In this document: positions 1 to 64,000 of the stretch, one piece after another
Layout: every line of letters starts with the position of its first letter
Position numbering within the stretch: the stretch's first letter is position 1
Origin: Alphaproteobacteria bacterium
GTDB taxonomy: Bacteria; Pseudomonadota; Alphaproteobacteria; G963923945
Length of the DNA: 64,000 nucleotides
Assembly (NCBI GenBank): GCA_965199175.1
Contig: OZ240684.1
Location: 1,058,337-1,122,336 of the forward strand
Reading direction: 5' to 3'
Made by a program: the position numbers and the translations under genes
The notes under the pieces: generated by a model
Database searches by the model: none
What the model saw: only the letters and a program-made list of their open reading frames with translations
Told to the model about the DNA's origin: nothing

Positions 1-497
1 AACAGCCCAGTCTGTCAGACAAAGAATCCTTCCTTGATCTGAGACCCCGCTTACCGGCTGGACCAATACCGGCAGAACAGCAGAAGACAAGAATCACCAG
101 GCCAGAACCACATCCCGACAAGACACTCGACAATCCTGAGAACATCTTTCTTGCTGAACAGGAGAGCCGGGCCCGACTGCAGCAAGCATTGGCACAAATC
201 CAAAATCCCACCAATGATCTCAACATGATTAGGCAAAACGAAACCGGACAAAACAAGCCGCTCAGTCAACCGGAACAAAAACCAGTATCTGATCCTCAGC
301 GTGCTGAATTCTTCAGACGACAAAGGGAGATACAGCAAAAACGCAAACACATGCTCGACCCCAACCAACCATCTCTGCTCAATCTGGCACCTCCGGGTTC
401 TGAACTGGCCCGGATTCTCGAGGAGAGAAAACAGAAACTGGCAAAGGAAAAACGGAAATCGCTGCGCGCCAACGCCAACAATACTGCTGTTGCCTGA
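1..497 (+). CDS. 5'-truncated (window edge) duplicate of the C-terminal Q/P/K-rich region of the 3494-4585 protein
   Basis: Positions 1-840 are ~98% identical to 4087-4930. The reading frame is open from the window edge to a TGA at 495-497 (ORF 189-497 lies within it). Confidence 0.5.
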   Translation, partial: QPSLSDKESFLDLRPRLPAGPIPAEQQKTRITRPEPHPDKTLDNPENIFLAEQESRARLQQALAQIQNPTNDLNMIRQNETGQNKPLSQPEQKPVSDPQRAEFFRRQREIQQKRKHMLDPNQPSLLNLAPPGSELARILEERKQKLAKEKRKSLRANANNTAVA

Positions 498-810
498 ACC
501 GGTCTCTTGCTGAGAATATACGATGCCGGTGCAGGCCACCAGCATCGTATGAATCTGGCAACACCGGGAAATATGCAAAGCCAGGCCAGGCCACCAGCAT
601 CATATGAATCTGGCAACACCGGGAAAGACAACTCCTTGCCAACAACCAGCCCCTTTTTTCTGTCAATTCCTTGCTCTGGTTCTGGTGGCCGTACCGGTAC
701 AGGGACTGACCAACCCTGGCCCGTCACAGGCACCATGGGCTGGATGTTTTTATTCTTTTATTCCTTTAGTTTTCTCTGGCTTCAACGTCACAAACCCTCA
801 ACATCCGGGT

Positions 811-865
811 TGGTTGCGGGGGCAGGATTTGAACCAGCACCCTCCTGGTTATGAGGCTCAAGGTA
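811..865 (-). pseudogene. tRNA-Met-like 3'-half remnant (att-like partial tRNA copy)
   Basis: The reverse complement reads ...CTCATAACC...GGTTCAAATCCTGCCCCCGCAACCA, matching the anticodon loop, T-arm and acceptor 3' strand of the intact tRNA-fMet at 4857-4933. The 5' half is unrelated, so no cloverleaf forms. Confidence 0.5.
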
Positions 866-1062
866 TCAAGCTGAGGTTCTAAAACCCGGCCAAGCGGAAT
901 TTTCTGTATTTTCTGTTTCGGCACATCCTGAAGAGGTGAATAAAACCTTGACGTTGCGGAGGGATACAAACATATACTATTTGTAATTTTCTGGCCTGGC
1001 ATCTTCATTGACGACGGATATTCATCAACTCTGTCAAAGTCATAAAATCCTCGAAGATTACA

Positions 1063-3351
1063 ATGATCACTCTCCGGGAAGATCACAATTCTGCCCCGGA
1101 AAAATCCGCAAAGGACCCTTATCTTCCCCAAACACCCGAACAAATAAGGGATGAAAGAATGATTGCCTCAGATAACCGATATACCCACCAACGCCGTGCC
1201 GGGTCGTTCTGCTCCCGGCTGGTTCTATGCTGCCTGGCTGTGTTCTGGCTGATCCCCCCGGCAGGGGCGGATAGCCCGGCGACAAATGATACCGATGCGA
1301 TTGATATCTGTCGCTATAACTCGGAGAGCCTTGAGGATTTAAGAGACCTGGTCAAAGCCAGAGCATTGGGAAAAACACTGTCTGAACTGGCGCACGCACT
1401 CAGTAATGATCCCGACCAGCTCCTGGCTGAGTGGGAAAAACCTGAAATAAAAATCGACGAACGTCTTCATAATCTGGGCAAAATTCCATTTGGTCATATC
1501 TATATTCACCGTGTTTTTTGCCCACAAGGATTTGGTAATCAAAATGTCTGGTTTTTCGATATTTTTGAGAATGAGGACGGTATTATCAGGAGTGCCCACA
1601 CCCAACTTTTTTATAATGATCAAAATTTTGCGATGCGTAATGAAAGCATCAACGCCAACCACTATCTCTCTGAGGATTGGGTTGTGAAGGCCGTTGCCAG
1701 CATGGCGGAAGCCCGCTTGTATAACCGCGAACAAATGCGTGAAGAAATGATCGCCGGTGGTTTCTGGCTCAATCGATCCTGCATCACCGCCGGGACGGTG
1801 ACCGATAATTTTGTCATCCGCCCTCTTTCACCCGATAATATGTTCGTTCTTATTAGCTTTTATCATATTCCGGATCCTCCTCCCCATGCCGCGATTACTT
1901 TTGCCAGACCTTCCGAAGAATTCCTGAATGTAAAAAAGGACAACAACGAATGCAGCCATGATGCAAGAACATATGGTCGGCAATCATCGGCTTTCTTCTT
2001 AGAAAATTACCCGGAGAGTTGGATCGCAAAAGCGATCAAATACAAAAGGGAACAAAAACGTCAGAAAAAACAACGTACATCGGAAAATGTTGCATTTCTT
2101 CGATCCCTAACCCCCATAAGGACCGTAGCCAATTCGATGCTCATTAGTCTCTGCGGCTATGATGTGGAAAACTTCGACGATCTTGATGCCCTGGTTCAGG
2201 CCAGGGGGATTGGGGCAACACTGCCGGAACTGGCCCGTGTTCTCAGTAAGGATCCGGCCGATACCCTGGCCTACTGGGAAGAAACCAATAAACCCCTTAG
2301 TGATCAACTTCGGGAATTGAGTGGGGTGACAACCGGACGACTTTACGAAATTGGTCAGGGATGTCGTCAAGAATCCGGGCTTATTGATGTTTGGTGGTTC
2401 CGGATCATTAAAAACCAAGACGGGGTAGTGGCATGGATTGAGACCACTCTTCGCTACGATGATCATAAAAACCCTAAAATATCCGATGATCTGACAGGCA
2501 GTCCAAAACCCACCAGTGATCCGTCCACCAAGGCCGAAAATGATCCGGTCCATGAGACCTCAGCAGACAGCATAGCCGGTGATCTGATTGATCTGTGTCG
2601 CTATGGGTCTCAGAGTTTTGATGACCTGGCGGCTCTGGTCAAAGCCAGAGGGTTGGGGAAAAAACTGGTGGCACTGGCCCATGCCCTCAGTGAGGATCCC
2701 GATCAACTCCTGGCCGACTGGCACCAACACAACCGGCCAGTTGATCCGGAGATTCAGGAAGTGACCGGGATTATCCCCGGACGGCTCTATCGGTTTGTCC
2801 AACACTGCCCGCAGGCATTTGATAATTACAATATCTGGTCTTTCCATATCTTAGAAAATGAGGGTGGTCGGGTGAAACAGATTGATCCGTATCTTTTCTA
2901 TGATCGTGATCAGAACTTTGCCATGCGCAATGAAGCCATCAATGCGGCCCGCTATGCCACCCCTAAGGGGGTTGTTCAGGCTGTCACCAGCCTGGCTGAG
3001 GCCCGTTCCTACAGCCGGGAGGACATGCGTAAGACCATGAATAACGGTGGCTTTTGGCTCAACGGGTCTTGTGAGACCATTGAGATACTCAGAGATAACT
3101 TTGTAGCACCGTATTCATCTCCCAATAGTTTGGTTGGTCTGCATGGCTACCCATCCACTCCCTGGGATCAGTATCCACATGCGGCAGTAGTGTTTTCCCG
3201 ATCTTCGGGAGAGTTGATGAAGGTCCACACAGCCCCTGATGTTGATCACCGGGAATGCCGCTTGAACAACGATACAATGGAACAACAAGGCAGAGAATTT
3301 TTTAAAAAAACCTACCCGGATAGTTGGATAGTTAAAAAAATGGTTCAGTGA
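1063..3351 (+). CDS. Large secreted hypothetical protein with three internal ~230-aa repeat modules
   Basis: 762-aa ORF. A hydrophobic signal-like segment (LVLCCLAVFWLIPPAGA) follows Met33, which is an alternative start at 1159. Three modules each begin D-x-I-D-L/I-C-R-Y-x-S-x-S-x-x-D-L-x-x-L-V-K/Q-A-R-x-L/I-G-K/A-x-L and continue through LAHALSxDPDQLLAxW to FAMRNE and GGFWLN motifs. I recognise no family. Confidence 0.6.
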   Translation: MITLREDHNSAPEKSAKDPYLPQTPEQIRDERMIASDNRYTHQRRAGSFCSRLVLCCLAVFWLIPPAGADSPATNDTDAIDICRYNSESLEDLRDLVKARALGKTLSELAHALSNDPDQLLAEWEKPEIKIDERLHNLGKIPFGHIYIHRVFCPQGFGNQNVWFFDIFENEDGIIRSAHTQLFYNDQNFAMRNESINANHYLSEDWVVKAVASMAEARLYNREQMREEMIAGGFWLNRSCITAGTVTDNFVIRPLSPDNMFVLISFYHIPDPPPHAAITFARPSEEFLNVKKDNNECSHDARTYGRQSSAFFLENYPESWIAKAIKYKREQKRQKKQRTSENVAFLRSLTPIRTVANSMLISLCGYDVENFDDLDALVQARGIGATLPELARVLSKDPADTLAYWEETNKPLSDQLRELSGVTTGRLYEIGQGCRQESGLIDVWWFRIIKNQDGVVAWIETTLRYDDHKNPKISDDLTGSPKPTSDPSTKAENDPVHETSADSIAGDLIDLCRYGSQSFDDLAALVKARGLGKKLVALAHALSEDPDQLLADWHQHNRPVDPEIQEVTGIIPGRLYRFVQHCPQAFDNYNIWSFHILENEGGRVKQIDPYLFYDRDQNFAMRNEAINAARYATPKGVVQAVTSLAEARSYSREDMRKTMNNGGFWLNGSCETIEILRDNFVAPYSSPNSLVGLHGYPSTPWDQYPHAAVVFSRSSGELMKVHTAPDVDHRECRLNNDTMEQQGREFFKKTYPDSWIVKKMVQ

Positions 3352-3493
3352 TCTCCGGGTTCAGAAACCCGGGACTCATGATCTGAATATGCACCAACAC
3401 CATAGGGAGGGAATCAATCAACAAAACAAACAAAATATCAATAACAGCCCCAACCATCACCCGAAAACCAGAATTACAAGGAAAGGAAATATC

Positions 3494-4585
3494 ATGGCTG
3501 AAATACGAATCGAGGGACGCGAAGTCAAAATGGGGAAAAAAGATGGAAATAATATATTCGACGCCGGACATTTATATCTGGTTTATGTCGATGACGATGG
3601 CAAGGAAACTATTATCGGCGGGGGACCAAGTGATAATCCATTGACCAATGTAAACGCCACTCTTGATGTCATAATAGATTTTCCAATCCAGCTTTCACAA
3701 GAGAAATGGGACGGGAAAGACATAGAGGTCAGACGTCAAAAACGAGGAAGCATTACTCTTGATTTGGGCGACCGAGACCCAGAAGAAGTTTGGCAAGAAA
3801 TGCTGGTTGCTGCGAAAAAAATTGGTGATGCGAAAATTGATTACGATATACGTGGCCCCAATAGCAATACTCTGATTGCCGCCGTGCTCAATCATGTTGG
3901 AATTACGAACCTCAAGCTGCTGCCCCCAGTGGAAAGAGTCGATGGAAGCTGGGTTAATGCCCCCTATCCCGGTACTCGTCACGAAACCGTTACAGAGCTA
4001 ATGGAAAAAGCCGAGTTATCGCCCCCCCAGGGCCAGGACAACCAGCAAAACCCGGAAACCGGTAGAGATCAGCAGTTCCCAAAAAGAAAACAGCCCAGTC
4101 TATCAGACAAAGAATCCTTCCTTGATCTGAGACCCCGCTTACCGGCTGGACCAATACCGGCAGAACAGCAGAAGACAAGAATCACCAGGCCAGAACCACA
4201 TCCCGACAAGACACTCGACAATCCTGAGAACATCTTTCTTGCTGAACAGGAGAGCCGGGCCCGACTGCAGCAAGCATTGGCACAAATCCAAAATCCCACC
4301 AATGATCTCAACATGATTAGGCAAAACGAAACCGGACAAAACAAGCCGCTCAGTCAACCGGAACAAAAACCAGTATCTGATCCTCAGCGTGCTGAATTCT
4401 TCAGACGACAAAGGGAGATACAGCAAAAACGCAAACACATGCTCGACCCCAACCAGCCATCTCTGCTCAATCTGGCACCTCCGGGTTCTGAACTGGCCCG
4501 GATTCTTGAGGAGAGAAAACAGAAACTGGCAAAGGAAAAACGGAAATCGCTGCGCGCCAACACCAACAATACTGCTGTTGCCTGA
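3494..4585 (+). CDS. Hypothetical protein with ~190-aa N-terminal globular domain and Q/P/K-rich low-complexity C-terminus
   Basis: ATG at 3494 follows AGGAAAGGAAAT (Shine-Dalgarno-like); the ORF track gives 3389-4585. The C-terminal 165 aa are duplicated at window positions 1-497. Confidence 0.55.
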   Translation: MAEIRIEGREVKMGKKDGNNIFDAGHLYLVYVDDDGKETIIGGGPSDNPLTNVNATLDVIIDFPIQLSQEKWDGKDIEVRRQKRGSITLDLGDRDPEEVWQEMLVAAKKIGDAKIDYDIRGPNSNTLIAAVLNHVGITNLKLLPPVERVDGSWVNAPYPGTRHETVTELMEKAELSPPQGQDNQQNPETGRDQQFPKRKQPSLSDKESFLDLRPRLPAGPIPAEQQKTRITRPEPHPDKTLDNPENIFLAEQESRARLQQALAQIQNPTNDLNMIRQNETGQNKPLSQPEQKPVSDPQRAEFFRRQREIQQKRKHMLDPNQPSLLNLAPPGSELARILEERKQKLAKEKRKSLRANTNNTAVA

Positions 4586-4854
4586 ACCGGCCTCTTGCTG
4601 AGAACATACGATGCCGGTCGCTCGCACCGGCATCGTATAGATCGGCAACCCCCGGGAAAGACAACTCCTTGCCAACAACCAGCCCTTTTTTCTGTCAATT
4701 CCTTGCTCTGGTTCTGGTGGCCGTACCGGTACAGGGACTGACCAACCCCGGCGTCACAGGCATCATGGGTTGGACGTTCTTACTGTCTTACTGTCTTATT
4801 CTTTTATTCTCTTAGTTTTCTCTGGCTTCAACGTCACAAACCCTCAACGTCCGG

Positions 4855-4933
<79 letters not shown>

Positions 4934-5192
4934 TCAATCAAGGATTCTTCTTGTGACACGCATGATGCCATGATGATCTCTGATGCATGTGTCGGCTCAG
5001 GTACCATTCTGGCAAGCGTCTGTCCAGAAAACTTTGCAGAAAAATATCAATGTATTACCAATATCTGCAACAGGATGCCCCGAACACGGAGGGCTGGCTT
5101 GTGTGTTCATTTATTCTTAAAATGAGAGGAAGAGTTGTATCCGGTTCTGGCATTCATTGCCCGGTTTTTCTTGATCAAAGAGTTTATAAACC

Positions 5193-6776
5193 ATGCGGCA
5201 CTTCGTTCCTTCTCTGCGTGCGCTTCTTACCCTCAATGCGTTGATTGCTGTCCTGGCTCTCCTGACTGCCGCTTGTCTGGCTCTGTGGGGAGTTTATACC
5301 TTCAGCAATTACCATAAACGTGCTTCCCATTCCTACGAACAGCTTGCTCTTGCCATGAGTCTGGAGACGAATATCGGCTTTTTTCTGATCACTGAGATCA
5401 AGCAATTTGTTGATCCGGCCAACCCGTCAGCTGAGGTAACTGAAATCCAGAAAATTGAGCAAAACCTATCTGCATTGATCCAAACCATTGATGAGGAAAT
5501 CAATTTCCTGGATGGGGAAAGACAAAAAGCCGAAGAACAGGCCGAGTATCAGACTGTGCATGTCATTGACAGTCTGTTTCAAAAAATACGGCGCACCATG
5601 CGTAAGGAACGTCTTCGGGCCGAAGTATCTGACCGAGCGGAAGTCGTGCATGACGTCATCAATAACATTGTTTCTGTCGATTATCGGCGTTTGAGCGAAA
5701 TTGTTCACAGATTGGTTGCTGAGGAACGTCTCGAAGTAAAAGAGTCTGTCGAAAACATCCGTTTACTGGGCTGGAATATTCTCTTTTTCTCGATCTCGGC
5801 TATCATTTTAACGATGGTGTTTGCCCTGGGTGGGGCCATGGCGACTTACAACGTCTTGATGCGTCCGGTGGCCCAGCTTTCCAAAGGGTCTCAAGCACTG
5901 GCTCAGGGTGATCTTGACCACCGTATTACCATTGCCCGTCCTCCCGAATTTGCAGAACTTGCTGACCGCTTTAATAACATGGCACAGAGAATCTCTTTCC
6001 AGAAAACCCAGTTGGCCGACATCAATCAAGGGTTGGAAAAAATCGTTGCCGAACGAACCCAGGAACTGGCGGAGAAAATCAACCAGCTGGCTAAAATAGA
6101 CGACTCGCGGCGGCTTTTTTTCGCTAAGATTGGCCACGAATTGAGGACGCCGCTCACCGTATTGCTGGGGGAAGCCGATGTAGCATTGAGACGTCTGGAT
6201 TCCGATCCGGCTTTTTATAGGCAAGCTCTGACTCATATCGCCGCCAATGGTGAATTTTTGAAACGCCGTATCAGCGATCTGATTGGCCTTGCCCGTTCAG
6301 AGGATGGGCGAATCGTTCTCGAAAACCGGCCCATGGATTTGGAAACCGTTGTTGACGATGCGGTGCAGGTGGTTCAATCTTTTGCCCATTCCAGCGGTGT
6401 GGTTTTGCAAACCAGCCTCCCTGAACAACCGGTTGTTCTCCAGGGAGACCAGAGTTGGTTGCGACAAAGCATGCTGACATTGATCGACAATGCTGTTAAA
6501 TTTTCTCCTAAAGACGGGGTAGTTGAGATCAGGCTCGAACGTCATCAAACAGCGGCGATAATCGACGTAATTGATCAGGGTTTTGGCGTTCCGGATACTG
6601 ATCTGCATAACGTGTTTGACCCTTATTACCAATCGGCAAATGGCCGGGGCAGCGGGAGTGGTCTTGGGCTTGCCGTGGCTCATTGGGTGGCCAAACATCA
6701 CCAGGGGTGGATAAAGGCCGAAAACCTGACTCCCAGAGGTTTTCGCATTCGAATGGAGCTTCCGCTCAAGCCATGA
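5193..6776 (+). CDS. Membrane sensor histidine kinase (HAMP-HisKA-HATPase)
   Basis: N-terminal TM segment, HAMP-like region, H-box IGHELRTPL, and N/G-box motifs (DNAVKFS, GSGLGL). Confidence 0.85.
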   Translation: MRHFVPSLRALLTLNALIAVLALLTAACLALWGVYTFSNYHKRASHSYEQLALAMSLETNIGFFLITEIKQFVDPANPSAEVTEIQKIEQNLSALIQTIDEEINFLDGERQKAEEQAEYQTVHVIDSLFQKIRRTMRKERLRAEVSDRAEVVHDVINNIVSVDYRRLSEIVHRLVAEERLEVKESVENIRLLGWNILFFSISAIILTMVFALGGAMATYNVLMRPVAQLSKGSQALAQGDLDHRITIARPPEFAELADRFNNMAQRISFQKTQLADINQGLEKIVAERTQELAEKINQLAKIDDSRRLFFAKIGHELRTPLTVLLGEADVALRRLDSDPAFYRQALTHIAANGEFLKRRISDLIGLARSEDGRIVLENRPMDLETVVDDAVQVVQSFAHSSGVVLQTSLPEQPVVLQGDQSWLRQSMLTLIDNAVKFSPKDGVVEIRLERHQTAAIIDVIDQGFGVPDTDLHNVFDPYYQSANGRGSGSGLGLAVAHWVAKHHQGWIKAENLTPRGFRIRMELPLKP

Positions 6777-6916
6777 AAATTCTCGTTGTTAAAGATGACG
6801 TTGGCGTCAGACGATTGATTGAACAGGGTCTGCATGTTGAGGGATATGATGTCAACATCTCTGCAGTGGCCAGACGGCCCTCAAACCCTGGAATTATTCG
6901 CCAATGTCTTGATTGA
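6773..6916 (+). pseudogene. Truncated OmpR-family response regulator (receiver N-terminus only, 47 aa)
   Basis: MKILVVKDDVGVRRLIEQGL... begins at an ATG overlapping the kinase stop (ATGA), but a stop follows after 47 codons. Confidence 0.5.
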
Positions 6917-7087
6917 TGCCCATCCCCGGCATGCTGAATTTGAAAAAGATGGTTCCTCTGTTTGGGTCACGTCTGAAGTCGGTGCTATGGCCTGAGTGAT
7001 TGAGGCCGCAACCTAAAAAATGGTCAGGAAAATTTGTTTCGAAATTCCCGGTATAAAAATTCCCGGTATAAAACCAGAGTTAATCCA

Positions 7088-7366
7088 ACCTACAGGAATG
7101 CGTTTCAGTAAAGATGGTCAATGCGCTTTCGTTGCCCCTGGTCCCTCTGAGCACATTACAGTTATTGATACACCAGCCATGAGTTCCAGATGATATCCTG
7201 GTTGGTCAACGACCCTGGCATATCGAAATACATCCAGATGGCTCAAAGCTCTATGTTGCCAACGGAATGACCAATGACATGACCGTGATTGATGTGCGTA
7301 TTTTGAAAGCCGAATGTTGGGTTCCGGTCAGACGTCTGCCCTGGGGGGTCGCCATCATTCCCTGAG
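7088..7366 (+). pseudogene. Frameshifted remnants of a YVTN-type beta-propeller repeat protein
   Basis: Fragments FSKDGQCAFVAPGPSEHITVIDT and HPDGSKLYVANGMTNDMTVIDV in different frames match the ~40-aa YVTN beta-propeller repeat. No intact ORF. Confidence 0.4.
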
Positions 7367-7459
7367 AAGATCGAATCACCCTGGCATAGTTGACGCCAGG
7401 AATGGCCCCCGGATATTCATTTTGGCAGCAGGATCCGGGAAAATCAAAAAGGGTGTGCT

Positions 7460-7590
7460 CAATCACTGTGCAGGCTTTAAATCATTGATACAGATCTATT
7501 ATTGACACAGATCTATTATTGTCACATAGCAACGTGAGTAAAGTGTCGTGATTTTTTGAACCCCTTGCGGCGACAATTTCCTATACTGAA
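7460..7590 (+). repeat. Copy A of a ~125-bp direct repeat flanking the hydrogenase island (with internal 17-bp duplication)
   Basis: caatcactgtgcaggctttaaatcattgatacagatctatt...tgtcacatagcaacg...attttttgaa...cttgcggcgacaatt..cc.tac..gaa is ~85% identical to 25076-25190. Confidence 0.8.
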
Positions 7591-7855
7591 CTCACTTCCA
7601 GCAGTCAATTTTCTAAGCTTCAATGTCTGCCCCGAACCGATCTTGAGCAGGCTGTTTGGTCAATGGGATATGGACCCCGACTCATTGGGGTCAAAATCGA
7701 AATCGCGCCGGACTCTATTTAACCGGGATATTTTCGGACGATGATAACTGTGGATGACAGATGAAAGAGTGATGGTCGATTCGTAAATTTTATTTGCATA
7801 TTGAAAAGAAACTTAGCAGGATTGAACAAGACGTGATGATTAAAAAAATCCGCAT

Positions 7856-9298
7856 GTGACAACACAGAAAACAATTCTCCTGATCTCTGATGATACGGAA
7901 TTTGTAGAGGTCGCGCGTACGGCTTTCTCTCATACCGGCGATTACCGGCTTGTCCTCTGCGCAAACCGACATGCCGCGGCCAATCGTCTTGAGCAGATTG
8001 AGGCGCATCTTCTGATCGCGGATTACGATGTGGAGGATGGCCAGGGCGGCGAGGCACTTTGCGAGGCCAGAATCTCCCATCCTCAAATTCCAAGAATGCT
8101 CATCGCGAGGACAGAAATCGCGGTTACAGATTCAGATATTGTCCGCAGATGTGCTGCTTATTTGTTTTTGTTCAAGCCGGTTATGCCGACACAGTTGGAT
8201 ATTTCGGTTAAACGCGCATTGGAACTGAGCGAATTGTCACGTCGACACCGGTTGTTATCGCGTGAACTCAGAATTTCGATCGATGACGATATATTCGGTG
8301 ATGAGCACAAGATGTCGGTCAAAGGCGGCGTGTCGCAATTTGAGAAACTTGTGTTTGCCAGTCCAAAGATGGCTGAACTGGTTGAAGATGCAAGGCGGGC
8401 CGCTAAAACCGAGTTACCGGTATTGATTCATGGTGAAACAGGGACTGGAAAAGAATTGTTGGCGCGGGCGATACATTACAATTCGCAACGAATGGATTCA
8501 CCGCTTCTGGTTCAAAATTGCGGGGGGATGAGCGATGAAACTCTGCATTCTGAACTTTTTGGCCATCTGCGTGGCGCATTCACCGGAGCTGTTGCGGATC
8601 GTCTGGGTCTCTTTCGGGCCGCCGAAGGCGGGACTGTTTTTTTAGATGAAATCTCAGAAGTATCATCGAATTTTCAGGTCAGCTTGTTGAGGTTTCTCCA
8701 GGAAGGCGAAGTCAAACCTTTGGGATCGGACAAGGTGTCATACTCCAATGTTCGGATTGTCGCAGCATCCAATCGTTCACTGGAAGCAATGGTCGAATCT
8801 GGTGGCTTTCGACGAGATCTTTACTATCGGCTTAAAGGGTTTACCCTCTTAATTCCGCCGCTGCGGGAACGTCCGGAAGACATATCGGTCCTTGCTGAGT
8901 TTTTCCTTGAAAAATACGCAGGGGTTGTTGGTCGCCAGGTCATGGGTATTACGAAAGCTGCATTGGACGCGCTGGCTGCCTATAGATATCCGGGAAATGT
9001 CCGGGAGCTTGAAACAGAACTACAGAGAATGATCGCCGTTGCAGATCAAGGTGGATATATCTCGGAACGCCATTTGTCGCCTTCCATCCGACAAGCGGCA
9101 GCTGCCGGACACACCAATGGACCTCAAGCAATCGAAGGGGCCAATTTGAAAGAAATGGTAGAGAATCTAGAGCGTCAGGTGGTCAGGCAAACGCTGGAAA
9201 AAACACGATGGAATCAAAGCCAGGCGGCTCACATGCTCGGACTTTCCCGGGCTGGTTTGGCCAATAAAATCAAACGCTATAATCTTCAGGCGGAATAG
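7856..9298 (+). CDS. Sigma-54-dependent response regulator (NtrC family; HoxA/HupR-like hydrogenase activator)
   Basis: GTG start. Receiver domain, AAA+ sigma54-interaction domain (GETGTGKE, GAFTGA), and C-terminal Fis-type HTH. Confidence 0.85.
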   Translation: MTTQKTILLISDDTEFVEVARTAFSHTGDYRLVLCANRHAAANRLEQIEAHLLIADYDVEDGQGGEALCEARISHPQIPRMLIARTEIAVTDSDIVRRCAAYLFLFKPVMPTQLDISVKRALELSELSRRHRLLSRELRISIDDDIFGDEHKMSVKGGVSQFEKLVFASPKMAELVEDARRAAKTELPVLIHGETGTGKELLARAIHYNSQRMDSPLLVQNCGGMSDETLHSELFGHLRGAFTGAVADRLGLFRAAEGGTVFLDEISEVSSNFQVSLLRFLQEGEVKPLGSDKVSYSNVRIVAASNRSLEAMVESGGFRRDLYYRLKGFTLLIPPLRERPEDISVLAEFFLEKYAGVVGRQVMGITKAALDALAAYRYPGNVRELETELQRMIAVADQGGYISERHLSPSIRQAAAAGHTNGPQAIEGANLKEMVENLERQVVRQTLEKTRWNQSQAAHMLGLSRAGLANKIKRYNLQAE

Positions 9299-9308
9299 GT
9301 CGTTTCGG

Positions 9309-9542
9309 ATGTCTGAAAATGATGGGACCAAATGCTCCGGGAATATTGTGGGGTTTCCACAGTCACGCACCCGGATTGGACCTTTGCGTCCAGCAAAAGA
9401 CCTTGGTTTATCAAGGTTGTCGCGCCAAGTTGGGTCACATGGAAAAGCCGCTCAAGGTCATTGGTGCAGTCACTGCGAAGGCATTTGGTACAGCTATTTC
9501 CCGGAGTCCGAATGTCCCGTTTGTGGCAACCGGCATGGGTGA
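9309..9542 (+). CDS. Small hypothetical zinc-ribbon protein (C-terminal CxxC...CPxCG, rubredoxin-like)
   Basis: 77-aa ORF with WCSHC...CPVCGN. Three overlapping frames are open here, so coding status is uncertain. Confidence 0.3.
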   Translation: MSENDGTKCSGNIVGFPQSRTRIGPLRPAKDLGLSRLSRQVGSHGKAAQGHWCSHCEGIWYSYFPESECPVCGNRHG

Positions 9543-9672
9543 TCGAAACCTGCTCATTAACTTTACATCTGTAAAGTAAGTTGCATTGCTGTGTTGGGTA
9601 GGGAGGCTGAATTTTAGTGCCTGAATCTCATCAACTTGTTGATATTATGTATAAAAATTTTTGGACTAAAAC

Positions 9673-9689
9673 TGGCATTGTTTTTGCTT
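9673..9689 (+). promoter_or_regulatory. Sigma-54 (-24/-12) promoter upstream of hydrogenase small subunit
   Basis: TGGCATtgtttTTGCTT has GG and GC separated by exactly 10 nt and lies ~140 bp upstream of the hupS start. Two 16-bp direct repeats (aagttagcagacagaa) sit between it and the RBS. Confidence 0.6.
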
Positions 9690-9829
9690 AATATCGTGCT
9701 GTGGATCATACGGTGATTGATAATCCGTTCGAACAAGCAGATGAAAACCAAAACAAAGTTAGCAGACAGAACAAAAAAGTTAGCAGACAGAAAAAGAGAT
9801 AGAGACAGAAAAACGAAGGAGGAAAAAGA

Positions 9830-10792
9830 ATGGCTAATTTATTATGGCTCCAGGGCGGGGCCTGCTCTGGAAACACAATGTCGTTTCTGAATGCCGAGGA
9901 ACCCAGTGCCTGCGATCTTGTCACCGATTTCGGGATCAATGTTCTTTGGCAGCCGTCACTCGGCCTGGAACTCGGAGACGATGTTAAAGCGATACTGCAA
10001 AAATGTATTTCCGGTGATATCCAGCTGGATATTTTCGTTTTTGAAGGGACGGTTATTGACGCCCCCAACGGGACCGGCGAATGGAACCGGTTTTGTGGTC
10101 GGGCAATGAAAGAATGGGTCAAAGAACTTTCAGCAGCGGCTCAATTTGTTGTTGCTATTGGAGACTGTGCTACTTGGGGCGGTATTCCGGCAACCGCGCC
10201 CAATCCTTCGGATTCCAGGGGTCTGCAATTCCTGAAACGCGAGAAAGGTGGTGCCCTTGGGGAAGGGTTCACATCCAAAGCCGGCCTTCCGGTCATCAAT
10301 ATTCCGGGCTGCCCGGCTCACCCCGATTGGGTCACCCAAATTCTGGTGGCGGTTGCGACCGGACGGGCCGGAGACCTGACCCTTGATGAATTCCAGAGGC
10401 CAAAGACATTTTTCTCAAGTTTCACGCAAACTGGTTGTACTCGAAACATGCATTTTGCTTATAAAGTCTCCTCGACAGCGTTTGGCCAGCGTAAAGGCTG
10501 CCTGTTCTATGACCTTGGTTGCCGTGGGCCGATGACTCATAGCCCATGCAACCGGATTCTCTGGAACCGTCAGTCATCGAAAACTCGCGCCGGTATGCCT
10601 TGTCTGGGTTGCACGGAACCTGAGTTCCCGTTTTTTGATTTAGCACCTGGCACAGTCTTTAAAACTCAGACTGTGATGGGCGTACCCAAAGATCTGCCGA
10701 CAGGCGTGGAAAAAACTGGCTATGTAAAATTGACTGCCGCAGCCAAGGGTGCTGCCCCAGCCTGGGCTGAAAAAGACATTTTCGTCGTCTGA
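9830..10792 (+). CDS. hupS: [NiFe]-hydrogenase small subunit, no Tat signal peptide (group 2a-like HupS)
   Basis: Begins directly MANLLWLQGGACSGN. It has the conserved Cys ligands of the proximal, medial and distal FeS clusters. At 320 aa it matches cyanobacterial-type HupS length. RBS GGAGGAAAAAGA precedes the ATG. Confidence 0.9.
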   Translation: MANLLWLQGGACSGNTMSFLNAEEPSACDLVTDFGINVLWQPSLGLELGDDVKAILQKCISGDIQLDIFVFEGTVIDAPNGTGEWNRFCGRAMKEWVKELSAAAQFVVAIGDCATWGGIPATAPNPSDSRGLQFLKREKGGALGEGFTSKAGLPVINIPGCPAHPDWVTQILVAVATGRAGDLTLDEFQRPKTFFSSFTQTGCTRNMHFAYKVSSTAFGQRKGCLFYDLGCRGPMTHSPCNRILWNRQSSKTRAGMPCLGCTEPEFPFFDLAPGTVFKTQTVMGVPKDLPTGVEKTGYVKLTAAAKGAAPAWAEKDIFVV

Positions 10793-10841
10793 AGTCAGTG
10801 AACAAACAAAAGTCAGTGAACAAATAAAGGGAATTTAAACA

Positions 10842-12437
10842 ATGTCAGCAGCAGTTCAAACTCTTGATATTTCTCCTGTCGGGCGCGTTGAAGGCGACCT
10901 TGACGTTCGTGTCGATATTTCGGATGGCGTTGTAACCAATGCCTGGACAAATGCGGAAATGTTCCGCGGCTTTGAAGTCATCTTGAAAGACAAAGACCCC
11001 CAGGCTGGCCTGGTCGTCACGCCCCGCGCCTGTGGCATCTGTGGTGCGTCGCATCTGACATGTGCTGCCTGGGCGTTGGATACAGCCTGGAGCACGACTG
11101 TCCCAAGAAATGCCATTTTGGCCCGCAACCTTGGTCAGATTGTCGAATCGCTTCAGTCTTTGCCCAGGCATCATTACGGCTTGTTCATGATTGATTACAC
11201 GAACAAAAATTACGCCAATTCGGTTTTTTTCGAAGAAGCCGTCAAGCGCTATGCGCCGTTTACCGGTACTTCCTACGAAGCTGGCGTGACGATTTCCGGC
11301 AGACCGGTTGAGATTTATGCTCTGCTCGGTGGGCAGTGGCCGCACTCATCTTACATGGTGCCAGGTGGCGTGATGTGTGCGCCGACTTTGACGGATGTGA
11401 CCCGGGCCTGGTCGATCCTTGAACACTTTCGACGTAACTGGATTGAACCATTATGGCTTGGATGTTCGATGGAGCGGTATGAAAGCATTCAGACATTAGA
11501 AGATTTTGAGGCATGGCTTGATGAACGTCCGGAACATGCGCGTTCAGACCTCGGCCTTTATTGGCGAATGTCCAAAGATATCGGTCTGGATCAATACGGC
11601 AAAGGCCATGGCAAATTCATCACCTGGGGTTATCTGCCCCATGAGGACAAATATCAAAACCCAACCATTGATGCACGCAGCGGCGCGGTCATCATGAAGG
11701 CCGGGGTATATGATGGTGCTTCTGACAGCTTCCAACCGATGGAACAGTCGTTGGCCCGGGAAGATATGATCCATTCCTGGTACGATGAAGGCAATGATAT
11801 TCACCCTTTTGACCGCACAACCAATCCGATTATGAAGAATGAGATTGATCCGGATGGAAAATATTCCTGGTGCACTTCGGTTCGCCACACTGAAAACGGT
11901 CGCCTTGAGGCGGGTCCACTTGCGCGTCGCCTGGTTTCTGGAGGACCGGGTCAGGATTTCCAGCATTCGGACGGCCTGATCCTGGATATGTATCGGAAGA
12001 TGGGTGGTGCTTCGATTATGCTGCGCCATTTCGCACGGATGCATGAACTGTGTATTCTCTACCGCGAAGCTGAGCGTATTCTGCGTGAATTCAAGCTCAA
12101 TGACGAATGGTATATCAAACCAACCGAGAAAGATGGGCGTGGTTGGGGTGCTACGGAGGCAATTCGTGGTGCCCTCTGCCACTGGATTGATGTTGAAGGC
12201 GGTAAGATCAAGAACTATCAGATCATCGCGCCGACCACCTGGAATGTTGGTCCTCGCGCTGAGAACGGCGAACGGGGACCGATCGAAGAGGCACTCATTG
12301 GGACGCCGATTGCCAACTCTTCGGATCCGGTCGAAGTCGGCCATGTGTGTCGGTCCTATGACAGCTGTTTGGTCTGCACCGTCCATGCTCATGATGGCAA
12401 GACAGGCGAAGAGCTTGCGCGGTTTCGTACGGCGTAA
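10842..12437 (+). CDS. hupL: [NiFe]-hydrogenase large subunit with C-terminal extension
   Basis: N-terminal RACGICGASH and C-terminal DSCLVCTVH motifs ligate the Ni-Fe site. About 16 residues follow the final His, which is a substrate for endopeptidase cleavage. 531 aa. Confidence 0.9.
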   Translation: MSAAVQTLDISPVGRVEGDLDVRVDISDGVVTNAWTNAEMFRGFEVILKDKDPQAGLVVTPRACGICGASHLTCAAWALDTAWSTTVPRNAILARNLGQIVESLQSLPRHHYGLFMIDYTNKNYANSVFFEEAVKRYAPFTGTSYEAGVTISGRPVEIYALLGGQWPHSSYMVPGGVMCAPTLTDVTRAWSILEHFRRNWIEPLWLGCSMERYESIQTLEDFEAWLDERPEHARSDLGLYWRMSKDIGLDQYGKGHGKFITWGYLPHEDKYQNPTIDARSGAVIMKAGVYDGASDSFQPMEQSLAREDMIHSWYDEGNDIHPFDRTTNPIMKNEIDPDGKYSWCTSVRHTENGRLEAGPLARRLVSGGPGQDFQHSDGLILDMYRKMGGASIMLRHFARMHELCILYREAERILREFKLNDEWYIKPTEKDGRGWGATEAIRGALCHWIDVEGGKIKNYQIIAPTTWNVGPRAENGERGPIEEALIGTPIANSSDPVEVGHVCRSYDSCLVCTVHAHDGKTGEELARFRTA

Positions 12438-12507
12438 CCAATAAGGGTATGGAGAGTTCCAAACAAAATCCTGATAAAAAATCCGTAGAAACAAAATTGG
12501 GTTAGGT

Positions 12508-12897
12508 GTGGTGGCTTCGATGGTTGGTGATATTTCTGTTGCGGCGGAGTCTTCGGCTTATCGGCAACGTTACGGGGTTTTGCCTTCCGAGGCCGACCAC
12601 GCAACCCTCATGAAGATGATTGAGGATTTATTTAAGGAGGGTCTGGAGACTCAGATTGAGCCATTTCCGAAAACTGACCGGGAATTTGCGGCGATTCTTG
12701 ATGATCTGCGGATGCTTACGCCAGACCAGCTTCGGGAAAAACTGGTGCTTTCCGGATGGCTTCTCAAGCCCCATGGTGAAGATCAGATGCGTTGTCAGGA
12801 ATGCATGTATTTTCTTGTCCATCGTCGCTGGTGCGATCTTCCGGAGTTGAATTTGCCTGCGGAACCGGAATGGTGGTGCAGATTGTGGAGAATTTAG
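12508..12897 (+). CDS. Hypothetical protein, paralog 1, conserved C-terminal 4-Cys motif (hydrogenase-cluster associated)
   Basis: C-terminus QECMYFLVHRRWCDLPELNLPAEPEWWCRLWRI. Paralogous to the next gene. Confidence 0.5.
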   Translation: MVASMVGDISVAAESSAYRQRYGVLPSEADHATLMKMIEDLFKEGLETQIEPFPKTDREFAAILDDLRMLTPDQLREKLVLSGWLLKPHGEDQMRCQECMYFLVHRRWCDLPELNLPAEPEWWCRLWRI

Positions 12898-12907
12898 GAG
12901 AGAGGAA

Positions 12908-13240
12908 GTGTCTGACCAAGCGTCAAGTCCTGAAGACGATGCGTTGCGCGACCATATCGCGGAGACATTGTCTTCGGGGATAGAAACCGAAGTCTGGCCA
13001 CGCGCCGAAACTTCGGAGATGGTTGAGAATATTGTCAAGCGCTTACAAACCGAAGCCAGAGACGACCTGGACAAGAAGCTGATCATCGGCGGTTTCACCG
13101 ACCACATCATCGAAGCCGAAGGATTGGAACAACCCTGTGAGACTTGTATGTATTACTTGGTGCATCGGAAATTTTGCGAATTACCGGAGTTGATGTTGCC
13201 AGTCGAACCGCATTGGTCTTGCAGACTTTGGCGCATTTGA
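12908..13240 (+). CDS. Hypothetical protein, paralog 2, conserved C-terminal 4-Cys motif
   Basis: C-terminus CETCMYYLVHRKFCELPELMLPVEPHWSCRLWRI aligns residue-for-residue with the previous ORF. GTG start. Confidence 0.5.
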   Translation: MSDQASSPEDDALRDHIAETLSSGIETEVWPRAETSEMVENIVKRLQTEARDDLDKKLIIGGFTDHIIEAEGLEQPCETCMYYLVHRKFCELPELMLPVEPHWSCRLWRI

Positions 13241-13716
13241 ATCCGGCGACAGTCATCATCGGTTGCGGCAACCCGAACCGAAGCGATGATGGAGTCGGCC
13301 CCTATGTCGTTTCCTTGCTTCGTGATCGGGATCTTGGTGATCATGTCTCGCTTTATGATGGCGGGACCGATGGTATGGGTGTCATGTACCGGCTGCGGGG
13401 CTTTGAGCGTCTGGTCATCATTGACGCCCGCATGCCTCAGGGGACTCCGGGCGCATTATATGAAGTCCCCGGAGACGTTCTGGAAACGCGTCCGCCACAA
13501 AGTCTCAATCTTCATGATTTCAGATGGGATCATGCTCTTTATGTCGGCCGCCAAATATATGGCACGGCGTTTCCGGATGATGTATCGGTGTTTTTAATTG
13601 AAGCAGCCAATCTTGATCTGGGATTGGAGATCAGCCCACACATTCAGGCGACGGCCTTGAAAGTTGCAGCGCAGATTGAGCATATGGTGACCGCGCGTGA
13701 TGCGGCGGCTATTTAG
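13237..13716 (+). CDS. hupD: Hydrogenase maturation endopeptidase (HybD/HupD family)
   Basis: Motif VIIGCGNPNRSDDGVGPYVV matches the GxGNxxxxDDGxG signature. The proposed TTG start overlaps the upstream stop. An ATG at 13144 in the track would overlap the previous gene by ~100 nt. Confidence 0.75.
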   Translation: MNPATVIIGCGNPNRSDDGVGPYVVSLLRDRDLGDHVSLYDGGTDGMGVMYRLRGFERLVIIDARMPQGTPGALYEVPGDVLETRPPQSLNLHDFRWDHALYVGRQIYGTAFPDDVSVFLIEAANLDLGLEISPHIQATALKVAAQIEHMVTARDAAAI

Positions 13717-13719
13717 GGA

Positions 13720-14031
13720 GTGGCGATGGCGGTGCGTATTGGCGTCCGGGATGGGTCTGTGTATCTCAATCGGCAGACCGTTGAGACGTATTTCCGGCAT
13801 ATTGACGCTGTAATCATTTTGATCCGTGACCAACAGTTGCAGATTCTGCCGGTTCGGCAGATGGCTGCGGGGGGGTGTTTGCTAAAAGTCCGTAATGCGG
13901 TTGGGGACCGGGTGGCGAACAGCCCGGATGTCTTCGCCGAGCACGGGCTTTCGGCTTGGCGTGATGATGATATTGAGGCAGTTTGGTCGGCGACTCTCGG
14001 TGCTCTTGTTGCAGAGATATCCGCATACTAA
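13720..14031 (+). CDS. Hypothetical protein (hydrogenase cluster)
   Basis: 103-aa ORF. RBS GGGAG lies 6 nt upstream of the ATG, immediately after hupD. Confidence 0.35.
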   Translation: MAMAVRIGVRDGSVYLNRQTVETYFRHIDAVIILIRDQQLQILPVRQMAAGGCLLKVRNAVGDRVANSPDVFAEHGLSAWRDDDIEAVWSATLGALVAEISAY

Positions 14032-14132
14032 GTTTACATATTGAAAAACGACTAGACATAATTCGTATAAACGGGTTTACTTTCCTGAGCGTTCATTGTT
14101 AGCGGATCGAAATCCGTTTACGGGAGGAGAGT

Positions 14133-15122
14133 ATGGTCGCGCGCAGCCGTACCGAAGATGAGGTGAATGCGGCCTTAAAGACGGTCGAAGGAAGCGGCGC
14201 ATCGACGCAGGAAAAAGCCGAGATGCTTATGGAAATCGCCATGGGCCTCCAACAAAAGCCCAAAGCTCCGGGTGATCTTCATGCTGCGGTCACTCTCTAT
14301 AAAAGGAGTCTGGAGCAAGCCAGAGACGCAGATTCGCTGCTTCAGGCACGTATTCGTGCGCGCATGGCCACTGCTATGATGGCCATACCTGGCGATACGA
14401 CGCATTTTCTGGAAAGCGCCCGGGGCGAATTGCAGGACGCCCTGGAGATATTACAAACCGAAGGCCTTGATGCAGAAATCGCAGAAGCCGAAATGAATTT
14501 GGGCCTGGTCTTGCAAAACCTTGCAGAAGTTGGCCAGGGCCGCATTCAAGATGCCATATCGGCCTATCAACGTGCCTTAAGGGTCTTTGATAAAGCCAGT
14601 CATCCTGTAGAATTCGCCATTCTGCAAAATAACATCGCAACTGCTTTCCTTTCGATTCCTTTCACTCAGGAGAGTGGTAAGATGCGGGAGGCTCTGGCCG
14701 TGCAGGCATTTGAAGAGGGTTTGAAAGTGGTCAATCTGATTGACCACCCCCGTGAATACGCCATGTTACAGAATAATCTTGGCAACGCTCTTCAGTACGC
14801 TTCGTCAAGCCATCGGGTTGAAAATGGTTTTCGGGCACTGGAGGCTTATGACGAAGCCTTGAAAGTGAGAACATCCCGCGATATGCCGGATGAATATGCC
14901 AACACCATCGCCAATAAGGCAAATTGCCTGGTCAACCTACCTGATGACCCAGAAAACCCTGACACCGGCAATCAGCATCACTTGTCAATAGCCCAGACTC
15001 TCTACAAGGAAGCGCATACGATTTTCGAGAATACCGGAGCACTCGACAAAGCGGCAATGGTGGCCGAAGCCCTGGCGAACCTATCTTCCGAAACCCGTTT
15101 CGGCCAACCCATCGTTCATTGA
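14133..15122 (+). CDS. TPR-like repeat protein (hydrogenase cluster)
   Basis: 329 aa, helical, with repeated A/L/Y-rich ~34-aa units (ALxxYxxAL patterns). Confidence 0.55.
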   Translation: MVARSRTEDEVNAALKTVEGSGASTQEKAEMLMEIAMGLQQKPKAPGDLHAAVTLYKRSLEQARDADSLLQARIRARMATAMMAIPGDTTHFLESARGELQDALEILQTEGLDAEIAEAEMNLGLVLQNLAEVGQGRIQDAISAYQRALRVFDKASHPVEFAILQNNIATAFLSIPFTQESGKMREALAVQAFEEGLKVVNLIDHPREYAMLQNNLGNALQYASSSHRVENGFRALEAYDEALKVRTSRDMPDEYANTIANKANCLVNLPDDPENPDTGNQHHLSIAQTLYKEAHTIFENTGALDKAAMVAEALANLSSETRFGQPIVH

Positions 15123-15346
15123 AGAAAAAAGCCACAGAAGGAGACCTGGCAATGGAACCTCTCATATTCATCCTGGCATTGGTGCTCGGGGTTGCTGCAT
15201 CTATCGGTGCCGGCGTGTTATCGGGTCTTTGGATCGGCAAAGACGCTCTTGGCGGCGAACTTGCCGCCTTTATGGGCGGGCTTTACGGCCTCATGTCCGG
15301 CATCGTCGGCGTCAGCGCCGGTTTGGCCGCTCTATTACTGGTTTAA
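15119..15346 (+). CDS. Small membrane protein (2 predicted TM helices)
   Basis: 75 aa with Gly/Ala-rich hydrophobic segments. Overlaps the upstream stop. Confidence 0.4.
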   Translation: MKKKATEGDLAMEPLIFILALVLGVAASIGAGVLSGLWIGKDALGGELAAFMGGLYGLMSGIVGVSAGLAALLLV

Positions 15347-15357
15347 GGGGGAGTCGG

Positions 15358-15579
15358 ATGTTGAGTATAGCACTGAATTCAGCAAAATTGTTCTTCGCGG
15401 GAAAACTCTTCCAGGATAACAAGAAAGTCTTGCGTCAATTTGCCATTGGTGCCGGGGCTGGGGGAATTGCGACTGTTATCGTTGCTCAATTCACGCCGCT
15501 GTGGCTCGCCGCGATGGCTGGCGGTGCTGTTTGCGGCTTTCTTCAACCAATTTTGTTTAAAGATCTGAAATACGCGTGA
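15358..15579 (+). CDS. Small membrane protein (2 predicted TM helices)
   Basis: ATG follows GGGGGAG. 73 aa with two hydrophobic stretches. Confidence 0.4.
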   Translation: MLSIALNSAKLFFAGKLFQDNKKVLRQFAIGAGAGGIATVIVAQFTPLWLAAMAGGAVCGFLQPILFKDLKYA

Positions 15580-15583
15580 TCCG

Positions 15584-16459
15584 ATGTCTGATGGTCCCGC
15601 AGCGCAGGAAGGCCGCTCGCTTGATGATCTCCTGAAAGATCTATCGGCTCTTGAAGCCCTGGCGAACGGATGGGAGAGTGCTGAACGCAACGGTGCTCAG
15701 GCCCGTGCCGAGGCCGTTGATGCTCTGAATGCGGAGGCTTTCCGTCGACTGATCAGAGTTCTCCGGGATACACCGGGCATGGAAAGTGCCTTACGTAGCG
15801 CTGCTGGTGACGAAGTTGTTTATGCGGTCTTGCGCCGTCATGGAATTCTAAAACCATCGCTTTTTGAGCGCGTTGACACAGCCCTCGACAGCGTACGTCC
15901 CATGCTGGTCAATCATGGTGGAAATGCCGAACTGGTCGCCGTCGATGGTCACTGTGCCACCATCCGGTTTCTCGGCAACTGTGATGGCTGCCCGGCCTCC
16001 GCCCTGACATTCTACGCAGGAGTAAAAAAAGCGATTCAAGACCAGGTTCCGGAAATTAGCGAGATCAAGCAAGCTAAAGGACTGGGGGGAGGCAGTGGAG
16101 GCGACAGTCAAACGACCCATTTCATATCACCATTTGCTACCTATCAGAGTGAAGGCTGGAGCTATGCCTGTGGCCTGCATGAGCTTGCCGATGGTGCTAC
16201 CACTATCCTGGATATCGAAGAACACTCAATTTTGCTGTCCCGCTTCGGTGATCGGATAACATGTTTTGAAAATGCTTGCGCGCATATGGGAATGGCGATG
16301 GATGGCGGCGAAATCAGCGATGGTTTGATCACCTGTCCTCATCATGAATTCAGGTACTCCCTGGAAACCGGAGAATGTCTGACCGCCCCGGAGGTCCAGC
16401 TGCAACCCCATGGCGTTCGCGTTGTCAGCGATATGGTCGAGGTACGGTTGACGCAATGA
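15584..16459 (+). CDS. NifU-like plus Rieske [2Fe-2S] fusion protein (mycobacterial HucE/HhyE-like hydrogenase-associated FeS protein)
   Basis: NifU C-terminal-type segment LVNHGGNAELVAVDGHCATIRFLGNCDGCPAS, followed by Rieske motifs CAH...CPHH. Confidence 0.7.
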   Translation: MSDGPAAQEGRSLDDLLKDLSALEALANGWESAERNGAQARAEAVDALNAEAFRRLIRVLRDTPGMESALRSAAGDEVVYAVLRRHGILKPSLFERVDTALDSVRPMLVNHGGNAELVAVDGHCATIRFLGNCDGCPASALTFYAGVKKAIQDQVPEISEIKQAKGLGGGSGGDSQTTHFISPFATYQSEGWSYACGLHELADGATTILDIEEHSILLSRFGDRITCFENACAHMGMAMDGGEISDGLITCPHHEFRYSLETGECLTAPEVQLQPHGVRVVSDMVEVRLTQ

Positions 16460-17640
16460 AGGCAATGATGCTCTCCTCCTTCCAGCCGCTCAAGGCACCA
16501 GGAACTGTGAAAGCAGGCCGATTATTGCTGGATGAAGGCGGACCGGAAGTCATCCTTGGCTGGCGGCAGGGGGAATTGGCGGCTCCTCTTACACCAAGTC
16601 CCTCGACTATGTTCGGACCGCGGGGAGTATGCCTGCACCCTGATGGCTCATTTTGGGCTTCTGATACCGGACATCATCGCCTTCTGGGATGGCACACAAC
16701 ACCCTATCATGATAATGCGGCAGCCGATATCGTCATCGGCCAGCCGGATTTCCTGAGAGAAGGGCGCAATGCCAAGGCAGAGCCCAGTGCCGCAACACTG
16801 AACATGCCGACCGGCGTGGCGGCCTGGGGCAATGGTCTGGCGGTTGCCGATGCTTGGAATCACCGGATTTTGTTGTGGAAAACAACTCCCCGGCAAAGCG
16901 GTCAGGCCGCCGATATCATTTTGGGACAGGAGACCAATATTTCAATCGACGCCAACCGGGGTGCCGACCAACCGACCAAAGCCAGCCTGCACTGGCCTTG
17001 CGGGGTCTCGGTCATTGATGGAAAATTGGTTGTTTGCGACACCGGAAACCGTCGGGTTCTGATCTGGGATCATCCCAAAAAAACCGGGCAACCGGCTGAT
17101 TTGGTTCTGGGTCAATATGATTTTACGACCCGGGACGAGAATGCCGGTGGTCCTGTTTCGGCAATGTCTATGCGGTGGCCACATATGGCCACCTCCTGGT
17201 CTGGGCGTTTTGTTGTAGCTGATGCGGGCAATAACCGAATCATGGTCTGGAACCACATGCCCAGTCACAACGGTGCGTCATCAACATTCATTCTTGGCCA
17301 ACATGATGCGGTTGGATGCGACCATAATCTTGCTGATTATTATCCATGTGCGGCCTCGGTCAACATGCCTTATGCGGCTATCGCCGCAGGGCAAAGGCTG
17401 GTGGTCGCCGATACGGCGAATTCGCGGTTGATTGGATGGTCCAGGGCGGTCACAGGAAGTGATGCTGACCGGCTGACCGGTCAACCGGATTTTGCGGCCA
17501 AAGGGGATAATCGTTGGGGTATGGCGGAACGCGATAGCCTATGCTGGCCTTATGGCCTCTCGGTATTGGACGATTGGATTGCAATCGCAGATAGCGGGAA
17601 CAACCGCGTGCTTTTGTGGCGGGTCGCCGATGCCGGGTGA
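16456..17640 (+). CDS. NHL-repeat beta-propeller protein (hydrogenase-associated)
   Basis: The ATG overlaps the upstream stop (ATGA). At least six repeats of the DxGNxRIxxW/D type (ADAWNHRILLW, CDTGNRRVLIWD, ADAGNNRIMVWN, ADTANSRLIGW, ADSGNNRVLLW). Confidence 0.7.
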   Translation: MKAMMLSSFQPLKAPGTVKAGRLLLDEGGPEVILGWRQGELAAPLTPSPSTMFGPRGVCLHPDGSFWASDTGHHRLLGWHTTPYHDNAAADIVIGQPDFLREGRNAKAEPSAATLNMPTGVAAWGNGLAVADAWNHRILLWKTTPRQSGQAADIILGQETNISIDANRGADQPTKASLHWPCGVSVIDGKLVVCDTGNRRVLIWDHPKKTGQPADLVLGQYDFTTRDENAGGPVSAMSMRWPHMATSWSGRFVVADAGNNRIMVWNHMPSHNGASSTFILGQHDAVGCDHNLADYYPCAASVNMPYAAIAAGQRLVVADTANSRLIGWSRAVTGSDADRLTGQPDFAAKGDNRWGMAERDSLCWPYGLSVLDDWIAIADSGNNRVLLWRVADAG

Positions 17641-19996
17641 ACGTCATAAAATCCGTGGCCAGGTTCAAGGGGTCGGGTTTCGGCCAACCGTTTGGCGGGT
17701 TGCGCGTGAACTTGGCTTAACCGGCAATGTTCGCAATACCGGTGACAGCGTGGAGGTGCTTCTATGGGGAAAAAACAGCGATAGTTTCGTCGATCAATTA
17801 CGCCTCCAACTCCCGCCTCTGGCCAAAATCGATGACTGGGAGCGTGCACCTGTGAGCGGACCAGCACCCGAAACCTTCTCGATTGAGGCATCTTTGTCCG
17901 ATCATGTAAAAACTTCCGTGACCCCGGATACCAATATATGCGCCGACTGCCTGGCAGAGATCCGTGACCCCTTTGAAAGACGCTACCGCTATCCATTCGC
18001 GAATTGCACCAATTGCGGACCACGATTTTCAATCATTGAGAGTGTTCCTTACGACCGGGACGGGACAACCATGCGGTCATTTGACCTTTGTCCCGATTGC
18101 GCGGTTGAATACCGGGACCCGGCTGATCGGCGATTTCACGCTCAACCGGTCGCTTGCCATGCTTGCGGACCGCGCGCCTGGTTGGAAAAACTTGGTGGCG
18201 GTACCGTCAATTCCGAATCTTTTTCGATGATGGATGATGTTGATGCTGCAGGTGGTGCATTGATGCGCGGATTCATCCTCGCCATCAAAGGTATTGGCGG
18301 ATTTCATCTGGCCTGTGACGCCACCAAGCCAGACGTCGTGAATGCTTTAAGAGAGCGCAAGAATCGAAAGGGCAAAGCGTTTGCGCTGATGGCCCGTGAT
18401 CTCGATGTTATCAGTCAATATGCGGCGGTATCAGATGAGGAAGCAGCCCTCCTGAGAGGACCCGAAGCACCGATTGTTCTTCTAAGGGCCCAGGGTAAAC
18501 CATTACCTGAGGCGATCGCGCCGGGCCTTGATCGACTCGGCTTTATGCTGCCTCACACGCCTCTGCATCATTTGCTGCTGAGCCGGATGAAACGCCCGGT
18601 AGTCATGACCTCGGGAAACCTGTCCGGACAACCGCAATGCACCCGGAATACCGATGCTCGTAGGCGTTTGACAGGAATCGCTGACTTCGCACTCATGCAT
18701 AACCGCACCATCGCAAACCGCATTGATGATAGTGTGGTTCGGGTCGATATGGGGCGAATGCGGATGTTACGGCGGGCTCGGGGTTATACACCCAAGGCAA
18801 TCCCTCTGCCCAAAGGCTTTTCCCAAAACCATAAGATTTTAGCTCTTGGTGCCGAACTCAAAAACGCTTTCAGCCTTGTCAAAGAGGGTCAGGCAATCCT
18901 CAGCCAACATATGGGAGATATGGAAGACTTCTCCACCCAGGCCGATATCGACCACACTCTTGCTCTCTATCAATCCTTGTATCGGTTTTCGCCGGATCTG
19001 ATCGCCGTTGACAGCCATCCGGAATATCTTTCGACCAAGCGCGGCTACGCAATGGCCCGGGACTTGCCCATCATTGAGGTACAGCATCATCATGCTCATA
19101 TCGCCAGCTGCCTGGTTGAAAATGGCTACGCCCTCAATGCACCGCCGGTATTGGGAATCGCTTTAGATGGTCTTGGTTTGGGTGATGATGGAACCTTTTG
19201 GGGCGGCGAATTTCTGATCGCTGATTACCAGGGGTACCAACGCGCTGGCTGTTTGAAACCGGTCGCTCTGCCAGGGGGCGATTCGGCTGTGCGCGAACCT
19301 TGGCGGAATGCCTATGCGCATCTGATGGCCGAAATGGGCTGGGCGGAATTTGAAATGAATTTTTCCGATCTCGAACTGTATCATAAGCTCAACGCCACAC
19401 CGCGCAAAACTCTTGATGCGATGATATTGTCGAATACCAATGCGCCGCTATCATCATCCTGTGGCCGCCTGTTCGATGCTGCGGCTACGATGATCGGTAT
19501 TGCCTGGGAGCGCCAAGACTATGAAGGCCAGGCAGCCATGCAGTTTGAAGCCATCCTGGATGTTGATGCGCTCAATGAACCTGATGACCATGCCTATCCA
19601 TTCGCGATCCCGCTGTTGGGTGGTGCCGGCCTGCCCTATATTGAGCCGCTGGCAGTATGGCGGGCAATGCTGGGTGATTTAATTTTGGGGACACCCGTCG
19701 GCGTTATGTCGGCCCGGTTTCATCGCGGTCTTGCCAAAGCCATTGCGGCAATGACAAACCGGATCACGTCGAAAACTGAAATTGATACAGTCGTCCTCAC
19801 CGGCGGTTGTTTCCAGAATGCCACTTTGTTCAGGCTGGTGAGCACATATTTAAAAGATATAGGCTTGACGCTTTTCAGCCATTCGAAAATCCCCGCCAAT
19901 GATGGGGGACTTGCTCTCGGCCAGGCCGCAATCGCTTTGGCCCTCAACTCAAAAGGAGACAACCATGTGCCTCGGGATACCCGGACAGATCATTGA
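17630..19996 (+). CDS. hypF: Carbamoyltransferase HypF
   Basis: Acylphosphatase N-terminus (VQGVGFRP), two Zn-finger CxxC pairs, YrdC and Kae1-like domains. Internal start at 17630; the ORF track extends to 17492. Confidence 0.9.
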   Translation: MPGERHKIRGQVQGVGFRPTVWRVARELGLTGNVRNTGDSVEVLLWGKNSDSFVDQLRLQLPPLAKIDDWERAPVSGPAPETFSIEASLSDHVKTSVTPDTNICADCLAEIRDPFERRYRYPFANCTNCGPRFSIIESVPYDRDGTTMRSFDLCPDCAVEYRDPADRRFHAQPVACHACGPRAWLEKLGGGTVNSESFSMMDDVDAAGGALMRGFILAIKGIGGFHLACDATKPDVVNALRERKNRKGKAFALMARDLDVISQYAAVSDEEAALLRGPEAPIVLLRAQGKPLPEAIAPGLDRLGFMLPHTPLHHLLLSRMKRPVVMTSGNLSGQPQCTRNTDARRRLTGIADFALMHNRTIANRIDDSVVRVDMGRMRMLRRARGYTPKAIPLPKGFSQNHKILALGAELKNAFSLVKEGQAILSQHMGDMEDFSTQADIDHTLALYQSLYRFSPDLIAVDSHPEYLSTKRGYAMARDLPIIEVQHHHAHIASCLVENGYALNAPPVLGIALDGLGLGDDGTFWGGEFLIADYQGYQRAGCLKPVALPGGDSAVREPWRNAYAHLMAEMGWAEFEMNFSDLELYHKLNATPRKTLDAMILSNTNAPLSSSCGRLFDAAATMIGIAWERQDYEGQAAMQFEAILDVDALNEPDDHAYPFAIPLLGGAGLPYIEPLAVWRAMLGDLILGTPVGVMSARFHRGLAKAIAAMTNRITSKTEIDTVVLTGGCFQNATLFRLVSTYLKDIGLTLFSHSKIPANDGGLALGQAAIALALNSKGDNHVPRDTRTDH

Positions 19997-20258
19997 AATC
20001 TCTGATCCAGCCAAGAAACTCGCGCTGGTGGACGTATCTGGCGTTCGCCGTGAAGTGAATGTTGCCTGCATCGCCGAAAATAATCCGATTGACGACCTGA
20101 TTGGTGCCTGGGCGTTGATCCATGTCGGGTTTGCGATGTCTCGCATCAATGAGGAGGAAGCCGCCAAGACTCTGGAAGTCCTCAGGATGCTGGGCGAAGC
20201 GCAAGAAGAAATCGAAGCGATGCGCCAAAGCCAGCAGATGCTGGAGCAGACATCATGA
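19965..20258 (+). CDS. hypC: Hydrogenase maturation factor HypC
   Basis: N-terminal MCLGIPGQI signature; 97 aa. Confidence 0.85.
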   Translation: MCLGIPGQIIEISDPAKKLALVDVSGVRREVNVACIAENNPIDDLIGAWALIHVGFAMSRINEEEAAKTLEVLRMLGEAQEEIEAMRQSQQMLEQTS

Positions 20259-21394
20259 AATATGCCGACGAGTTCCGTGATCCCGTTGCGGCCAGAGGCG
20301 TCCTGGCAGCCATCGAAAACGTTGTCACCGAGCTGGGTGCAACAGCCGAGAAACCGATCCATATTATGGAGATTTGCGGCGGCCACACCCATGCAATCTT
20401 CCGTTATGGACTCGATAAACTGACGCCGCCGGGGCTGGAATTCATTCATGGTCCTGGATGCCCGGTTTGCGTACTTCCGATGCGTCGGGTCGATGAATGC
20501 GTCGAACTGGCTGAGCAGCATCAGGTCATTTTTACAACATTCGGTGACGCGATGCGGGTTCCGGGAACTCGAAAATCACTGATGCAAGCCAAGGCGGAGG
20601 GATGTGACATCCGCATGGTCTACTCGCCTCTGGATGCCCTTGAATTGGCCCGCCGCCATCGGGACCGGGAAGTCGTTTTCTTTGGTCTTGGGTTTGAGAC
20701 AACCACTCCATCAACCGCATTATCAATCCAGCAAGCGGCTTGTGAAAAGCTGGAGAATTTCACAATCTTCTGCAACCATGTGACGGTTCCACCGCCAATT
20801 AAGGCTTTGTTGGATGACCCACATATGATCCTCGACGGGTTTGTCGGTCCGGGCCATGTATCAATGGTGATCGGTGTCAGACCGTATGATTTTATTGCCC
20901 AGGAATACGGTAAACCGATTGTCGTAGCCGGGTTTGAGCCGCTGGATTTGTTGCAGTCAGTCTTGATGGTTTTAGAACAAATCCGTGATGGACGGGCTGA
21001 GGTCGAAAATCAATATTCCAGAGTGGTTCCAGATGAGGGCAACCCGGTCTCTGTCGCTGCTTGCGAAGATGTTTATGAACGTCGTGAAAGTTTTGAATGG
21101 CGGGGTTTGGGAGAGATTGACTTCTCTGGCCTGAAAATTCGCAAAAAATATGCGGCTTTTGACGCTGAGCGAAAATTCGCTATCGGCTATGGAACCAATC
21201 GCCAACCGACCAGGGAACCCGAAGGGTGCGCTTGCGGCGACGTGATGACGGGCCGGATTAAACCTCGGCAATGCCCACAGTTTGGCGGCGGCTGTACGCC
21301 GGAAACGCCTTTGGGTGCATTGATGGTTTCATCTGAAGGGGCGTGTGCGGCCTATTACCAATATGGTGGTGCTCAATTGGAAACCACGCAATGA
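20255..21394 (+). CDS. hypD: Hydrogenase maturation factor HypD
   Basis: Motifs CGGHTH, GPGCPVC and FETT; 379 aa. Confidence 0.9.
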   Translation: MKYADEFRDPVAARGVLAAIENVVTELGATAEKPIHIMEICGGHTHAIFRYGLDKLTPPGLEFIHGPGCPVCVLPMRRVDECVELAEQHQVIFTTFGDAMRVPGTRKSLMQAKAEGCDIRMVYSPLDALELARRHRDREVVFFGLGFETTTPSTALSIQQAACEKLENFTIFCNHVTVPPPIKALLDDPHMILDGFVGPGHVSMVIGVRPYDFIAQEYGKPIVVAGFEPLDLLQSVLMVLEQIRDGRAEVENQYSRVVPDEGNPVSVAACEDVYERRESFEWRGLGEIDFSGLKIRKKYAAFDAERKFAIGYGTNRQPTREPEGCACGDVMTGRIKPRQCPQFGGGCTPETPLGALMVSSEGACAAYYQYGGAQLETTQ

Positions 21395-22434
21395 CAACGC
21401 TTGCGCCATCGCGACGGCTCCGGGCCGATACGGTGACACTGGCTCACGGCGGTGGCGGTAAGGCAATGCGGGATCTTATCACGGATGTCTTCCTGTCTGT
21501 CTTCACGCCCACTGATCTGGAGGATCAAGCCCGCCTGCAATCAGATGCCCTGACCGAAACCGGAACCCAGCTGGCGTTCACGACCGATGGATTCGTTGTC
21601 GACCCCATTGAATTTCCGGGTGGAGATATCGGCAGAATTGCCGTCTGCGGAACAGTTAATGATCTGGCTGTCGGCGGTGCCCGTCCCCTCTGGCTGTCGG
21701 CCGGCTTTATTATTGAGGAGGGATGCGACGTCGCCTTGCTGCGCCGCATTGCCCACTCAATGCAGACGGCGGCGACAGAAGCAGATGTACGTATTGTCAC
21801 AGGTGACACCAAGGTGGTCGGAAAAGGATCGGCGGATGGCGTTTTCGTAACCACCTCCGGCATTGGCGTTATTTCTCCGGGTCGGTCTCTGAGTGCCGCC
21901 AATATACGGCCAGGGGATATCGCCATCGTCAATGGCGTTCTCGGTGATCATGGTGCTGCTATTCTGGCCGCACGCGGTGACATGGCTCTGTCTGCGACAA
22001 TCAAAAGCGATTGCCAACCACTGGCCGCGCTCATGAATGCGGTGCTTGAAGCCGCTCCCGGGGTCCGCGCAGCCAGAGATGCTACACGAGGCGGACTTGC
22101 TTCGGCGTTGAACGAAATTGCCGAGGCGGCAGGCTACGGCATAGAAATCGACGAAACTGATTTGCCTTTGAGGACTGAAGTTAAAGGGGTTTGCGAAATT
22201 CTTGGGTTGGATCCACTTTATCTGGCTAATGAGGGGACTCTAGTTCTATTCGTTCCGCCTGAACAAGAAGATGCCGCACTGGCTGCAATGCACAGTCTAC
22301 CGGCTGGTCGGCACGCTGTCTCTATTGGACACGTCGTTCAGTCCCATCCCGGTGTCGTTGTTATGCGTACAACATTTGGAAGTGCGCGTATCATTGACAT
22401 GCTGGTCGGTGAGCAACTGCCTAGAATCTGCTGA
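21391..22434 (+). CDS. hypE: Carbamoyl dehydratase HypE
   Basis: AIR-synthase-like fold. The ATG overlaps the hypD stop. Confidence 0.9.
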   Translation: MTTLAPSRRLRADTVTLAHGGGGKAMRDLITDVFLSVFTPTDLEDQARLQSDALTETGTQLAFTTDGFVVDPIEFPGGDIGRIAVCGTVNDLAVGGARPLWLSAGFIIEEGCDVALLRRIAHSMQTAATEADVRIVTGDTKVVGKGSADGVFVTTSGIGVISPGRSLSAANIRPGDIAIVNGVLGDHGAAILAARGDMALSATIKSDCQPLAALMNAVLEAAPGVRAARDATRGGLASALNEIAEAAGYGIEIDETDLPLRTEVKGVCEILGLDPLYLANEGTLVLFVPPEQEDAALAAMHSLPAGRHAVSIGHVVQSHPGVVVMRTTFGSARIIDMLVGEQLPRIC

Positions 22435-22441
22435 GATATAT

Positions 22442-23158
22442 ATGATTAGCTTTCTGTTTCTCGGATTTCTCATTGGTATGAGCCATGCAGTTGAGGCTGA
22501 TCACCTGGCCGCAATTGGGGCTTTGGCTGCTCGTGAAGCTGGCGGGAGACGATCCCTGGTCTTGAGGGGTGTTGCTTGGGGGATGGGTCATACAATCACC
22601 CTGTTTGCTTTGTGTTTTCTGGTTCTGATCTTCGGAATCGCCATCACCGACGAAGCAGCAGCAGCACTGGAATTCGGGGTTGGAGTCATGTTGGTGCTTC
22701 TGGGGTCTGATGTATTGTGGCGGATATATAAAAGACGTATTCATTTCCATCCGCACACCCATGATGGTGGTCAGCTGCATTTGCATGCGCATTCTCACCC
22801 TAAAACCGATACTCCTCATGAGGTTGATCACCACCACCATACCCATTCCGGTTTTTCACTTAAGGCCATGATGGTTGGCCTCATGCATGGAGCAGCTGGC
22901 GCGGCAGCACTTCTCGCGCTCGCTGTCGCCACCGCCAAAGATCCACTGGTCGCGCTGGCCTATACACTTGTCTTCGGGGTGGGATCCATCATTGGTATGG
23001 CACTGTTATCATTCGTTGCTGCGTGGCCGCTTCAAAGTGTCGAAGGACACGCCCATTTCATCTATCGGTTCTTGATAGCACTGGCTGGATGTGCCGCCAT
23101 TTTTATTGGCATTGATAGTATGTTCAATACCGGTGCGCTTGCATGGAGAGTGTTCTGA
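22442..23158 (+). CDS. Nickel transporter-like membrane protein (HupE/UreJ-NicO superfamily) with His-rich loop
   Basis: Multiple TM helices; the HAVEADH motif; loop HFHPHTHDGGQLHLHAHSHPKTDTPHEVDHHHHTHSGF. Confidence 0.65.
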   Translation: MISFLFLGFLIGMSHAVEADHLAAIGALAAREAGGRRSLVLRGVAWGMGHTITLFALCFLVLIFGIAITDEAAAALEFGVGVMLVLLGSDVLWRIYKRRIHFHPHTHDGGQLHLHAHSHPKTDTPHEVDHHHHTHSGFSLKAMMVGLMHGAAGAAALLALAVATAKDPLVALAYTLVFGVGSIIGMALLSFVAAWPLQSVEGHAHFIYRFLIALAGCAAIFIGIDSMFNTGALAWRVF

Positions 23159-23400
23159 TGCATGAACTTGGCCTCAGCAGAAATATTGTCGCCATCGTTT
23201 CGGAGCATGCGGCAGGTCGGCGGGTCAAACGCGTACGGATCGCCATTGGTCCGCTTGCATGCGTTGAACGCGCTGCCTTGGCGTTTTGCTGGCGTTTAGT
23301 CGTGGAAGGAACCGATCTTGCCATCGCCGAATTGGTCTTCATTGAAGCCGAAGGCGATACTTTTCTGATTAAAGACTACGAACTGGAGGAGGCAGCTTGA
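23158..23400 (+). CDS. hypA: HypA-like nickel metallochaperone, N-terminal domain only (zinc-finger module absent)
   Basis: Starts with the MHE Ni-binding motif (MHELGLS). At 80 aa it ends before the expected CxxC...CxxC motifs, and hypB starts immediately after. Confidence 0.6.
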   Translation: MHELGLSRNIVAIVSEHAAGRRVKRVRIAIGPLACVERAALAFCWRLVVEGTDLAIAELVFIEAEGDTFLIKDYELEEAA

Positions 23401-24215
23401 TGTGCGGAACATGCGGATGTTCAGATCCTAAGAATGACGTAGCTTTAATTGATCCTGAAACCGGAGAGAAAATGATTATGCGCCAGGGCAGTATTCTTGG
23501 ACAGGATCATCCGTCTCACAGCCATGGCGGTGATGATCCTCCGCATATCCATGGCCCGGACGGTGAGACTGTCAGTCTTGAGACAGCTGTGCTCGCTAAA
23601 AATGAAGCCATTGCGGCGCGTAATCGCGATTGGTTCGAGAGTAATAGCGTATTGGCGTTGAATCTTGTCAGTTCGCCGGGAGCCGGAAAAACAACCCTTC
23701 TTGAACGCACAATCAGGGAATTAAACCCTACTGTTGAGATTGCCGTGATCGAAGGTGATCAAATGACGACAAACGACGCCTATCGTATCCGGGCCGCCGG
23801 AGCCAAGGCAATCCAGATCAATACCGGGGCCGGATGTCATCTCGAAGCGGATATGATTGCGCAAGCGGTTACCCGTCTTGATCTTGCTCCCGGGGCTATT
23901 TTGATGATTGAAAATGTCGGGAATCTGGTTTGTCCAGCGATGTTTGATCTTGGAGAACATATGAAGGTCGCTGTTGTTTCGACAACTGAGGGCGAAGATA
24001 AACCACTGAAATACCCCCATATGTTCCGCGTTTGTGATCTTGTTGTGATCAACAAGATTGACCTGGTGCCTCATGTCGATTTCGATGAGACGCTGTGTCG
24101 GGACAATATTGCAAAAGTCAATCCGCACTCAAAGATCATATCCTTATCAAGTAAATCCGGGCATGGTTTTACGGCATGGACAGATTGGCTGGGAAGACAA
24201 CAACGCCCAGATTAG
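23400..24215 (+). CDS. hypB: Hydrogenase nickel incorporation GTPase HypB
   Basis: N-terminal MCGTCGC high-affinity Ni site, His-rich stretch, P-loop GSPGAGKTT, and ENVGNLVCP. Confidence 0.9.
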   Translation: MCGTCGCSDPKNDVALIDPETGEKMIMRQGSILGQDHPSHSHGGDDPPHIHGPDGETVSLETAVLAKNEAIAARNRDWFESNSVLALNLVSSPGAGKTTLLERTIRELNPTVEIAVIEGDQMTTNDAYRIRAAGAKAIQINTGAGCHLEADMIAQAVTRLDLAPGAILMIENVGNLVCPAMFDLGEHMKVAVVSTTEGEDKPLKYPHMFRVCDLVVINKIDLVPHVDFDETLCRDNIAKVNPHSKIISLSSKSGHGFTAWTDWLGRQQRPD

Positions 24216-25075
24216 ATGATGGTCGGGTCATATTCGGGAAAATGGAACGCTCTCAACACTGTCTGATCGAGACAATATCTCGGACTTGCAGGCCCCGGTG
24301 TTACAACAGAATGCGCAGGGCGACCACAGCGTTAGGATCATGGGCTTGTATATCATCAAATTCCCGTCCAGGTGCCATCAATTCATCATCTGTCAAGTAA
24401 TGAGCCGTAAAGTCAGTTTTGCCTCACCGCAGAACCCGGCAGAGATTGGAGTCTGGATGCCGCAGCCCAAGAATCTCGGCGATGATAACGCCGCCAGTGC
24501 CCCGTTGGCCGCTCCGGGATGGATGATGGCGATCTTGCCATGCCCGTTGCGGATATCCTTGGCAGGAAGGTCATTGATCAGGTAGTCTCGGAAAGTCAGC
24601 ACCCGCACGGTACGTACTGGCCCGCATTGATGGCTTCCAGCACGGTGCGCAATCGGTTAGGAATATTGGTGCGAACATCTGTATGGTTGGGATCGTTGCC
24701 TATGATGCGCCAGTTTGAGCCTCAATAGTGATTGTGCGCGCTGCATATTGGGCGTCTTCGAGGGTCAGGACATCCAATAGGCCGGGCATCTGTTTGATGA
24801 CTGAGCCACCCCAGCACCGATGTATGATTCATGTTTTGGTTTGTTCGTGCATAGCTCCAGACCCAGCCTGCCACTATCCCGCAGGCAAGCCTTGCGCCTT
24901 TGGGTCGGTATCAAAGCGCAAGACACGTATTTGCGCGATTTTTATTCGGCATTTTCCAATTTCTCCCATGCGTTTGGGGTACCAATAATCCGCCATCAAC
25001 CTGACCGGGGAATATCCGGGACAGGCTGGGTGACATTGTTCACGTTGGAAATTGGAAGGATTAAAACTATGCGTT
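24216..25075. pseudogene. Degenerate region with frameshifted gene fragments on both strands
   Basis: Only short ORFs that overlap one another in several frames. The minus-strand reading is broken across frames (NIPNRLRTVLEAINAGQYV..., then GKIAIIHPGAANGALAA...). No RBS-anchored intact gene. Confidence 0.3.
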
Positions 25076-25190
25076 CAATCACTGTGCAGGCTTTAAATCA
25101 TTGATACAGATCTATTTTTGTCACATAGCAACGGGAGTAGCATGTCGCCATTTTTTGAATATCTTGCGGCGACAATTCCCCATACCTGAA
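25076..25190 (+). repeat. Copy B of the ~125-bp direct repeat flanking the hydrogenase island
   Basis: See copy A at 7460-7590. Confidence 0.8.
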
Positions 25191-25331
25191 GTATCATTGA
25201 CATTTCAGGGTAGAATAACCGGATATTTGTTGGGTTTTTTTCTATCATCCTGCTAAATAAGGCTCTCTTTTTGTTTTTATTGATCCTTCTTATCTTTATT
25301 GATCCTTTTTGATTTCTTGTTCTTTTTGATA

Positions 25332-26390
25332 ATGTCTGTTTCTCTCAATGTCGCTGTTCTTGGAGCTGGTGGCTATACCGGTGGCGAAATTTTACGTCTT
25401 TTGCTGGCTCATCCCCAAATTCGCATCACGACCCTGACCGCAAAAAGCAAAGCCGGACATTCTGTTGCGAATATTCACCCTCATCTGAGTTCCGTAAACT
25501 GGCCGGTTCTCTGCCGTCTTGAGGACGCTGATTTTTCCTCAGTCGACTGTGTTTTTTGTTGTTTGCCCCATGCAGCCAGCCAGGAAACAGTTGCCTCCTT
25601 ACCTGAACATGTGCGGGTTATTGATCTTTCGGCTGATTTTCGTCTACGCGACCCGGCACTCTATCAATCCTGGTATGGTCGCGATCATACCGCCCGCCAT
25701 CTTCTGGATGATGCCATCTATGGTTTATCGGAATGGAGTCGTCATCGCTTGCCAACAGCACAGCTGGTTGCCAATCCTGGCTGCTATGCAACCGCTATTC
25801 TCCTGGCTCTGCGCCCCCTGATTGCCCATGGACTGATTGATCATCAGGGAATCACGATTGCGGCTGCTTCGGGAGTCTCGGGAGCCGGACGGGAAGCCAG
25901 GGAAGATTTACTCCTCAGCCAGGCCGGTGAATCCATAAAAGCATACGCATTAGGTGGTCATCGTCATGTTGCCGAAATTGAACAGGAACTCAATGCCGTC
26001 GATCCCAATAGGGATAAAACGGCCGCATCCCCGATCACATTCATCCCCCATCTGGCTCCCATGACCCGGGGTATTCTGGCCACCACCGTTGCCACAATGA
26101 CAGATGGACAAGATGTTGCTGATTTACGTACAGCCCTGACACAGGCTTATCAGGAATCGGCTTTTGTCCATATTCTGCCTGATGGTCATTTCCCGGCCAC
26201 CAAGGACGTCCGGGGGAGCAATTCCTGTCATATCGGCCTGGCCCAAGACCGAACCCCGAAGAGAGTCATTCTCCTTTCGGCCATTGACAATCTGGTGAAA
26301 GGTGCGGCGGGTCAAGCCATTCAGAATATGAATCTGATGTTTGGTTTCCCGGAAACAACCGGCCTTCCAATCGCTGGCCTTTCGCCTTAA
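25332..26390 (+). CDS. argC: N-acetyl-gamma-glutamyl-phosphate reductase
   Basis: NAD-binding VAVLGAGGYTGGE and the active-site Cys region NPGCYAT. Confidence 0.9.
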   Translation: MSVSLNVAVLGAGGYTGGEILRLLLAHPQIRITTLTAKSKAGHSVANIHPHLSSVNWPVLCRLEDADFSSVDCVFCCLPHAASQETVASLPEHVRVIDLSADFRLRDPALYQSWYGRDHTARHLLDDAIYGLSEWSRHRLPTAQLVANPGCYATAILLALRPLIAHGLIDHQGITIAAASGVSGAGREAREDLLLSQAGESIKAYALGGHRHVAEIEQELNAVDPNRDKTAASPITFIPHLAPMTRGILATTVATMTDGQDVADLRTALTQAYQESAFVHILPDGHFPATKDVRGSNSCHIGLAQDRTPKRVILLSAIDNLVKGAAGQAIQNMNLMFGFPETTGLPIAGLSP

Positions 26391-26537
26391 TATTATTCTG
26401 TTATCGAATCGCGTACGAGACTCAACAACCGCACCATGATCTCTCATCAATAAAGTAAGGAGAAAATAAAGTAAGGAGAAAATCAGTCGCCTGTTTCTGT
26501 ATTCTGTTCCGACACACAGAAAAATGGGAGTCACTCA

Positions 26538-27983
26538 ATGGAAAAACCCGAGTATTTACAGCAAGGAGAATCGGCCCGTTTATTTCCCGTCCTTTCAACA
26601 TCATCAAAGGAAAAACGACTCATATCAGTTTTTTTAGCCTGCTTGTCGAAAGTTGACGAATTTGGTCACTCGTTACTGGTATCCATTGGAAAAAAAGTCG
26701 GTAAACGTGGGTCGATTGTAACATATACGGAAGTTGTTTTTAAGAGTGATAACACGTTCAAAGACGACCGACCTGACGGCTTGATTGTCGTCAAAACCGG
26801 ATCACGGGAATGGCGCGCACTCGTGGAAGCCAAGGTCGGCGCAAACGCATTATGTGAGGAACAAACTGAGCGTTATCGTAGCCTTGCAAAGGAATACGGC
26901 GTTGATTGCCTGATAACGATCTCCAACCAATTCACTGCTTCTCCAAAGATACATCCCTTAGAGAGAATTCACAAAAAACGCTCAAAAATTCCGGTTTTTC
27001 ATTGGTCCTGGATGTCTATTCTGACGACTGTGGATATCTTGCTCAACAATCAGGATATTGCCGATACGGATCAATCTTTATTACTCAACGAATTTCGGCG
27101 TTTTTTAAGCCATGAAAGCAGCGGCGTCAGAGGGTTTAACCGCATGCCGGCCGCATGGTCTGATCTGAATCGTCTCATCTTAGCCAATGGCACAATACCG
27201 GCTAAGTCGCCAGAAGCGTATACTGTTCTTGAAGCATGGCACCAGGAAACCCGTAATCTGGCACTTATTCTCAGCCGGCAAACCGAGACATTCGTCATCG
27301 AAAAACTACCCCGTAAGCATATGAGGGATCCAAAAACCCGGCTAGAAAATGCGTTGAAACTGTTGCGGGAAAAAAATTATCTCTATTGCTGCATTGATAT
27401 CCCTGATAGCGCAGCACCGATTGAAATTCGTGCCAATATTGCGCGCCGCATATTGGAAGTTGGTATGACGATCTCTGCTCCAGAAGACAAAAAATCGTCC
27501 AAAGCTCGTGTTAACTGGTTAATCCGCCAGGTTAAATCCTCAAAGACCGAAGATATTCATATCCGGCTCAACTGGCCCGGAAGAAGCGAAATCACACAGT
27601 TTCCATTTTCAGAAATTTCTGCCGATCCATCAATCATTGAACAAGGAAAATCCGGCCTTCAGGTTGTCAGCTTCCATATCTATCTGGCAAAACCACTTGG
27701 GTCCCGGTTTGCGCAACAAACCAATTTCATTACTGATCTGGAAACATTGATCCCGCAATTTTACCGGGAAATCGGCCAAAATCTCACTGCCTGGCGCAAA
27801 CCACCCCCGCGTATCAGAGATAACGCAGAACATAACATGGGAAATAATCCAGAAACTGACATGGAAAATAGTGAAAATGGGACAAGTCAAAATGGCGCAA
27901 AAAGTACCTCCCTTGTCGATCATACTCAAAATGATTACACAAATAGATCTTTCAACCAGGAGGAAGCCGTTGCATCAGATTGA
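26538..27983 (+). CDS. Hypothetical protein with N-terminal PD-(D/E)XK nuclease-like motif set
   Basis: E11, RPDGLIVV and VEAKVG fit the E...PD...(D/E)xK arrangement within the first ~130 aa. About 350 aa of unassigned sequence follows. The gene is visibly more A+T-rich than its neighbours. Confidence 0.55.
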   Translation: MEKPEYLQQGESARLFPVLSTSSKEKRLISVFLACLSKVDEFGHSLLVSIGKKVGKRGSIVTYTEVVFKSDNTFKDDRPDGLIVVKTGSREWRALVEAKVGANALCEEQTERYRSLAKEYGVDCLITISNQFTASPKIHPLERIHKKRSKIPVFHWSWMSILTTVDILLNNQDIADTDQSLLLNEFRRFLSHESSGVRGFNRMPAAWSDLNRLILANGTIPAKSPEAYTVLEAWHQETRNLALILSRQTETFVIEKLPRKHMRDPKTRLENALKLLREKNYLYCCIDIPDSAAPIEIRANIARRILEVGMTISAPEDKKSSKARVNWLIRQVKSSKTEDIHIRLNWPGRSEITQFPFSEISADPSIIEQGKSGLQVVSFHIYLAKPLGSRFAQQTNFITDLETLIPQFYREIGQNLTAWRKPPPRIRDNAEHNMGNNPETDMENSENGTSQNGAKSTSLVDHTQNDYTNRSFNQEEAVASD

Positions 27984-28084
27984 TATCGCGAATAAAAATC
28001 CAGAACAGATCAACTGATATGGGTGATAAAAATACCCATGTCATACATCCTTCTATAAACACCATTGATGAAAGACGCATTCCC

Positions 28085-28615
28085 ATGCCTGGCCTTATTC
28101 TCCCCTATCTGGATCATATGCCCCGTCTGGCGGCCGATATCTTTATTGCCGATGGAGCGGTGGTCATTGGTGACGTGGAGCTGGGTGAAGGTGTCAATAT
28201 TTGGTTCAATGCGGTCTTGCGCGGTGATATGAACTCGATCCGGGTCGGGGCCAATAGCAATGTCCAGGATGGGGTGGTGGTCCATGTTCATTCCGATGGC
28301 TTGCCCACGACCATCGGTGCCAATGTCACCATCGGTCATCATGCCATTATCCATGCCTGTACCCTTGAAGACGGCTGCCTTATTGGTATGGGGGCGTGTG
28401 TTCTTGATGGTGCTGTTGTGGAAACCGGGGCTTTGGTCGCCGCCGGGGCTTTGGTCCCACCACGAAAAATCGTTAAAGCGGGTGAATTATGGGCCGGTAA
28501 TCCGGCTCAGTTCATGCGGCCAGTCAATGATGCCGAGCGGCACATACTCACCACAACGCCAGAAAAATATCGCGCATTGGCGCAGGAACACCGCCAGACC
28601 CACTCAGACCGGTGA
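28085..28615 (+). CDS. Gamma-class carbonic anhydrase family protein (left-handed beta-helix, YrdA/PaaY-like)
   Basis: Hexapeptide repeats and His ligands (HVHSDG...HHAIIH). Internal start at Met36 of the 27980 ORF. Confidence 0.8.
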   Translation: MPGLILPYLDHMPRLAADIFIADGAVVIGDVELGEGVNIWFNAVLRGDMNSIRVGANSNVQDGVVVHVHSDGLPTTIGANVTIGHHAIIHACTLEDGCLIGMGACVLDGAVVETGALVAAGALVPPRKIVKAGELWAGNPAQFMRPVNDAERHILTTTPEKYRALAQEHRQTHSDR

Positions 28616-28724
28616 TCGCTCCCGATACAAGAACACGCTCTATCTGACCAACAGATTCGATCAACCCGGACGCATCAGAGCATCAGAGCACCAACGCATC
28701 GCCCTCTCCAAAGGGTGGATATGA

Positions 28725-30557
28725 TCAAGCCTTTGATTGATCCAGAACATAGGATCCTGGTGCATCCTCAACAGGCTTGAGGACATCTCCTCCCGGTGAG
28801 CGGGGCGCAACAGAACCACCCGAAAATTCGGCAACCCATTCATTCCATTGCGGCCACCACGATCCTTCAGTCTGGGTGCTGGTCTCAAACCATGAATCCG
28901 GATCCTGAGGCTTGCTCTGATTATTCCAAAAACAATACTTCCCGGCTTCGGGCGGATTGATCACCCCGGCAATGTGACCAGAGCCGGCAAGAACAAAATT
29001 GACCGGACCTGAAAATTGACGCATGCCGGCATAAGTCGATTTCCAGGGAGCAATATGGTCATCATGGGTCGAAAGAAAATAACAGGGAATCTTGATCTTC
29101 CTCAGATCAATCGATTTGCCATTCAGCTTGATACCGCCCGGTTTAACCAGCTTGTTTTCCAAATAACAACTGCGCAGATAAAAGCTATGCATCGCCCTGG
29201 GCATACGGGTCGAATCGCCGTTCCAATACAATAAATCAAATGGGAAGGGATCTTTGCCGAGCAGATAGTTATTCACCACAAAAGACCAGATTAAATCATT
29301 GGCCCGTAACATGTTAAAAACATTGGCCATATCCTGGCCCTCAAGATAGCCGGCTTCCTCCATGCGCGATTCCAGTTTCTCAATCTGAGCTTCGTCAGTA
29401 AAAACGCCGAGTTCTCCCGGATCAGAAAAATCAAGCAACGTGGTCAGAAAAGTCGCGCTCTTGATTCGCTGGTCACGGGCAGCCGCCATATACGCCAATG
29501 TGCAACCGAGCAAAGTCCCGCCGATACAATAGCCAACTGCGTTGACATCTTTTTCGCCGGTTATTTTGATCACAGAATCCAGAGCCGCAAAAATGCCCTG
29601 AATCATATAATCTTCAAAATTCTTATCAGCCAGATCAGCCTGAGGATTAACCCATGAAATAATGAAAACAGTATGACCCTGGGCGACAGCCCATTTGACG
29701 AAAGACTTCCTGGTATTCAAATCAAGGATATAATATTTATTGATCCAGGGAGGAACAATCAGCAAAGGCCGCTTATTGACTTTTTCCGTTGTCGGTGTGT
29801 ATTGGATCAACTGCATCATCTCATTCTGGAAGACCACTTTTCCGGGAGTTACGGCGATATTTTCGCCGATTTTGAAGGCGGACCGGTCCGTCATGCTGAT
29901 ATTGAATCGACCATTCTTCTGATCGAGATCATCCAGCATATTGCGCAAACCTTTGACCAGATTTTCACCACGGGTCTCAACGGTTGCCTGCAAAACCTCC
30001 GGGTTGGTCAGCGCGAAATTACTCGGTGACATGGCGTCAATAAATTGGCGGGTAAAGAAATCCATCTTGCGTGCTGTTTGCGGATCAAGACCATCCACAT
30101 CACGCACTAAACCAGTCAGCCATTGAGATGTAAAAAGATACGATTGCTTGATATAATCAAAGACCGAATGATCATTCCAGTGATCATGCCGAAAACGTCG
30201 ATCAAGGGCATCGGCTGCAACGACTGGTTCTACCTTCTGGCCATCAAAACTTTTCGCTGCATTCTGCCAGATATTGGCGTATCCTTGCCATAAATTGAAG
30301 CCCGCTTCTGCCATTTTAGCCGGATCAGCAGCCATTTTGGTTGCCCATTGAAGAAAGGCATCTCCCAGATTAAACGGGTCTGCGTCAACCTTACCGTCAC
30401 CGCTTTGCGTACCGTGATGATGGTGAGCATTCTGCCCCAGAAATTGTCTGATCATTTCCTGACTTTTTTCAGCAGCCTCAGAGACAATCCGTGACATATC
30501 ATCGGATTGTGGAGGATGATCGGCAGATGGTCCGGGAGAACGGGTTGGATTGGTCAT
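28725..30557 (-). CDS. phaC: Class I poly(3-hydroxyalkanoate) synthase
   Basis: 610 aa alpha/beta-hydrolase with the lipase-box variant GYCIGG, conserved Asp and His, and a PhaC N-terminal domain. Confidence 0.9.
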   Translation of the reverse strand: MTNPTRSPGPSADHPPQSDDMSRIVSEAAEKSQEMIRQFLGQNAHHHHGTQSGDGKVDADPFNLGDAFLQWATKMAADPAKMAEAGFNLWQGYANIWQNAAKSFDGQKVEPVVAADALDRRFRHDHWNDHSVFDYIKQSYLFTSQWLTGLVRDVDGLDPQTARKMDFFTRQFIDAMSPSNFALTNPEVLQATVETRGENLVKGLRNMLDDLDQKNGRFNISMTDRSAFKIGENIAVTPGKVVFQNEMMQLIQYTPTTEKVNKRPLLIVPPWINKYYILDLNTRKSFVKWAVAQGHTVFIISWVNPQADLADKNFEDYMIQGIFAALDSVIKITGEKDVNAVGYCIGGTLLGCTLAYMAAARDQRIKSATFLTTLLDFSDPGELGVFTDEAQIEKLESRMEEAGYLEGQDMANVFNMLRANDLIWSFVVNNYLLGKDPFPFDLLYWNGDSTRMPRAMHSFYLRSCYLENKLVKPGGIKLNGKSIDLRKIKIPCYFLSTHDDHIAPWKSTYAGMRQFSGPVNFVLAGSGHIAGVINPPEAGKYCFWNNQSKPQDPDSWFETSTQTEGSWWPQWNEWVAEFSGGSVAPRSPGGDVLKPVEDAPGSYVLDQSKA

Positions 30558-31060
30558 AAGCTATCTCACTTGCAAAAAATGAAAAATATGCTGGTTGCTC
30601 TTTCGCTTTAAAGTTCTTTCTTAAGGTATTCTGAGATTTTTTGTCTTAAGGTTTTTGTTTCAGGAAACAAATGGGTTAAGGAAATGAATGGGTTAAGAAA
30701 ACGAATATATGTCGTTGCTCAGGCAAATATCCGACAATCTCATACCTGAAATTTAAATTTTTTAAAGAGCATCATCCAGTAAAACACAAGCCCGGTATTG
30801 GTCACAGGATAACGATTGAATATCTCTGTTAAGCCACCTCAGTCATCAGGTCAATTATGACTCTTTGCATGAAAACACAAAACATTCGATTGATCTTATC
30901 ATTTGGATTGATGCTTGAGAATTGGTAAAAAATAGGCTTTATTTTATAATATGATGGGTTCTGTGAAGTAAAATAATCACAAAAATAATAATCTGGAAAA
31001 ATGACAATGCATAAGCATAAAATGCATAAGCATAAAAACAGCATACGAAAAAAGAAACAA

Positions 31061-31990
31061 ATGTCTTCCAGATTGGTATTGTTTCCTGCCCGGAATGTGG
31101 CGGCTCTTTGGGCCATTTGTTCGGTTTTAAGTTTATCGGCCTGTGAATCGCTTAATCCATTGAACTGGTTTGGCGATGAAGAACACGAATCACCTTATGC
31201 GGGACAAGAAGCCCCTGGCAGTGACCAGGACTACCCGGATGTTTCTTCAGTTCCCGCACGCCCTGCCGAAGGATTGATTGCTGATACCCGTGATCGCCTT
31301 TATGAAGAAGACGAAAAACAGCAAGAGCAAAACCGCCAGGAAACCGGGATCGAACAGGAAACCGCGCTCGAAGACGCATCGCTTACAGCTTCCGGGGCAC
31401 TCTTATCTTCCGCTGAACCGACACCCGCACCGGTTCAGCCAGTTATTGCCGATACCGTTGCCCCACTATCCGCACCGCCAGCACCTTTTGACATAGATGC
31501 TCCTTCTCAGCAGGTGACCCCGGAGCCGATTGCTGAAACCACTATGGATGCCTCCTCCATGGATGAACCTATCCGTGATGAAACCATCATCACCCAATGG
31601 GCCGCCCCCACACCAAAACCAGAGCAACGTTTTGTTTCCATGAAAATGGGAACTCTCTTTTTCCCTTTTGGATCATCTTATATTTCTCTGGATGATCGCC
31701 GCCATATCAAGAAAGTGGTTGACCTGGCCAATCAGAAAAATGCCCGTTTGCGGGTTGTCGGTCACGCCAGCAGCTTTACCAATGATATGCCGCTTCTGGA
31801 TCATCAACTTGCCAATTTTTCAGTATCTCTGGAGCGTGCCCAGGCTATTGCCAACCTGATTTTAGCCAATGGCTTTGACAGTGACCGGTTATCTGTTCGC
31901 GCCCTTTCGGATTCTGCCCCCCTTTTTCTGGAAGTCATGCCAGCCGGACAACGGGGGAATCAGCGTGCTGAAATTCATATGGAGTATTGA
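31061..31990 (+). CDS. OmpA-family lipoprotein (C-terminal OmpA-like peptidoglycan-binding domain)
   Basis: Lipobox LSLSAC, acidic Pro-rich linker, then OmpA-like C-terminus (RLRVVGHASS...NRRAEIHME). The ORF track starts at 31001 inside a 15-bp tandem repeat (atgcataagcataaa x2). Confidence 0.75.
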   Translation: MSSRLVLFPARNVAALWAICSVLSLSACESLNPLNWFGDEEHESPYAGQEAPGSDQDYPDVSSVPARPAEGLIADTRDRLYEEDEKQQEQNRQETGIEQETALEDASLTASGALLSSAEPTPAPVQPVIADTVAPLSAPPAPFDIDAPSQQVTPEPIAETTMDASSMDEPIRDETIITQWAAPTPKPEQRFVSMKMGTLFFPFGSSYISLDDRRHIKKVVDLANQKNARLRVVGHASSFTNDMPLLDHQLANFSVSLERAQAIANLILANGFDSDRLSVRALSDSAPLFLEVMPAGQRGNQRAEIHMEY

Positions 31991-32102
31991 TCCGATATTC
32001 AGTATTGATGGCTGATATATCCGCAAGGATTGAGAAGAATCATTTGATTTCTTCGTTGAAATTTCCCCGGGACGTTTTCTCTGAGTATTCTCGATTTTTG
32101 GT

Positions 32103-33383
32103 ATGTCTGATCATCCGTTCTCCCGCTTACAGCGTTTGCCGCCTTATGTCTTCTCAAAAGTCAACGCCATGAAGGCAGCCGCCCGGGCAGCTGGTGAAGA
32201 TATTATTGATTTCGGCATGGGCAATCCTGACAGTCCAACCCCGCCTCATATCCTTTCCAAACTGGCTGAGGCTGCACAGGATCCCAAGACTCATCGCTAC
32301 TCTAATTCCCGGGGTATTCCGGGTTTACGCAAGGCTTTGGCGGGTTATTATCAACGCCGCTTTGATGTTGATCTGAACCCTGAAACAGAATGTATTGTCA
32401 CCATTGGTTCTAAAGAAGGTCTTTCCAACCTCGCCCAGGCAATCAGCGGACCAGGGGATGTTTTTCTTGCTCCTGATCCCAGCTATCCCATTCATGCTTT
32501 TGGCTTTATTATTGCCGGGGCAGCCATCCATTCGGTTCCCATCGGATCTCAGCATGATTTCGTGACAGGGCTGAGTCTGGCTGTGAAAAACACCGTGCCA
32601 AAACCCCTGGGAGTGATTGTTAATTTTCCCGCTAATCCGACTGCGGAAATGGCTGATCTGGATTTTTACCAAGCCATTGTTGATTTTTGCCGGTACCATG
32701 ATCTGATTTTAATTTCCGATAATGCGTATGCTGAAATTTATTTTGGCGATCCCCCGCCTTCGATATTGCAGGTTAAAGGCGCAAAAGATTACGCTGTTGA
32801 ATTTTATTCAATGTCTAAAACATATTCGATGCCGGGGTGGAGAGTCGGTTTTGCCGCCGGTAATCCCCGCTTGATTGAAGCCCTTGCCCGCATAAAATCC
32901 TATGTTGATTATGGGATTTTTACCCCTATTCAGGTTGCTGCGGCAGCGGCACTCAATGGAGATCAGAGTTGCGTCAATGATATCCGTATTCTCTATCGCC
33001 GCCGCCGTGATATTCTGGTTGATGGATTAAATGCTCTGGGCTGGCCGGTTACTAAGCCGTTGGGGACTATGTTTGTCTGGGCTCCTGTTCCGCCGGCTTT
33101 TGCAGCCCTGGGATCGGTGGAATTTTCCAAATTACTGTTGCGTGAAGCAAAAGTTGCCGTGGCTCCGGGGCTGGGTTTTGGGACTTATGGTGATGATCAT
33201 GTTCGTTTTGCCCTGGTTGAAAACCGGGAACGTATCCGTCAGGCCTTACGGGGAATCAAAGCCATGTTCAAAAAATACGCTGCGGCTCAAACCGATTCCC
33301 CTCCATCATCTGACCTCAATACCCAGGCACTCAGCCAATCGCTTGTTCCGGATAGCCCAAAACAACACAGTGCCAATCTTTGA
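32103..33383 (+). CDS. alaC: PLP-dependent aminotransferase class I, AlaC (YfdZ)-like alanine transaminase
   Basis: High similarity to E. coli AlaC along its whole length (RLPPYVF...GEDIIDFGMGNPD...SKTYSMPGWRVGF...ARIKSYVDYG). Confidence 0.8.
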   Translation: MSDHPFSRLQRLPPYVFSKVNAMKAAARAAGEDIIDFGMGNPDSPTPPHILSKLAEAAQDPKTHRYSNSRGIPGLRKALAGYYQRRFDVDLNPETECIVTIGSKEGLSNLAQAISGPGDVFLAPDPSYPIHAFGFIIAGAAIHSVPIGSQHDFVTGLSLAVKNTVPKPLGVIVNFPANPTAEMADLDFYQAIVDFCRYHDLILISDNAYAEIYFGDPPPSILQVKGAKDYAVEFYSMSKTYSMPGWRVGFAAGNPRLIEALARIKSYVDYGIFTPIQVAAAAALNGDQSCVNDIRILYRRRRDILVDGLNALGWPVTKPLGTMFVWAPVPPAFAALGSVEFSKLLLREAKVAVAPGLGFGTYGDDHVRFALVENRERIRQALRGIKAMFKKYAAAQTDSPPSSDLNTQALSQSLVPDSPKQHSANL

Positions 33384-33413
33384 TTCCTGGTGCCGGTTTG
33401 ATGGATAATACGC

Positions 33414-34718
33414 ATGAATAAGCCATTCACGATTGCCCTTGCCGGTCTTGGCACAGTTGGCAGCGGGACCACCCGCATCCTCCTGGATAAAGCTGAGTGG
33501 CTGGCTGCGCGCTGTGGGCGTGCGTTACGTATCGTCGCCTGGTCGGATTTGGATCGTAACGGCAATCGTGATGGTTTTGATCTTTCGGCGGTTCCCTGGT
33601 TTGAGGATGCCATCCAGATGGCCACTCAGGTGGAGGCTGATGCGGTGGTCGAGTTGATCGGAGGAGCACAAGGCATTGCCAAGAATGTCTGCGAAGCCGC
33701 CATTGCCCATGGTCGCCATGTCGTCACTGCCAATAAAGCATTGCTTGCCCATCATGGTCTCGATTTAGCCAGAGCTGCTGAAGAAAAAGGGGTTTGTCTG
33801 GCATTTGAAGCCGCTATTGCCGGCGGGATTCCGATTGTAAAATCGCTGCGTGAAGGTCTGGTTGCCAATCGTTGCCACCGGGTTGTCGGTATCCTCAACG
33901 GGACCTGTAATTATATTCTCACCGAAATGTCCCGGACCGGGCGTCCTTTTGCCGATATCCTGAAGGAAAGTCAGGAACTTGGCTATGCCGAAGCCGATCC
34001 TGGCTTTGATATTGATGGTGTTGATAGTGCCCATAAACTGGCTTTGCTGGCGGCACTTGCTTTTGGCCGTTGCGTTGATTTTGGATCAGTCCATATTGAG
34101 GGAATTCGATCCATTACCCCTACGGATATTACCCATGCTGAGGAGCTTGGTTTTCAAGTGAAGCTGCTTGGGATCACCAAAGAGCAAGATGGTCAGATTG
34201 AACAACGGGTCCATCCGTGTCTGATCCCTCAGGACAGTGATATTGCCCGGGTTGCAGGGGTCGAAAATGGCATCCAGGTTGGAAGCGACTCAGTTGGCCC
34301 AACCTTTTACCAGGGGGCCGGAGCAGGCGGTCTGGCTACCGGTTCGGCTGTTGTTGCTGATCTGGCAGATCTGGCGCGTGGTTTGGTATGCCCGGCTTTT
34401 TCTCTCCCTGTCACCGCTCTGGAGCCATTGCTCCCGGCCCCGATATCCCAACGCCACGGGGCTGCTTATCTTCGTTTCATGGCCCAGGATCAACCCGGCG
34501 TGGTCGCCCGGATTGCCCATTGTCTTTCTGAGCGTTCGATTTCAATGGAAACCGTCATCCAGCATGGCCAGAAAGATCACAACGGGTTGGTCCCTGTGAT
34601 CATTGTCACCCATGCCTGCCTCGAGGCCGATCTCTGTGCAGCTTTAGAAACCACCGCTGCTATTCCGGAAATTGCCGAAAACCCTCTGATGATTCGTATC
34701 GAGTCCTTCGAAGACTGA
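33414..34718 (+). CDS. hom: Homoserine dehydrogenase
   Basis: N-terminal NAD-binding GLGTVG, catalytic domain, and C-terminal ACT domain. Confidence 0.9.
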   Translation: MNKPFTIALAGLGTVGSGTTRILLDKAEWLAARCGRALRIVAWSDLDRNGNRDGFDLSAVPWFEDAIQMATQVEADAVVELIGGAQGIAKNVCEAAIAHGRHVVTANKALLAHHGLDLARAAEEKGVCLAFEAAIAGGIPIVKSLREGLVANRCHRVVGILNGTCNYILTEMSRTGRPFADILKESQELGYAEADPGFDIDGVDSAHKLALLAALAFGRCVDFGSVHIEGIRSITPTDITHAEELGFQVKLLGITKEQDGQIEQRVHPCLIPQDSDIARVAGVENGIQVGSDSVGPTFYQGAGAGGLATGSAVVADLADLARGLVCPAFSLPVTALEPLLPAPISQRHGAAYLRFMAQDQPGVVARIAHCLSERSISMETVIQHGQKDHNGLVPVIIVTHACLEADLCAALETTAAIPEIAENPLMIRIESFED

Positions 34719-35074
34719 TTCTGCTCAATTTTCATTATTCCGCTCACAACCAGAATACTCTTAAGAAAACCAGTTGAACCATGGTCTCATGATGCTGTAG
34801 GGCAGAATATATGCCATAAATCTGACCTAAACCCGACCATCTCTTGAAAAAAATCAGGGTTTACGACTATAAGTCCCGGGTGATTGTAATCCGGATCGGT
34901 TATAGGAAGCAAAACAGGAAATAATCCAAAATAGGAAATAATCACTGTCAATGACGAATCACTGTAAACCCGGTTCTTATAGCCCGTTGGTGCATCATTA
35001 TAACAGATAAGGAAAAACACAGAATAATCACTGTAAACTCAGGTCTTACAGACCATTGACGGATCAATCATAAA

Positions 35075-35148
35075 GGTGCGGTGGCAGAGTGGCTATGCAG
35101 CGGATTGCAAATCCGTGTACGCCGGTTCGATTCCGGCCCGTACCTCCA
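35075..35148 (+). tRNA. tRNA-Cys (GCA)
   Basis: 74-nt cloverleaf with anticodon loop GATTGCAAATC, discriminator U73 and a CCA end. Confidence 0.9.
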
Positions 35149-35382
35149 TGATGTTCTTTTTGTCAATCACAGAATGATCCCGAATATGTCTCAGACCAAA
35201 ACCGAACCACCAGATACGCTTGCCCGTCGAGTGCTCTCAGGGTGTTCATCAATATAAAAGCCATGTACTGCCTCTCAACGGCTTTTATATCAACGTCTTT
35301 TACGTCAATTTTGGAAATTCTTGTTTGTTACACAATCTGCTATAGAGTAAGTTTAATAGAATCGATTGGTTTGACTGATTTT

Positions 35383-35458
35383 TCCGGCGTAGCTCAGTTG
35401 GTAGAGCAAGCGGCTGTTAACCGCTGGGTCACAGGTTCGAGTCCTGTCGCCGGAGCCA
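35383..35458 (+). tRNA. tRNA-Asn (GTT)
   Basis: 76 nt with TAGCTCAGTTGGTAGAGC D-arm, anticodon loop GGCTGTTAACCGC, T-arm GGTTCGAGTCC, and a CCA end. Confidence 0.9.
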
Positions 35459-35480
35459 TCCCTTTATCAGCGACCAATTT

Positions 35481-35509
35481 CTCCAGGCCAGTCTGTTCTG
35501 GAGTCTTTT
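35481..35509 (+). terminator. Putative intrinsic terminator downstream of tRNA-Asn
   Basis: ctccag-N11-ctggag hairpin followed by tctttt. Confidence 0.35.
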
Positions 35510-35593
35510 AGTACCGGTAGTTGTTCGTCTTGAAAAAATTCGGGAAGTCATTCAACATCAGAAGAAACCTGAAAAAAAAGCACGGGGGCATGT

Positions 35594-36739
35594 ATGAGCA
35601 ATTCAGCGATCATTGACCAGGAACAAAATGTCCTGAACCGTTATGCCGGGGCCGCCCAGAAACCGGAACAGGCACTCTGTTGCCCGGTCGATTATGATCC
35701 CCGTTATCTGGAGGTTTTGCCTCAGGAAATTCTGGAAAAAGATTATGGCTGTGGTGATCCCTCCCGCTATGTCCAGCCAGGAGAAACCATTCTTGATCTG
35801 GGATCTGGTGGTGGAAAAATTTGCTACATCGCTTCCCAGATTGTTGGCAGGGATGGGCATATCATCGGGGTTGATTTTAACCCGGATATGCTGAATTTAG
35901 CTCGTAGTCACCACAAGGCGATTGCCGGAAAAATTGGCTGGGATAATGTCACCTTTCATCGTGCGAAAATTCAGGATCTCAAAACAGATATTGATGCGGT
36001 GGTGCATTACCTGGCCGCCAATCCGGTAAGCGGGTTGGATGGTCTGGCGGCCTATGAAACTTTTTTATCCGATTTACGTGCACAGCCTCTGATTGCTGAC
36101 AATAGTATTGATTGCGTCTTATCCAACTGTGTCCTCAACCTGGTGCGGCCGGAAGATAAGGGCCATTTGTTTCGCGAGATTTACCGGGTTTTGAAATCCG
36201 GAGGACGGGCCGCCATATCGGACATTGTTTGTGATGAACCGGTCCCGGATCATTTGCGCGCTGACCCGGATCTCTGGTCGGGCTGCATTTCAGGAGCGTA
36301 TCAGGAACGTGATTTTCTCACTGCCTTTGAGGAAACCGGCTTTCATGGGATTGAGATTGTAGAGCGGGCCTCTCAACCCTGGCAGGTCATTGAGGGTATT
36401 GAATTCCGCTCCATGACTGTGGTCGCCCATAAAGGAAAAGAAGGTCCCTGTTTTGATCATAAGCATGCGGTCATTTATAAAGGACCCTGGCGCAGGGTGA
36501 CCGATGATGATGGCCATACCCTGGAGCGCGGGGAGCGTATGGCTGTATGCGAAAAGACCTTCCGCCTGTATACCTCACCCCCTTACGCTGGTCAGCTGGT
36601 GGGTGTTGAGCCTTTGGTCGGGGTAACCGCAGAACAAGCACCCCCCTTTGACTGTAGCAGAGATACACGCCGTCACCCCAGGGAAAGCAAAGGGGAGGAT
36701 TATACTGTCACCCTGGAACCCTCAGAAAGCTGCTGTTAA
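35594..36739 (+). CDS. arsM: SAM-dependent methyltransferase, arsenite methyltransferase (ArsM/AS3MT)-like, with ~100-aa C-terminal extension
   Basis: SAM motif ILDLGSGGG. Cys residues at ArsM-like positions (CCPVDYDP, DYGCGD, SNCVLN, SGCISG). Confidence 0.65.
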   Translation: MSNSAIIDQEQNVLNRYAGAAQKPEQALCCPVDYDPRYLEVLPQEILEKDYGCGDPSRYVQPGETILDLGSGGGKICYIASQIVGRDGHIIGVDFNPDMLNLARSHHKAIAGKIGWDNVTFHRAKIQDLKTDIDAVVHYLAANPVSGLDGLAAYETFLSDLRAQPLIADNSIDCVLSNCVLNLVRPEDKGHLFREIYRVLKSGGRAAISDIVCDEPVPDHLRADPDLWSGCISGAYQERDFLTAFEETGFHGIEIVERASQPWQVIEGIEFRSMTVVAHKGKEGPCFDHKHAVIYKGPWRRVTDDDGHTLERGERMAVCEKTFRLYTSPPYAGQLVGVEPLVGVTAEQAPPFDCSRDTRRHPRESKGEDYTVTLEPSESCC

Positions 36740-36761
36740 TCCCCTCTCAGCAGATACCTTT

Positions 36762-37799
36762 TTAGCTACCGGCCGGATGATTTGTGATCTGATAGGCTAT
36801 CACAAAATCATCAAGCATCATCGGTATAAGGATAATCCCGCTTTGAGATGAACCAGCACCGGAAGCAGACCCGGACCCTGGGATCATATGATGGTCGGCA
36901 CTGCCTTTATTCAGATCGAGTAATTTGCGGGGCGCGGCATCCGTTTCAGCCAGCCATAACCCACCGGTCAACCAATCCGTCACTGTATAACCGCTCCTGT
37001 CAGGAAGCATAACAACCCCGTCTAAGTTCCCGAAAGGCGGGCTGATTGTGGTCACTGACCGGTCAGCGATCCGGACATTTTTCAGACTGCCCGGGATTTT
37101 GGTTGCAAAAGAGCTGGGGTCTATCTCGGTTCCCCAGGAACCAACAATCAGATCATCGCCATTGACTTCCAGGCCGTTGGGGGACTCCAGAGCACTGTCC
37201 CTGAGCCAAAGATGCAACAGACCGTCCTTGAGCCGGTAAATAGAATCACTCAGCATGTCAGAAACATAAACGATTCGGTTGGAATCGACAGCCACATCAT
37301 TGAGAAATTTGGCCCCATCGACCCGGTAAGATCCCTTCTCTCCGGTCTCGATATTCACAAAGATCAAATGATCAATATCGGCGATATAGAGCGTATCATC
37401 GACGACCCCCATCCCCTTGGGAGCATTCAACCCATCGATCCAGCGTAACTCAAGAATATTCCCTTCTGGTGATATACGGGAGATGAAACCCTGACCATTT
37501 TTTTCGGTCCCCCCTCCATTCATATTCGATACATAAACAACTTCCCGGGCGGGATCATAGAGAACCGATTCGGGACGTAAAAAACCCGGCAGCCGCCATA
37601 TTTCCTCAAGAACAGTATTCTCCCCAAACAGTTTCTTTGATGAATCATCAGAGCATGCCGCCACCAAAGATAACGGAATCATCACAGCCAAAAAGAGGGC
37701 ACGCCGACAAAAACGAAAAGACTGCTTACCGGTCGCATCGCATGGCGTAAAAAAACGTCTTTGTCTGTGAGTTCTGTGAGACAGGTCAGGAATAAACAT
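36762..37799 (-). CDS. Six-bladed beta-propeller lipoprotein (SMP-30/gluconolactonase/LRE-like or NHL-type)
   Basis: Lipoprotein-like signal (LSLVAAC), then repeated VYVSxMxxDxIYR/LYIADIDHLI-type blades. Confidence 0.5.
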   Translation of the reverse strand: MFIPDLSHRTHRQRRFFTPCDATGKQSFRFCRRALFLAVMIPLSLVAACSDDSSKKLFGENTVLEEIWRLPGFLRPESVLYDPAREVVYVSNMNGGGTEKNGQGFISRISPEGNILELRWIDGLNAPKGMGVVDDTLYIADIDHLIFVNIETGEKGSYRVDGAKFLNDVAVDSNRIVYVSDMLSDSIYRLKDGLLHLWLRDSALESPNGLEVNGDDLIVGSWGTEIDPSSFATKIPGSLKNVRIADRSVTTISPPFGNLDGVVMLPDRSGYTVTDWLTGGLWLAETDAAPRKLLDLNKGSADHHMIPGSGSASGAGSSQSGIILIPMMLDDFVIAYQITNHPAGS

Positions 37800-37998
37800 G
37801 GAAAAATCTCCGTGATAATGATGAACGTAAAAAAATTTTTAATCCAGAATGCCTGAATCCCGGCGAAAACAAAAACTCAAAACAATGACCACAGCCGGAA
37901 CGGGAATAAGAGACAAAAGAACATGACTGACCAAAGAACACAACCGACCAAAGAACACCCAACCCGGCAAACAGGTTGCCTGGTCTGATGCTGAATGA

Positions 37999-38072
37999 TG
38001 GCTGGGGCGGCAGGATTCGAACCTGCGATCACGGGATCAAAACCCGATGCCTTACCGCTTGGCTACGCCCCA
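37999..38072 (-). tRNA. tRNA-Gln (TTG)
   Basis: The reverse complement TGGGGCGTAGCCAAGCGGTAAGGCATCGGGTTTTGATCCCGTGATCGCAGGTTCGAATCCTGCCGCCCCAGCCA has anticodon TTG. Confidence 0.9.
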
Positions 38073-38153
38073 AATTCTCTCACCACAAAACGACCCTGTC
38101 AATCAGGGGCGCAGATTAAGCATTTTGTCCGCAAGGCGCAACGCCTTCAATCA

Positions 38154-38495
38154 ATGTCTGAGAGAATGATTTCCCAAACACCCGTTCGTGGCCAATTCAT
38201 TGTCTATGTTGAATGGGGAAAAGAAGGGATGAGTTTCCGCGATTTTACCGATAAAGAGCGGCGGCGGGATATCGTGATTTTACTCTCGCAAGGATCAACA
38301 GCCAGCCGATGGGCGGTGGGGGAGGCTCTGGCTGATTTAGGATACAAAGCATCCGATGACCTGGTCGGGAGCGACCTGGCGTGGCTGGATGAGCAAGGGC
38401 TGATTGAACAAGGAGCCGGAGGGCGGTGGTCCCTGACGACAAGGGGGCGCGATGTCGCACGGGGCCGGGCCTGGCATCCCGGACTGCGCCATTGA
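38154..38495 (+). CDS. Hypothetical phage protein
   Basis: 113-aa ORF directly upstream of, and translationally coupled (TGATG) to, the terminase small subunit gene. Confidence 0.4.
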   Translation: MSERMISQTPVRGQFIVYVEWGKEGMSFRDFTDKERRRDIVILLSQGSTASRWAVGEALADLGYKASDDLVGSDLAWLDEQGLIEQGAGGRWSLTTRGRDVARGRAWHPGLRH

Positions 38496-39028
38496 TGAGC
38501 AGACTATCTAAAATAGACCGGCTTCCGCTGGAAATCCGGCAGGAAATCCGGCGGCTGTATTTAGAAGAAAGTTACAACCTGAAGCAAATCGTCAGCTGGC
38601 TGGAGCGGCAGGGAATTGAAGCATCGCGCTCTTCGGTTGGTCGCTGGATGAAGAAGGCTCGTGAAGTCGCCGTCCGGCTGGCCGAAACAACACAGATTGC
38701 CAAAGCGATTGCTCAGGATATCGGGCCGGATATGGATCATTCAAAGACCCTGAGTGTCCTGGTCAACCTGGTTCAGGATGCCGCATTTCGGGTTCTGCAG
38801 GCTGGCACGCTGGAGATTAAAGAGATCGAGTCCTTAGGCCGTCTGGTCAAAAACACCGCAACGGCCCTAAAATTTAACACCGAACAAGAAGCTAAAGCAC
38901 GCCTGGAGAAGGCGGCCCGGGACAAGGCAAAAACCGATGCCAAAGCTCTCGCCAAAGTCGCCAACGAACAGGGCTTGTCGCCTGAATCGATTGCGGCCTT
39001 GAATGCTGCCTTAGGGATCAAAGATTAA
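38495..39028 (+). CDS. Phage terminase small subunit-like protein (Mu gp27/DUF3486-like)
   Basis: 177 aa, helical and basic; in position before terL. Confidence 0.6.
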   Translation: MSRLSKIDRLPLEIRQEIRRLYLEESYNLKQIVSWLERQGIEASRSSVGRWMKKAREVAVRLAETTQIAKAIAQDIGPDMDHSKTLSVLVNLVQDAAFRVLQAGTLEIKEIESLGRLVKNTATALKFNTEQEAKARLEKAARDKAKTDAKALAKVANEQGLSPESIAALNAALGIKD

Positions 39029-40515
39029 TGAAACCTTCGGTCAACACATTGTTGCCATATCAGCGCCGGGTCCTCCAGGCGGCGCAGCAACACTCAGTCT
39101 TGGTTGTTGAAAAATCGCGGCGGATTGGCATCACCTGGTCCCTGGGAGGGGCCGCCGTCCTGACGGCGGCAGCCCGGCGGGATGCCGGGGGCATGGATGT
39201 GCTTTACATTGGGACCTCCCGCGATATGGCGCGCGAGTTTATCGATGTGGCGGCCCAATGGGGTGAAGGGGTGGATGCGGCCATCGCTGAATATGGCGAG
39301 ACTTTGTGGCAGGGAAATGGTGAAAGCATTCAGGCGTTTCGCCTGAAGTTCAAGTCCGGATTTGAGGTTCTGGCTCTTTCATCACGGCCCCGGTCGCTGC
39401 GGGGTCGGCAGGGATTTGTCATTATTGATGAGGCGGCCTGGCATGACGATTTACCTGGCCTGATGAAAGCAGCGGTTGCGATGCTGGTTTGGGGTGGTCG
39501 GGTCTGTGTCGTTTCAACCCATAACGGGGTTGATAACCCGTTCAATTTGCTGGTCCAGGATTGCCGGTCAGGGGATAAGAAACATGAAGTGATACGGATT
39601 ACATTTTCTGATGCAATCAGAGACGGGCTGGCCGAGCGGATTGCCCACCAAAAAGGCGTTCCTTATTCGGCTGGTTTTTCGGTGGATTTTGAGGCAGGCA
39701 TCCGGGCTGAATATGGGGCAGATTCCGGGGAAGAACTGGATGCAATCCCGGCAGCAGGCCGGGGGGCTTTTTTGAATGCTGCCCTGATAGAAGCCCGGAT
39801 GGACCGGAGCATTCCGGTTTGTTGCTGGGCCGGGGATGGGGACCTGAAAGACTGGATCAAAGATCATCTTTCACCAATCATCGAAGGATGTGATCCATTG
39901 CTTTTAACCTATGTTGGCATGGATGTTGGCCGGACGGGTCACCCTTCAGCCATTTATATTCTGCAAACGGATCGAACTTTGAGGCGGCTGGGCCGGGGGT
40001 TGATAGAATTGCGCCGCCTTCCGTTTTCGGTTCAGGAAAAGATTGCTGATTTTTTGATTACCAGCTTGCCGCGGCTGATTTTGTTTTCGATTGATGCCGG
40101 AGGGATTGGGGCCGGCTTAGCCGAACGCCTCAATCAGAACTGGGGCAGCCTGGTCCGGGAAACCAAGCTGAGCCGCGAATGGTATCGCATCGCCATGCCG
40201 CCGCTCAGAGCTGCATTCGAAGATGGTTCGATTACCATTCCGTCATTTCTTGATTTACGATTAGATTTACGGGCCATTCGTGAGGAAGGGGGAATCGCAA
40301 AAATTGGTGGCGAGGCTTACAAAGGCAGTGATGGCCAGCCCCGTCATGGCGATGCAGCCATGGCTCTGGCCCTGGCCTATCAGGCCAGCCGGGAGCAAGA
40401 CAGCGCATATGCCTATGATGCCTGGCATGATCCGAATCCGGATGAAGAAGATATCCCTGACCCGGTCTGGGCCGGAGCCAGGGGGACATTTTATAAAAGA
40501 GGGCTGGCGTTATGA
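39028..40515 (+). CDS. Phage terminase large subunit (Mu gp28-like)
   Basis: N-terminal LLPYQRRVL..., Walker A-like VEKSRRIGITW, a C-terminal nuclease region with acidic residues. 495 aa. Confidence 0.8.
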   Translation: MKPSVNTLLPYQRRVLQAAQQHSVLVVEKSRRIGITWSLGGAAVLTAAARRDAGGMDVLYIGTSRDMAREFIDVAAQWGEGVDAAIAEYGETLWQGNGESIQAFRLKFKSGFEVLALSSRPRSLRGRQGFVIIDEAAWHDDLPGLMKAAVAMLVWGGRVCVVSTHNGVDNPFNLLVQDCRSGDKKHEVIRITFSDAIRDGLAERIAHQKGVPYSAGFSVDFEAGIRAEYGADSGEELDAIPAAGRGAFLNAALIEARMDRSIPVCCWAGDGDLKDWIKDHLSPIIEGCDPLLLTYVGMDVGRTGHPSAIYILQTDRTLRRLGRGLIELRRLPFSVQEKIADFLITSLPRLILFSIDAGGIGAGLAERLNQNWGSLVRETKLSREWYRIAMPPLRAAFEDGSITIPSFLDLRLDLRAIREEGGIAKIGGEAYKGSDGQPRHGDAAMALALAYQASREQDSAYAYDAWHDPNPDEEDIPDPVWAGARGTFYKRGLAL

Positions 40516-42071
40516 AATTGACAACCGCTGCCAAAAATATCAGCGAGAAAATCCAGTCGCTGTTTCAAAATAAACCTTCAGGAAATGCGTTGCGGATTGG
40601 GCCGGGGGATGATGGGCCGATGGGTCGGGTTAATCTTATGACATTGGCCAGAGCATCCTCAGCTGCTGATAGCGGGGATCCTTCGGCATGGTTCCGGCTG
40701 GCGGAATATCTGGAGCGTATTGATGCACATTATGCTGCCGTCCTGCAGCAGCGTAAAAATCACCTGATCCAGATGCCGATGCGTATTGAAACTGGTCCGG
40801 AAGTCCCAATCCAGGCCCGGCGGCTGGCGGAAGATTTTTTAGAAAGTGGCATCTTGCAAGAACAGCTGGGTTATTTTCTTGATGCGATTGGGAAAGGAAT
40901 CGCCATCATAGAAATGCGGTGGCGCAGCATGAATGGGCGGTGGTTGCCGTTTGAGTTTATTCATCACGGGCCGCATCTTTTTGCTTTCGATCAAAAAGGT
41001 CAAATTGGGTTGCGGGACCAGGCCGGGCGGTGGAAACAGCCGCCGCCAGCCCGTCTCCTCACGCCACGGATTGGATTGAAGACCGGATTGCCCTGGCAGA
41101 CGGGTCTGGCCCGGCCGGCCGGGCTTTCTATCATAGCCAAACAATTTGCCATCAGAGACTGGATGACTTTCCTGGAAACCTATGGCCGGCCGATACGGCT
41201 GGGTCGCTATGGCCGGGGGGTCAATTCCCAAGAAAAAAAGGAACTCTTAAACTCAGTTTATCATATCTTTTCTGATGCTGCGGCGATCATTCCCGATGCG
41301 ATGAACATTGAGTTTATTCAAGCCTCAACACGGGGCAGTCAGGAAGGGTATCAGAAGCTGGCCCAGTACATGGATCAGCAGCTTTCCAAGCTGGTCCTGG
41401 GCCAGACCACAACCACGGATGCAATCGCCGGCGGTCATGCGGTCAGCAAGGAACATGATAAGGTGCGCAGAGATATCGGCAGGGCTGATGCGCGGGCTAT
41501 TGAAAGATGCCTCAACAACCAGCTGATGCCGTGGTTGATTGGATTTAACCTGGATCAGGGATATGCCGGCTGGCCCGGTCAGGCCCTGCCCCAGTTCCGG
41601 ATAGGTGAGGAAAAGGAAGAAGAGCGAACCAATGATCCCCGGGCCTGGGCGGCAGCGTTAGAGAGCCTAACCAGTCTGGGGGTTGAGATTTCAGCTGATG
41701 AAGCCCGGCGGCGGCTGGGGCTGGGGGCACCACAAAAAGGTGAGGCTGTGCTTAAACTGCCCACACAACAGCGGACAATTGCAGGAGGAGCTGAGGGTGC
41801 CGCAAAACCGGATGACCGGGATTGGTTGGCGGAATTGGCCGCTGAGACACTGACCGAATGGGATCACGAAAGCATCACCGGTCCCTTAGGCAAGGTGGTC
41901 TTAGAATCTCAAACTTACGATGATCTGGGAACCCGGCTGGCAACCGTTGCTGATCAAATTCCCACCAAAAAGGTTGAAAATCAGTTGGCTCAGAGCCTGT
42001 TTGCAAGCCGGCTGGCTGGACGGGTCGGGGTTGAGGAAGATTCCGGAACGCAGGGACCCGTTAAAAAATGA
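40512..42071 (+). CDS. Phage portal protein (Mu gp29/DUF935-like)
   Basis: 519 aa, follows the terminase. DUF935-like conserved regions. Confidence 0.75.
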   Translation: MKLTTAAKNISEKIQSLFQNKPSGNALRIGPGDDGPMGRVNLMTLARASSAADSGDPSAWFRLAEYLERIDAHYAAVLQQRKNHLIQMPMRIETGPEVPIQARRLAEDFLESGILQEQLGYFLDAIGKGIAIIEMRWRSMNGRWLPFEFIHHGPHLFAFDQKGQIGLRDQAGRWKQPPPARLLTPRIGLKTGLPWQTGLARPAGLSIIAKQFAIRDWMTFLETYGRPIRLGRYGRGVNSQEKKELLNSVYHIFSDAAAIIPDAMNIEFIQASTRGSQEGYQKLAQYMDQQLSKLVLGQTTTTDAIAGGHAVSKEHDKVRRDIGRADARAIERCLNNQLMPWLIGFNLDQGYAGWPGQALPQFRIGEEKEEERTNDPRAWAAALESLTSLGVEISADEARRRLGLGAPQKGEAVLKLPTQQRTIAGGAEGAAKPDDRDWLAELAAETLTEWDHESITGPLGKVVLESQTYDDLGTRLATVADQIPTKKVENQLAQSLFASRLAGRVGVEEDSGTQGPVKK

Positions 42072-43375
42072 TTGATATCAAACCGTTGCCGCCGGAAGAA
42101 GCGGTACAATTTTTTCGCTCCAAAGGCTATGCGATTGGTTTTTCGTGGCGAGATATTTGGAAGGAAGAACATGCTTTAGCCTTTACAGTCGCCAAGGCAA
42201 TGCGCATTGATATCCTTGAAGATATTCGCGCCGCTGTCGATCAGGCCATATCGAAAGGGATTGCTTATTCTGAGTTTAAAAAAAATCTTGAGCCAATCCT
42301 TCAGGCCAAGGGCTGGTGGGGGCGCAAAAAACTCCGGGACCCGAAAACCGGAAGACTGGTCAATGCCCAGCTGGGGTCTAACCGGCGTCTTAAGATTATT
42401 TTTGATACCAATACAAGAATGGCCTATGCGGCTGGCCGGTGGCAGCGCATCGAGGCGGTTGCCGCGCAGCGGCCCTATCTGAGATATGTTGGGGTGCTGG
42501 ATGATCGCATCCGAGAACAACACCGGGGGTGGCATGGCACGGTGCGGTTGGTTGGTGATGGTTTCTGGGACAGCCATTACCCACCCAATGGCTGGCGATG
42601 CCGGTGTACGGTTGAGCAGCTTTCGCAAGATGATATGGATGCGTTTGGGTATGAAGTCTCCCCGCCGCCCAAAATCAAACATCGCCTGGTAAAAAACCGC
42701 CGAAACGGGCGGATGATGCGGGTCCCCGAAGGCATTTCCCCGGGATTTGATTATAATGTCGGCAAAGCCCGGCTGCGGGCCTATATCCCGCCGCCTTTAG
42801 ATGAGGGACCATTGCCGGTTTCCTTTCCTGCCGGGGTAAAACTGCCGCCATTGCCGCCAGCCCGGTCCTTGCCTGCCAGTATTTTAATTGATCCATCGAC
42901 TCCGGATGAAGAAGCGGTGGCACAGTTTCTGGGGTCATTCAGCCTCAGTGCCGGGCGATCAGGTGCCGGGCCGCAGGAAGCATTTGTGTTTATTGACAAG
43001 GCCGGGGAGCCGTTAGCAATCGGGCAGGATCTTTTCCGGCGAAGTGACGGGCAGCTTAAGGTTGGGAAACGGGGCCGAAAAAAATATCTGATGGCTTTGG
43101 CTCTGGCCCTTCAGGACCCGGATGAAATCTGGTGGCATTGGGAGCGGTCGCGTGATGGCCGGGCCTTATTGAGGCGGCGCTATCTGGCCCGGTTTGTATT
43201 CCCGCCCGGGGGCACCCCCCCTGCGGGTCCCCCAGGCGGGGGAATAATCCCAGGGGTGACAGTTTTTGACTGGCATAAATCAGGCTGGCGGGGTGTTACG
43301 ATTTTTCAAAGCGAAGGTGAAAATTATCTATTTAATCTCCGCAAAGGAACTTTGGCCTATCGCCGCCAAAAATGA
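42068..43375 (+). CDS. Phage head morphogenesis protein, MuF/SPP1 gp7 family
   Basis: Region REQHRGWHGTV...PNGWRCRC is typical of Phage_Mu_F. The C-terminal part carries an in-frame GC-palindrome insertion (FPPGGTPPAGPPGGG). Confidence 0.85.
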   Translation: MIDIKPLPPEEAVQFFRSKGYAIGFSWRDIWKEEHALAFTVAKAMRIDILEDIRAAVDQAISKGIAYSEFKKNLEPILQAKGWWGRKKLRDPKTGRLVNAQLGSNRRLKIIFDTNTRMAYAAGRWQRIEAVAAQRPYLRYVGVLDDRIREQHRGWHGTVRLVGDGFWDSHYPPNGWRCRCTVEQLSQDDMDAFGYEVSPPPKIKHRLVKNRRNGRMMRVPEGISPGFDYNVGKARLRAYIPPPLDEGPLPVSFPAGVKLPPLPPARSLPASILIDPSTPDEEAVAQFLGSFSLSAGRSGAGPQEAFVFIDKAGEPLAIGQDLFRRSDGQLKVGKRGRKKYLMALALALQDPDEIWWHWERSRDGRALLRRRYLARFVFPPGGTPPAGPPGGGIIPGVTVFDWHKSGWRGVTIFQSEGENYLFNLRKGTLAYRRQK

Positions 43376-43562
43376 AAAAGGCCGAAGCGGCGCCCCCTTC
43401 GGCCATTCAATCGGTTACGGACAGTCAGACGCCACATCTCGCCGATTGAATATAAGGCGACTATAGCGCGGTTGGCGTTCTGGGGCAAGGGGAAACGCAT
43501 AGAAAAAGCCAACGGCATTTAGCGGCGGCTTAACGGGGCTTTGAGAGGGGGTTGGCGGTTGA

Positions 43563-43766
43563 TTTTGTCTGGCCGGGGGACCCGGTTACCTCTGGGGGAC
43601 CCGTAGGGGGGGAACCCCCAGAGGGAAAACCGGAAAAACACCAATTACCTCTGGGGGACCCGTAGGGGGGGTACCCCCAGAGGGAAAAACAAAGACAGGG
43701 GCACCCCCAGGAGGAAAATCTGATACTCCTGGGGGACCCGTAGGGGGGGCACCCCCAGGAGGAAAA
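43563..43766 (+). repeat. Cluster of three GC-rich palindromic repeat elements (core cctctgggggacccgtagggggggtacccccagagg)
   Basis: Three copies spaced ~60-75 bp apart. Each forms a ~10-bp GC stem around a loop containing the palindrome gggggtaccccc. Confidence 0.85.
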
Positions 43767-43787
43767 TATGCCAATCTGGATGATCTG

Positions 43788-44213
43788 GTGGCGGCCTATG
43801 GCCGGGACCGGATGATCGAGTTGAGCGACCGCGATGGAACCGGATCGATCAATGCCGATGTGGTCGCTGCCGGGCTGGCGGCTGCCAGTGCTGAAATTGA
43901 TACCTATCTGAGGGGGGTGGCCCGGCTGCCGCTGCCAGATCCACCACCTGTGCTTAAACGGCTGGCGGTGGATCTGGCCTATGTTCATATGCTGGCTGAC
44001 CGGGCCGGGGAGAATGACCGGGCCATCCGGGGTGAAGCGATTGCGCTGTTGGACAAGATTGTGGCCGGGAAAATTAAACTGGGGCTGGATGCTCTGGCAT
44101 CACAAACTGCGGGGCACAGCGTCCAGGTGTTGTATCCGGATCACCGCCGTTGGGGAACATTTGGTTCCCCCGTGGGGGGTCCCCCCCTACGGGACCCCCA
44201 CGGGTCATTATAA
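43788..44213 (+). CDS. Phage head-tail joining protein, Mu gp36/DUF1320-like
   Basis: ...IDTYLRGVARLPLPDPPPVLKRLAVDLAYVHML... matches the DUF1320 core. GTG start. The in-frame upstream sequence YANLDDLVAAYG also looks native, but the only ATG (43768) is out of frame. Confidence 0.55.
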   Translation: MAAYGRDRMIELSDRDGTGSINADVVAAGLAAASAEIDTYLRGVARLPLPDPPPVLKRLAVDLAYVHMLADRAGENDRAIRGEAIALLDKIVAGKIKLGLDALASQTAGHSVQVLYPDHRRWGTFGSPVGGPPLRDPHGSL

Positions 44214-44647
44214 TGACCGGGGTGCGTCTGACCTGGCGGGGGATGGACCAGATTCGCCACCGCCTGACCGCGTTGGCCGGGCGGGATCTTAGCCACCCAA
44301 TGGCGTTGATTGCCGCCCATTTAGAAACCGCAACGCGTCATCGTTTTGGCTGGGGGACTTCTCCGGATGGGAAAGCCTGGAAGCCTTCAAAGCGGGTGCT
44401 TGCTCATGGGGGGCAGACCCTGGTTAAGAGCACAATTTTACGCGACAGCATCACCAGCCGCTCCTCGGACAAAGAGGCTGAGGTCGGAACCAATGTGATT
44501 TATGGAGCCATCCATCAGCTGGGCGGCCAGGCCGGACGCAAGCATGCAGTCAGGCTCCCGGCCCGGCCTTATCTGGGGCTGTCTTCGCGGGATGGGCAGG
44601 TTGTGGAAAAAATTATCGCAGACTTTCTGCGTAAAAGCCTGGCGTGA
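44213..44647 (+). CDS. Phage virion morphogenesis protein (Mu G / P2 gpS tail-completion family)
   Basis: 144 aa (MTGVRLTWRGMDQIRHRLTAL...). The upstream 60 nt of the ORF track are palindromic repeat sequence. Confidence 0.55.
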   Translation: MTGVRLTWRGMDQIRHRLTALAGRDLSHPMALIAAHLETATRHRFGWGTSPDGKAWKPSKRVLAHGGQTLVKSTILRDSITSRSSDKEAEVGTNVIYGAIHQLGGQAGRKHAVRLPARPYLGLSSRDGQVVEKIIADFLRKSLA

Positions 44648-45069
44648 TGATCATGATTACTCAAGTTATTTCTCAATTACAAAAAATAAAGACCCTGCGC
44701 CATGTAGCTGGCGCAGCGGCTCTGGCGGCGGTGAATGAAAAGTCCCTGCCCCCCAGCCCGACAGCTTATGTGGTCCTGCTCAATGAAGCTGCCGGGAACA
44801 ACCGGCTGACCGCCGGGATTGAGCAGGTGGTGACCGAAAAGATCGGGGTCATTTTGGTGGTCAAAAATCTGCGGGATGCCAAAGGTGAAGCGGCGGCCAA
44901 AGAAATTGAAACCCTGAGGGCAGCTGTGTTGGATCAGCTGATTGGCTGGTTGCCTTCGGGATATGACGATCCGTTGACATTTTCAGGCGGCGACCTGGCC
45001 GGGATGGAAGGTGGCGCGGTTTGGTATCAACTGATTTTCACGGCCAAACGGCGTTTTCGAAAAATTTAA
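44644..45069 (+). CDS. Hypothetical phage structural protein (possibly Mu gp37/tail-terminator-like)
   Basis: 141 aa; sits between the head-tail joining genes and the major tail gene. Confidence 0.4.
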   Translation: MMIMITQVISQLQKIKTLRHVAGAAALAAVNEKSLPPSPTAYVVLLNEAAGNNRLTAGIEQVVTEKIGVILVVKNLRDAKGEAAAKEIETLRAAVLDQLIGWLPSGYDDPLTFSGGDLAGMEGGAVWYQLIFTAKRRFRKI

Positions 45070-45079
45070 AGCGTAAAGG

Positions 45080-46019
45080 AAAAAATATGTTGCAGTTCAG
45101 AAAACGCCTGGTCCTGGCAAAGGTTGAAACAACTTACGGGGTTGATGCAGCCCCGGTCGGGGGGGATGCTATTTTGCTGCGTGAGGTCACCCTCACCCCT
45201 TATGCCGCAGACGCCCGGGACCGGGGGACCATCCGCGATGCATTAGGGGCATCGCCGCAAACCCTGGCCAATCGCCATGTGGAATTGACGGCCCAGGTTG
45301 AACTGGCCGGGGCAGGAACAGCAGGCAGTGTTCCCGGCTATGGTCCCTTGCTCAGAGGCTGTGGGTTTTCCCAAACCATTTCAGACGCCGATGATAATGA
45401 AAGCGTCATCTATCAACCCGTAAGTACCGGGTATGAATCAGTCTCGTTTCATTTTTACATCGATGGGGTTCGGCATAAGATGCTCGGCTCACGGGGCAAT
45501 GTGGCCTTCCGGATTGAAGCCGGAGAACCCCCGGTTATGGATTTTTCCTTCATCGGTTTGTGGGAGACACCAACCACAACCACCGCACCACAGGCCGATT
45601 TTACAGCCTTTCAAAAACCACTGGCCGTAGGGAAAGACAACACGCCGGTTTTTATGGCCCATGGAGCCAGCGCGATTGCCCGATCGATTGAGATCGATAT
45701 GAATAATGCGGTGAAACATATCGCGCTGATTGGGTCTGAGGAAGTCATCATCGGGGACCGGGATGCCGGGGGACGAATCAGCCTGGAAGCCAAACGGCCC
45801 AATGAACAGGATTGGTTTGCCACGGTGGCGGCTGAAAACACCGGCGCATTTACGGTGCAAAACGGCAACCAGGCCGGGGAGATTGTTGAGTTGGCTTTGC
45901 CAGCGGTGCAGATTCTGGCCCCTTCCTATGAGGATTATGAGGGCTATACCCTTTTTTCAGCCAATATCAAGGCCATCCCCCATAACGGTGATGATGAACT
46001 GGTTTTGACGGTTAAATAA
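45080..46019 (+). CDS. Putative major tail protein (lambda gpV position), possibly a capsid/structural protein
   Basis: 313 aa, high expression-style RBS, immediately upstream of the TAC/tape-measure genes. The family assignment is positional only. Confidence 0.45.
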
Positions 46020-46028
46020 AGACCAAAT

Positions 46029-46290
46029 GACCTCTGGGGGACCCGTAGGGGGGGTACCCCCAGAGGAAAAACCAGAAGACCCGTAGGGGGAAAACACCAA
46101 TTACCTCTGGGGGACCCGTAGGGGGGGTCCCCCCAGAGGGAGAACCAGAAGACCCGTAGGGGGAAAACACCAATTACCTCTGGGGGACCCGTAGGGGGGG
46201 TCCCCCCAGAGGGAGAACCAGAAGACCCGTAGGGGGAAAACACCAATTACCTCTGGGGGACCCGTAGGGGGGGTCCCCCCAGAGGGAGAA
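46029..46290 (+). repeat. Tandem array (~3.7 x ~72 bp) of the GC-rich palindromic element plus a conserved linker
   Basis: Unit cctctgggggacccgtagggggggtccccccagagggagaaccagaagacccgtagggggaaaacaccaattac. The linkers are identical between units, so it is not CRISPR-like. It ends at the RBS of the next gene. Confidence 0.9.
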
Positions 46291-46305
46291 CCAAGGAGAA
46301 AAAAT

Positions 46306-46647
46306 ATGTTCCGATTTGATCCCGACTATCAATTTTCCTGGCCGGTTTCTTTCAAAATGCCTCTGAATGGGGGAAAATGGGGCCAGCGCAGTTTTACGGT
46401 CACATATAAATATATGGCCGGGAAATTATTAACAACAGCCCTGAAGGGGGCTGAGAGTGATCCGCAGAAACTGCGCAGCCTTTTGAAAGAGGTCATGGTT
46501 TCAGTCGAAGGCATTGCCGGGACGGATGGAGAGGAACTGGATAGTTCCCCGGACCTTATTGATCAGCTGTTGGATGTGCCGGCGATTTTGAATGCAATTT
46601 TTTATGCCTATATCCAGGCATTGGCCGGGGTTGCGGAAAAAAACTGA
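46306..46647 (+). CDS. Putative phage tail assembly chaperone
   Basis: 113 aa, acidic, with position equivalent to lambda gpG ahead of the tape measure gene. Confidence 0.5.
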   Translation: MFRFDPDYQFSWPVSFKMPLNGGKWGQRSFTVTYKYMAGKLLTTALKGAESDPQKLRSLLKEVMVSVEGIAGTDGEELDSSPDLIDQLLDVPAILNAIFYAYIQALAGVAEKN

Positions 46648-46694
46648 TTGAAGCCGCGCGGGTCTGGGCGCGCGGCAGGAGGGATCATGAATTA

Positions 46695-46919
46695 TTGGCC
46701 ATTCATCCGGAAAACCAAACGGCCGTGCAGGCGTTTTTGGTCGGGTCCAGTCAGTGGCGGTTTGCCAGCGGGATTCCAGTCGGGCTGGATTATGAGGGGC
46801 TGAGGGCCGCATTAACATGGCACCGCCTCCGGCTCAGTCGGGATGACTTTACGAGGGTAAGGGTTTTGGAGGCAGCGGCGTTGGAAGCGATGCAAAAAAA
46901 GATGGCTAAAAAAACATGA
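46695..46919 (+). CDS. Hypothetical small phage protein (possible chaperone frameshift partner, gpT-like)
   Basis: 74-aa ORF with a TTG start, between the TAC and tape measure genes. A short overlapping ATG ORF starts at 46687 in another frame. Confidence 0.3.
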   Translation: MAIHPENQTAVQAFLVGSSQWRFASGIPVGLDYEGLRAALTWHRLRLSRDDFTRVRVLEAAALEAMQKKMAKKT

Positions 46920-49768
46920 CTGATCTGGAAGTCTCTCTGGTTCTTAAGGCCGACAGCCAGGGGCTGGTCGGTCAGGTCAGGCTGTCTAAACAAGAACTGG
47001 ATCGGCTCAGCACCGCTGGCCGGGATGCCGGGAAGGGTCTGGGCCGGTATGGTCGCGAAGCCAAAAAAGCCGGGACTGCAACCAAAAATCTCAATCACCA
47101 AAGCCGGGACCTGCAGAGCCAATTCCGGGGGCTGAAAGCAGCCATTGCCGGGCTGGGGCTGGGGCTGGCGGCCCGTGAAATGTTCCGGGCCGGGGCAGCC
47201 ATGCAGGGGATTGAGTCAGCATTGCTGGCGGTCTTTAAGACCACCCGCCGGGCCAGGTCGGAGTTCCAATTTATTCAGACTGAGGCCGAGCGGCTGGGGC
47301 TGAATCTTGAATCGGCGGCCTCGCAATATTCCAAGCTGGCCGCGGCTGCGGATGGGACAGCTCTGGCCGGAGAGCCGGTGAGAGAAATCTTCATCGCGGT
47401 CAGTGAAGCCGCCCGGGTGTTTAATCTTTCGGTTGCTGATACTTCCGGAGCGTTGCGGGCATTCCAGCAAATCATATCCAAAGGCAATGTGCAGGCCGAA
47501 GAATTGCGCAACCAGCTGGGTGATCGCATTTACGGTGCCTTTAATAAGGCCGCCGCCGCCATCGGGGTCACGGTGGAGCAACTCAATGATCTGTTGCAGG
47601 CCGGGGAAGTCACCGCCGAAAAATTACTGCCACCCCTGGCCAGAGAGTTGCGCAAAGCAGCCGCCCCAGGATTGCCCAAGGCCCTGCAAAACGCAACAAC
47701 AGAAATGGAGCGTCTGGGCAATGCGGCGACCCTTTTGAAGCGAGACTTTAATCAAGGCGGCTTTATGGCCGATCTGGCCGAGGCCACCCGTGATTTAACC
47801 CAGGCCATGCGGTCCCCGGCGTTGCGGCAATTCAGCCATGCCCTGGGTGGGAATGTCGCCGCACTGACGGCGGCGGTTGGTGGATTTGCCGCAGGAAAAC
47901 TCGGTGTCCTGGCCTATGGCGCAGCTGTCAGGTCCGCTGCGGCATCAACCGGGACGCTGACCAAACGGCTGAAAGGATTGTTGAGTCGGTTCAATGTCCT
48001 GGGGCTGGCATTGGCGGCCCTGAGTTTTCTATCATTCAAAGACAGTGATGCTGAACGGGCGATTGAACGGCATTCAGCCAATTTTGAGGATCTGGGAGAA
48101 AAAGCCACCACCGCCGCCAAAGCGGTGGCCAATATTCAATGGGACCTGGATAAGGAGCGTGTGGCGGCTGATATTACATATATTGAAGACGAGATCAGTC
48201 GGTTGCACGGCGCATTGGCGGCAAACATAAGCACTATTTCCGGCGGTGACGCCCTATCGGATGGGGTCGCCGCCGGGTTGGACCTTGTACGAAAAGATAT
48301 GGAAGCGGGTCTGATCACGGCAGATGAGTATTCTCATTCTGTTCAAAAAATACTGGCGCAAAATAATGATCTTTTAGGCAAAGGAACAGAACTGACGGCA
48401 CAGCAGATTGAACATTTTACCCAGCTGAGGGCGGCTGTTGTGGCATTGACGAATGCTCAAATCAGACAGGAAGAACTGGCAAAGCAAAACCCGAATCGAC
48501 CCAAAACTGACATAAAAAATCCTGCGCCCAGGACAGCTCCGGAGCCAGGGGAAAAGGCCACAAAAATCATTGCTGAACTGAAAGCTGAGGCTGAGGCTGT
48601 GCGCATTCTGGCTCTGGCCCGGCTGCAAGGCCAGGAAGCCCTGCAGAAGGCTGAGGCAGCTCTGGCCGCTGAGGCGGTATTTCGTGGTGAAGCCAAAGAT
48701 GCAACCGCAGCTCAGAGAGCCGAGATTGAAAAACTCATTACAACAATTACCCAGGCCGAAGCCGCTGAGGAATCCCGGCAGAAAACCCTGGCCGAACATG
48801 AGGCGGCGGTCAAAAATATAAAAACCCAGCTGGTGGCGACTCTCCCGGCCTATGAACGGGCACGGGCAGCGGCCAATCAATGGCATCGCGATGTTGTCGC
48901 CGGTCTGGACCCTGCGGTGAAAGGATACCAACAACTCAAGGCCCAGGCCGATGAGGTCCATCGTCGAATGCTGGCAAATGCCGATGAAGGCATAGAAAAA
49001 AATCTGTCCTTCAGCGAGGCGGCAGCCCGTGGGTTCACCCAATTTGCTGAGGCCGCCCAAAATGCCGCCGGGACGGCTGAGCGGGTCGTCACCGGGGCTT
49101 TCTCAGGCATGGAGAGTGCCCTGGCTCAATTTTTGGTCACCGGTAAGATCACATTCACATCTTTTGTCAATTCAATTCTGGTCGATATCGCACGGCTTCA
49201 GATCCGCCAAAGCATCACCGGTCCTTTGGCGTCAGTTTTGGGTGGGGCTTTGGGGGGTGTTTTTGGCGGCAGCCCGGCAGCAGCCTCTGCCGGGGGTGGT
49301 CTCTCTCTTGGCGGGGGTTTTGATGCGGCCTTTGATTTGTTCCATTCTGGTGGAATTGTCGGGCAGATGGCGGCCAGACGCCAGGCCGCCATCACGGCTT
49401 TTCAGGATGCTCCCCGATTGCATAGCGGGGGCCGGATCGCCGGGTTGCGCAGCGGGGAGGTCCCCATCATCGCCCAGACCGGTGAGGCGGTTTTTACGCC
49501 CCAACAAATGAATAATGCTGATGCGTTGTTGCGGGCTGCGCTGGCCCGGCCAACAGGCGGGGTCACTGTTGCGGTCAATATCCAGCAACCAGCCGGATTG
49601 CCACCAGCCCGGGTTGAACACCGGGATGATGGACAAGGCGGTCTTGAGATTGATGTTGTGATCGAAGAGATCACGGACCGGTTAAATGACGATATTGAGC
49701 GGGGTGGTGGTTTGTATCCTGTGCTGGCGAAACGCTTCACGGCCAAACCCGGTGGGGGCGGATCATGA
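46916..49768 (+). CDS. Phage tail tape measure protein
   Basis: 950 aa, Ala/Gln/Glu-rich helical, with Gly-rich segments and a C-terminal region typical of TMPs. Confidence 0.85.
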   Translation: MTDLEVSLVLKADSQGLVGQVRLSKQELDRLSTAGRDAGKGLGRYGREAKKAGTATKNLNHQSRDLQSQFRGLKAAIAGLGLGLAAREMFRAGAAMQGIESALLAVFKTTRRARSEFQFIQTEAERLGLNLESAASQYSKLAAAADGTALAGEPVREIFIAVSEAARVFNLSVADTSGALRAFQQIISKGNVQAEELRNQLGDRIYGAFNKAAAAIGVTVEQLNDLLQAGEVTAEKLLPPLARELRKAAAPGLPKALQNATTEMERLGNAATLLKRDFNQGGFMADLAEATRDLTQAMRSPALRQFSHALGGNVAALTAAVGGFAAGKLGVLAYGAAVRSAAASTGTLTKRLKGLLSRFNVLGLALAALSFLSFKDSDAERAIERHSANFEDLGEKATTAAKAVANIQWDLDKERVAADITYIEDEISRLHGALAANISTISGGDALSDGVAAGLDLVRKDMEAGLITADEYSHSVQKILAQNNDLLGKGTELTAQQIEHFTQLRAAVVALTNAQIRQEELAKQNPNRPKTDIKNPAPRTAPEPGEKATKIIAELKAEAEAVRILALARLQGQEALQKAEAALAAEAVFRGEAKDATAAQRAEIEKLITTITQAEAAEESRQKTLAEHEAAVKNIKTQLVATLPAYERARAAANQWHRDVVAGLDPAVKGYQQLKAQADEVHRRMLANADEGIEKNLSFSEAAARGFTQFAEAAQNAAGTAERVVTGAFSGMESALAQFLVTGKITFTSFVNSILVDIARLQIRQSITGPLASVLGGALGGVFGGSPAAASAGGGLSLGGGFDAAFDLFHSGGIVGQMAARRQAAITAFQDAPRLHSGGRIAGLRSGEVPIIAQTGEAVFTPQQMNNADALLRAALARPTGGVTVAVNIQQPAGLPPARVEHRDDGQGGLEIDVVIEEITDRLNDDIERGGGLYPVLAKRFTAKPGGGGS

Positions 49769-50301
49769 CGCAAGAACCCCTCATTCCCGCGGGAACACCC
49801 CCGGCAGGAAGCCAACTCTTTCAAAAATGGCCGGAGATACTCCCGCTGCCCGAGCGGGATGGCTATCAGCTGAAATTGAATGACGGCGTCATGCGCACAA
49901 GTATGGAAGGCGGGCCACCACGCGCCAGACGGGTCACCACCGATGTTGAATCGTTGTATCAGGCCCGGTTCGTTTTTGACGAAGATCAGTTCCTGACCTT
50001 CCAGGCCTGGTTCCAGGAAATTGGAGCCGGCGGTGCGGCGGCGTTTTTAATCCCGCTGCGCAACGGGCTGGGGCTGGTTGAACAACAGGCCCGGTTTGCC
50101 GGGCCGTATGAAGCCCGGCTGGATGGGCATCTCTGGCGGGTTACAGTCTCACTGGTGGTGCGTGGAGCACCCATGCTGTCAGGTGAAATGCTTGAACTGG
50201 TTCTGGCCGAACCGATCAATGGCCTGATCAATGCCATTGATCAATTCAGCATCCTGGTTCACGCCACCCTGCCCGATCATTCAATTTTTGGCTTAAATTA
50301 G
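49765..50301 (+). CDS. Phage minor tail protein (lambda gpM / GTA g12-like position)
   Basis: 178 aa, translationally coupled to the TMP gene. Confidence 0.5.
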   Translation: MTQEPLIPAGTPPAGSQLFQKWPEILPLPERDGYQLKLNDGVMRTSMEGGPPRARRVTTDVESLYQARFVFDEDQFLTFQAWFQEIGAGGAAAFLIPLRNGLGLVEQQARFAGPYEARLDGHLWRVTVSLVVRGAPMLSGEMLELVLAEPINGLINAIDQFSILVHATLPDHSIFGLN

Positions 50302-50313
50302 AGAGATAACATT

Positions 50314-51690
50314 ATGACCACGACTTTGCGTGAAAGAATCACCGCCGCCGTTACCGCGATTGAAACGGCAGGCCGTAAATTGCATCAGATTGTTCATGGC
50401 GGGGCTGAGATGACTGTCTCAACCGATGGTGGCCCGGTTAAATCACTGGCTAAAGTGGTTGCCGATCTGGAGCAACAAGGCGGGGAGATCCCGGCCCAGG
50501 TTGCCCATGCCCAAAGATACCGGACTGAGGCACGGGAAGCCCGGGATGAAACCCGGGATGCTCTGCAAACCGCGCGTATCACCAAAGCCAGCCCGACCGA
50601 AGCCCGTGCGGGCACCAACAACACCAAACTGATGACGCCGTTGCGGGTTAAGGAAGCCACAGATACTCGCCGGGCCACCGGAGCCGAGGCCCGTACCGGA
50701 ACCAATAATACTAAGCTGATGACGCCGTTGCGGGTTAAACAAGCCACAGAGCATTTCAATGCTCCCCGTTTTTCTCAGACCTCGCCCTATATCCAAACCA
50801 TCAAGACACCCGGTGATACCCGGCATTACTACCCGGTCCAGCTGGGGGGTGGGTCATTTCTGGGCGATGTGCTGATCCAAAGACATCAACATATGGATGC
50901 TGTGTATAGTGGGGGGCTTTTATTTGATGTGCGATGCTATCCAGATGGACGGGGGTATTGGCCGAAACGATATGATGTTCGGGCTTATCAGGAAGTGGTT
51001 TACCGAAACACAGGAAGCCACACACCACAATTTATTGCCAAGCTGCAAGTGGATGCCGGGGCACGGCAAGGAAAAACAGTTATCTGGCTGAGGGGTGCGA
51101 CCACCTATCGGGTGTGGTTGTCGGATGGGGTGGCGGCACTCTCCAATGCTCAGGGACGCATTGGGACTCAAACGTTTGGGGTGTTGGATAAAAACTATGC
51201 TCCCCTGTTGCCTAAATACACAGATAGGGGGGGATTGCCGGTTGGCACTATAATTGCCTTTTCAGGTCCACAAACTGTCCCCGGTTGGCTCCGTTGCAAT
51301 GGGGCGCGGGTTCTAAAGAGCCATTACAACGACCTCTATAATATCATCGGTCACAATTACGCATTGACCACAGACACCACCGCTAACAAAGCCAACCATT
51401 TCCGCGTACCTGATACACGCGATTTATTCATTCGCGGAGCGACACAAAGCAACCCGGTCTCGTCAATCAGAGAACAAGGTGCTTTGAGTGTTCCCCCAAC
51501 TGGGTGGGGAGTATTCGGGCATCATCCTGCACCTACCAGGCCGGCCACCAGAGGGCGACTCCTTGTTGGCAGTGGGATTGGGGAACACAGAGAAGTTTTG
51601 GAGAGCGTTTTTCAAGCCGGACAAAATGTAAATGTGACGGGCAATGTTGTCCCCCGACATCTTAATCTTATCCATTGGATCAAATTTTAA
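50314..51690 (+). CDS. Phage tail fibre protein with tail-collar domain
   Basis: GTIIAFSGPQTVPGWLRCNGARVLKSHYNDLYNIIGHNYALT...FRVPDTRDLFIRGA matches the collar motif. Tandem 20-aa repeat (TNNTKLMTPLRVK[EQ]AT) in the N-terminal shaft. Confidence 0.75.
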   Translation: MTTTLRERITAAVTAIETAGRKLHQIVHGGAEMTVSTDGGPVKSLAKVVADLEQQGGEIPAQVAHAQRYRTEAREARDETRDALQTARITKASPTEARAGTNNTKLMTPLRVKEATDTRRATGAEARTGTNNTKLMTPLRVKQATEHFNAPRFSQTSPYIQTIKTPGDTRHYYPVQLGGGSFLGDVLIQRHQHMDAVYSGGLLFDVRCYPDGRGYWPKRYDVRAYQEVVYRNTGSHTPQFIAKLQVDAGARQGKTVIWLRGATTYRVWLSDGVAALSNAQGRIGTQTFGVLDKNYAPLLPKYTDRGGLPVGTIIAFSGPQTVPGWLRCNGARVLKSHYNDLYNIIGHNYALTTDTTANKANHFRVPDTRDLFIRGATQSNPVSSIREQGALSVPPTGWGVFGHHPAPTRPATRGRLLVGSGIGEHREVLESVFQAGQNVNVTGNVVPRHLNLIHWIKF

Positions 51691-51705
51691 CCTGAGGTGT
51701 CTTTT

Positions 51706-52227
51706 ATGAAAATCTATCACTACAACCCTGAAACGGGTCTTTTACTCGGTGAGGACAAAGCAACCCAATCACCCATTCTGGTTGATGACGAAGGCCGGGA
51801 ACTGCAAGAACCAGATGCAGAAAATCCTGACCATTGGCTGATCCCGGCTTATGCGACTGAGACAGCCCCGCCTAAGGCTGGCAAAAATCAGCAAGCTGTT
51901 TGGGGCGGGGACTCATGGTCATTGCAGGCCATACCCACGCCACCGCCAGAGCCACCGCCACCATCTCTGAGTGAGCGCAAGGCCACAATGGTGATCCGCA
52001 TCAAGACGGAAGCTCGTTACCGGATTGAGGCCGTCATGCCAACCTGGAAGGTGGTGCGTTCTCTGACCGGTGGCCCGGCAGTTGGGACTGATACCCAGGC
52101 TGAGGCGCAAAGATTACGGGCTGTTTCAAACACCCTGGAAACCCAGATCAACGCCATGAATGCTGAGGCACTGGACGCCTTTGATCCCGGCGATGATACG
52201 CATTGGGTAGAAAGTCCGGACTCATGA
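51706..52227 (+). CDS. Tail fibre assembly protein (Tfa family)
   Basis: N-terminus MKIYHYNPETGLLLGE and the PDHWLIP motif are typical of Caudovirales tail-fibre assembly chaperones. Confidence 0.65.
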   Translation: MKIYHYNPETGLLLGEDKATQSPILVDDEGRELQEPDAENPDHWLIPAYATETAPPKAGKNQQAVWGGDSWSLQAIPTPPPEPPPPSLSERKATMVIRIKTEARYRIEAVMPTWKVVRSLTGGPAVGTDTQAEAQRLRAVSNTLETQINAMNAEALDAFDPGDDTHWVESPDS

Positions 52228-52775
52228 AACCGCCCGCCTGGTCACAAAAAGCACAAGAAACGCTGGCCCAGTCCCCGGCTGATGAAGTCGTTCTGGAAAC
52301 CTTCGAATTCCGGCATCCTCTGTTTATCACAGAAGATAACCAACCGGCCCCAATCCGGGTGGTCAGGGATATCCGGCCCGGCGATGTTCTGCGGGCCAAA
52401 CTGGAAAGAAATGCCCCGGTCAATGGCGGGCAATGGGTTGATTTTATTTGCGTGGCCTTTGAGGCCACCTTACCAAAAATAAGCGAAGAAGCCGCCGCCG
52501 ATTTTATTCTGACCATTGACAACACTGATCCGGTGATTGCCCAGTCACTCCGCCAGGCTGCAACCGGCAGCGACCCGGTATTGATGATCTTCAGGCCCTA
52601 TCTGGCCAGTGATCTCACAACACCACAATGGCTGCCGCCGCCGGAATTTACACTCAGCCAGGCCCGTATCGGTGGTGGGCAGATCCAGGCCCGGGCCAGG
52701 GCATTTAATCTGGCCGATCGTTCGGTCCCGTCCCGGCTCTATCAATCCGGCGATTTTCCCGGCCTGGTCCGATGA
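52224..52775 (+). CDS. Phage minor tail protein (lambda gpL / GTA g13-like position)
   Basis: 183 aa. The ATG overlaps the upstream stop (ATGA). It precedes the NlpC/P60 gene as in lambda M-L-K-J. Confidence 0.5.
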   Translation: MKPPAWSQKAQETLAQSPADEVVLETFEFRHPLFITEDNQPAPIRVVRDIRPGDVLRAKLERNAPVNGGQWVDFICVAFEATLPKISEEAAADFILTIDNTDPVIAQSLRQAATGSDPVLMIFRPYLASDLTTPQWLPPPEFTLSQARIGGGQIQARARAFNLADRSVPSRLYQSGDFPGLVR

Positions 52776-53161
52776 GTTGGCCGACAAAATATATCGGGCT
52801 GGCCTATGATCAGAGCGAAAAAAACGGGCACACCTGCTGGTCGCTGGTCCGGGCCATCCAGCTGCAAGAGTTTGGTCGTAAGGTCCCCGATATTCCCTAT
52901 CACCACAACATCCGGACTCGTTTGATTTTTTTTCGGGATCATCCCGAACGGCAAAGATGGCAAGCGGCAAAAACACCGCGGGAAGGCGACTGTGTGTTGT
53001 TGGCTCAGGCCCGGTTCCCCAGCCATTGCGGGGTCTGGAGCCAGGCTGATGGCGGAGGCGTGGTTCATGCGGTCGAAGGGGTCGGGGTGGTCTGGCAGAA
53101 CAGAGCGGCATTGAGGGCCCATGGCTGGCGACTGGAAGGATTTTATCGATATGCCCCATAA
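52772..53161 (+). CDS. Phage tail NlpC/P60-family peptidase (lambda gpK / GTA g14-like)
   Basis: Cys motif GHTCWSLV and His motif HCGVW; 129 aa. Confidence 0.7.
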   Translation: MSWPTKYIGLAYDQSEKNGHTCWSLVRAIQLQEFGRKVPDIPYHHNIRTRLIFFRDHPERQRWQAAKTPREGDCVLLAQARFPSHCGVWSQADGGGVVHAVEGVGVVWQNRAALRAHGWRLEGFYRYAP

Positions 53162-55478
53162 TCTGATGATCGCCGCCAATCCGTTCCGGCCCCGGATGAT
53201 ATCTGTGCAAGCCGGGGAGAGTCTGACCGCTCTGGCCGACCAGTTGGATCTCTCGGGGTTAAGGTGTCAGATCAATGCTGAGGATATTCCGCCCATAGCC
53301 TGGGCAACCCGGCGGCTTGAGGCCGGAGAACACTGTGTTTTTTATGCCCATCTGCAAGGTGGGGGTGGCGGGTCTAATCCTCTGCGAGCCATTTTAATGA
53401 TTGCGGTGGCTGTTGCCGCCGGGCCACTGGCCGGGGCCATCGCCCCAGGGCTGGCAGCAGGCAGCCTTGGTTTCAGCGCGCTTCAGATTGGAATCACCGT
53501 TGCCGGCGCAGCCCTGGTTTCGGCTATTCTGCCGCCGCCAGATTTTTCAGCAGCATCCCCCAATTTTGGGGCCAATGGGCTGGCGGCACCATCCCCAACC
53601 TATTCGCTGCAGGCCCAGGGGAACCAGGCCCGGCTGGGGCAGCCCATCCCGGTCATCTATGGCCGCCACATCGTCTATCCGGATTTTGCCGCAACACCCT
53701 GGACGGTGTTTGATGAACAGGATGAGCAATATCTCCATCAGCTTCTGGTGATTGGGCAGGGGGACTATGACATTGAGGCCATGCGGATTGAGGACAGCCC
53801 GCTGAGTTCTTTTGACGGGGTGGAGACAGAGATTATTCCCCCAGATGGCCGGGTGACTCTGTTTGACCCCCATATTATCCAGGCCAGTGAAGTGGTGGGT
53901 CAGGAAGCACTGAGCAGCAGTGATGACGGGGGGTGGCTGGGGCCGTTTGCCGCCAACCCAGCCGGGACCCAGGCCACCAAAATCGGCATTGATATTGTCG
54001 CACCGCGCGGGCTGTTTTTCGCAAATAATCAAGGGAATCTAGAAAACAAATCATTATCATTTGAGGCCGCAGCCAGAACCATTGATGCCGATGGAAAAGC
54101 CACCGGAAATTGGCGGCGTTTGGGCCGACATAACCTGAGTGCTGCTAAAAACAAACCAGTACGGAGATCTTACAGCTATAGCGTGGCCCAAAACAGGTAT
54201 GAGGTGCGGTTTCGAAGACTGGATACCCGCGATACACGGGCACGGGTCGGGCATGATCTGCGCTGGGCCGGGCTGAAAGCCACCCTGACCGACCAGTCCA
54301 ATTTTGGTGGTGTGACCTTACTCGCAGTAAAAATGCGGGCAACCGATCAGCTTTCCAATCGGTCGGCCAGACTGATCAATGTCATTGCTCAGCGTCGCAT
54401 TCCAAAATGGACGAAAAAGGGGGGCTGGAGCACATCCAAAGCCACGGCTTCTCCGGCCTGGGCATTGGCTGATCTGGCGAGAAACAGCATCTATGGCGCG
54501 GGCCTGCCCGAACGCCGGCTGGATTTAGAAGGACTGGCGGCCTGGGCAGCAACCTGTGCCAGCACCGGGGATGAGTTCAACGGGGTCTTTGATACCTCGC
54601 TCAGTTTCCATCAGGCAGCGCAAAGGATTGCTCGATGTGGCCTGGCTGCGCCCATCCAGCAGAACGGGACACTCTCAATTATCCGTGATGAAACCAGGAC
54701 CATCCCCACCGCCATGTTTACACCGCGCAATATTGTGAAAGGCTCCTGCTCAATCCGGTTCAACCTGCCCACAGAACACAGCCCAGATGGTGTTGAGGCC
54801 GAATATTTTGACCGCAAAAATTGGGCACGCAAAACCATCACAGTCGGTCTGGGTGAAGCCAGCCCAAAACAGCCAGCTAAAATCCAACTATTCGGCGTTA
54901 CGGATAAAAAACAGGCCCAGAGGCTGGCATTCCACAGTGCAGCTGAAACCCGATACCGCCGCATAACTGTTGTGTTCCGGACCGAAATGGAAGGACTGAT
55001 CCCTCATTTTGGTGACCTGATTGCCCTCAGCCATCCGGTGCTGGTGGCCAGTCAGGGCGGAGAGATTGTGCGTTGGGATTCTAAAACGCAAATTGCAACC
55101 GTGAGCGAAGCCTTGCCCCTTGAATGGGATGCCGAAGATGAGACCTGGCTGATTGCCTTAAGAAAGCCCAACGGTGCCCCCAGCGGCGATCATCCGGTCC
55201 GCCGGGTTGGGGAAGATCAGCTCCGGATCATCGGTAAAATTGATTTTCCAATCTATACCGGCGGACAACGCGAACGGACACACTACTCGATTGGGCCGGG
55301 GCAGGCATTTGACCTGAAAGCCCGGGTCATCAAGATCATGCCCCGGGCCAACCTGCAGGTTGAAATAACCGCGGTTAATGATGATGACCGGGTCTTTGAT
55401 GTCCCCGATGACTATCTCAATACCCCGCCCGCAAAAAAAGGCGGGGGCCGGGGCGTGACAGCGTCCCGAACCGAGTGA
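53151..55478 (+). CDS. Phage host-specificity / central tail fibre protein (lambda gpJ / GTA g15-like)
   Basis: 776 aa, follows the M-L-K-like genes. N-terminal hydrophobic Gly/Ala-rich segment. Confidence 0.65.
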   Translation: MPHNLMIAANPFRPRMISVQAGESLTALADQLDLSGLRCQINAEDIPPIAWATRRLEAGEHCVFYAHLQGGGGGSNPLRAILMIAVAVAAGPLAGAIAPGLAAGSLGFSALQIGITVAGAALVSAILPPPDFSAASPNFGANGLAAPSPTYSLQAQGNQARLGQPIPVIYGRHIVYPDFAATPWTVFDEQDEQYLHQLLVIGQGDYDIEAMRIEDSPLSSFDGVETEIIPPDGRVTLFDPHIIQASEVVGQEALSSSDDGGWLGPFAANPAGTQATKIGIDIVAPRGLFFANNQGNLENKSLSFEAAARTIDADGKATGNWRRLGRHNLSAAKNKPVRRSYSYSVAQNRYEVRFRRLDTRDTRARVGHDLRWAGLKATLTDQSNFGGVTLLAVKMRATDQLSNRSARLINVIAQRRIPKWTKKGGWSTSKATASPAWALADLARNSIYGAGLPERRLDLEGLAAWAATCASTGDEFNGVFDTSLSFHQAAQRIARCGLAAPIQQNGTLSIIRDETRTIPTAMFTPRNIVKGSCSIRFNLPTEHSPDGVEAEYFDRKNWARKTITVGLGEASPKQPAKIQLFGVTDKKQAQRLAFHSAAETRYRRITVVFRTEMEGLIPHFGDLIALSHPVLVASQGGEIVRWDSKTQIATVSEALPLEWDAEDETWLIALRKPNGAPSGDHPVRRVGEDQLRIIGKIDFPIYTGGQRERTHYSIGPGQAFDLKARVIKIMPRANLQVEITAVNDDDRVFDVPDDYLNTPPAKKGGGRGVTASRTE

Positions 55479-55566
55479 AAGGAGCACTCCTGACCAACAC
55501 CGGCCGCATGTCGGCCAACCCGCCACCGCGATACACGGCGGGGCATATTTTAGAGTGAGTTTATTC

Positions 55567-55782
55567 ATGGAGTCTAGTTTTGCCGACCAAAATCAATGCA
55601 CACCCATCAAGCCCGTGGCCGCCTATGTCGGCGGCAAACGCCTACTAGCCAAACGGATTATCGAGACAATCGGGACGGTCCCTCATGTCTGCTATGTTGA
55701 GCCTTTTGTTGGCATGGGTGGGGTCTTCTTTCGCCGTCCGGCCCGGCATTCTTTCTTGGCATGTTTGGGGAAAGTGTTCTGA
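55567..55782 (+). pseudogene. Truncated N6-adenine DNA methyltransferase (Dam/D12-class) N-terminal fragment
   Basis: AAYVGGKRLLAKRI and YVEPFVGMGGVFF correspond to Dam motifs. The ORF stops after ~72 aa and the downstream 250 bp are non-coding. Confidence 0.55.
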
Positions 55783-56041
55783 AATTAAACGGACTTGAGC
55801 ATTTTTTTCAGAAGTATCAGTTCACCGGGCCGATCCATGTCTTAGATCAGATACGCCAAGCCGCTGAGCGGGTGATGATGAAGCCGCTCACAAACATCTA
55901 GCCGCGACAAACTTATCCACAAAAAAGCGATGCAAAAGTAACCCGCCATTTACGCAAAAATAACCCGCCAGCTACAGTCTAAAACAACATCAATCACAAA
56001 GCATTGATACAGTTTCTGCCATGCCCCCATCCGGCCCGGCA

Positions 56042-57004
56042 TCACTGTGACTTTGATGAATCAGAAGCCCTTTTGGCCGGCGGCGTTTGAGACAGCAGAG
56101 ATGTTGCAACAACCCATAAATCAGAGTGATAAGAATAAATTTGTGCTGCTGCCTGCCGGGCTGTTTCAAGATCAGCAAAAAGAGCAAAACATGTTGCACC
56201 ACTCCCCGACATACGGGTCAGCAAAACCCCATCAAGCTGTGACAACATCACCAGAATATCGCGTAAAGAGGGCATCAATTCTGATGCAGCAGCCGTTAAA
56301 TCATTTCTCCGGTCACTCAAAACCGCCACCATCTGTTGGGGGTCCCCAGGATCACAGTCACCCGGAAAGGGAAATGATGCTGAAAAACCGGCCCGATGGG
56401 AACAGGAATAACGTTCAAAAACCGCTGCTGTTGAAAGAGGTTGCTGCGGATTGACCAGTAAAACCCCCAACGGGGGCAGATCAGCAACCGGCAAGAGGCA
56501 CTCGCCAATCCCGGAAACATAAGCCGCCTGACCCTTGAGAAAAAACGGCACATCTGCCCCCAGGCGAAGAGCTGCCTCCCGCATCTTCCGGGTGTTGATA
56601 TCCATCCCCCACAGCAAAGCAAGGCTGCGCATAACGGCGGCTGCATCCGCCGAACCACCACCCAAACCGGCGGCAGGAGGAAGATTCTTGATCAATTTAA
56701 TCCGGACCGAAACTGACTGACCCGCCAGTTCAGCCATAATCTGAGCGGCAGTAAGAGCCAGATTATCCGCCCCCCCTGGAATCTCCAAACCATACCGACC
56801 CTCAGTCTCTAAGGAAAATTCAGAAACCGGGCTGGATGAATCAACAGCAACAAAAACATGATCACCCAGCGCGATAAATGTCATCAGGCTGGCCAGAGTA
56901 TGATACCCATCGGCCCGGCGTCCGGTAATTTCCAAAAACAGATTGATCTTAGCATACGCAAGGCAAGATACCGCCGATTGCATCATCGACCTATCATATG
57001 TCAT
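56042..57004 (-). CDS. ispE: 4-diphosphocytidyl-2-C-methyl-D-erythritol kinase
   Basis: GHMP kinase motifs: KINLFL near the N-terminus and PxGAGLGGGSADAA. Confidence 0.85.
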   Translation of the reverse strand: MTYDRSMMQSAVSCLAYAKINLFLEITGRRADGYHTLASLMTFIALGDHVFVAVDSSSPVSEFSLETEGRYGLEIPGGADNLALTAAQIMAELAGQSVSVRIKLIKNLPPAAGLGGGSADAAAVMRSLALLWGMDINTRKMREAALRLGADVPFFLKGQAAYVSGIGECLLPVADLPPLGVLLVNPQQPLSTAAVFERYSCSHRAGFSASFPFPGDCDPGDPQQMVAVLSDRRNDLTAAASELMPSLRDILVMLSQLDGVLLTRMSGSGATCFALFADLETARQAAAQIYSYHSDLWVVATSLLSQTPPAKRASDSSKSQ

Positions 57005-57106
57005 GGCGAATCGTCATATGCAGAGGAACTTTTCCGCCCATATCGACAACAATATCGACAACAATATCGTCAACACCAACAGCTACCCGGACCTGGAATA
57101 AACAGG

Positions 57107-59047
57107 CTATAATTCAGAATCACTGCGGCGCGTATGCTTTGAATGCTGGTGATCGTCAAGCTTTTTCCGGATTTCAATCGCAGCATCAGGATCAGGATCA
57201 AGGCTTAAGGCGCGTCCCCATTGAAACCGGGCTTCAGAAAATCGGCCCACGCGCCAATAGGCATCGCCCAGATGATCATTGATTGTTGGATCCTGGGGAC
57301 GCAACTCTACCGCGCGTTCCAATTCTCTGACCGCGCCTTCCAGGTCACCTAAATGATACAAAGCCCAACCCAGCGAATCGACAATATAGCCGTCATGGGG
57401 TTTCAACTGCACGGCGCGTTCAATCATTTTTTGGGCACGCTCAAGATGAACACCTTGCTCAACCCAGGAATAACCGAGATAATTCAATACATAAGGCTGA
57501 TCCGGTTTCAGTTCCAGGGCCTGTAAAAAATCGCTTTCAGCCCGCTGCCATTGCTTGGCGCGTTCCAGAGATATTCCTCTGGCATATAACAGATTCCAAT
57601 GTCTGGTATCCAGGTCTCCGATCTGATCAATCGCTTTATCGTAAACGGCGATTGCTTCTTCATAACGTTTCTGCCCACTGAGTAAATCACCAAGATTGAT
57701 CAAAGCATCCGTACGCTCCGGATACATCCCGGTTACATGTTGCAACAACGCAACCGCATCCTCTGTCTCGCCGAGGATATCGGTAATCATGGCAATACGG
57801 ATATCAACCAACCAGCGATAGGGTGTTTGCGGATCAACCTGCCGGTACATTTCCCGGGCGGCCAGCCAGCGTTCCTGAGACTCAAGAATTTCACCGGCTA
57901 AGACTGCAAAAACCGGCATATCCGGTCTTAGATACAGCGCAAAACGGATATAAATCAGGGCCATTTCATGGACATCTTCTTTGTAAAGAGCACGTGCGAT
58001 ATTATAAAATGTCTCAGCAACACCATCCCTGACGTTGCGGACTGCTTTTTTCAGTCCATCATCATGGGCCAATGATTCAGCAAAGAACCAATCTGCTTCA
58101 GAATCAGCATACATTTGGCGCAGAGCCTCAATTTTCTCGTGATTACCGGTCCGCTCAAAGAAATTGATCAAAATCTCCAACAAACGAAACGTTGTTGGCA
58201 CACCGCTATCCAACAAATGAGCATAACGTTCCTGGGCCTGAGTCGTATAGCCGGCAACATCATAAATAAGGCCCACATGAAGCTCATGGAGAATCGCAAA
58301 AGCACTATTTTCAGACAGTTCCTCCAGGGCTTTGAGTGCCAGGTCGGTCTCGCCCCGACCCGCTAAAATCCAGGCCGACAACAAAGGACCAAAATACCGC
58401 CCCAAATTCTTCCGGGAAATTTTCCCTAACCGCCGTTCAGCCAAATCCAGATCATCCGCACCGATTGCAGAAACAATACGCACCAGATTGGCCAAAACAG
58501 CATCTGGCTGTTGTTTAAGAATACGTTCTGCCAACCGGTCTGCTTCATCGAACCGGTTTTCTTCAATCATCAGAATATGGGCCCGGTTGAGAATATCGGG
58601 ATTATCCGGAATCGATTCCAGTGCCCGCAGCATGAAATCACCAGCAACCTGTTTTTGACCGCGCTTGTCGGCCAATAAGCCTGCTAAATAATTGCCCCGG
58701 GCCGAAGCCCCGGATATTTTCCGTGCGTCCTTAGACTCTAAAATCGGATGCTCAGAGTCGAATTGATCCGGTAAATCGGGATCAGATGACGGGGGCGCAG
58801 ACGGGTTGGTTGTGGGTGTGGCCAATTCTGGCGATGGTTCAACACCAGAAAGCTGCTCCCCGGATTGCTCAGCCGATTGCCGGGAATTAGAATTCTGCAC
58901 AAGCGGATCAGGAGCAGCACAGGACCCCAGAATGCCCACAGCCAGAACGCAGAATAAGAGACGACACCACCGGAAGAAAGAAAGACGATACGCCATTCCC
59001 CCAACAGGAAAGAGCCAACCCAATACATGCGCGCTGATGTTCCTCAT
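57107..59047 (-). CDS. TPR-repeat lipoprotein
   Basis: Signal peptide with lipobox ILGSC, then more than ten TPR-like repeats (AxxxYxxAL...P) across 646 aa. Confidence 0.7.
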   Translation of the reverse strand: MRNISAHVLGWLFPVGGMAYRLSFFRWCRLLFCVLAVGILGSCAAPDPLVQNSNSRQSAEQSGEQLSGVEPSPELATPTTNPSAPPSSDPDLPDQFDSEHPILESKDARKISGASARGNYLAGLLADKRGQKQVAGDFMLRALESIPDNPDILNRAHILMIEENRFDEADRLAERILKQQPDAVLANLVRIVSAIGADDLDLAERRLGKISRKNLGRYFGPLLSAWILAGRGETDLALKALEELSENSAFAILHELHVGLIYDVAGYTTQAQERYAHLLDSGVPTTFRLLEILINFFERTGNHEKIEALRQMYADSEADWFFAESLAHDDGLKKAVRNVRDGVAETFYNIARALYKEDVHEMALIYIRFALYLRPDMPVFAVLAGEILESQERWLAAREMYRQVDPQTPYRWLVDIRIAMITDILGETEDAVALLQHVTGMYPERTDALINLGDLLSGQKRYEEAIAVYDKAIDQIGDLDTRHWNLLYARGISLERAKQWQRAESDFLQALELKPDQPYVLNYLGYSWVEQGVHLERAQKMIERAVQLKPHDGYIVDSLGWALYHLGDLEGAVRELERAVELRPQDPTINDHLGDAYWRVGRFSEARFQWGRALSLDPDPDAAIEIRKKLDDHQHSKHTRRSDSEL

Positions 59048-59419
59048 CCGGATACAGCCTGTCTCGATAAAACCTGCCTGGATACAATAACCATTTCTGC
59101 CGCCATTCCTGACATCAGGATATCAGGAACCGAATATCAAAACGTAAGAATACCAGAATTGAGCCTGATCATACACAGAATTTGAGACCGAAAATGATTT
59201 GAGACCGAAAACGCAATCCCGGACCGAAGATACTTGTCACCGGGTAATCTATAATAATCCAAATGAACGACACATGACCAACGTCTCAATCAAGGTTCAA
59301 TGTCTCAATCAAGGTTTCAGAAATATCCTGATACCACTGTACCCCATTCATCGCTACCCTGACAGGTCAGGATTCCCCTTCTCATGGTTGAGAAAGCGGC
59401 AGGCAAACAAAGCTGATCG

Positions 59420-61063
59420 TTACATATTGGAGTAATTGGGGCCACCACCCCCTTCGGGGGGTACCCAGACGATATTTTGCGTAAAATCCTTAATATCGCA
59501 TGTCTTACAATGCAGACAGTTCTGAGCATTGATTTGCAAACGGGATGCCGCACCATCACCGATAATTTCGTAAACACCGGCCGGACAATATCGTTGCTCA
59601 GGTGAATCATATGTATTCAGATTGATATCAATAGCCACAGCGGCATCTTTTAATTTCAGGTGACAGGGTTGGTCTTCTTCGTGATTGGTCCCGGAAAAAG
59701 CCACATTGGTCAACCGGTCGAATGTAAGGCAGCCATCCGGCTTCGGGTAGGTGATTGGTTTGCTTTTGCTCTTATGGTGCAAAGTTTCGTGATCACGATG
59801 GGCGTGTTGCAATGTCCAGGGAGCATGCCCGCGCAAAAAAATCTGATCAAACCCGGCATGGATCATCCCCCGGATCAACCCTTTTTTGAACCCCGGACGA
59901 ACATTGCGCGCCGCCTGGAGTTCCTGAGAAACCCAGGAATTTTTGAAAGATTCGGCATACATGGTCAATTCACGCGGCCCGGCCTGGCCTTGTTCTAAAG
60001 CAGCATGGGCTGCTTCGGCAGCCAGCATACCTGATTTCATGGCTGTATGGCTGCCTTTGATTTTCGGTACATTCAGGGTTCCGGCTTCACAGCCAATCAA
60101 AACACCCCCCGGGAACGTCATTTTGGGGAGTGATTGCCACCCCCCTTCATTCAAAGCCCGGGCACCATAGGCAATACGCCGACCACCCTCAAAAACACCG
60201 CGTATTTTAGGATGTGTTTTGAATCGCTGAAATTCCTCATAGGGGTTCAGATACGGGTTCTCATAATCAAGCCCGATAACCAGACCGACCGAAAGCTGAT
60301 GACCAGCCAGATGATACATGAATGAGCCACCATATACGCTGTTATCAAGCGGCCAGCCAACGCTATGGGTCACCGAACCGGGATGGTGGCGATCCGGATC
60401 AATCTCCCACAGTTCCTTCAGGCCAATCCCGTAGGTTTGGGGCTTGCACCCGGAGCGCAGATGAAAGTGATCCATCAATTCTTTGCCCAGGCTCCCCCGG
60501 CACCCTTCGGCAAAAAAACTATAGCGTGCCTGCAACGCAATCCCCGGCTGATAGGCTGGTTTATGCTCACCATTTTTACCAATCCCCATATCGCCGGTCG
60601 CAACCCCGATGACCGCACCCGAATCGTCATAGAGGATTTCACTGGCGGCAAAGCCGGGATAAATCTCGACCCCGAGGTCTTCGGCCCGTTCACCCAGCCA
60701 ACGACAGAACGCCCCCAGAGAAATGATATAGTTCCCGGTGTTTTGCAGTGCCGAAGGCAGAAAAAAATGCGGTAACGCCAAACCTCTTTTTTCAAAGAGG
60801 TATAAAAAAATTTCCTGGGTGACCGGGGTCTGCACCGGTGTATTCTGCTCTTGCCAGCCGGGAAATAATTCATCAAGGGCGCGTGGCTCTAAGATCGCAC
60901 CCGAAAGAATATGTGCACCAATTTCAGAGCCTTTTTCGACCACGCAAACACTGGTCTGGCGTCCCGATTCCAGGGCCAGCTGCTTCAGGCGGATAGCCGC
61001 TGAAAGACCCGATGGGCCAGCCCCGATAATCACCACATCATACTGCATCGTTTCGCGTGTCAT
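59420..61063 (-). CDS. Electron-transfer flavoprotein:ubiquinone oxidoreductase (ETF-QO)
   Basis: FAD-binding DVVIIGAGPSGLSAA, a C-terminal 4Fe-4S CxxCxxC...C region, and the characteristic ending PPEGGGGPNYSNM. Confidence 0.9.
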   Translation of the reverse strand: MTRETMQYDVVIIGAGPSGLSAAIRLKQLALESGRQTSVCVVEKGSEIGAHILSGAILEPRALDELFPGWQEQNTPVQTPVTQEIFLYLFEKRGLALPHFFLPSALQNTGNYIISLGAFCRWLGERAEDLGVEIYPGFAASEILYDDSGAVIGVATGDMGIGKNGEHKPAYQPGIALQARYSFFAEGCRGSLGKELMDHFHLRSGCKPQTYGIGLKELWEIDPDRHHPGSVTHSVGWPLDNSVYGGSFMYHLAGHQLSVGLVIGLDYENPYLNPYEEFQRFKTHPKIRGVFEGGRRIAYGARALNEGGWQSLPKMTFPGGVLIGCEAGTLNVPKIKGSHTAMKSGMLAAEAAHAALEQGQAGPRELTMYAESFKNSWVSQELQAARNVRPGFKKGLIRGMIHAGFDQIFLRGHAPWTLQHAHRDHETLHHKSKSKPITYPKPDGCLTFDRLTNVAFSGTNHEEDQPCHLKLKDAAVAIDINLNTYDSPEQRYCPAGVYEIIGDGAASRLQINAQNCLHCKTCDIKDFTQNIVWVPPEGGGGPNYSNM

Positions 61064-61330
61064 GGTACAATACTCTGGAAAATGCTCCGGGAAAGAAATC
61101 TACAAATAGGGACTATGCCGCACAACGAAGGCTTTTATATAAACTTAAGAATATACTTAAAATAAACAGAGGACTAAAATAAAGAGATAACTCAAAAAGG
61201 ACTCTATCCATTTTTTTTAAGAATATCCCGACAACCACAATCACAGATCACCACAGCGTAAGTGATGATGGAAACGTAAATGATGATGGAAACGAAATGA
61301 TGTTAAATAAGAAATGATGTTAAATAAGAA

Positions 61331-62281
61331 ATGATGGCTTCTCAAACCGAATATGAATGTTTGCGGTGGCAGATTGAGGCCGGAGCCGATGAAGCCATCC
61401 TTGATCAACCCATCAACCGCTATCATCAACCCCCGGCAACCGACCAGACAACCGGGAAAAACCGGGCTTTTGATCAATCAGTATCCGGTTTTCACGATCC
61501 CTTGCCCGGGCAAGCAGGGGATTCTGCCGGTAGCCCCCATAATGACCCGGTCAAACATCCACCCATAACAGCATCGACACAGCTGCCATCATCAGGCAAT
61601 CCTTCCAATATGCCGGAACCCAATCAGACCTCCCGATCCGGGAATACAGCGATTCATCATCAACAGAGCAGCCAGGCTGCTCGTGATCATGCGCAATCCT
61701 GTCAAACCCTTGATGATCTGCGGGATGCTCTGGAGGCTTTTGATGGCTGCCCACTCAAGGAAACAGCGATGAATCTGGTTTTTTCCGATGGCAATCCTCA
61801 GGCATCGATCATGCTGGTTGGCGAAGCCCCTGGTGCCGATGAGGACCGCCAGGGCCTTCCCTTTGTGGGTGTGAGTGGCAAACTTCTGGACCGGATGATT
61901 GCGACAATCGGCTTCAATCGCCAAAACACATATATCAGCAATATTCTGCCCTGGAGACCCCCGGGAAACCGCAATCCTGCCCCCGATGAAATTGCAGTCT
62001 GCCTGCCCTTTATCGAACGGCATATTGAGTTGATTAACCCGAAAATTCTGATCTTCGTTGGTGGTGTTGCAGCCAAGACGTTGCTGGGTGTCAAAGAGAG
62101 TATCGGCAAACTGCGCGGCCGATGGTTCCCTTATCAATCGCCTGGTCTTGCCCGCCCGATCACCGCTTGTGCTACCTTTCATCCGGCTTATTTGCTGCGC
62201 TCTCCGGCACAAAAACACAAGGCCTGGCAGGATCTTCTTGATATCGAAGCCAAATTGAAAACACTGTCTGAGACGAATTGA
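61331..62281 (+). CDS. Uracil-DNA glycosylase, family 4, with ~120-aa Pro/Ser-rich N-terminal extension
   Basis: Motif [20 protein letters not shown] and the C-terminal FHPAYLLR. Confidence 0.7.
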
Positions 62282-62510
62282 AACGCTGAGACGTACTGAA
62301 ACGCTGAGACGAACTGAAACGCTGAGACGAACTGAGGCAAAAGACCTGATTTTCTTCCTGACCGGTCATTCAAATACTGGTCATTCAAATCACCGAATCA
62401 TTCAAAATCTTTTTCATCAATGCCTGTATAAAGGCATTATCATACTCAAAATAGAATCATACCGAAAATAGATATCATACTGAGAACAAATATCATACTG
62501 AGGACAGATC

Positions 62511-63041
62511 ATGTCAGGACTGGATCCCAAAATATCGTTTAAGCCGGTTACAATCGCTTTGATGACTGTCTCTGATAGCCGCACTCTGGAAAATGATAAA
62601 TCAGGGGATATCCTGGTTAAGAAAATAGAAGAAGCCGGGCATCATTTGGCTGAACGATTGATCATGCCTGATGAACCTGATCAGATTGCAGCACGCCTCA
62701 GGATATGGATTGATGACCCCCATATTGATGTCGGGATTGCCACCGGCGGGACTGGCCTCACTGGCCGGGATTCGACACCAGAAGCCTTTCAATCAGTTTA
62801 TGAAAAGGAAATTCCCGGCTTTGGAGAAGTTTTTCGCATGCTCAGCTATGCGAAAATCGGTGCATCAACCATTCAGTCACGAACAACCGCCGGGGTGGCA
62901 AACCGAACCTATCTGTTTGCTCTGCCTGGTTCACCGGGAGCCTGCCGTGACGCCTGGGAAGATATTCTCAAATGGCAACTCGACTCGCGGTTCCGGCCGT
63001 GCAATCTGGTCGATTTAATGCCCCGCCTGAAAGAAAAATAA
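62511..63041 (+). CDS. moaB: Molybdenum cofactor biosynthesis protein B (MoaB/MogA family)
   Basis: Motifs IALMTVSDSRT and GGTGLTGRD; 176 aa. Confidence 0.8.
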   Translation: MSGLDPKISFKPVTIALMTVSDSRTLENDKSGDILVKKIEEAGHHLAERLIMPDEPDQIAARLRIWIDDPHIDVGIATGGTGLTGRDSTPEAFQSVYEKEIPGFGEVFRMLSYAKIGASTIQSRTTAGVANRTYLFALPGSPGACRDAWEDILKWQLDSRFRPCNLVDLMPRLKEK

Positions 63042-63194
63042 GCGACAGCTGACTAAAACGCGCGTAACTGAGAGGTGGATGACCGAGAAGCACAGGATAC
63101 TGAGAGATACAGGATACTGAGAGATACAGTATTAAGAGGCATAGTATATTATAAAGCCTGATATGATGAAGCCTGTTGTCTTAATCCTGTTGTA

Positions 63195-63815
63195 TTATAA
63201 TGTCCGTTTCTTTGCTGAATGCTCGCTCATCCAGGCCCGATACGACACCGCATCATCAATATCACGTATCTTTTCCAGAAAACCGGCGGTGAAACACTGT
63301 CCAAGATTGGCCCGGGTATCGGCCAAAGCATGCTCGGTTGACCATCGTACAGATCGGAATAAACCCCATACAGCCAGGGCATGCCGCGCCCCGATGAGCC
63401 AGTATCCACCATCAACCGCCGGACCAAAAACCACATCATGATACCCCAGCAACCGCACAGCAGAAACAATATGGCCCGGTGCAATATCCGGCGCATCTGT
63501 GCCCAGAATAATCACCGGCGCCGGGCCGGCCAGGGATAAAAAACGCCCCATACGCTGACCAAGATCACCTGTCCCTTGTCGATACCGCACAGGACCCTTT
63601 GGCCACAGCCGTTGACAACGCCATGCAGCATCCGGAGTCACCGCCAAAGCCAACCGCCACCGTTTGTCGAATCCCAAACGGCGCACGAGAGAAAATAAGC
63701 TCCGGCGATAAAAGCGGGACGCCGCCAACAAACCAATATCCTTACCCAAACGGGTCTTTACACGACCAAGGCACGGTTGACGGGCAAACAAGACTACCAG
63801 TGGTTGATGTCGCAA
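63195..63815 (-). CDS. DUF2064-family nucleotidyltransferase-like protein
   Basis: N-terminal VVLFARQPCLGRVKTRL and GTDAPD motifs are typical of this glycosyltransferase-A-like family. Confidence 0.55.
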   Translation of the reverse strand: MRHQPLVVLFARQPCLGRVKTRLGKDIGLLAASRFYRRSLFSLVRRLGFDKRWRLALAVTPDAAWRCQRLWPKGPVRYRQGTGDLGQRMGRFLSLAGPAPVIILGTDAPDIAPGHIVSAVRLLGYHDVVFGPAVDGGYWLIGARHALAVWGLFRSVRWSTEHALADTRANLGQCFTAGFLEKIRDIDDAVSYRAWMSEHSAKKRTL

Positions 63816-64000
63816 TAAATAAAACTCCCCTCATGGGTATCATTGCATATCCCGGGAAAATCAGCACCCCATGCGAGGAATCATCCTGATTCAGTCATAT
63901 CCAGACAATAGTGAAGAAAAATACATATAAAAACAAACAGATAACGTCTTTGTTCAATCACTCTGGGTCAGGAATATTTCCATAGAAAGAGACTGAATAT

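Follow-up and report, generated by a model that had tools for sequence, protein, structure and literature searches.

The NlpC/P60 effectors of type VI secretion systems (TseH-TsiH, Tae-Tai) combine a cell-envelope hydrolase with an exported immunity protein, the same logic as that considered here. RTX repeats are the mark of type I secretion substrates, and in LapA-type adhesins an N-terminal retention module is handled by the periplasmic proteins LapG and LapD. RTX proteases are encoded adjacent to a Sec-exported periplasmic inhibitor (PMC3034196). The effectors of the X-T4SS (X-Tfe) carry N-terminal enzyme domains and a conserved C-terminal secretion domain, and a periplasmic immunity lipoprotein (X-Tfi) is encoded upstream (PMC6759196). 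DUF3750 is a papain-like family in which a conserved Ser replaces the Cys and stands with the two remaining residues of the active site (PMC10318531). No function or partner is known for it.

The locus described here lies in a 64-kb window (the whole stretch of DNA analysed) of a 2.07-Mb alphaproteobacterial chromosome and consists of two genes, ORF1 and ORF2. It resembles AprA-AprI and PrtSM/PrtA-C with Inh, in which the secreted proteases have their catalytic domain at the N-terminus and an RTX/type I part at the C-terminus, and in which the neighbouring gene encodes a periplasmic protein, exported by Sec, that binds to the enzyme (PMC3034196). One homologue of the ORF2 head domain (L028) bears the serralysin C-terminal RTX domain. 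In contrast to the zinc metzincins of the serralysin systems, the head is papain-like with a Ser, and the partner is not a 10-kDa beta-barrel such as Inh but a 250-aa two-subdomain module of new fold, fused 2.5 times. ORF2 of the window is also without RTX repeats, and aprDEF-like transporter genes are not found next to the pair. The X-Tfe/X-Tfi pairs share with this locus a variable N-terminal enzyme-type domain, a C-terminal part conserved among paralogues, the presence of many pairs per genome, and an upstream immunity gene in a small operon that encodes a periplasmic (lipo)protein (PMC6759196), a place taken here by the co-oriented ORF1 with its predicted signal peptide. However, the ORF2 tail is of low complexity and is not conserved between genomes, Pfam searches with the full ORF2 gave no family at E<=1 (neither PF00353 nor XVIPCD was detected), distant head homologues use RTX repeats, and no VirB/VirD4 X-T4SS genes were present among the ORFs scanned in the 64-kb window. 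As compared with the type VI pairs, the head uses a Ser position where TseH has its Cys nucleophile, ORF1 is upstream whereas in those pairs the immunity gene mostly lies downstream, genes for a T6SS, VgrG or PAAR are absent nearby, and there is no sequence similarity. The head family has in common with LapA a folded domain at the very N-terminus of type I/RTX substrates, among which there are giant, adhesin-like ones, but no LapG (DUF920) or LapD genes accompany the head, most head homologues are small, and the head is modelled as a fold of hydrolase type, with conserved residues at catalytic-type positions.

Layout of the locus beside tRNA-Met

Both genes are on the forward strand and are the only contents of a duplicated unit (857-4856). 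The 762-aa frame of the first-pass annotation exists (1063-3351, database protein P0001), but translation probably starts later, at Met33 (nt 1159, a 730-aa precursor), since a Shine-Dalgarno-like AAGGGA lies upstream and the homologues begin there or later. The partner frame also exists (3389-4585, 398 aa), but its conserved start is Met36 (3494..4585, 363 aa, database protein P0010), because AAGGAAAGGA lies upstream and all ~35 homologues begin with MAEIRIE or similar. The window opens with the 3' end of the preceding paralogous partner gene (1..497, forward strand), that is, the last 164 codons and the stop of the previous cassette copy; its translation is the C-terminus of P0012 and its DNA is 99% identical to 4089-4585. 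The duplicate as a whole covers 1-~870, equivalent to 4089-~4920. The tandem array is closed by a tRNA-Met (CAT; 4857..4933, reverse strand), and a remnant of its 3' part (808..873, reverse strand), carried with the duplicated unit, aligns to 4854-4920 with several mismatches; ARAGORN and Rfam called no tRNA at this remnant.

The cassette had been described as an A+T-rich, horizontally acquired part of a tRNA-associated duplicated island. The adjacent tRNA-Met and the duplication of the unit hold, and at 48.2% GC the cassette is slightly lower than its flanks. The difference is marginal, however, as GC is 50.4% over 5-37 kb, 51.7% over the whole window and 47.6% in the PhaC gene of the window; the deviation of ~2 points is inside the spread of the neighbouring genes. 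Mobility genes, integrases and transposases included, are absent from the unit, the same array stands in synteny at the tRNA-Met of the related MAG OZ000551.1, where no tRNA remnants separate the copies, and a tRNA is absent from most other loci of the family. The 3' end of the tRNA is directly repeated (808-873 resembles 4854-4920), but unequal crossing-over accounts for it equally well, since the repeat sits between two tandem copies, and a repeat unit that consists of just the gene pair fits such crossing-over. Thus, although the tRNA-Met, the remnant between copies, the slightly lower GC and an integrase adjoining one single-module relative (P0025) speak for a horizontally acquired tRNA-linked island, with unrelated cargo genes and duplication as a by-product of integration, we consider this explanation highly improbable.

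The modules of ORF1

Judged from its sequence, ORF1 is probably an exported multi-module protein. It has one hydrophobic segment (aa 46-68), which agrees with the signal-peptide-like segment noted earlier. The predicted Sec signal peptide (1159..1269, forward strand) comprises an RR n-region, the core LVLCCLAVFWLIPP and an AGA↓DS cleavage motif, at the equivalent position of which homologues have AWA↓GP; the prediction draws on the hydrophobic segment, this homologue motif and the upstream AAGGGA. In place of the three ~230-aa repeats of the first-pass annotation, we found two full modules of ~255 aa and one half-module. Module A (1294..2052, aa 78-330) and module C (2578..3348, aa 506-762) are 48% identical (E=1e-77), and A comprises N and C subdomains. 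Half-module B (2140..2487, aa 360-475; ~115 aa) has the N subdomain only; over ~125 aa its identity to A and C is 34-39%, and the module profile matches it at positions ~22-135 only. The motifs quoted earlier were found in the sequence; B keeps the first Cys pair and is without the NFAMRNE (NF..R.E) and GGFWLN-SC (GGFW..SC) motifs.

The AF2 model of module A is of high confidence (pLDDT 94.2, pTM 0.89). A fold search with the module against the PDB gave no match, hence no enzyme fold, and sequence searches against Pfam, NCBIfam, PADLOC and the PDB sequences gave nothing significant. About 21 clusters among 1.84 billion proteins make up the family. On the basis of this model, the ORF1 module is a new protein family and fold that has no PDB neighbour. 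A strongly hydrophobic N-terminal segment is present in 16 of the 19 single-module relatives, the remaining ones being borderline (P0026), a fragment (P0028) or probably cut at the start (P0036), and some relatives have lipobox-like sequences (VSGC, FVAC). These features suggest that the family is extracytoplasmic, with a presumably periplasmic location. The Cys pairs of the module are conserved, and five homologues have lost the second pair as a unit, the behaviour of two structural disulfides in an exported protein. Of the catalytic or binding fold iterated three times that had been proposed, the catalytic version is not supported, as the cysteines look structural and no enzyme fold was matched. 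ORF1 is better read as a binding, inhibitor or immunity partner than as an enzyme, which makes its module a candidate specific inhibitor or immunity domain; going by the model, such a partner would most likely have a previously unseen fold.

The head and tail of ORF2

ORF2 consists of a globular head (3494..4018, aa 1-175) and a low-complexity tail (4019..4582), as the first-pass annotation had described, the Q/P/K-rich tail being also R-rich (24 Q, 22 P, 18 R and 14 K among 188 residues). The C-terminal 60 aa of the tail are basic. It has one copy of the motif P[SP]L[LI][NDK][LIF], which occurs in 1-4 copies per disordered tail in all three genomes, and tails of this type differ completely between related genomes. 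ORF2 is without a signal peptide, and Ca-binding nonapeptide (GGxGxD) repeats are absent from the ORF2 of the window.

Three residues of the head, His26 (3569-3571), Glu38 (3605-3607) and Ser124 (3863-3865, within an N-S-N motif), all on the forward strand, are invariant in 15 aligned head sequences. H26 and E38 begin consecutive strands, that of H26 being 25-32, and helix 124-134 starts with S124; LRAT/PLAAT have their His/His/Cys residues in this topology. The modelled head has a circularly permuted papain/NlpC-P60-like fold with Ser for Cys, with no significant match in a Foldseek search against the PDB. As in permuted papain-like proteins, the nucleophile position in the model is at the N-terminus of a helix and the His is earlier in sequence; the Cys nucleophile of the superfamily is replaced by Ser124 at the equivalent position. 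Fold class and the order of His and nucleophile are shared with DUF3750, PPPDE/DeSI, LRAT/PLAAT, YiiX/C92 and CLN5, and the closest fold relatives include the eukaryote-type enzymes CLN5, PPPDE/DeSI and PLAAT. At the profile level, hhalign against PPPDE was not significant (E 0.44), nor was its alignment setting the NSNT of the head on the NCNT of 2wp7, and the Peptidase_C97/PPPDE, LRAT, Peptidase_C92 and NLPC_P60 profiles gave no match at E<=10 in 15 head members. DUF3750 (PF12570) matched 4 of the 15 weakly (best E 0.0023), within the NSNT helix only (profile positions 97-119 of 128), and ORF2 itself reached 13.5 bits (E 0.12), under the Pfam gathering threshold of 25 bits. Thus, the head has the DUF3750 trait of a conserved Ser together with the other active-site residues, whereas every head score is under the Pfam thresholds of that family.

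The Ser for Cys could make the head a non-catalytic binding domain; alternatively, the head may be catalytically active on a substrate, as a hydrolase or acyl-transfer enzyme. The papain/NlpC-P60-like head and the RTX fusions of its relatives make the earlier effector or toxin reading reasonable for ORF2. Neither protein was assigned to a characterised housekeeping family by profile searches, in line with the first-pass annotation. For the Ser-type papain-like (DUF3750-like) class, conserved but with no known activity, the locus supplies a definite partner and a probable route of export, along with a set of invariant residues.

Conservation of the pair and divergence within the array

In about 10 independent lineages (the window, OZ000551.1, L005/L006, L003/L004, L018, L023, L036 and, with intergenic gaps of 13-36 nt, L013, L014 and L015/L016) the head gene directly follows a module gene, which bears out the conservation of the pair in other genomes. 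This genome has three copies and OZ000551.1 has five, both arrays end at tRNA-Met, and the distant pairs come from diverse environmental metagenomes. Where enough sequence upstream of a head gene was available, a module gene was not detectable in about half of the cases (L007, L017, L025, L027, L028, L031, L032), and two module genes (L012, L008-L011) have no head gene nearby. At L020, L030/L034, L033 and L035, other small signal-peptide or transmembrane proteins are encoded upstream, ending 0-38 nt before the head. Taken together, ORF1 and ORF2 are a true functional pair, rare but widely conserved.

The head begins at residue 1 in every relative, and RTX repeats usually come after it (P0020, P0022-24, L014, L017, L019, L027, L028, L030, L032 and L033). 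Many of these homologues are small (270-400 aa) and built like RTX enzymes; L033 (>1157 aa) and L027, which has cadherin, Calx-beta and Big_9 domains within its 1999 aa, are giant adhesin-like RTX proteins. No secretion-system genes were found in the 64-kb window. The position at residue 1, the giant adhesin-like proteins and the lack of a catalytic Cys would suit a head that is a non-enzymatic folded plug, staying periplasmic while a type I system threads the rest out, with ORF1 capturing or regulating it; an N-terminus that remains periplasmic is also the simplest way for a type I substrate to encounter a periplasmic partner. However, a plug needs no invariant His, Glu and Ser at catalytic-type positions of a hydrolase fold, no LapG/LapD-like or type I transporter genes occur in the window or the fetched loci, and many homologues are small RTX proteins, L028 with its serralysin domain among them. 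We regard such a tether as unlikely. Very unlikely, in our view, is a related type I-linked tether distinct from LapG/LapD, in which modules would capture a head that stays periplasmic, the tail with its short linear motifs or the RTX/adhesin part would be displayed on the surface, and heads and modules would diversify for cognate pairing.

The reading that we prefer, to which we give about an even chance, is that ORF2 and ORF1 are an enzyme and its cognate inhibitor, a pair of the effector-immunity type. ORF2 would be synthesised in the cytoplasm, where it has no signal peptide to direct it, with a head of permuted papain/NlpC-P60 type acting through His26-Glu38-Ser124. Its C-terminal region would be the export or delivery part, here the basic, Q/P-rich disordered tail and in most relatives RTX repeats with a type I secretion signal; this export role for the tail of ORF2 itself is presumed. 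ORF1 would reach the periplasm by Sec, where its disulfide-stabilised modules may neutralise the head by binding to it, whether the enzyme has leaked from the secretion channel or has been delivered by sister cells. If the pair is of the effector-immunity type, the linking of an enzymatic toxin to type I secretion, together with a periplasmic immunity protein encoded upstream, would be a rare combination.

Among the three paralogues in this genome, the tails are 96-98% identical and the heads 48-59%. Values of dS are 0.15-0.27 for tails and 0.34-0.86 for heads. The ORF1 paralogues are mosaic, with patches 90-100% identical alongside patches 30-40% identical. The tails are homogenised by gene conversion, and heads and modules diverge. 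The arrays are a clear example of export tails kept identical by concerted evolution as heads and putative inhibitors diversify. Under the enzyme-inhibitor reading, the pair would have been amplified in tandem beside tRNA-Met, recombination would preserve near-identity among copies in the tail, in the spacer and at the 5' end of ORF1, and diverging heads and module bodies would yield several distinct specificities. There was no mirror-tree signal, pairwise distances among ORF1 paralogues showing no obvious correlation with those among the matching heads.

The mosaic, hypervariable paralogues could also reflect host pressure on a symbiont's effector pair, both proteins being delivered to a eukaryotic host or displayed towards it, with tail motifs mediating host interaction and ORF1 as a co-effector or surface protein. 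Multi-copy arrays in ~2.1-Mb alphaproteobacterial MAG chromosomes, the recurring tail motif in all three genomes and the eukaryote-type fold relatives of the head are consistent with this. However, there is no evidence for host association of the array-bearing MAGs, the window holds genes of free-living type metabolism (a hydrogenase with regulators, PHA synthase and two-component systems), the distant pairs are environmental, and the tight coupling (13-36 nt) of an exported module gene to a head gene lacking a signal peptide is left unexplained, so that we think a host-directed role quite unlikely. Purifying selection acts on both genes (omega 0.2-0.5), and in the variable patches of the ORF1 paralogues pN is about equal to pS.

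The gene pair and its predicted products

Both open reading frames described in the first-pass annotation are real, lying on the plus strand at 1063-3351 (ORF1, 762 aa) and 3389-4585 (ORF2, 398 aa as the longest ORF), and their translations correspond to database proteins: that of ORF1 is identical to P0001 and that of ORF2, from Met36 onward, to P0010. No similarity was found when ORF1 and ORF2 were compared with each other. Judging from the sequence, translation probably starts internally in both genes. In ORF1, the starts of homologues align with Met33 (nt 1159) or later, with AAGGGA 8-9 nt ahead of nt 1159; in ORF2, every homologue opens with MAEIRIE or similar, in agreement with a start at Met36 (nt 3494), and AAGGAAAGGA lies ahead of this position. 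The only hydrophobic segment of ORF1 (aa 46-68) has Arg residues before it and AGA|DS after it, the latter being the counterpart of AWA|GP in relatives, so that the N-terminus of ORF1 looks like a Sec signal peptide.

The repetition previously noticed within ORF1 was borne out, whereas its description as three ~230-aa repeats had to be revised to two full modules and one half-module. Modules A (aa 78-330) and C (aa 506-762) are full copies of a ~255-aa unit sharing 48% identity (E=1e-77), and copy B (aa 360-475), in the middle, comprises only the first ~115 residues of the module, with 34-39% identity. When 1.84 billion cluster representatives were searched exhaustively with a profile, module homologues turned up in 21 proteins only, most of them single-module proteins of 240-320 aa. 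A strongly hydrophobic N-terminal segment was present in 16 of the 19 single-module relatives, the exceptions being P0026 (borderline), P0028 (a fragment) and P0036 (start probably truncated), and several carry lipobox-like sequences. The module is marked by the motifs I-x-(L/I)-C-x-Y, C...GN-x-N-x-W, Y-x-D-x-NF-x-x-R-x-E-x-(L/I)N-x-x-RY and GGF...SC, and by two conserved pairs of cysteines, the second of which is jointly absent from five members. The joint loss of this pair and the export of the protein led us to reject catalytic cysteines in favor of disulfides. The AlphaFold2 model of module A was very confident (pLDDT 94.2, pTM 0.89), and a Pfam scan of ten module relatives gave no family match in any of them. 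We take the module, unclassified by sequence and by fold, to represent a new family whose combination of folds is undescribed.

ORF2 consists of a head of ~175 aa and a tail of 188 aa in which Q, P, R, K, L and E are abundant and the final 60 residues are basic. The head was recognised by no profile library searched, and its AlphaFold2 model, built from 15 homologues, was good (pLDDT 83, pTM 0.84). Fold relatives named for this model were CLN5, the T6SS effector TseH, the Bacillus cysteine peptidase 3kw0, YiiX, PPPDE/DeSI, Aichivirus 2A and PLAAT4. A Foldseek search of the model against the PDB gave nothing significant, its sole entry being Aichivirus 2A at low probability, and alignment of the head profile to PPPDE 2wp7 by hhalign was likewise not significant (E 0.44), although it placed NSNT on NCNT. 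Invariant head residues include H26, E38 and N123-S124-N125; in the model, H26 and E38 begin two consecutive strands and S124 begins a helix. This layout matches H23/H35/C113 of PLAAT/LRAT and the H...NC(N) of PPPDE, with Ser replacing the Cys nucleophile. Weak DUF3750 matches, below threshold (best E 0.0023), fell exactly over the S124 helix in 4 of the 15 head members. A survey counts DUF3750, to which it assigns neither a function nor a partner, among the papain-like families in which a conserved Ser replaces Cys (PMC10318531). We place the head in the known papain-like superfamily, as a distant member of Ser type. Searches of both proteins against Pfam, NCBIfam, PADLOC and PDB sequences returned nothing significant, in line with the first-pass annotation, in which neither could be assigned to a known family; the module and head families are both uncharacterised.

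Tandem amplification at tRNA-Met

Positions 1-~870 of the window repeat 4089-~4920. In this stretch, a spacer separates the final 164 partner-gene codons from a degraded copy of the tRNA-Met 3' region; the complete tRNA-Met is located at 4857-4933 on the minus strand. The translation of the left copy is the exact C-terminus of P0012, one of the partner proteins, and therefore the window begins within the preceding tandem copy. Three ORF1 paralogues (P0001-P0003) and three partners (P0010-P0012) are encoded on the contig, which is 2,069,867 bp long. In the related OZ000551.1 (2.10 Mb; 'MAG: Alphaproteobacteria bacterium'), we found five consecutive pairs (733+471, 617+411, 724+401, 706+432 and 740+402 aa), ending, as in the window, at a minus-strand tRNA-Met, with no tRNA remnants found between the copies. 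A third assembly has a single pair (800+402 aa) at another place, and among nine further loci (L003-L016) the only adjacent tRNA was a tRNA-Leu near L005. The ORF1-ORF2 unit contains no integrase, and its GC content is 48.2%, as compared with 50.4% in the adjoining 32 kb. In our reading, the locus is a chromosomal gene pair that has been amplified in tandem. The earlier proposal of a tRNA-associated island of acquired cargo was not upheld, and a mobile island with unrelated cargo, for which the neighboring tRNA-Met might speak, appears very unlikely.

A promoter and terminator scan of 500-5200 gave counts not above those of shuffled sequence. The spacer after the partner gene contains a palindromic element, ATACGATGCCGGTG...CACCAGCATCGTAT, at 517-658 and 4605-4691; the left spacer copy has one ~55-nt unit more than the right, this small repeat varying between tandem units.

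Within each genome, the tails are 96-98% identical (window genome) or 88-96% identical (OZ000551.1), as compared with 48-59% and 63-81%, respectively, for the heads; the ORF1 paralogues are 67-87% identical. Synonymous divergence in OZ000551.1 was 0.15-0.27 for tails and 0.34-0.86 for heads. The tails are therefore younger than the heads, a sign of gene conversion or unequal crossing-over and not of constraint alone. The near-identity in the window runs past the partner stop codon into the spacer, and on the other side it takes in the first ~135 ORF1 residues, over which P0001 and P0002 show 87-100% identity. Patches of 90-100% and of 30-40% identity make up a mosaic in the ORF1 bodies, with pN about equal to pS in the variable patches and well below pS in the cores. 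Gene-wide omega values of 0.2-0.5 for both genes indicate that both are functional and give no support to gene-wide positive selection, pN approaching pS in local patches only. A mirror-tree comparison of ORF1 paralogues and heads, based on OZ000551.1 pairwise identities, showed no obvious correlation (for example, ORF1 86.6% with heads 72.3%, and heads 80.7% with ORF1 67.5%). From one genome to another among the three, the disordered tails show no overall relationship, yet all contain the short motif P[SP]L[LI][NDK][LIF] in one to four copies. This motif occurs within the window tail (4019-4582) and in the tails of P0013-P0018; in OZ000551.1 it lies within a tandem repeat of ~27-30 aa whose copy number varies.

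Conservation and possible role of the pair

The distribution of the pair was assessed by six-frame profile searches of fetched contig loci. A module gene lies directly upstream of a head gene in L003/L004 (two single-module genes, then the head protein P0021), L013, L014, L015/L016, L018, L023 and L036, with gaps of 26 nt in L013, 13 nt in L014 (with an RTX partner) and 36 nt in L015/L016. Including the three multi-module genomes, the pair is present in about ten independent lineages, so that the conservation in other genomes expected at first holds, without being universal. Some modules in paired loci are barely recognisable by sequence. No module gene was detected upstream of about ten head genes with sufficient upstream sequence, and in four of these another small signal-peptide or membrane protein ends 0-38 nt upstream (L020, L030/L034, L033 and L035). 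Two module genes, P0025 and P0041, are solitary; the loci that hold them, Logan contigs L008-L011 and ENA contig L012, show no head gene nearby. Enzyme-inhibitor and effector-immunity pairs typically show such a pattern, in which the partner is strongly associated but replaceable and some partners are orphans. To our knowledge, the conserved module-head pairing has not been described before. P0041 is set in a bufferin-type cluster (BufA1, MbnB, HvfC_N, DoxX), and P0025 lies between an RND efflux operon and a phage-type integrase, beyond which come McrBC-like genes.

Each of the ~35 relatives identified has the head at its very N-terminus, from residue 1 and without a signal peptide, and in most it is followed by RTX nonapeptide repeats (P0020, P0022-24, L014, L017, L019, L027, L028, L030, L032 and L033). 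The L028 protein has a serralysin C-terminal domain as well, and the L027 protein (1999 aa) has cadherin, Calx-beta and Big_9 domains. With the head always at the N-terminus, it might be a Lap-like device for periplasmic retention or tethering, which we consider unlikely beside its invariant H26, E38 and S124. The best-supported reading, in which we place about even confidence, is that the pair may comprise a secreted papain-like hydrolase or acyl-transferase of the Ser type and its cognate periplasmic inhibitor or immunity protein; what this implies for activity, binding, localisation, export route and substrate is inferred. Type I systems export RTX proteins by way of a C-terminal signal (PMC3034196). 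Two published systems follow the logic proposed for the pair. Next to the genes of RTX proteases lies that of a periplasmic inhibitor exported by Sec (PMC3034196). X-T4SS effectors combine an N-terminal enzyme domain and a conserved C-terminal secretion domain with an upstream periplasmic immunity lipoprotein (PMC6759196). The window pair shares the architectural features of both systems. However, it differs from RTX proteases in having no metzincin domain and, in the window ORF2 tail, no RTX repeats, and from X-T4SS effectors in that no XVIPCD was detected in this tail by Pfam search. That the pair consists of host-directed effectors seems quite unlikely alongside the recurrent upstream partner. 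For the enzyme-inhibitor reading, the logic of the system is already known.

The C-terminal part of P0021 (L003 8001-9599) and of the L015 head gene product (5780-7261) bears the precomputed Pfam label PF26745 'SPM', which our local Pfam search did not report and which none of the papers in the library searched mentions; the labelled region has EF-hand-like DxDxDG loops.

Other features of the window

The array adjoins genes for a sensor kinase and a sigma-54 activator, for a [NiFe] hydrogenase together with its hyp genes, and for PhaC, among others. Directly after tRNA-Met, 5193-24215 encodes a HAMP histidine kinase, the sigma-54 activator, the hydrogenase (small and large subunits, 9830-12437) and the maturation proteins HypF, HypD, HypE-like and HypB-like. 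This region looks like a hydrogen-sensing or hydrogen-oxidising regulon, suggesting an organism unlike a strongly reduced symbiont.

A 90-nt 'tRNA-His' (anticodon ATG) called by ARAGORN at 26297-26386 is probably false; at its gathering score Rfam reported no tRNA in this place, and an aspartate-semialdehyde dehydrogenase-like ORF (25299-26390) overlaps the called stretch with its 3' end. Three sizeable ORFs had no Pfam match at E<=1e-5, at 26538-27983 (481 aa), 36762-37799 on the minus strand (345 aa) and 39028-40515 (495 aa).

Adjoining tRNA-Gln (37999-38072, minus strand), a block of phage-like structural genes with a higher GC content (55.8%) extends over 38400-55500. It encodes a Mu-type portal (40512-42071), a Mu F-like protein fused to a PBECR2 nuclease domain (42068-43375), a tape measure protein (46916-49768), a GpJ-like tip protein (53121-55478), a tail tube and a tail-collar protein, and is probably a prophage or tail-like element beside the tRNA gene.

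Follow-up and report, generated by a model that had tools for sequence, protein, structure and literature searches.

In Methanococcus maripaludis OS7/KA1, direct repeats of 221 bp flank the MIC island, a segment of about 12 kb that carries a [NiFe]-hydrogenase (Tsurumaru et al. 2018, PMC6181927). The island has no gene for a transposition or integration enzyme, and its excision as a circle and its re-integration are ascribed to homologous recombination (PMC6181927). Each repeat corresponds to the 3' end of a host gene, the copies agree at 219 of 221 positions, and excision was observed experimentally (PMC6181927). Homology-driven insertion without a dedicated recombinase is a known route of gene-island movement. 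We analyzed a window of 64,000 nucleotides (64 kb) from Alphaproteobacteria bacterium (GCA_965199175.1, OZ240684.1:1058337-1122336). The locus in this window resembles the MIC island in three respects: it has a hydrogenase cargo, long direct repeats, and no mobility enzyme.

The initial annotation had described direct repeats of about 125 bp, about 85% identical, on both sides of the hydrogenase region. Both copies were confirmed, and their identity was slightly higher than claimed. Copy A (7459..7591, plus strand) has a core of 133 nt, and copy B (25075..25191, plus strand) has a core of 117 nt that ends 141 nt upstream of the argC ATG. The copies are in direct orientation on the same strand. 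Their alignment contained 104 matches in 116 aligned bases, 12 mismatches, and 18 gap columns, giving 89.7% identity over aligned bases. The gap columns were a 17-nt tandem duplication in copy A and a 1-nt indel. The extra tandem unit, ATTGACACAGATCTATT (7501..7517, plus strand), is present only in copy A. The 5' 42 nt of the two copies are perfectly identical. Inclusion of a weaker 12-nt extension (7447-7458 and 25063-25074) lowered the identity to 86.8%, and the 60 nt on either side of the copies matched at the random level (28-33% identity). Exactly two occurrences of the 42-mer, and likewise of the 3' block, were found in the 64-kb window, and none in 100 shuffles. The repeat pair is real and far beyond chance.

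No third copy was detected in the 64-kb window by repeat search, and no partial or solo copy was found there even when 3 mismatches were allowed. An exact-word scan of GTDB species representatives found none of the repeat words. JGI metagenomes and IMG/VR contained only bare 19-21-mers without extension, which are chance matches. The blastn searches against plasmids and against 816 kb of related loci gave no match to the repeat. The 2.07-Mb genome also has further small repeat families; the G-rich hairpins at 43-46 kb are an example. Short intergenic tandem duplications number 16 in the window, the 17-nt unit of copy A among them. A reading of such units as iterons was considered and dropped; tandem duplications of 15-21 nt are common in the intergenic DNA of this genome.

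The hydrogenase cassette (about 7658..24259, plus strand) extends from the hupR upstream region to 44 nt beyond the hypB stop codon and shares 79-82% nucleotide identity with two sister genomes, which carry it at other chromosomal loci. The DNA between the copies encodes a hupR-type sigma54 activator, the NiFe small and large subunits, the HycI protease, NifU-Rieske, NHL and TPR proteins, and further hypF, hypC, hypD, hypE, NicO, hypA, and hypB. The activator, structural, accessory, hyp, and nickel-transport genes that had been placed inside the repeats are all present. The cassette is followed by decayed or non-coding filler, here called X2 (24260..25062), which is common to no relative examined. 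X2 had no Pfam match at E<=1 and no plasmid match by blastn, and a comparison with 816 kb of related loci gave none either. A phmmer search of 1.84 billion representatives gave no credible protein homologue, the sole hit being low-complexity junk. A tblastx comparison of X2 with the flanks of related islands, including the integrase region of TARA contigs, found nothing.

Two relatives, whose argC genes are 84% and 82% identical to that of the window, were used as references (L001 and L002). Their loci consist of tRNA-Met, a spacer of 530-640 bp, and argC, with neither the kinase nor the hydrogenase genes. These loci are empty sites. In the window, tRNA-Met(CAT) (4857..4933, minus strand) is 100% identical to the tRNA in both relatives and forms the left landmark of the ancestral spacer. 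It is followed by a spacer block (4994..5071, plus strand) that is 75-82% identical to L001 9613-9690 and L002 9620-9673. Ancestral DNA upstream of argC resumes at 25219..25243 (plus strand), where it is 91% identical to L001 9785-9807 and marks the right junction. The gene argC itself (25332..26390, plus strand) is the right landmark. The locus is an insertion relative to two sister genomes, and about 20 kb (~5072-25218) was inserted in comparison with the empty sites. The repeat is absent from the tRNA-Met/argC spacers of both relatives, whose genomes are ~80% identical to this one, so it is not a duplicated ancestral target, and the suggestion that the insertion had duplicated a target sequence did not hold.

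The inserted DNA left of copy A, here called X1 (5072..7446, plus strand), is absent from the empty sites; its left junction is uncertain between 5072 and ~5118. It contains an intact HAMP histidine kinase (5193-6776), an N-terminal remnant of a response regulator (~6776-6916), and a remnant of a YNCE-like beta-propeller (~7017-7365). Copy A is thus about 2.4 kb inside the left junction, within the inserted DNA and not at its left end. Decayed DNA had been reported on both inner sides of the bracket. This was correct next to copy B, whereas the segment 6773-7459 lies outside the bracket, left of copy A. Both copies are preceded by decayed DNA and followed by an intact gene (hupR for A and argC for B). 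Pfam scans from 5072 to 25218, which covered all major ORFs and the decayed fragments, found no integrase or transposase families, and a tblastn search of the window with the TARA integrase gave no match.

Both copies are close to boundaries of ancestry. Copy A ends 66 nt before the start of cassette homology (7658), and the ancestral DNA upstream of argC begins again 27 nt after the end of copy B. The probability of two random elements lying 27-66 nt from such boundaries is ~1e-5. Two exact words of the ancestral spacer were found around copy A. The 13-mer GCCAGGAATGGCC (7395..7407, plus strand) is 52 nt to its left, where ~0.004 chance matches were expected in the 420-nt region. The 12-mer CCCCGAACCGAT (7630..7641, plus strand) is 39 nt to its right, with ~0.016 chance matches expected, and ends just short of the start of cassette homology.

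Among the genomes compared, only this one has the cassette at this position; elsewhere it occupies other loci. It lies between carD and restriction genes at OZ000551.1 and between fliR and flhB at ctg11115l. In TARA contigs it adjoins an integrase/ICE-like block, in L101 it adjoins IS66, and elsewhere it is carried on plasmids. Because its neighbors differ in this way, the cassette is a discrete module that moves. The ctg11115l island is a parallel, repeat-flanked insertion in a sister genome. It is bracketed by direct repeats of ~260-296 nt of the fliR 3' end (73% identity) and has an additional inner pair of 254-nt direct repeats (81% identity). No flanking repeats were found at the OZ000551.1 island. 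The divergence of the cassette between sister genomes (79-82% nucleotide identity) equals that of core genes. This comparison of sequence divergence points to movement inside the clade and away from a recent origin in a distant donor. The idea of a laterally acquired island therefore stood in part: the insertion and the other loci in relatives agree with it, whereas a distant recent import does not fit a divergence equal to that of core genes.

The locus differs from the MIC island in several ways. The repeat here is non-coding, its copies are ~90% identical, and the empty site lacks it. Copy A does not mark the outer edge of the insert, and excision is a possibility suggested by the sequence. 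The ctg11115l island, with its duplicated fliR 3' end, is closer to the MIC design. Integrase-mediated islands and ICEs share with the locus a discrete cargo, an empty site in relatives, flanking direct repeats, and a nearby tRNA gene, and an integrase-linked version of the same cassette is present in the TARA contigs. In contrast to such elements, the locus has no integrase; its repeat is not derived from a tRNA, is missing at the empty site, and is long and imperfect. The insertion is also ~140 nt away from tRNA-Met on the 5' side, not in the 3' end of the gene. Plasmid- or island-borne hup/hyp clusters of Alphaproteobacteria encode the same hydrogenase type and are compact and self-contained, with regulator, structural, and maturation genes. 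HupL is 83-87% identical on plasmids of Octadecabacter sp. SW4, Roseovarius indicus, and Sphingopyxis alaskensis RB2256. Those replicons have mobility functions of their own, whereas the cassette here is chromosomal, has no mobility genes, and shows core-like divergence. The feature has precedents and defines no new mechanism.

We tentatively favor, at somewhat below an even chance, the reading that the copies are relic non-coding junction repeats left by homology-driven insertion of the cassette without a recombinase. The tRNA-Met/argC spacer would have contained a resident copy of the element, preceded by an older insertion that had brought the kinase and the decayed genes. A circular or transferred DNA would have carried one homologous copy of the element together with the hupR-hypB cassette and X2. 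A single RecA-type (Campbell-type) crossover within the element could then have produced the order X1, copy A, cassette, X2, copy B, argC. The 42-bp identical block would be the likely crossover or heteroduplex region. The divergence of ~10% elsewhere may reflect differences between the parental copies, later drift, or both. As in recombinase-free islands of the MIC type, direct repeats of more than 100 bp flank the cargo and no mobility enzymes are encoded. Several observations speak against this reading. No resident or donor copy of the element was found in the empty sites, databases, plasmids, or related loci searched. A simple Campbell event puts the right-hand part of the ancestral spacer beyond copy B, yet the ancestral 12-mer lies right of copy A; the history was therefore more complex than a simple Campbell event. 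Flanking repeats are also missing at the OZ000551.1 island. At present the copies themselves are probably without function. Judging from the sequence, the 42-bp identity could in principle permit a rare, precise homologous deletion of 17.6 kb.

The initial annotation had offered a regulatory element reused at two promoters as an alternative. In this reading, hupR and argC would both be controlled by the repeat, acting in cis as a promoter or operator. Both copies do precede an intact, co-oriented gene (hupR by 265 nt and argC by 141 nt), their first 42 nt are perfectly conserved, and the element contains the inverted repeat TGTCGCC-N18-GGCGACA, which is however broken in copy A. The stretch from the element to the start codon includes ~200 nt of conserved native upstream DNA at hupR and ~110 nt at argC. 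The orthologues of both genes lack the repeat: none of the 80+ related loci has it upstream of hupR, and neither relative has it upstream of argC. Promoter-like matches did not exceed those in shuffled controls. A shared promoter or terminator was also rejected; consensus scans found no signal stronger than in shuffled controls and none that the two copies share on the plus strand. Inspection revealed no convincing match to an ArgR box or a sigma54 promoter in the element. A regulatory role is therefore unsupported, and we regard it as highly improbable. A structured RNA or riboswitch was rejected, as there was no Rfam match at E<=1 or at gathering score. The fold stability of the copies relative to shuffled sequences gave z-scores of +0.21 to -0.86, and the predicted structures differed between the copies. 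An unlikely alternative is that the element belongs to a low-copy, lineage-specific family of dispersed intergenic repeats, whose copies are chance neighbors of the island or mark general rearrangement hot spots. The G-rich hairpin families mentioned above give such a family a parallel in this genome, two copies per 64 kb (counted in the window only) would be compatible with tens of copies in 2 Mb, and absence from relatives is as expected of a young family. Set against these points are the proximity of both copies to ancestry junctions, which is unlikely for unrelated insertions, the lack of partial or solo copies in the window even at 3 mismatches, and the lack of terminal inverted repeats and of a target-site duplication at either copy. 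A MITE or IS-derived element was rejected likewise: the ends TCAATCACTG... and ...ATACTGAA are not mutually inverted, and no duplicated word adjoins either copy.

The ancestral words around copy A could also be explained if copy B (or copy A) arose on the spot, through an illegitimate insertion based on replication, when template switching copied a nearby spacer stretch of ~130 nt to the other end of the incoming DNA. Copy A does lie within spacer-like DNA, with the ancestral 13-mer and 12-mer on either side of it. No second source of the element is known, and short tandem duplications, which are rife in the intergenic DNA, indicate slippage-prone replication. Copies made in one event begin identical, yet 12 substitutions separate A and B while 42 nt stay perfect, and the element is not in the ancestral spacer of either relative. 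We consider local copying quite unlikely. The linkage to an integrase in TARA relatives, where a Phage_integrase gene lies 466 nt upstream of hupR within the ICE-like block, raises the question of whether the copies are attL and attR of an element of a tyrosine or serine recombinase, with the recombinase gene lost or acting in trans. The decayed DNA beside copy B could hide a dead gene, and a perfect match to the IHF consensus, TATCAATGATTTA, is present on the minus strand of the element as read off the sequence. Against this stand the missing recombinase domain in all ORFs and fragments, the lack of a tblastn match to the TARA integrase, and the absence of the repeat from the empty site that is equivalent to attB. 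A repeat of 117-133 bp at 90% identity is also unlike a short, exact att core, and no tRNA fragment was associated with it. Only copy B is near an outer end of the inserted DNA (27 nt); copy A is 2.4 kb inside. These results make an att-site origin very unlikely.

For the clade, it is conceivable, and in our judgment doubtful, that the hupR-hypB module (16.6 kb) acts as a recombinase-free 'translocatable unit'. The module would loop out by RecA between short flanking direct repeats and re-enter at another repeat copy on the same or a sister chromosome. Such a unit would account for three loci in three sister genomes, for the core-like divergence, and for the unrelated, imperfect direct repeats at two of the three insertions.

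A complete H2-oxidation module, comprising regulator, enzyme, and maturation genes, is a discrete unit whose chromosomal position has changed in each of three sister lineages. The hosts are uncultured, probably host-associated marine Alphaproteobacteria with small genomes. At least two of the three insertions have long imperfect direct repeats and no mobility genes. If these repeats are crossover scars, the capacity for H2 use could be gained, moved, or lost in these lineages by ordinary homologous recombination. This, if true, would bear on how the strain-level presence or absence of hydrogenases is read in symbiont and ocean metagenomes.

Two direct, non-coding repeats bracket the hydrogenase cassette, as the initial annotation had claimed. 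Both lie on the + strand, the core of copy A at 7459-7591 (133 nt) and that of copy B at 25075-25191 (117 nt), and their starts are 17,616 bp apart. A global alignment gave 104 matches, 12 mismatches and 18 gap columns, corresponding to 89.7% identity over aligned bases. The initial 42 nt of the copies did not differ. The gap columns stem from a 17-nt tandem unit that only copy A has (7501-7517) and from a single-nucleotide indel. A weaker 12-nt leftward extension of both copies started from 7447 and 25063, and outside the repeats the identity of the 60 bases on each side was at the random level (28-33%). In the window there were exactly two occurrences of the 42-mer and exactly two of the 3' block; neither was ever found in shuffled sequence with up to 3 mismatches allowed. 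No third or partial copy was found across the 64 kb.

The 17-nt units were rejected as a special trait of the repeat, because TRF found 16 similar tandem duplications (15-21 nt) in the window's intergenic DNA. Such duplications, with 2-4 copies, are spread across the window (for example 7042-7073, 9750-9813, 10792-10828, 26449-26483, 30662-30706, 61257-61336, 62268-62335 and 62438-62509). The argC-region spacers of two sister genomes (loci L001 and L002) have the same habit, which may point to slippage or duplication specific to the lineage. A G-rich hairpin repeat family (CTGGGGGACCCGTAGGGGGGGTACCCCCAG) is present in both orientations at 43193-46297. It includes a tandem array of 3.8 units of 73 nt (46018-46293; units 97% identical), for which a CRISPR-like reading was rejected because the "spacers" are identical.

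The region starts with two ORFs (762 and 398 aa) to the left of tRNA-Met(CAT) (4857-4933, minus strand), followed by an intact HAMP histidine kinase (5193-6776). The remnants of a response-regulator N-terminus and a YNCE-like beta-propeller extend up to 7365, and then comes copy A. The decayed stretch 6773-7459, previously placed on the inner side of copy A, is left of that copy and outside the bracketed region. The cassette contains an NtrC/HupR-type sigma54 activator (7856-9298), NiFe hydrogenase small and large subunits (320 and 531 aa), a HycI-type protease, TPR, NifU-Rieske and NHL proteins, hypF, hypC, hypD, hypE, a NicO-like permease, hypA and hypB, which ends at 24215. Between hypB and copy B are about 800 nt in which no coding content could be recognised, and argC (25332-26390) is located to the right of copy B. 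No recombinase or transposase domains were found from the two left ORFs to argC. The activator is of the HupR/HoxA type; a HupUV-type sensor hydrogenase and a HupT/HoxJ kinase are missing from the cassette. The sole nearby kinase, the membrane HAMP type, is encoded in the non-conserved X1 DNA to the left, together with a decayed partner response regulator.

Several other features were observed near the island. Positions 1-904 duplicate 4089-4904 (398-aa gene 3' end, spacer and tRNA-Met 3' half), with 300 nt identical and the remainder 85-99% identical; the partial tRNA at 811-858 is 88% identical to tRNA-Met. Tandem units of the 762-aa and 398-aa gene pair are therefore stacked against the tRNA-Met 3' end, and L001 carries 2.5 such units at the same place. 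The pair had no Pfam, NCBIfam or PHROG match. The stack has the appearance of repeated insertions at the 3' end of a tRNA, with no recognisable integrase. On the other side, a 481-aa ORF with no family match (26538-27983) lies between argC and a hexapeptide transferase. It is shared with L002 (80% identical) and missing from L001, a further case beside the island of a gene that some relatives have and others lack. ARAGORN reported a 90-nt tRNA-His(atg) at 26297-26386 inside the argC 3' end, which is probably a false positive, as the Rfam tRNA model gave no confirmation.

A test for an empty site in relatives had been proposed, and such a site was found in both sister genomes. The nearest argC relatives are 84% and 82% identical. 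Of their loci, L001 belongs to OZ000551.1, a circular 2.10-Mb MAG labelled "Alphaproteobacteria bacterium". L001 and L002 both have the same tRNA-Met, then 530-640 bp, then argC; no kinase, hydrogenase or repeat was found at this site in either. In the window, homology to the ancestral spacer is kept at 4994-5071 and returns at 25219-25243, indicating that the inserted DNA spans approximately 5072-25218 (20 kb). Both copies are within the inserted material. The right junction is 27 nt beyond the end of copy B, and the left junction is about 2.4 kb outside copy A. The island claim is thus partly supported: the locus is an insertion, larger than the bracketed stretch, with repeats tied to its junctions, but copy A is not the outer edge of the island.

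The repeat is not a duplicated target. The initial annotation had suggested that insertion duplicated a specific sequence, and this was rejected because the repeat is missing from the empty sites. The repeat is also not part of the conserved cassette, since homology to the sister cassettes starts 66 nt past copy A and ends some 800 nt short of copy B. A regulatory element reused at two promoters was the other suggestion. About 80 related genomes lack the element in front of hupR, both relatives lack it in front of argC, and no promoter-like site common to both copies was found beyond chance. Between the repeat and the start codon, hupR and argC each retain conserved upstream DNA of their own, which argues against this reading. 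The repeat matched no known RNA family and folded no better than shuffled sequence (z-scores +0.2 to -0.9), with structures that differed between copies. It had no terminal inverted repeats or target-site duplications. It is possible that the element is a dispersed low-copy family. The proposed search for further copies in relatives, run on 816 kb of related loci, found none, and neither did searches of JGI metagenomes, IMG/VR and plasmids; the GTDB representatives scanned do not include this genome's species. Homologue searches with the decayed DNA between the cassette and copy B gave no detectable match; a dead recombinase gene may lie within it.

Each copy is 27-66 nt from a point where DNA of one ancestry gives way to DNA of another. 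For copy A this is the boundary between the left inserted DNA (X1) and the cassette, and for copy B it is the boundary between the decayed filler after the cassette (X2) and the ancestral DNA upstream of argC. The chance of two unrelated elements reaching such an arrangement is about 1e-5. The order in the window, X1, copy, cassette plus X2, copy and argC, is what would be expected if an incoming circle carrying one copy had recombined once with a resident copy (a Campbell event). The 42-nt perfect block would be the probable crossover region. Spacer-like DNA surrounds copy A, which is flanked by an exact 13-mer (7395-7407) and 12-mer (7630-7641) of the L001 spacer; the chance expectations in that 420-nt region are about 0.004 and 0.016, respectively. 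After a simple Campbell event the 12-mer would be expected on the right side of copy B, so the history had more than one step.

Only two occurrences of the 10-mer TGCCCCGAAC are present in the 64 kb (both strands), both near junctions: at 5076-5085, just past the retained ancestral spacer block, and at 7628-7637, just before the cassette homology. The related CCCCGAAC is 63 nt outside the left cassette boundary in the related locus L020 (9701) and is also in the empty L001 spacer (9729).

The sister contig ctg11115l provided a second, independent case that supports repeat-flanked insertion. The island there measures 21.6 kb and has the fliR 3' end repeated on both sides in direct orientation (~260-296 nt, 73% identity; L003 8056-8315 and L010 14301-14593); the right copy is frameshifted and immediately upstream of flhB. 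An inner pair (254 nt, 81% identity; L003 9102-9348 and L010 ~11117-11370) originates from a 177-aa coiled-coil gene containing 33-nt tandem repeats. No mobility gene was found in this island. Its layout is that of the MIC hydrogenase island of Methanococcus maripaludis, which is flanked by 221-bp direct repeats of a host gene 3' end and has no transposition enzymes, and whose excision and integration are attributed to homologous recombination (PMC6181927). No flanking repeats were found around the OZ000551.1 island. From the junction geometry, the ctg11115l case and the MIC island design, we tentatively read the window's repeats as relic crossover or junction repeats of a RecA-type insertion. 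The earlier idea of excision by homologous recombination is plausible. As a recombinase-free island flanked by direct repeats, this one adds a further member to a known kind.

Along its whole length, the hupR-to-hypB cassette (~7658-24259) aligned with two sister genomes, at a nucleotide identity of 79-82%. Its location is different in both of them and in more distant relatives. In OZ000551.1 its neighbours are carD on one side and restriction-modification genes on the other, and the empty tRNA-Met/argC site of that genome is about 620 kb away. In ctg11115l it is in the flagellar cluster between fliR and flhB. TARA contigs (L004-L007) carry a Phage_integrase gene (212 aa) and ICE-like genes (DUF932, DUF736, ParB and ParA) directly upstream of hupR, and IS66 and other transposase genes (Transposase_20) follow the cassette in the related locus L101. 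The cassette is also plasmid-borne, with HupL homologues of 83-87% identity, in Octadecabacter, Roseovarius, Sphingopyxis alaskensis (28.5 kb) and Novosphingobium. GC content of the cassette was only mildly higher (0.50-0.56 vs 0.45-0.53). The argC-adjacent core genes of the window were 79.0% (L001) and 81.2% (L002) identical at the nucleotide level, so cassette divergence equals core-gene divergence; per-gene protein identities agree. The matching divergence indicates that the cassette is as old as the clade and has relocated within it instead of arriving from afar. The cassette is a discrete, moving module, and its sequence does not have the look of recent acquisition from a distant donor. 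The chief value of the finding is one metabolic module at three loci in three sister genomes.

Follow-up and report, generated by a model that had tools for sequence, protein, structure and literature searches.

Gene content and regulation of the cluster

Positions 7856-24215 of the window (the whole stretch of 64,000 nt that was analysed) hold a complete and intact cluster of about 16 kb, whose first gene encodes a sigma-54 regulator and whose last is hypB (Table 1). Its genes are syntenic in 60 to 80 of 80 related loci, depending on the gene, and the cluster is collinear with a plasmid of Sphingopyxis alaskensis and with the loci of dozens of Alpha- and Gammaproteobacteria. Here the 2.07-Mb contig and the flanking features, a prophage and an aspartate-semialdehyde-dehydrogenase-like gene, suggest a chromosomal location.

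Table 1. Features of the hydrogenase cluster, in window coordinates
Feature	Position	Strand	Evidence or remark
Sigma-54-dependent response regulator, HupR/HoxA-like	7856..9298	+	receiver, AAA+ and Fis-type HTH
77-aa ORF ending GHWCSHCEGIWYSYFPESECPVCGNRHG (CxxC-x12-CxxC)	9309..9542	+	conserved
Sigma-54 type -24/-12 promoter TGGCATtgtttTTGCT	9673..9688	+	157 nt upstream of small-subunit start
Small subunit HucS/HupS, 320 aa, without Tat leader	9830..10792	+	PDB HucS E=5e-157; Pfam Oxidored_q6 and NiFe_hyd_SSU_C
Large subunit HucL/HupL, 531 aa, 16-aa C-terminal extension	10842..12437	+	PDB HucL E=2e-181; 2a clade 100% bootstrap
Four-cysteine protein A, 129 aa, C-terminus CQECMYFLVHRRWCDLPELNLPAEPEWWCRLWRI	12508..12897	+	kept in 80/80 loci
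Four-cysteine protein B, 110 aa, paralogue of A (36% identity)	12908..13240	+	same C-terminal motif, ending CRLWRI
Large-subunit C-terminal endopeptidase, HupD/HybD (HycI/HybD) family	13237..13716	+	TIGR00072 E=3e-33; Pfam PF01750 (HycI) E=6e-9
Conserved hypothetical protein, 103 aa	13720..14031	+	same position in 69/80 loci
TPR-like protein, 329 aa	14133..15122	+	Pfam TPR_12 E=2e-7; 76/80 loci
Small hydrophobic protein, ~73 aa	15358..15579	+	inside ORF 15229-15579, start inferred; 61/80 loci
HucE-type NifU + Rieske [2Fe-2S] protein	15584..16459	+	Pfam NifU E=3.5e-19, Rieske E=6e-14
NHL-repeat protein	16456..17640	+	Pfam NHL E=5e-26
Maturation set hypF to hypB	17630..24215	+	Pfam: HypF domains, NicO, cobW/HypB, HypA
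hypF	17630-19996	+	
hypC	19965-20258	+	
hypD	20255-21394	+	
hypE	21391-22434	+	
NicO-like nickel permease	22442-23158	+	
Short hypA	23158-23400	+	
hypB	23397-24215	+	

The regulator matches the Pfam families Sigma54_activat (E=1e-61), HTH_8 and, weakly, Response_reg, and it is located 5′ of hucS in 71 of the 80 related loci. Its putative phospho-acceptor, Asp56, is present in 48 of 53 orthologues. The promoter ahead of the small-subunit gene has the form TGGCAT-N5-TTGCT. The strict consensus was found in 26 of 78 related loci, 67-113 nt ahead of hucS, with 0.008 expected per 450 nt, and looser GG-N10-GC elements align at the promoter position in the related loci L002 and L003. The initial annotation had proposed HoxA-type control. 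That proposal is supported only in part: the promoter and the regulator, which shares 38% identity with Cupriavidus necator HoxA along the full length, agree with it, but the window encodes neither a HoxJ-type kinase nor a HoxBC sensor. The 77-aa ORF has no Pfam match; tblastn located it in 75 loci, each time in the corresponding place (E 1e-11 to 1e-37), and it is left unannotated in the records of both relatives checked (S. alaskensis and Octadecabacter). An 86-aa ORF in another frame (9319-9579) is matched only in the closest relative, L001, and is probably spurious.

Two four-cysteine ORFs that the initial annotation had overlooked are located between the large subunit and the protease. 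Protein A has no match in Pfam, NCBIfam or the PDB. In protein B, four Cys and LPEL...W.C.LWRI are invariant. It has 779 database homologues; among the 120 listed, every name given by the source is 'hypothetical' or 'uncharacterized' and none contains a Pfam domain. The protease expected after the large subunit is present, ending at 13716, but it is not adjacent, as these two conserved ORFs intervene. It carries the motifs GNPNRSDDGVG, IIDA and LHDF, and its TIGR00072 (NCBIfam) score is above the family cut-off. The longest ORF opens at 13144, although the start is more probably the TTG at 13237, which overlaps the preceding stop in ATTTGA.

Further downstream, the 103-aa protein has no family match in Pfam or NCBIfam, and the TPR_12 match of the 329-aa protein passes the whole-protein cut-off with no single stretch passing alone. 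The ~73-aa hydrophobic protein has 51% identity to a 73-aa protein that is annotated as hypothetical in S. alaskensis. The NifU-Rieske protein is of the HucE type; Mycobacterium smegmatis needs HucE for the activity of its Huc enzyme (PMC6883350). Electron relay or enzyme assembly is a possible role for the four-cysteine proteins, for the NifU-Rieske protein or for both. NHL-repeat genes are common partners of hucL in putative operons (PMC7784904); here the longest NHL-repeat ORF opens at 16375, and the likely start is at the ATGA overlap. The starts of the maturation genes were set from overlaps and homologues. These genes are collinear with those of the S. alaskensis plasmid at 53-69% identity, in alignments that span most of each protein, except that the hypB alignment is limited to the first 29 residues because the S. 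alaskensis locus is cut off there.

Structural subunits and their classification

The small subunit begins with MANLLWLQGGACSGN and is preceded by an AGGAGG ribosome-binding site. Because its ORF opens at the first ATG/GTG/TTG after a stop, there is no in-frame start further upstream. Alignment with HoxK and HyaA showed that their ~45-residue RRSFLK Tat leader is missing, and the HucS chain in the PDB begins at the same position (ASVLWFQGGACSGN). The absence of a Tat leader, as first noted, is thus confirmed. The cluster ligands follow the HucS pattern (ACSGN proximal, QTGC distal) and keep the HucS-specific changes, Cys to Asn in ACSGN and His to Gln in QTGC, together with the quinone-site residues Lys212, Tyr229 and Tyr301.

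The large subunit carries the signatures L1 (RACGICGASH) and L2 (DSCLVCTVH), the latter followed by AHDGKTGEELARFRTA, so that 16 residues lie beyond the terminal His, as the initial annotation had read. Its PDB matches are led by HucL (7UTD/7UUR/7UUS), whereas the best non-Huc chain reaches E=2.5e-61. The HucL positions Glu15, Ile64, Leu112, His166, Ser104 and Arg443 are kept, the first three being gas-channel residues that were mutated in simulations (PMC10017518). Identity is 70-72% to Nostoc, Acidithiobacillus ferrooxidans and Nitrospira, 33-37% to groups 2b and 2c and 24-29% to groups 1 and 3. Neighbour-joining trees were built on a small, hand-assembled reference set without groups 2d and 2e, in which six references comprise only ~390 residues. 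In these trees the large subunit falls with 100% support in a monophyletic group 2a together with M. smegmatis HucL, Nostoc and Trichodesmium HupL, A. ferrooxidans, N. moscoviensis and S. alaskensis, apart from the 2b sensors HoxC and HupV and from groups 1c, 1d and 1h. Placement and signatures both support the group 2a assignment made at the outset.

A missing Tat signal, an adjoining HoxA-like sigma-54 regulator and 33-36% large-subunit identity to HoxC and HupV would also fit a group 2b enzyme (HoxBC/HupUV type), a regulatory H2 sensor whose signal goes to this regulator and which does not conserve energy. Such a role is very improbable, being contradicted by the phylogeny and by the C-terminal processing apparatus. 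The 2b clade is distinct (99-100% support), and its reference large subunits stop exactly at ...CTVH, whereas here a 16-residue tail is accompanied by a dedicated protease. In addition, 2b small subunits have the ligands GCGGC and HHGC instead of ACSGN and QTGC, and the window contains neither a HoxJ/HupT kinase nor a second, energy-conserving hydrogenase to be regulated.

The probability that the enzyme is a putative sensory hydrogenase of the group 2c type is close to nil. The Ideonella representative, 37% identical, does share the Tat-less start, the C-terminal extension and the downstream protease, but the large subunit groups at 100% with 2a and not with 2c, GACGGD and HQGC replace the Huc pattern in the small subunit of 2c, and no diguanylate cyclase/phosphodiesterase gene lies downstream, unlike in Ideonella. 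The initial description of the enzyme as having 'mixed features' has to be abandoned, since the extension, the protease and the lack of a Tat leader on the small subunit together make up the normal signature of group 2a, and extension and protease occur in the Ideonella enzyme too.

The cluster is thus very probably a self-contained group 2a [NiFe] uptake hydrogenase module of the HupSL sub-clade (proteobacterial/cyanobacterial), sister to the sub-clade of mycobacterial Huc. In Table S2 of PMC7784904, group 2a HucL is recorded for the species with matching loci, namely S. alaskensis, N. pentaromativorans, M. acidiphila and R. lutimaris, and also for Hyphomicrobium and Mesorhizobium.

Predicted function

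In the proposed mechanism, the enhancer-binding regulator would switch on the -24/-12 promoter before the structural genes, HypABCDEF and the nickel permease would build the NiFe(CN)2CO site and, after nickel insertion, the endopeptidase would clip the 16-residue tail off the large subunit. With no Tat leader on its small subunit, the enzyme would lie on the cytoplasmic side. H2 would be cleaved at the NiFe site and the electrons carried by three clusters which, having only three Cys ligands each, as in Huc, are predicted to be [3Fe-4S] and of high potential. From there they would pass to a quinone, presumably ubiquinone, bound close to the distal cluster, and on to the aerobic respiratory chain. 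Orthology points to quinone as the electron acceptor and suggests that the enzyme may tolerate, or be insensitive to, O2.

The suggestion that the enzyme is 'possibly high-affinity' is reasonable by orthology, as the large subunit is 84% identical to that of S. alaskensis and ~72% identical to those of A. ferrooxidans and N. moscoviensis. Sub-atmospheric H2 uptake has been reported for S. alaskensis (PMC10305171) and A. ferrooxidans (PMC7784904), and N. moscoviensis consumes atmospheric H2 (PMC9381531). If this mechanism is correct, the cluster would support mixotrophic use of trace H2. The enzyme could instead recycle nitrogenase H2, the classical role of cyanobacterial HupSL, and it does share a 100%-supported sub-clade with Nostoc and Trichodesmium HupL, at 70% identity. 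This role is nevertheless unlikely, as no nif gene was found among the window ORFs scanned against Pfam and NCBIfam, the sub-clade also includes the external-H2 oxidisers A. ferrooxidans, N. moscoviensis and S. alaskensis (PMC9381531), and non-diazotrophic marine heterotrophs carry the module on plasmids. Trace-H2 scavenging is the role in close relatives; the enzyme type is well known and the finding an ordinary one.

Comparison with known systems

The group 2b system of C. necator (HoxBC with HoxA/HoxJ) shares the Tat-less small subunit, and its sigma-54 response regulator has the same domain architecture. It differs in that HoxC has no C-terminal extension and needs no protease, in its cluster ligands, in its separate clade and in possessing the HoxJ kinase, which is absent here.

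M. smegmatis Huc (PMC10017518) is closer. Its large subunit, 53% identical, is processed at the C-terminus, its small subunit is Tat-less, each of its three clusters has the same three Cys ligands as here, and the quinone-site and HucL residues named above are shared; HucE, NHL-repeat and hyp genes occur in both clusters. However, Huc belongs to the other 2a sub-clade, its L1 is RICGICGGSH, its regulator is of the AraC type and its cluster is without the four-cysteine pair, the 77-aa CxxC ORF and the 103-aa and 73-aa proteins. HucM (DUF1641), the quinone conduit of M. smegmatis, was found neither upstream of the small subunit, nor elsewhere in the window, nor in those related loci that were searched. 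The enzyme is therefore not expected to form a stalked octamer like mycobacterial Huc, and hydrophobic quinone would have to reach the HucS site without this conduit.

The S. alaskensis plasmid shows the same gene order from the sigma-54 regulator to hypB, with 91% identity in the small subunit. It shares both four-cysteine proteins, the 103-aa, TPR, 73-aa, NifU-Rieske and NHL proteins, the nickel permease, the short HypA and the unannotated 77-aa ORF. In contrast to the presumably chromosomal cluster described here, it is a 28.5-kb mobilizable plasmid, and its hypC and hypD are separated by an additional SIS-domain gene.

The group 2a Hup enzyme of A. ferrooxidans has ~72% large-subunit identity over the first ~390 residues and an identical L1 region, RACGICGASHLTCAAWALDTAW. 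Next to its hupLS genes lie hupR, a gene for a NifU/Rieske protein and one for a 'putative HiPIP', for which a relay to ubiquinone has been proposed (PMC7735108, PMC7784904). The published gene content of that operon matches the present cluster, and its 'putative HiPIP' would correspond to the four-cysteine proteins found here.

Assignment of the hydrogenase to group 2a

The gene cluster encodes a standard proteobacterial-type group 2a uptake hydrogenase, and both the observation and the interpretation of the initial annotation were essentially correct. The assignment came from neighbour-joining trees of the large subunit calculated on hand-assembled references, with 100 and 300 bootstraps, the second tree using capped distances and explicit clade counts. 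Annotated records provided C. necator HoxG, HoxC, HofG and HoxH, HupV from Rhizobium and Azospirillum, E. coli HyaB and HybC, and a Streptomycetaceae group 1h enzyme. An Ideonella enzyme with a flanking diguanylate cyclase gene served as the group 2c reference, and M. smegmatis HucL, taken from the PDB alignment, was added together with six sequences of Table S2 of PMC7784904. The window large subunit fell inside the 2a clade with 100% bootstrap support in both trees, and the 2b clade stood apart from 2a with 99–100% support. Within 2a, the sub-clade of the window enzyme (100% support) also contained other Proteobacteria, A. ferrooxidans, N. moscoviensis and cyanobacterial HupL, and the other sub-clade included M. 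smegmatis Huc together with Chloroflexus and Gemmatimonas. Comparison with all PDB chains identified HucL as the best match of the large subunit (7UTD/7UUR/7UUS, E=2e-181; next best family, 2.5e-61) and HucS as that of the small subunit (E=5e-157). In a plasmid collection searched with tblastn, the identity of the large subunit reached 77–87% with alphaproteobacterial copies (Octadecabacter, Roseovarius, Sphingopyxis alaskensis at 84%, Novosphingobium, Mesorhizobium and Bradyrhizobium), 53–54% with Runella, Thermus and Mycobacterium, 32–38% with 2b and 2c enzymes and 24–29% with group 1. A curated list (Table S2 of PMC7784904) assigns group 2a HucL to species with loci that match the window at 79–86%, namely S. 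alaskensis, N. pentaromativorans, M. acidiphila and R. lutimaris, as well as Hyphomicrobium and Mesorhizobium species.

The architecture of the subunits agrees with this assignment. The small subunit (320 aa, N-terminus MANLLWLQGGACSGN) is immediately preceded by an AGGAGG ribosome-binding site and had been described as lacking a Tat signal. In the ORF list used here, each ORF opens at the earliest start codon available downstream of a stop; no longer in-frame version of this ORF exists, so that a hidden Tat leader is impossible. The alignment confirmed that the small subunit, like HucS and the Runella protein, lacks the RRSFLK leader seen in HoxK and HyaA, and the HucS chain in the PDB begins at the same residue (ASVLWFQGGACSGN). 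The C-terminal extension claimed for the large subunit (531 aa) is likewise real: DSCLVCTVH is followed by 16 residues, AHDGKTGEELARFRTA, and this tail is kept across the examined 2a sequences with intact C-termini. All 2b references end at ...CTVH, as had been stated for that group. A maturation endopeptidase gene does lie downstream (Pfam HycI, E=6e-9; NCBIfam TIGR00072, E=3e-33, exceeding its cut-off), but it does not directly follow the large subunit, because two conserved ORFs that had been overlooked intervene. Its start is most likely the TTG at 13237, which overlaps the stop codon of the gene before it (ATTTGA); a start at 13144 is less likely. Taken together, these features are typical of group 2a, and the label of 'mixed features' was the part of the initial annotation that had to be dropped. 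The 2c reference also carries an extension and a protease, so that the combination by itself separates 2a only from 2b.

The residues of the active site and of the electron-transfer chain provide further detail. Both NiFe-binding motifs are intact (RxCGxC in L1, RACGICGASH; DxCxxCxxH in L2), and the Ser of the L2 'DSC' is common to all 2a references that include the C-terminus, the position being Pro in the other groups; the six Table S2 sequences end before L2 and did not enter this comparison of C-termini. In the small subunit, Asn replaces the second proximal-cluster Cys (ACSGN) and Gln the distal-cluster His (QTGC), exactly as in HucS, and all aligned cluster-ligand Cys are identical to HucS and form three-Cys sets. 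The corresponding ligands are GCGGC and HHGC in 2b and CTCC and HDKC in group 1. In Huc these substitutions yield three [3Fe-4S] clusters (PMC10017518), and we predict the same three for the window enzyme. Lys212, Tyr229 and Tyr301, which bind menaquinone in HucS, are all kept, as are, in the large subunit, HucL Glu15, Ile64, Leu112, the His166 position and Ser104/Arg443. Glu15, Ile64 and Leu112 are gas-channel residues that were mutated in simulations of the Huc enzyme (PMC10017518). Membership of group 2b is contradicted by the tail beyond the L2 His, the presence of a protease, the absence of a HoxJ/HupT kinase from the window and the placement outside the 2b clade. A membrane-bound uptake enzyme of group 1 is at odds with the missing Tat leader and the 24–29% identity, and Pfam and NCBIfam scans detected no cytochrome b gene in the cluster.

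A conserved gene module and its regulation

According to Pfam, NCBIfam and tblastn searches, the structural genes belong to a 16-kb module transcribed from a single strand. The order is: a sigma-54 regulator, a 77-aa CxxC ORF, hucS, hucL, two four-cysteine proteins, the protease, a 103-aa protein, a TPR protein, a 73-aa hydrophobic protein, the NifU-Rieske protein HucE, an NHL-repeat protein, hypF-hypC-hypD-hypE, a NicO-like permease, a short hypA and hypB. In 60–80 of 80 related loci from alpha- and gammaproteobacterial genomes, almost all of these genes recur in this order. The association of hucE, the NHL-repeat gene and hyp genes with 2a enzymes has been described as typical (PMC7784904), and it is present here.

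Coordinates of the features discussed (window positions)
Feature	Position	Strand	Remarks
Large ORF	1063-3351		No Pfam family
Large ORF	3389-4585		No Pfam family
tRNA-Met	4857-4933
HAMP histidine kinase	5193-6776
77-aa CxxC ORF	9309-9542	+	C-terminus GHWCSHCEGIWYSYFPESECPVCGNRHG (CxxC-x12-CxxC)
86-aa ORF	9319-9579		Probably spurious
hucS leader	9752-9818		Purine/A-rich
hucS, small subunit	9830-10792
hucL, large subunit	10842-12437
Four-cysteine protein A	12508-12897	+	129 aa
Four-cysteine protein B	12908-13240	+	110 aa
Maturation endopeptidase	13237-13716		Start most likely
Short hypA	23143-23400	+	80-85 aa
Aspartate-semialdehyde-dehydrogenase-like ORF	25299-26390
tRNA-His (anticodon ATG)	26297-26386	+	90 nt; probably false positive
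481-aa ORF	26538-27983	+	No Pfam family
tRNA-Gln	37999-38072	-
Mu-like prophage or phage-derived block	~38000-55500	+	Starts beside tRNA-Gln

The module behaves as a mobile unit, to judge from its presence, in several genera, on plasmids that are conjugative or mobilizable, its G+C content (0.52–0.55, versus ~0.48 in the left flank and 0.46–0.49 directly downstream) and its boundary with the closest relative found (L001). The large-subunit protein of this relative is 97% identical, but DNA identity is only 79%. Similarity at the DNA level begins only at position 7658, and everything to the left (window 1–7657; L001:1–6598) differs, including in the window the two large ORFs, the tRNA-Met and the HAMP kinase gene. 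Such an unlike left flank is consistent with independent acquisition or relocation of the hydrogenase module.

Further to the right, the window contains a Mu-like prophage or phage-derived block with genes for a Mu gp27-like protein, a Mu portal, a Mu F-like head protein fused to a PBECR2 nuclease domain, tail tube, tape measure, tail collar and a GpJ-like tip protein, and a G+C content of 0.54–0.58 against ~0.48–0.50 nearby. The 481-aa ORF lies upstream of a hexapeptide-repeat transferase gene. A tRNA-His was called by ARAGORN inside the aspartate-semialdehyde-dehydrogenase-like ORF; Rfam did not confirm it and the call is therefore probably a false positive.

Control of the HoxA type, also claimed initially, holds for the output side only. 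The upstream regulator combines a receiver, a sigma-54 AAA+ domain and a Fis-type HTH, shares 38% full-length identity with C. necator HoxA and keeps its putative phospho-acceptor Asp in 48 of 53 orthologues. A –24/–12-type element (TGGCAT-N5-TTGCT) is located 157 nt upstream of hucS. In 26 of 78 related loci the strict sigma-54 consensus lies at –67 to –113, compared with a chance expectation of 0.008. Domains and promoter consensus thus place the regulator in the HoxA/HupR type, with activation of the hydrogenase as its predicted role. On the input side, no homologue of a HoxJ/HupT-type kinase, of a HoxBC/HupUV sensor or of a second hydrogenase was detected in the window. The HAMP histidine kinase was considered as the partner of the regulator and rejected: it is outside the conserved module and not in L001, and only weak kinase-domain matches (27–30%) turned up, at other positions, in a few loci. 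The leader of hucS carries two tandem direct copies of a 21-nt repeat (AACAAAGTTAGCAGACAGAAC / AAAAAAGTTAGCAGACAGAAA) plus part of a third; the A-rich repetitive leader of L001 is a different one, and two other related loci (L002 and L003) have none.

The 77-aa ORF between the regulator and hucS occupies this position in 75 related loci as well and is unannotated in the S. alaskensis (L091:8652–8849) and Octadecabacter (L090:12586–12777) records. It matches no Pfam family. An 86-aa ORF in another frame was discarded as a gene since it matched only L001, the conserved frame being that of the 77-aa product. The HypA of the module is unusually short, its Pfam match covering profile positions 1–69 of 112, and the annotated HypA of S. 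alaskensis and of Octadecabacter is short in the same way. CxxC pairs are absent from it, and with them the zinc module that characterises canonical HypA. In its CxxC-x12-CxxC spacing, the 77-aa product resembles the zinc site missing from the short HypA; no sequence similarity of this product to HypA was detected.

HucM and the four-cysteine proteins

In M. smegmatis, an 18-kDa DUF1641 protein, HucM, is encoded just upstream of hucS and builds the octamer and the quinone stalk (PMC10017518). Searches for HucM were conducted at the sequence level. Neither four-cysteine protein matched HucM among all PDB chains (E<=10), nor did the 86-aa, 103-aa, 116-aa and TPR ORFs when concatenated. The DUF1641 protein of M. 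intracellulare, used as tblastn query on the window and on the related loci then available, hit only its own mycobacterial locus.

The two four-cysteine proteins encoded between hucL and the protease gene are 36% identical to each other, both end in ...CRLWRI and share the invariant C-terminal motif C-x2-C-M-Y-[YF]-x7-C-x-LPEL-x2-P-x4-W-x-C-x-LWRI. The pair is present in 80 of 80 proteobacterial-type loci and absent from the Runella (Bacteroidota) and mycobacterial 2a clusters examined. Runella has nothing in their stead, and mycobacteria have HucM. Database searches returned 779 homologues; among the 120 listed, every name given by the source was 'hypothetical' or 'uncharacterized' and none carried a Pfam domain. 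A search for contigs encoding the exact 110-aa protein returned none. The spacing of the domain (C-x2-C...C...W-x-C-x2-W) recalls the HiPIP motif. Membership of the HiPIP family (PF01355) was nevertheless not supported, the Pfam model matching only one of 17 C-terminal domains at E=0.82, and a profile search of the PDB with the domain retrieved no HiPIP. An AF2 model built from a 29-sequence alignment was too poor to use (mean pLDDT 56, below 50 in the Cys domain). PHG067, the acceptor proposed for the C. necator group 1h enzyme, was also discarded as a relative, being a 220-aa DUF5947 protein that is not comparable. In A. ferrooxidans, a gene adjoining hupLS is annotated as 'putative HiPIP', and this product or a Rieske protein has been proposed as the relay to ubiquinone (PMC7735108). 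The paper on N. moscoviensis (Nitrospira) contains no operon description (PMC9381531).

A tentative proposal, on balance unlikely, is that in proteobacterial 2a enzymes, and perhaps in those of cyanobacteria and Nitrospira, the HucM stalk was replaced by another coupling apparatus. Its candidate components are the two four-cysteine proteins, and possibly the 73-aa hydrophobic protein, which would bind metal clusters and link HucSL to the ubiquinone pool, an idea already in print for A. ferrooxidans; under the same proposal, the 77-aa product might contribute in trans the zinc module that the short HypA lacks. The remaining interest of the cluster is in these uncharacterised accessory proteins common to the whole clade, which keeps the Huc quinone site, lacks HucM and has conserved, unnamed cysteine-rich partners instead. 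Resolving their role would account for the exit of electrons from the enzyme in bacteria that use ubiquinone.

Proposed working and comparison with known systems

Transcription would depend on sigma-54 and be followed by Hyp-dependent assembly of the cofactor, after which the dedicated protease would cleave the C-terminus of the large subunit. The mature enzyme is expected to oxidise H2 on the cytoplasmic side. Electrons would then cross three high-potential clusters and reach either a quinone bound by the small subunit or an accessory iron–sulfur protein, before entering the aerobic chain. The DNA itself shows to which family the enzyme belongs, which motifs it keeps and which genes accompany it; its biochemistry is inferred throughout from orthologues. 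Its identity to enzymes that have been tested (84% for S. alaskensis, ~72% for A. ferrooxidans and N. moscoviensis) likewise leads us to expect aerobic oxidation of H2 to sub-atmospheric levels, and the source organism can probably use trace H2. Group 2a hydrogenases contribute to the control of H2 fluxes in the atmosphere and the sea and to mixotrophic growth; an additional copy in an uncultured alphaproteobacterium adds nothing conceptually.

Compared with Huc of M. smegmatis, the window enzyme matches the three-Cys ligand sets and the quinone residues, but the HucM scaffold and stalk were not found. The closest parallel is provided by the plasmid of S. alaskensis RB2256, which is collinear with the window module gene for gene and whose hydrogenase draws H2 down to sub-atmospheric levels while the cells grow (PMC10305171). 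The cluster is already represented, and functionally studied, in close relatives.

Follow-up and report, generated by a model that had tools for sequence, protein, structure and literature searches.

Aerobic bacteria live partly on trace H2 from air and seawater, which they oxidise with group 2a (Huc) [NiFe]-hydrogenases. To our knowledge, the only structural account of how a Huc enzyme feeds electrons into respiration is mycobacterial. The Huc of Mycobacterium smegmatis reduces menaquinone directly at the HucS/HucM site (PMC10017518, PMC13433803), HucM being a coiled-coil tube that holds menaquinone and for which no metal site is mentioned (PMC10017518). HucE and HhyE, putative Fe-S proteins encoded in the clusters of high-affinity hydrogenases, have been proposed as relays for these enzymes (PMC6883350). 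Purified Huc is reported to have three subunits (PMC10017518), and HucE is none of them, so that cluster-encoded Fe-S proteins can be something other than stable subunits. In Acidithiobacillus ferrooxidans, Kucera et al. 2020 (PMC7735108) pointed to a "putative HiPIP" (high-potential iron-sulfur protein), DN052_04130, beside the group 2a hupLS genes; its product was found in the proteome of cells growing on H2 and put forward as a candidate link to the ubiquinone pool. The suggestion occupies one paragraph and is annotation-based, and the family, its paralogy, its distribution and its fusions are not described there. Purified Hup of A. ferrooxidans consisted of two subunits alone (as quoted in PMC7735108). 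The beta (and gamma) subunits of benzylsuccinate synthase also count among the closest known systems.

We analysed a 64,000-nucleotide stretch of alphaproteobacterial DNA (the window) that holds a Huc cluster with two small tandem genes, ORF1 and ORF2, directly after hucL. Like DN052_04125-04130, they form a pair of loci of unknown function near the hydrogenase structural genes; from its description alone, DN052_04130 may belong to the same family.

Results

The Huc cluster lies on the forward strand and is headed by a gene for a sigma-54-dependent transcriptional activator (7856..9298), found at 71 of 80 related alphaproteobacterial loci. It is followed by hucS (hupS, 9830..10792), which encodes a group 2a [NiFe]-hydrogenase small subunit of 320 aa without a Tat signal, and by hucL (hupL, 10842..12437), which encodes a large subunit of 531 aa. 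In the PDB they come closest to M. smegmatis HucS (7uur/7utd, E 5e-157) and HucL (E 2e-181), in agreement with the group 2a assignment of the original prediction. ORF1 (12508..12897, 129 aa) and ORF2 (12908..13240, 110 aa) come next, and then a hydrogenase maturation endopeptidase gene of the HupD/HycI family (13237..13716); the two ORFs had been placed between hupL and hupD, and both the coordinates and the flanking genes were confirmed. The protease gene has a probable TTG start at 13237 that overlaps the ORF2 stop (TTGA), suggesting translational coupling. Further downstream are genes for a conserved 103-aa protein of unassigned function (13720..14031, 80/80 loci), for which a PDB search gave no relative, a TPR protein (14133..15122, 78/80 loci), two small hydrophobic proteins (15119..15346, 75 aa; 15358..15579, ~73 aa), a HucE-like NifU-Rieske protein (15584..16459) and an NHL-repeat protein (16456..17640). 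The last lies in a frame open from 16375, and its probable ATG overlaps the NifU-Rieske stop. The hydrophobic proteins contain no His and are candidate membrane anchors; the Sphingopyxis alaskensis annotation has two proteins of ~70 aa at the equivalent place.

The gene order hucS-hucL-ORF1-ORF2-protease was kept at all 80 related loci, among them one on a plasmid of S. alaskensis (SALA_RS16235 and SALA_RS16240), which is described as presumably the first bacterium from the sea for which oxidation of H2 from the air was demonstrated (PMC10305171). Conservation in orthologous clusters had been set as a test of a hydrogenase-specific role; both ORFs are present at every one of these loci, in strict synteny with Huc-type hucS and hucL, which supports that role. 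Since the cluster stands under a sigma-54 activator, we considered whether ORF1 and ORF2 could be redox or O2 sensors, whose labile cluster would modulate Huc activity or expression. Four-cysteine Fe-S domains do act as sensors in other systems. Yet ORF1 and ORF2 lack a DNA-binding or signalling domain, and a sensor would explain neither two conserved paralogues per cluster nor the cytochrome b fusions described below, so that we hold this reading to be very unlikely.

Both ORFs are real genes under selection. In comparisons with ten loci, substitutions numbered 300/168/690 for ORF1 and 264/146/628 for ORF2, in each case mostly at third codon positions. Each has a GTG start; that of ORF2 is preceded by GGAGAGAGGAA, and ORF1 has an alternative ATG at 12520 that yields the 125-aa product held in public databases. 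Homologues of ORF1 make up 246 database clusters with a typical length of 128 aa and those of ORF2 make up 779, all annotated "hypothetical" where they are named. Scans of full-length ORF1 and ORF2 against Pfam and NCBIfam gave nothing at E <=1, the HiPIP model PF01355 included, and, as had been claimed, neither protein fits any of the HupF-K-type families. Comparable searches recognised the neighbouring protease, NifU-Rieske protein, HypD, HypE and HypB. The family is unnamed and missing from both collections.

The original prediction described a common C-terminus attached to N-terminal halves that differ. The C-terminus does read as it was spelled out, and the N-terminal halves are indeed the more divergent part; they are nevertheless homologous. 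BLASTP aligned ORF1 with ORF2 over 106 aa at 39% identity (E 5e-25), beginning at residue 27 of ORF1 and residue 6 of ORF2, and at several N-terminal positions the residue is the same throughout both paralogues. By this alignment, ORF1 and ORF2 are paralogues over almost their whole length and not merely at the C-terminus. ORF1, a member of what we call the ORF1 type, has about 25 extra N-terminal residues, then a helical region and then the four-cysteine (Cys4) domain; ORF2 represents the ORF2 type.

Each protein contains exactly four cysteines, and all are invariant. In ORF1 they are Cys96, Cys99, Cys109 and Cys124 (nt 12793, 12802, 12832 and 12877), within a putative HiPIP-like domain at 12757..12894 that is supported by invariant residues and by profile alignment to HiPIP ligands; in ORF2 they are Cys77, Cys80, Cys90 and Cys105 (nt 13136, 13145, 13175 and 13220), within the corresponding domain at 13091..13237. 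The motif C-x2-C-x9-C-x14-C-x2-W occurs in 322 of 390 family members. Aromatic residues are invariant as well: a Tyr after the CxxC and a Trp both before and after the last Cys. The spacing had been likened to a zinc-ribbon or rubredoxin-like metal site, a comparison that the pattern does not support. Such a site needs two CxxC (CPxC) knuckles, whereas ORF1 and ORF2 have one CxxC and two isolated cysteines, and all four align with the ligands of HiPIPs (PF01355; Allochromatium vinosum 1CKU, Rhodothermus marinus 3H31), with which the order C-x2-C...C...C is shared.

The assignment of a fold comes from one AF2 model, that of ORF2, and is carried over to ORF1 by homology. In this model (pLDDT 87), helices at residues 8-22, 36-50 and 54-61 precede the Cys4 domain, which is predicted to have the HiPIP fold; Foldseek against the PDB gave no match. 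As an independent replicate, ORF1 was modelled from its orthologues alone; the pLDDT was below 50 in the Cys domain, and this model was left out of the fold search. With hhalign, a profile of 74 non-redundant family C-termini aligned to nine canonical HiPIPs with a score of 25.0 (P 1.6e-4, probability 51%), a weak profile-profile signal that arose only with the nine-sequence HiPIP profile; a comparison with the single A. vinosum HiPIP sequence did not reach significance (probability 0.4%). In 200 column shuffles the score never rose above 23.2. When the alignment was extended, the four cysteines fell on the A. vinosum ligands C43/C46/C63/C77, and C-x2-W fell on C77-x2-W80. The PROSITE HiPIP signature PS00596, in the form C-x(6,9)-[LIVM]-x3-G-[YW]-C-x2-[FYW], was matched exactly by 0 of 390 members, and the identical spacing minus the Gly by 329 of 390. 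Scanned on their own against Pfam, ten C-terminal domains gave nothing at E <=10. Taken together, the model and the ligand correspondence indicate a HiPIP-like fold as the most likely one for the Cys-rich tail; by the same correspondence, the four invariant cysteines are most likely the ligands of a single [4Fe-4S] cluster.

When ORF2 and the family profile were searched against PDB sequences, the only hits were to designed helical repeats, apart from one non-significant match in which the N-terminal region of the profile met the nitrile hydratase alpha subunit at E 0.1. This match, and the arrangement of small tandem genes with Cys-rich ends, would suit ribosomal peptide precursors made of a nitrile-hydratase-like leader and a Cys-rich core. 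That idea is effectively refuted: no NHLP-type NCBIfam model matched at E <=1, the supposed core is the most conserved part of the protein and near-invariant across hundreds of sequences, the neighbours scanned with Pfam include no modification enzyme or transporter, and the domain is also fused to large proteins.

ORF1 and ORF2 depart from classical HiPIPs in their surroundings. All eight plasmid HiPIPs that we collected carry twin-arginine leaders; ORF1 and ORF2 lack both a twin-arginine motif and a hydrophobic leader (their 19-residue hydropathy peaks at 0.62 and 0.44), and their N-termini are acidic. Judged by these features, both proteins are cytoplasmic, unlike classical HiPIPs. They further differ in an added N-terminal helical region of ~60 aa and in that the family is tied to a hydrogenase cluster, as tandem paralogues or fusions.

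In about nine protein clusters, the Cys4 module follows a cytochrome b domain (PF01292, E 1.6e-13). The fusion genes adjoin NiFe small-subunit genes in all three contexts examined, and a Huc-length large subunit is also present in two of them. Their cytochrome b has five TM segments, with positive charge in the loop between TM3 and TM4, a topology that would leave the fused module in the cytoplasm, on the side of the signal-less HucS. The joining of the module to a PF01292 cytochrome b beside Huc genes suggests a task like that of the cytochrome b subunits HyaC/HupC, by which electrons pass from the small subunit to quinone. Unlike HyaC/HupC, the ORFs in the window have no cytochrome b domain, and none was found among the cluster genes examined. 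The fused cytochrome b domains are closest to those fused to molybdopterin oxidoreductase (PF00174) domains, not to HyaC; some sources name cytochrome b plus PF00174 fusions YedYZ-like.

The family also includes long forms, proteins of 350-450 aa that carry the module at the C-terminus. In the one context examined, a 402-aa long form is encoded directly upstream of hucS-hucL, beside a cyo-type oxidase operon, and the same locus has an ORF2-type copy after hucL. One long form is directly followed by hypA and hypB. The module is of the ORF1 type in 8/8 fusions and 37/39 long forms, and the ORF2 type was seen only as a short stand-alone protein.

These contexts bear on whether ORF1 and ORF2 are maturation or protection factors, acting transiently in the aerobic assembly of the Huc small-subunit clusters or active site. 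A role of this kind has been proposed for rubredoxin-type HoxR/HupI proteins in group 1 hydrogenases, and these proteins do not belong to the working enzyme. The position of the two genes immediately before the protease gene, with the suggested coupling, fits such a role, as do the long form before hypA and hypB and the presence of other accessory proteins (NifU-Rieske, TPR, NHL) in the cluster. Huc clusters without these genes exist, the Parageobacillus listing having no gene between large subunit and protease, and assembly roles were deemed possible for HucE by other authors (PMC6883350). However, it is difficult to see why a maturation factor should be fused to a membrane cytochrome b, the long-form and fusion genes sit with the structural genes, upstream of hucS, and neither ORF resembles any known maturation family of the Hyp, Hup or Hox kind. 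We therefore think this explanation unlikely.

Discussion

The reading that we put forward, and that we judge to be about evenly balanced, is that ORF1 and ORF2 are cytoplasmic paralogues from a family dedicated to group 2a Huc, and that they serve as HiPIP-like [4Fe-4S] electron-relay or docking subunits. An electron-relay partner was among the roles originally suggested, and it is the function with the best support. The N-terminal helical part would dock onto HucSL, and the Cys4 domain of ~50 aa would hold a [4Fe-4S] cluster shielded by the invariant aromatics, so that the two clusters extend the Fe-S wire of the small subunit. We infer that electrons from H2 would run from the distal cluster of HucS to the ORF2-type protein, then to the ORF1-type protein and on to an acceptor in the membrane or at the quinone level. 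Some other Huc clusters would have their ORF1-type module fused straight to this acceptor, the membrane cytochrome b; in the alphaproteobacterial cluster the module stands alone and would deliver to some other final acceptor.

Among described proteins, HucM also invites comparison. It too is a small third protein encoded with hucS and hucL, it links a cytoplasmic Huc to the membrane quinone pool, and long forms of the ORF1/ORF2 family can take its gene position upstream of hucS. The two differ in that there is no sequence similarity between them and in that ORF1 and ORF2 have a Cys4 domain and, in the model, neither an amphipathic tube nor a long C-terminal helix. PDB searches with ORF2, the family profile and the long form returned no chain of the Huc entries 7utd/7uus, which we assume from the cryo-EM paper to hold the HucM chain, and PDB sequence searches for a HucM-like relative of ORF1/ORF2, of the 402-aa long form or of the 103-aa protein found none. 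HucE/HhyE differ in another way: they combine NifU with a Rieske [2Fe-2S] domain of a different fold, and the homologue in the window coexists with ORF1 and ORF2, 2.3 kb downstream of them, and does not replace them.

ORF1 and ORF2 could also be non-redox structural subunits, holding zinc or a structural cluster, that scaffold, oligomerise or tether HucSL as HucM analogues. The failure to detect a HucM-like protein and the long form in the HucM gene position suit this idea, as do the N-terminal helices and the many invariant non-Cys surface residues, which are apt for docking. The C-terminal region of HucS, which forms part of the M. smegmatis quinone site, is moreover conserved in the window. 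But both the predicted fold and the alignment of the ligands point to a cubane-binding HiPIP and not to a zinc module, neither protein has an amphipathic coiled-coil or TM segments, and fusion to a haem-binding electron-transfer domain better suits a redox function; a purely structural role is, in our view, distinctly improbable. The conserved HucS C-terminus, together with the direct reduction of menaquinone in M. smegmatis, also bears on the relay itself, for an extra relay may be unneeded. The two-subunit Hup of A. ferrooxidans, the absence of HucE from purified Huc and the Parageobacillus listing likewise speak against relay subunits.

More broadly, the family might be a general adaptor that couples the cytoplasmic Huc of Gram-negative bacteria to the respiratory chain and replaces the HucM quinone tube, a proposal that we offer tentatively and toward which we remain somewhat sceptical. 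An ORF2-type HiPIP-fold protein would bind HucS, and the output from the ORF1-type module would vary with the lineage, through a fused cytochrome b, a fused domain (~250-340 aa) or, in Alphaproteobacteria, another acceptor.

In the alphaproteobacterial Huc clusters examined, no HucM relative was found and two uncharacterised genes were always present instead. The HiPIP-like fold and the cytochrome b fusions offer a concrete hypothesis for the electron output of Huc in ubiquinone-using bacteria, and one that is accessible to experiment, as it involves two small genes and an organism that can be cultured. If the predicted fold is right, it would extend the HiPIP fold to a cytoplasmic, enzyme-bound context. 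Should the family indeed act as an adaptor, Huc would have four subunits in the ubiquinone-using bacteria of sea and soil, and the potentials of its two additional [4Fe-4S] clusters would help to set the thermodynamics of atmospheric H2 oxidation.

A conserved gene pair within a Huc hydrogenase cluster

From their sequences, the structural genes flanking the pair studied here are those of a Huc-type (group 2a) [NiFe]-hydrogenase. The best solved relative of the small subunit (hucS, 9830..10792; 320 aa, without a Tat leader) is M. smegmatis HucS (E 5e-157) and that of the large subunit (hucL, 10842..12437) is M. smegmatis HucL (E 2e-181); the runner-up solved relatives stand at E 4e-36 and 2.5e-61, respectively. 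Two adjacent ORFs of 129 and 110 aa had been predicted inside this operon, and both are present on the + strand: ORF1 (12508..12897) and ORF2 (12908..13240), whose GTG start lies 11 bases past the ORF1 stop, preceded by GGAGAGAGGAA. The ORF2 stop overlaps a TTG at 13237 (TTGA), where the maturation protease (13237..13716) likely starts. Compared with ten related loci, substitutions at codon positions 1/2/3 number 300/168/690 in ORF1 and 264/146/628 in ORF2, and both ORFs are clearly coding. A 160-aa antisense ORF (12628..13110, - strand) overlaps the two; as the substitutions follow the + frames, this ORF most likely arises as an artefact of coding on the other strand.

The original prediction restricted the likeness between the two proteins to their C-termini. 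This proved too narrow: they align over 106 residues with 39% identity (E 5e-25) and are thus full-length paralogues. Public protein collections hold 779 clusters of ORF2 homologues and 246 of ORF1 homologues, the named ones all 'hypothetical'. ORF1 and ORF2 each contain exactly four Cys. In an alignment of 42 sequences from both paralogues, none of the four varies, nor do M81, Y82, H86, L92, P93, E94, P98, W103, L107, W108 and R109 (ORF2 numbering). The exact spacing C-x2-C-x9-C-x14-C-x2-W is found in 322 of 390 family members.

The rest of the cluster begins upstream with a sigma-54 activator gene (7856..9298). TGGCATTGTTTTTGC (9673..9687, + strand) is one base off the sigma-54 consensus TGGCAC-N5-TTGC and, from its position 3' of the activator gene and ~143 nt 5' of hucS, is a likely operon promoter; matches to the sigma-54 pattern show no enrichment across the window overall. 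Between activator and hucS we also observed an unannotated 77-aa ORF (9309..9542, + strand) whose C-terminus, HWCSHCEGIW...ECPVCGNRHG (CxxC...CxxC), looks like a zinc ribbon. By tblastn it occurs in 70 of 80 related loci (about 62-75% identity among the matches listed) and, at 49%, 3' of the activator in a more distant metagenomic Huc cluster (L082); the two frames overlapping it are not conserved, and it carries no annotation on the S. alaskensis plasmid.

Directly 3' of the protease, in all 80 loci, lies a gene for a 103-aa protein (13720..14031, + strand) without a match to any family or PDB entry, another conserved unknown of Huc clusters. A Parageobacillus listing likewise has a hypothetical protein 3' of the protease. 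There follow a TPR protein (14133..15122) and two small hydrophobic proteins on the + strand (15119..15346, 75 aa; 15358..15579, ~73 aa), present in 49 and 75 of the 80 loci, respectively. They may anchor the otherwise soluble Huc to the membrane; neither contains His, which excludes haem binding by the usual His ligation. A HucE-like NifU-Rieske protein (15584..16459), an NHL-repeat protein (about 16456..17640) and, from about 17627, hypF, hypD, hypE and hypB are also recognised in the window; hypC was seen as well in related annotated clusters.

The pair is linked to Huc across Alphaproteobacteria

Scanned at one genome per species, 382 stretches encode relatives. The best 80 of these loci all belong to Alphaproteobacteria (Rhodobacterales, Rhodospirillales, Hyphomicrobiales, Sphingomonadales and others), and as far as contigs reach, all 80 keep the order hucS-hucL-ORF1-ORF2-protease-103-aa protein. 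In Sphingopyxis, Novosphingobium, Roseovarius, Octadecabacter, Bradyrhizobium and Mesorhizobium, the cluster lies on plasmids. On the plasmid of S. alaskensis RB2256, the pair corresponds to SALA_RS16235 and SALA_RS16240, each with the annotation 'hypothetical protein'; the hydrogenase of this strain consumes H2 to sub-atmospheric levels (PMC10305171). HucS identity is 73-97%, and at least 88% in 75 of the 77 related loci having HucS, while HucL identity is at least 80% in 77 of 79 loci from several alphaproteobacterial orders. Since cluster plasmids of six genera, among 12 plasmid matches, are also predicted to be mobilizable or conjugative, these identities point to frequent horizontal transfer of the whole Huc cluster.

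The Cys domain is predicted to be HiPIP-like

Neither ORF1 nor ORF2 matched Pfam or NCBIfam, and PDB sequence searches gave no meaningful match. An AlphaFold2 model of ORF2 from a mixed alignment is confident (pLDDT 87); in it, three helices lead into a compact domain that is poor in secondary structure. Foldseek with this model returned no match in the PDB; the benzylsuccinate synthase beta chain, a HiPIP-like subunit, stood at rank 10. For ORF1, a replicate model from orthologues only could not be relied on in the Cys domain, so the ORF1 fold is assigned by homology.

Independently of the model, a profile of 74 non-redundant family C-termini was compared by hhalign with one of nine canonical HiPIPs, namely the A. 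vinosum protein (checked against 1CKU) and eight plasmid genes, five annotated as HiPIP and three from unannotated stretches. The score was 25.0 (P 1.6e-4, probability 51%), compared with a mean of 10.0 (sd 2.7, maximum 23.2) in 200 column-shuffled controls. In the extended alignment, the four family Cys fall on the four HiPIP ligands and the C-x2-W tail on C77-x2-W80. Locally, the family CxxC-M-[YF] resembles CANCQF of A. vinosum and CDNCMFF of a Halomonas HiPIP, which also has the x9 spacing. Unlike classical HiPIPs, the family matches neither the Pfam HiPIP model nor the exact PROSITE pattern, and ORF1 and ORF2 have no Tat leader, acidic, non-hydrophobic N-termini and an additional ~60-aa helical region. 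We conclude that the ORF2 Cys domain has a predicted HiPIP-like fold.

Some ORF1-type modules are fused to cytochrome b

An exhaustive profile search yielded 150 representative proteins. Short forms have ~100-130 aa; many others are longer (330-450 aa) and carry the module at their very C-terminal end. One representative (P0247, 391 aa) contains a cytochrome b domain (PF01292, E 1.6e-13) at its N-terminus and is encoded directly 3' of a NiFe small-subunit gene; a follow-up search found about nine clusters of full-length fusions. A second fusion (P0392) follows genes for NifU-Rieske, hucS, hucL and a second hucS-like gene, and a third (P0396) stands in the order cytochrome c, 536-aa protein, fusion, 90-aa protein, hucS, hucL, short family member, with hyp genes on the opposite strand. 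A metagenomic cluster (L085) carries a second hucS-like gene (9001..9960; 319 aa, 79% identical to the window HucS) between hucL and the fusion gene, giving two small-subunit genes and one large-subunit gene.

A crude analysis of hydropathy and charge finds five hydrophobic segments in every one of the eight fusions examined, as well as a TM3-TM4 loop that is strongly positive. With this topology the C-terminal module would face the cytoplasm, where the signal-less Huc also lies. With separate profiles, the ORF1-type module was found in 8/8 fusions and 37/39 long forms; the ORF2 type occurs only as a short stand-alone protein. For the long forms (P0244-P0324, about 330-545 aa; e.g. L082 10001..11209), neither Pfam nor a PDB sequence search gave a match to the N-terminal ~230-440 aa. 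One long form (P0250, 402 aa) is encoded directly upstream of hucS-hucL, adjoining a cyo-type oxidase operon, at a locus with an ORF2-type copy 3' of hucL. Its upstream position is that of hucM in M. smegmatis (PMC10017518). HucM is a 'helical membrane plugin' protein holding menaquinone (PMC10017518, PMC13433803); no likeness to its sequence was found in the family members or other window-cluster proteins tested.

A proposed role in electron transfer

The group 2a hup cluster of A. ferrooxidans includes two induced loci without known function (DN052_04125-04130), one of which, near hupLS, encodes 'a putative HiPIP' detected as protein and proposed as a possible ubiquinone link (Kucera et al. 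2020, PMC7735108). Matched by description, it is probably a member of the ORF1/ORF2 family, and the HiPIP-ubiquinone idea is thus already present as a passing, annotation-based remark. Full-text searching of the literature brought up no paper in which Huc and hydrogenase occur together with HiPIP, or hydrogenase together with 'HiPIP-like'. The searchable literature describes neither the family with its two conserved paralogue types, nor the lack of Pfam and NCBIfam entries for it, the strict Huc association in Alphaproteobacteria (including an experimentally active strain) or the cytochrome b fusions.

The most economical reading is that ORF1 and ORF2 are Fe-S electron-relay and docking subunits. 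Several points argue against this reading. M. smegmatis Huc reduces quinone directly (PMC10017518, PMC13433803), and the corresponding HucS C-terminus is conserved in the window HucS. HucE, an earlier relay candidate, is absent from the three subunits reported for purified Huc (PMC10017518); the Parageobacillus Huc cluster is listed without such genes; and, according to Kucera et al. (PMC7735108), A. ferrooxidans Hup was purified as just two subunits. Were the proteins no relay, they might instead serve as a maturation or protection factor, which we consider rather unlikely, or as a non-redox scaffold, for which the chances appear slim; a role as sensor seems very improbable, and we give almost no credence to a RiPP precursor.

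The relay and docking reading has its basis in the linkage, the ligand correspondence and the fusions presented here, as well as in the fold and the topology, which are both predictions; cluster binding, docking, transfer order and the alphaproteobacterial acceptor are what we infer. On this view, a [4Fe-4S] cluster would lie in the HiPIP-fold domain, with HucSL bound by the helical part. The place of the ORF2-type protein would be beside the enzyme, and the ORF1-type module would form the link to the output, which in some lineages is a covalently attached membrane cytochrome b.
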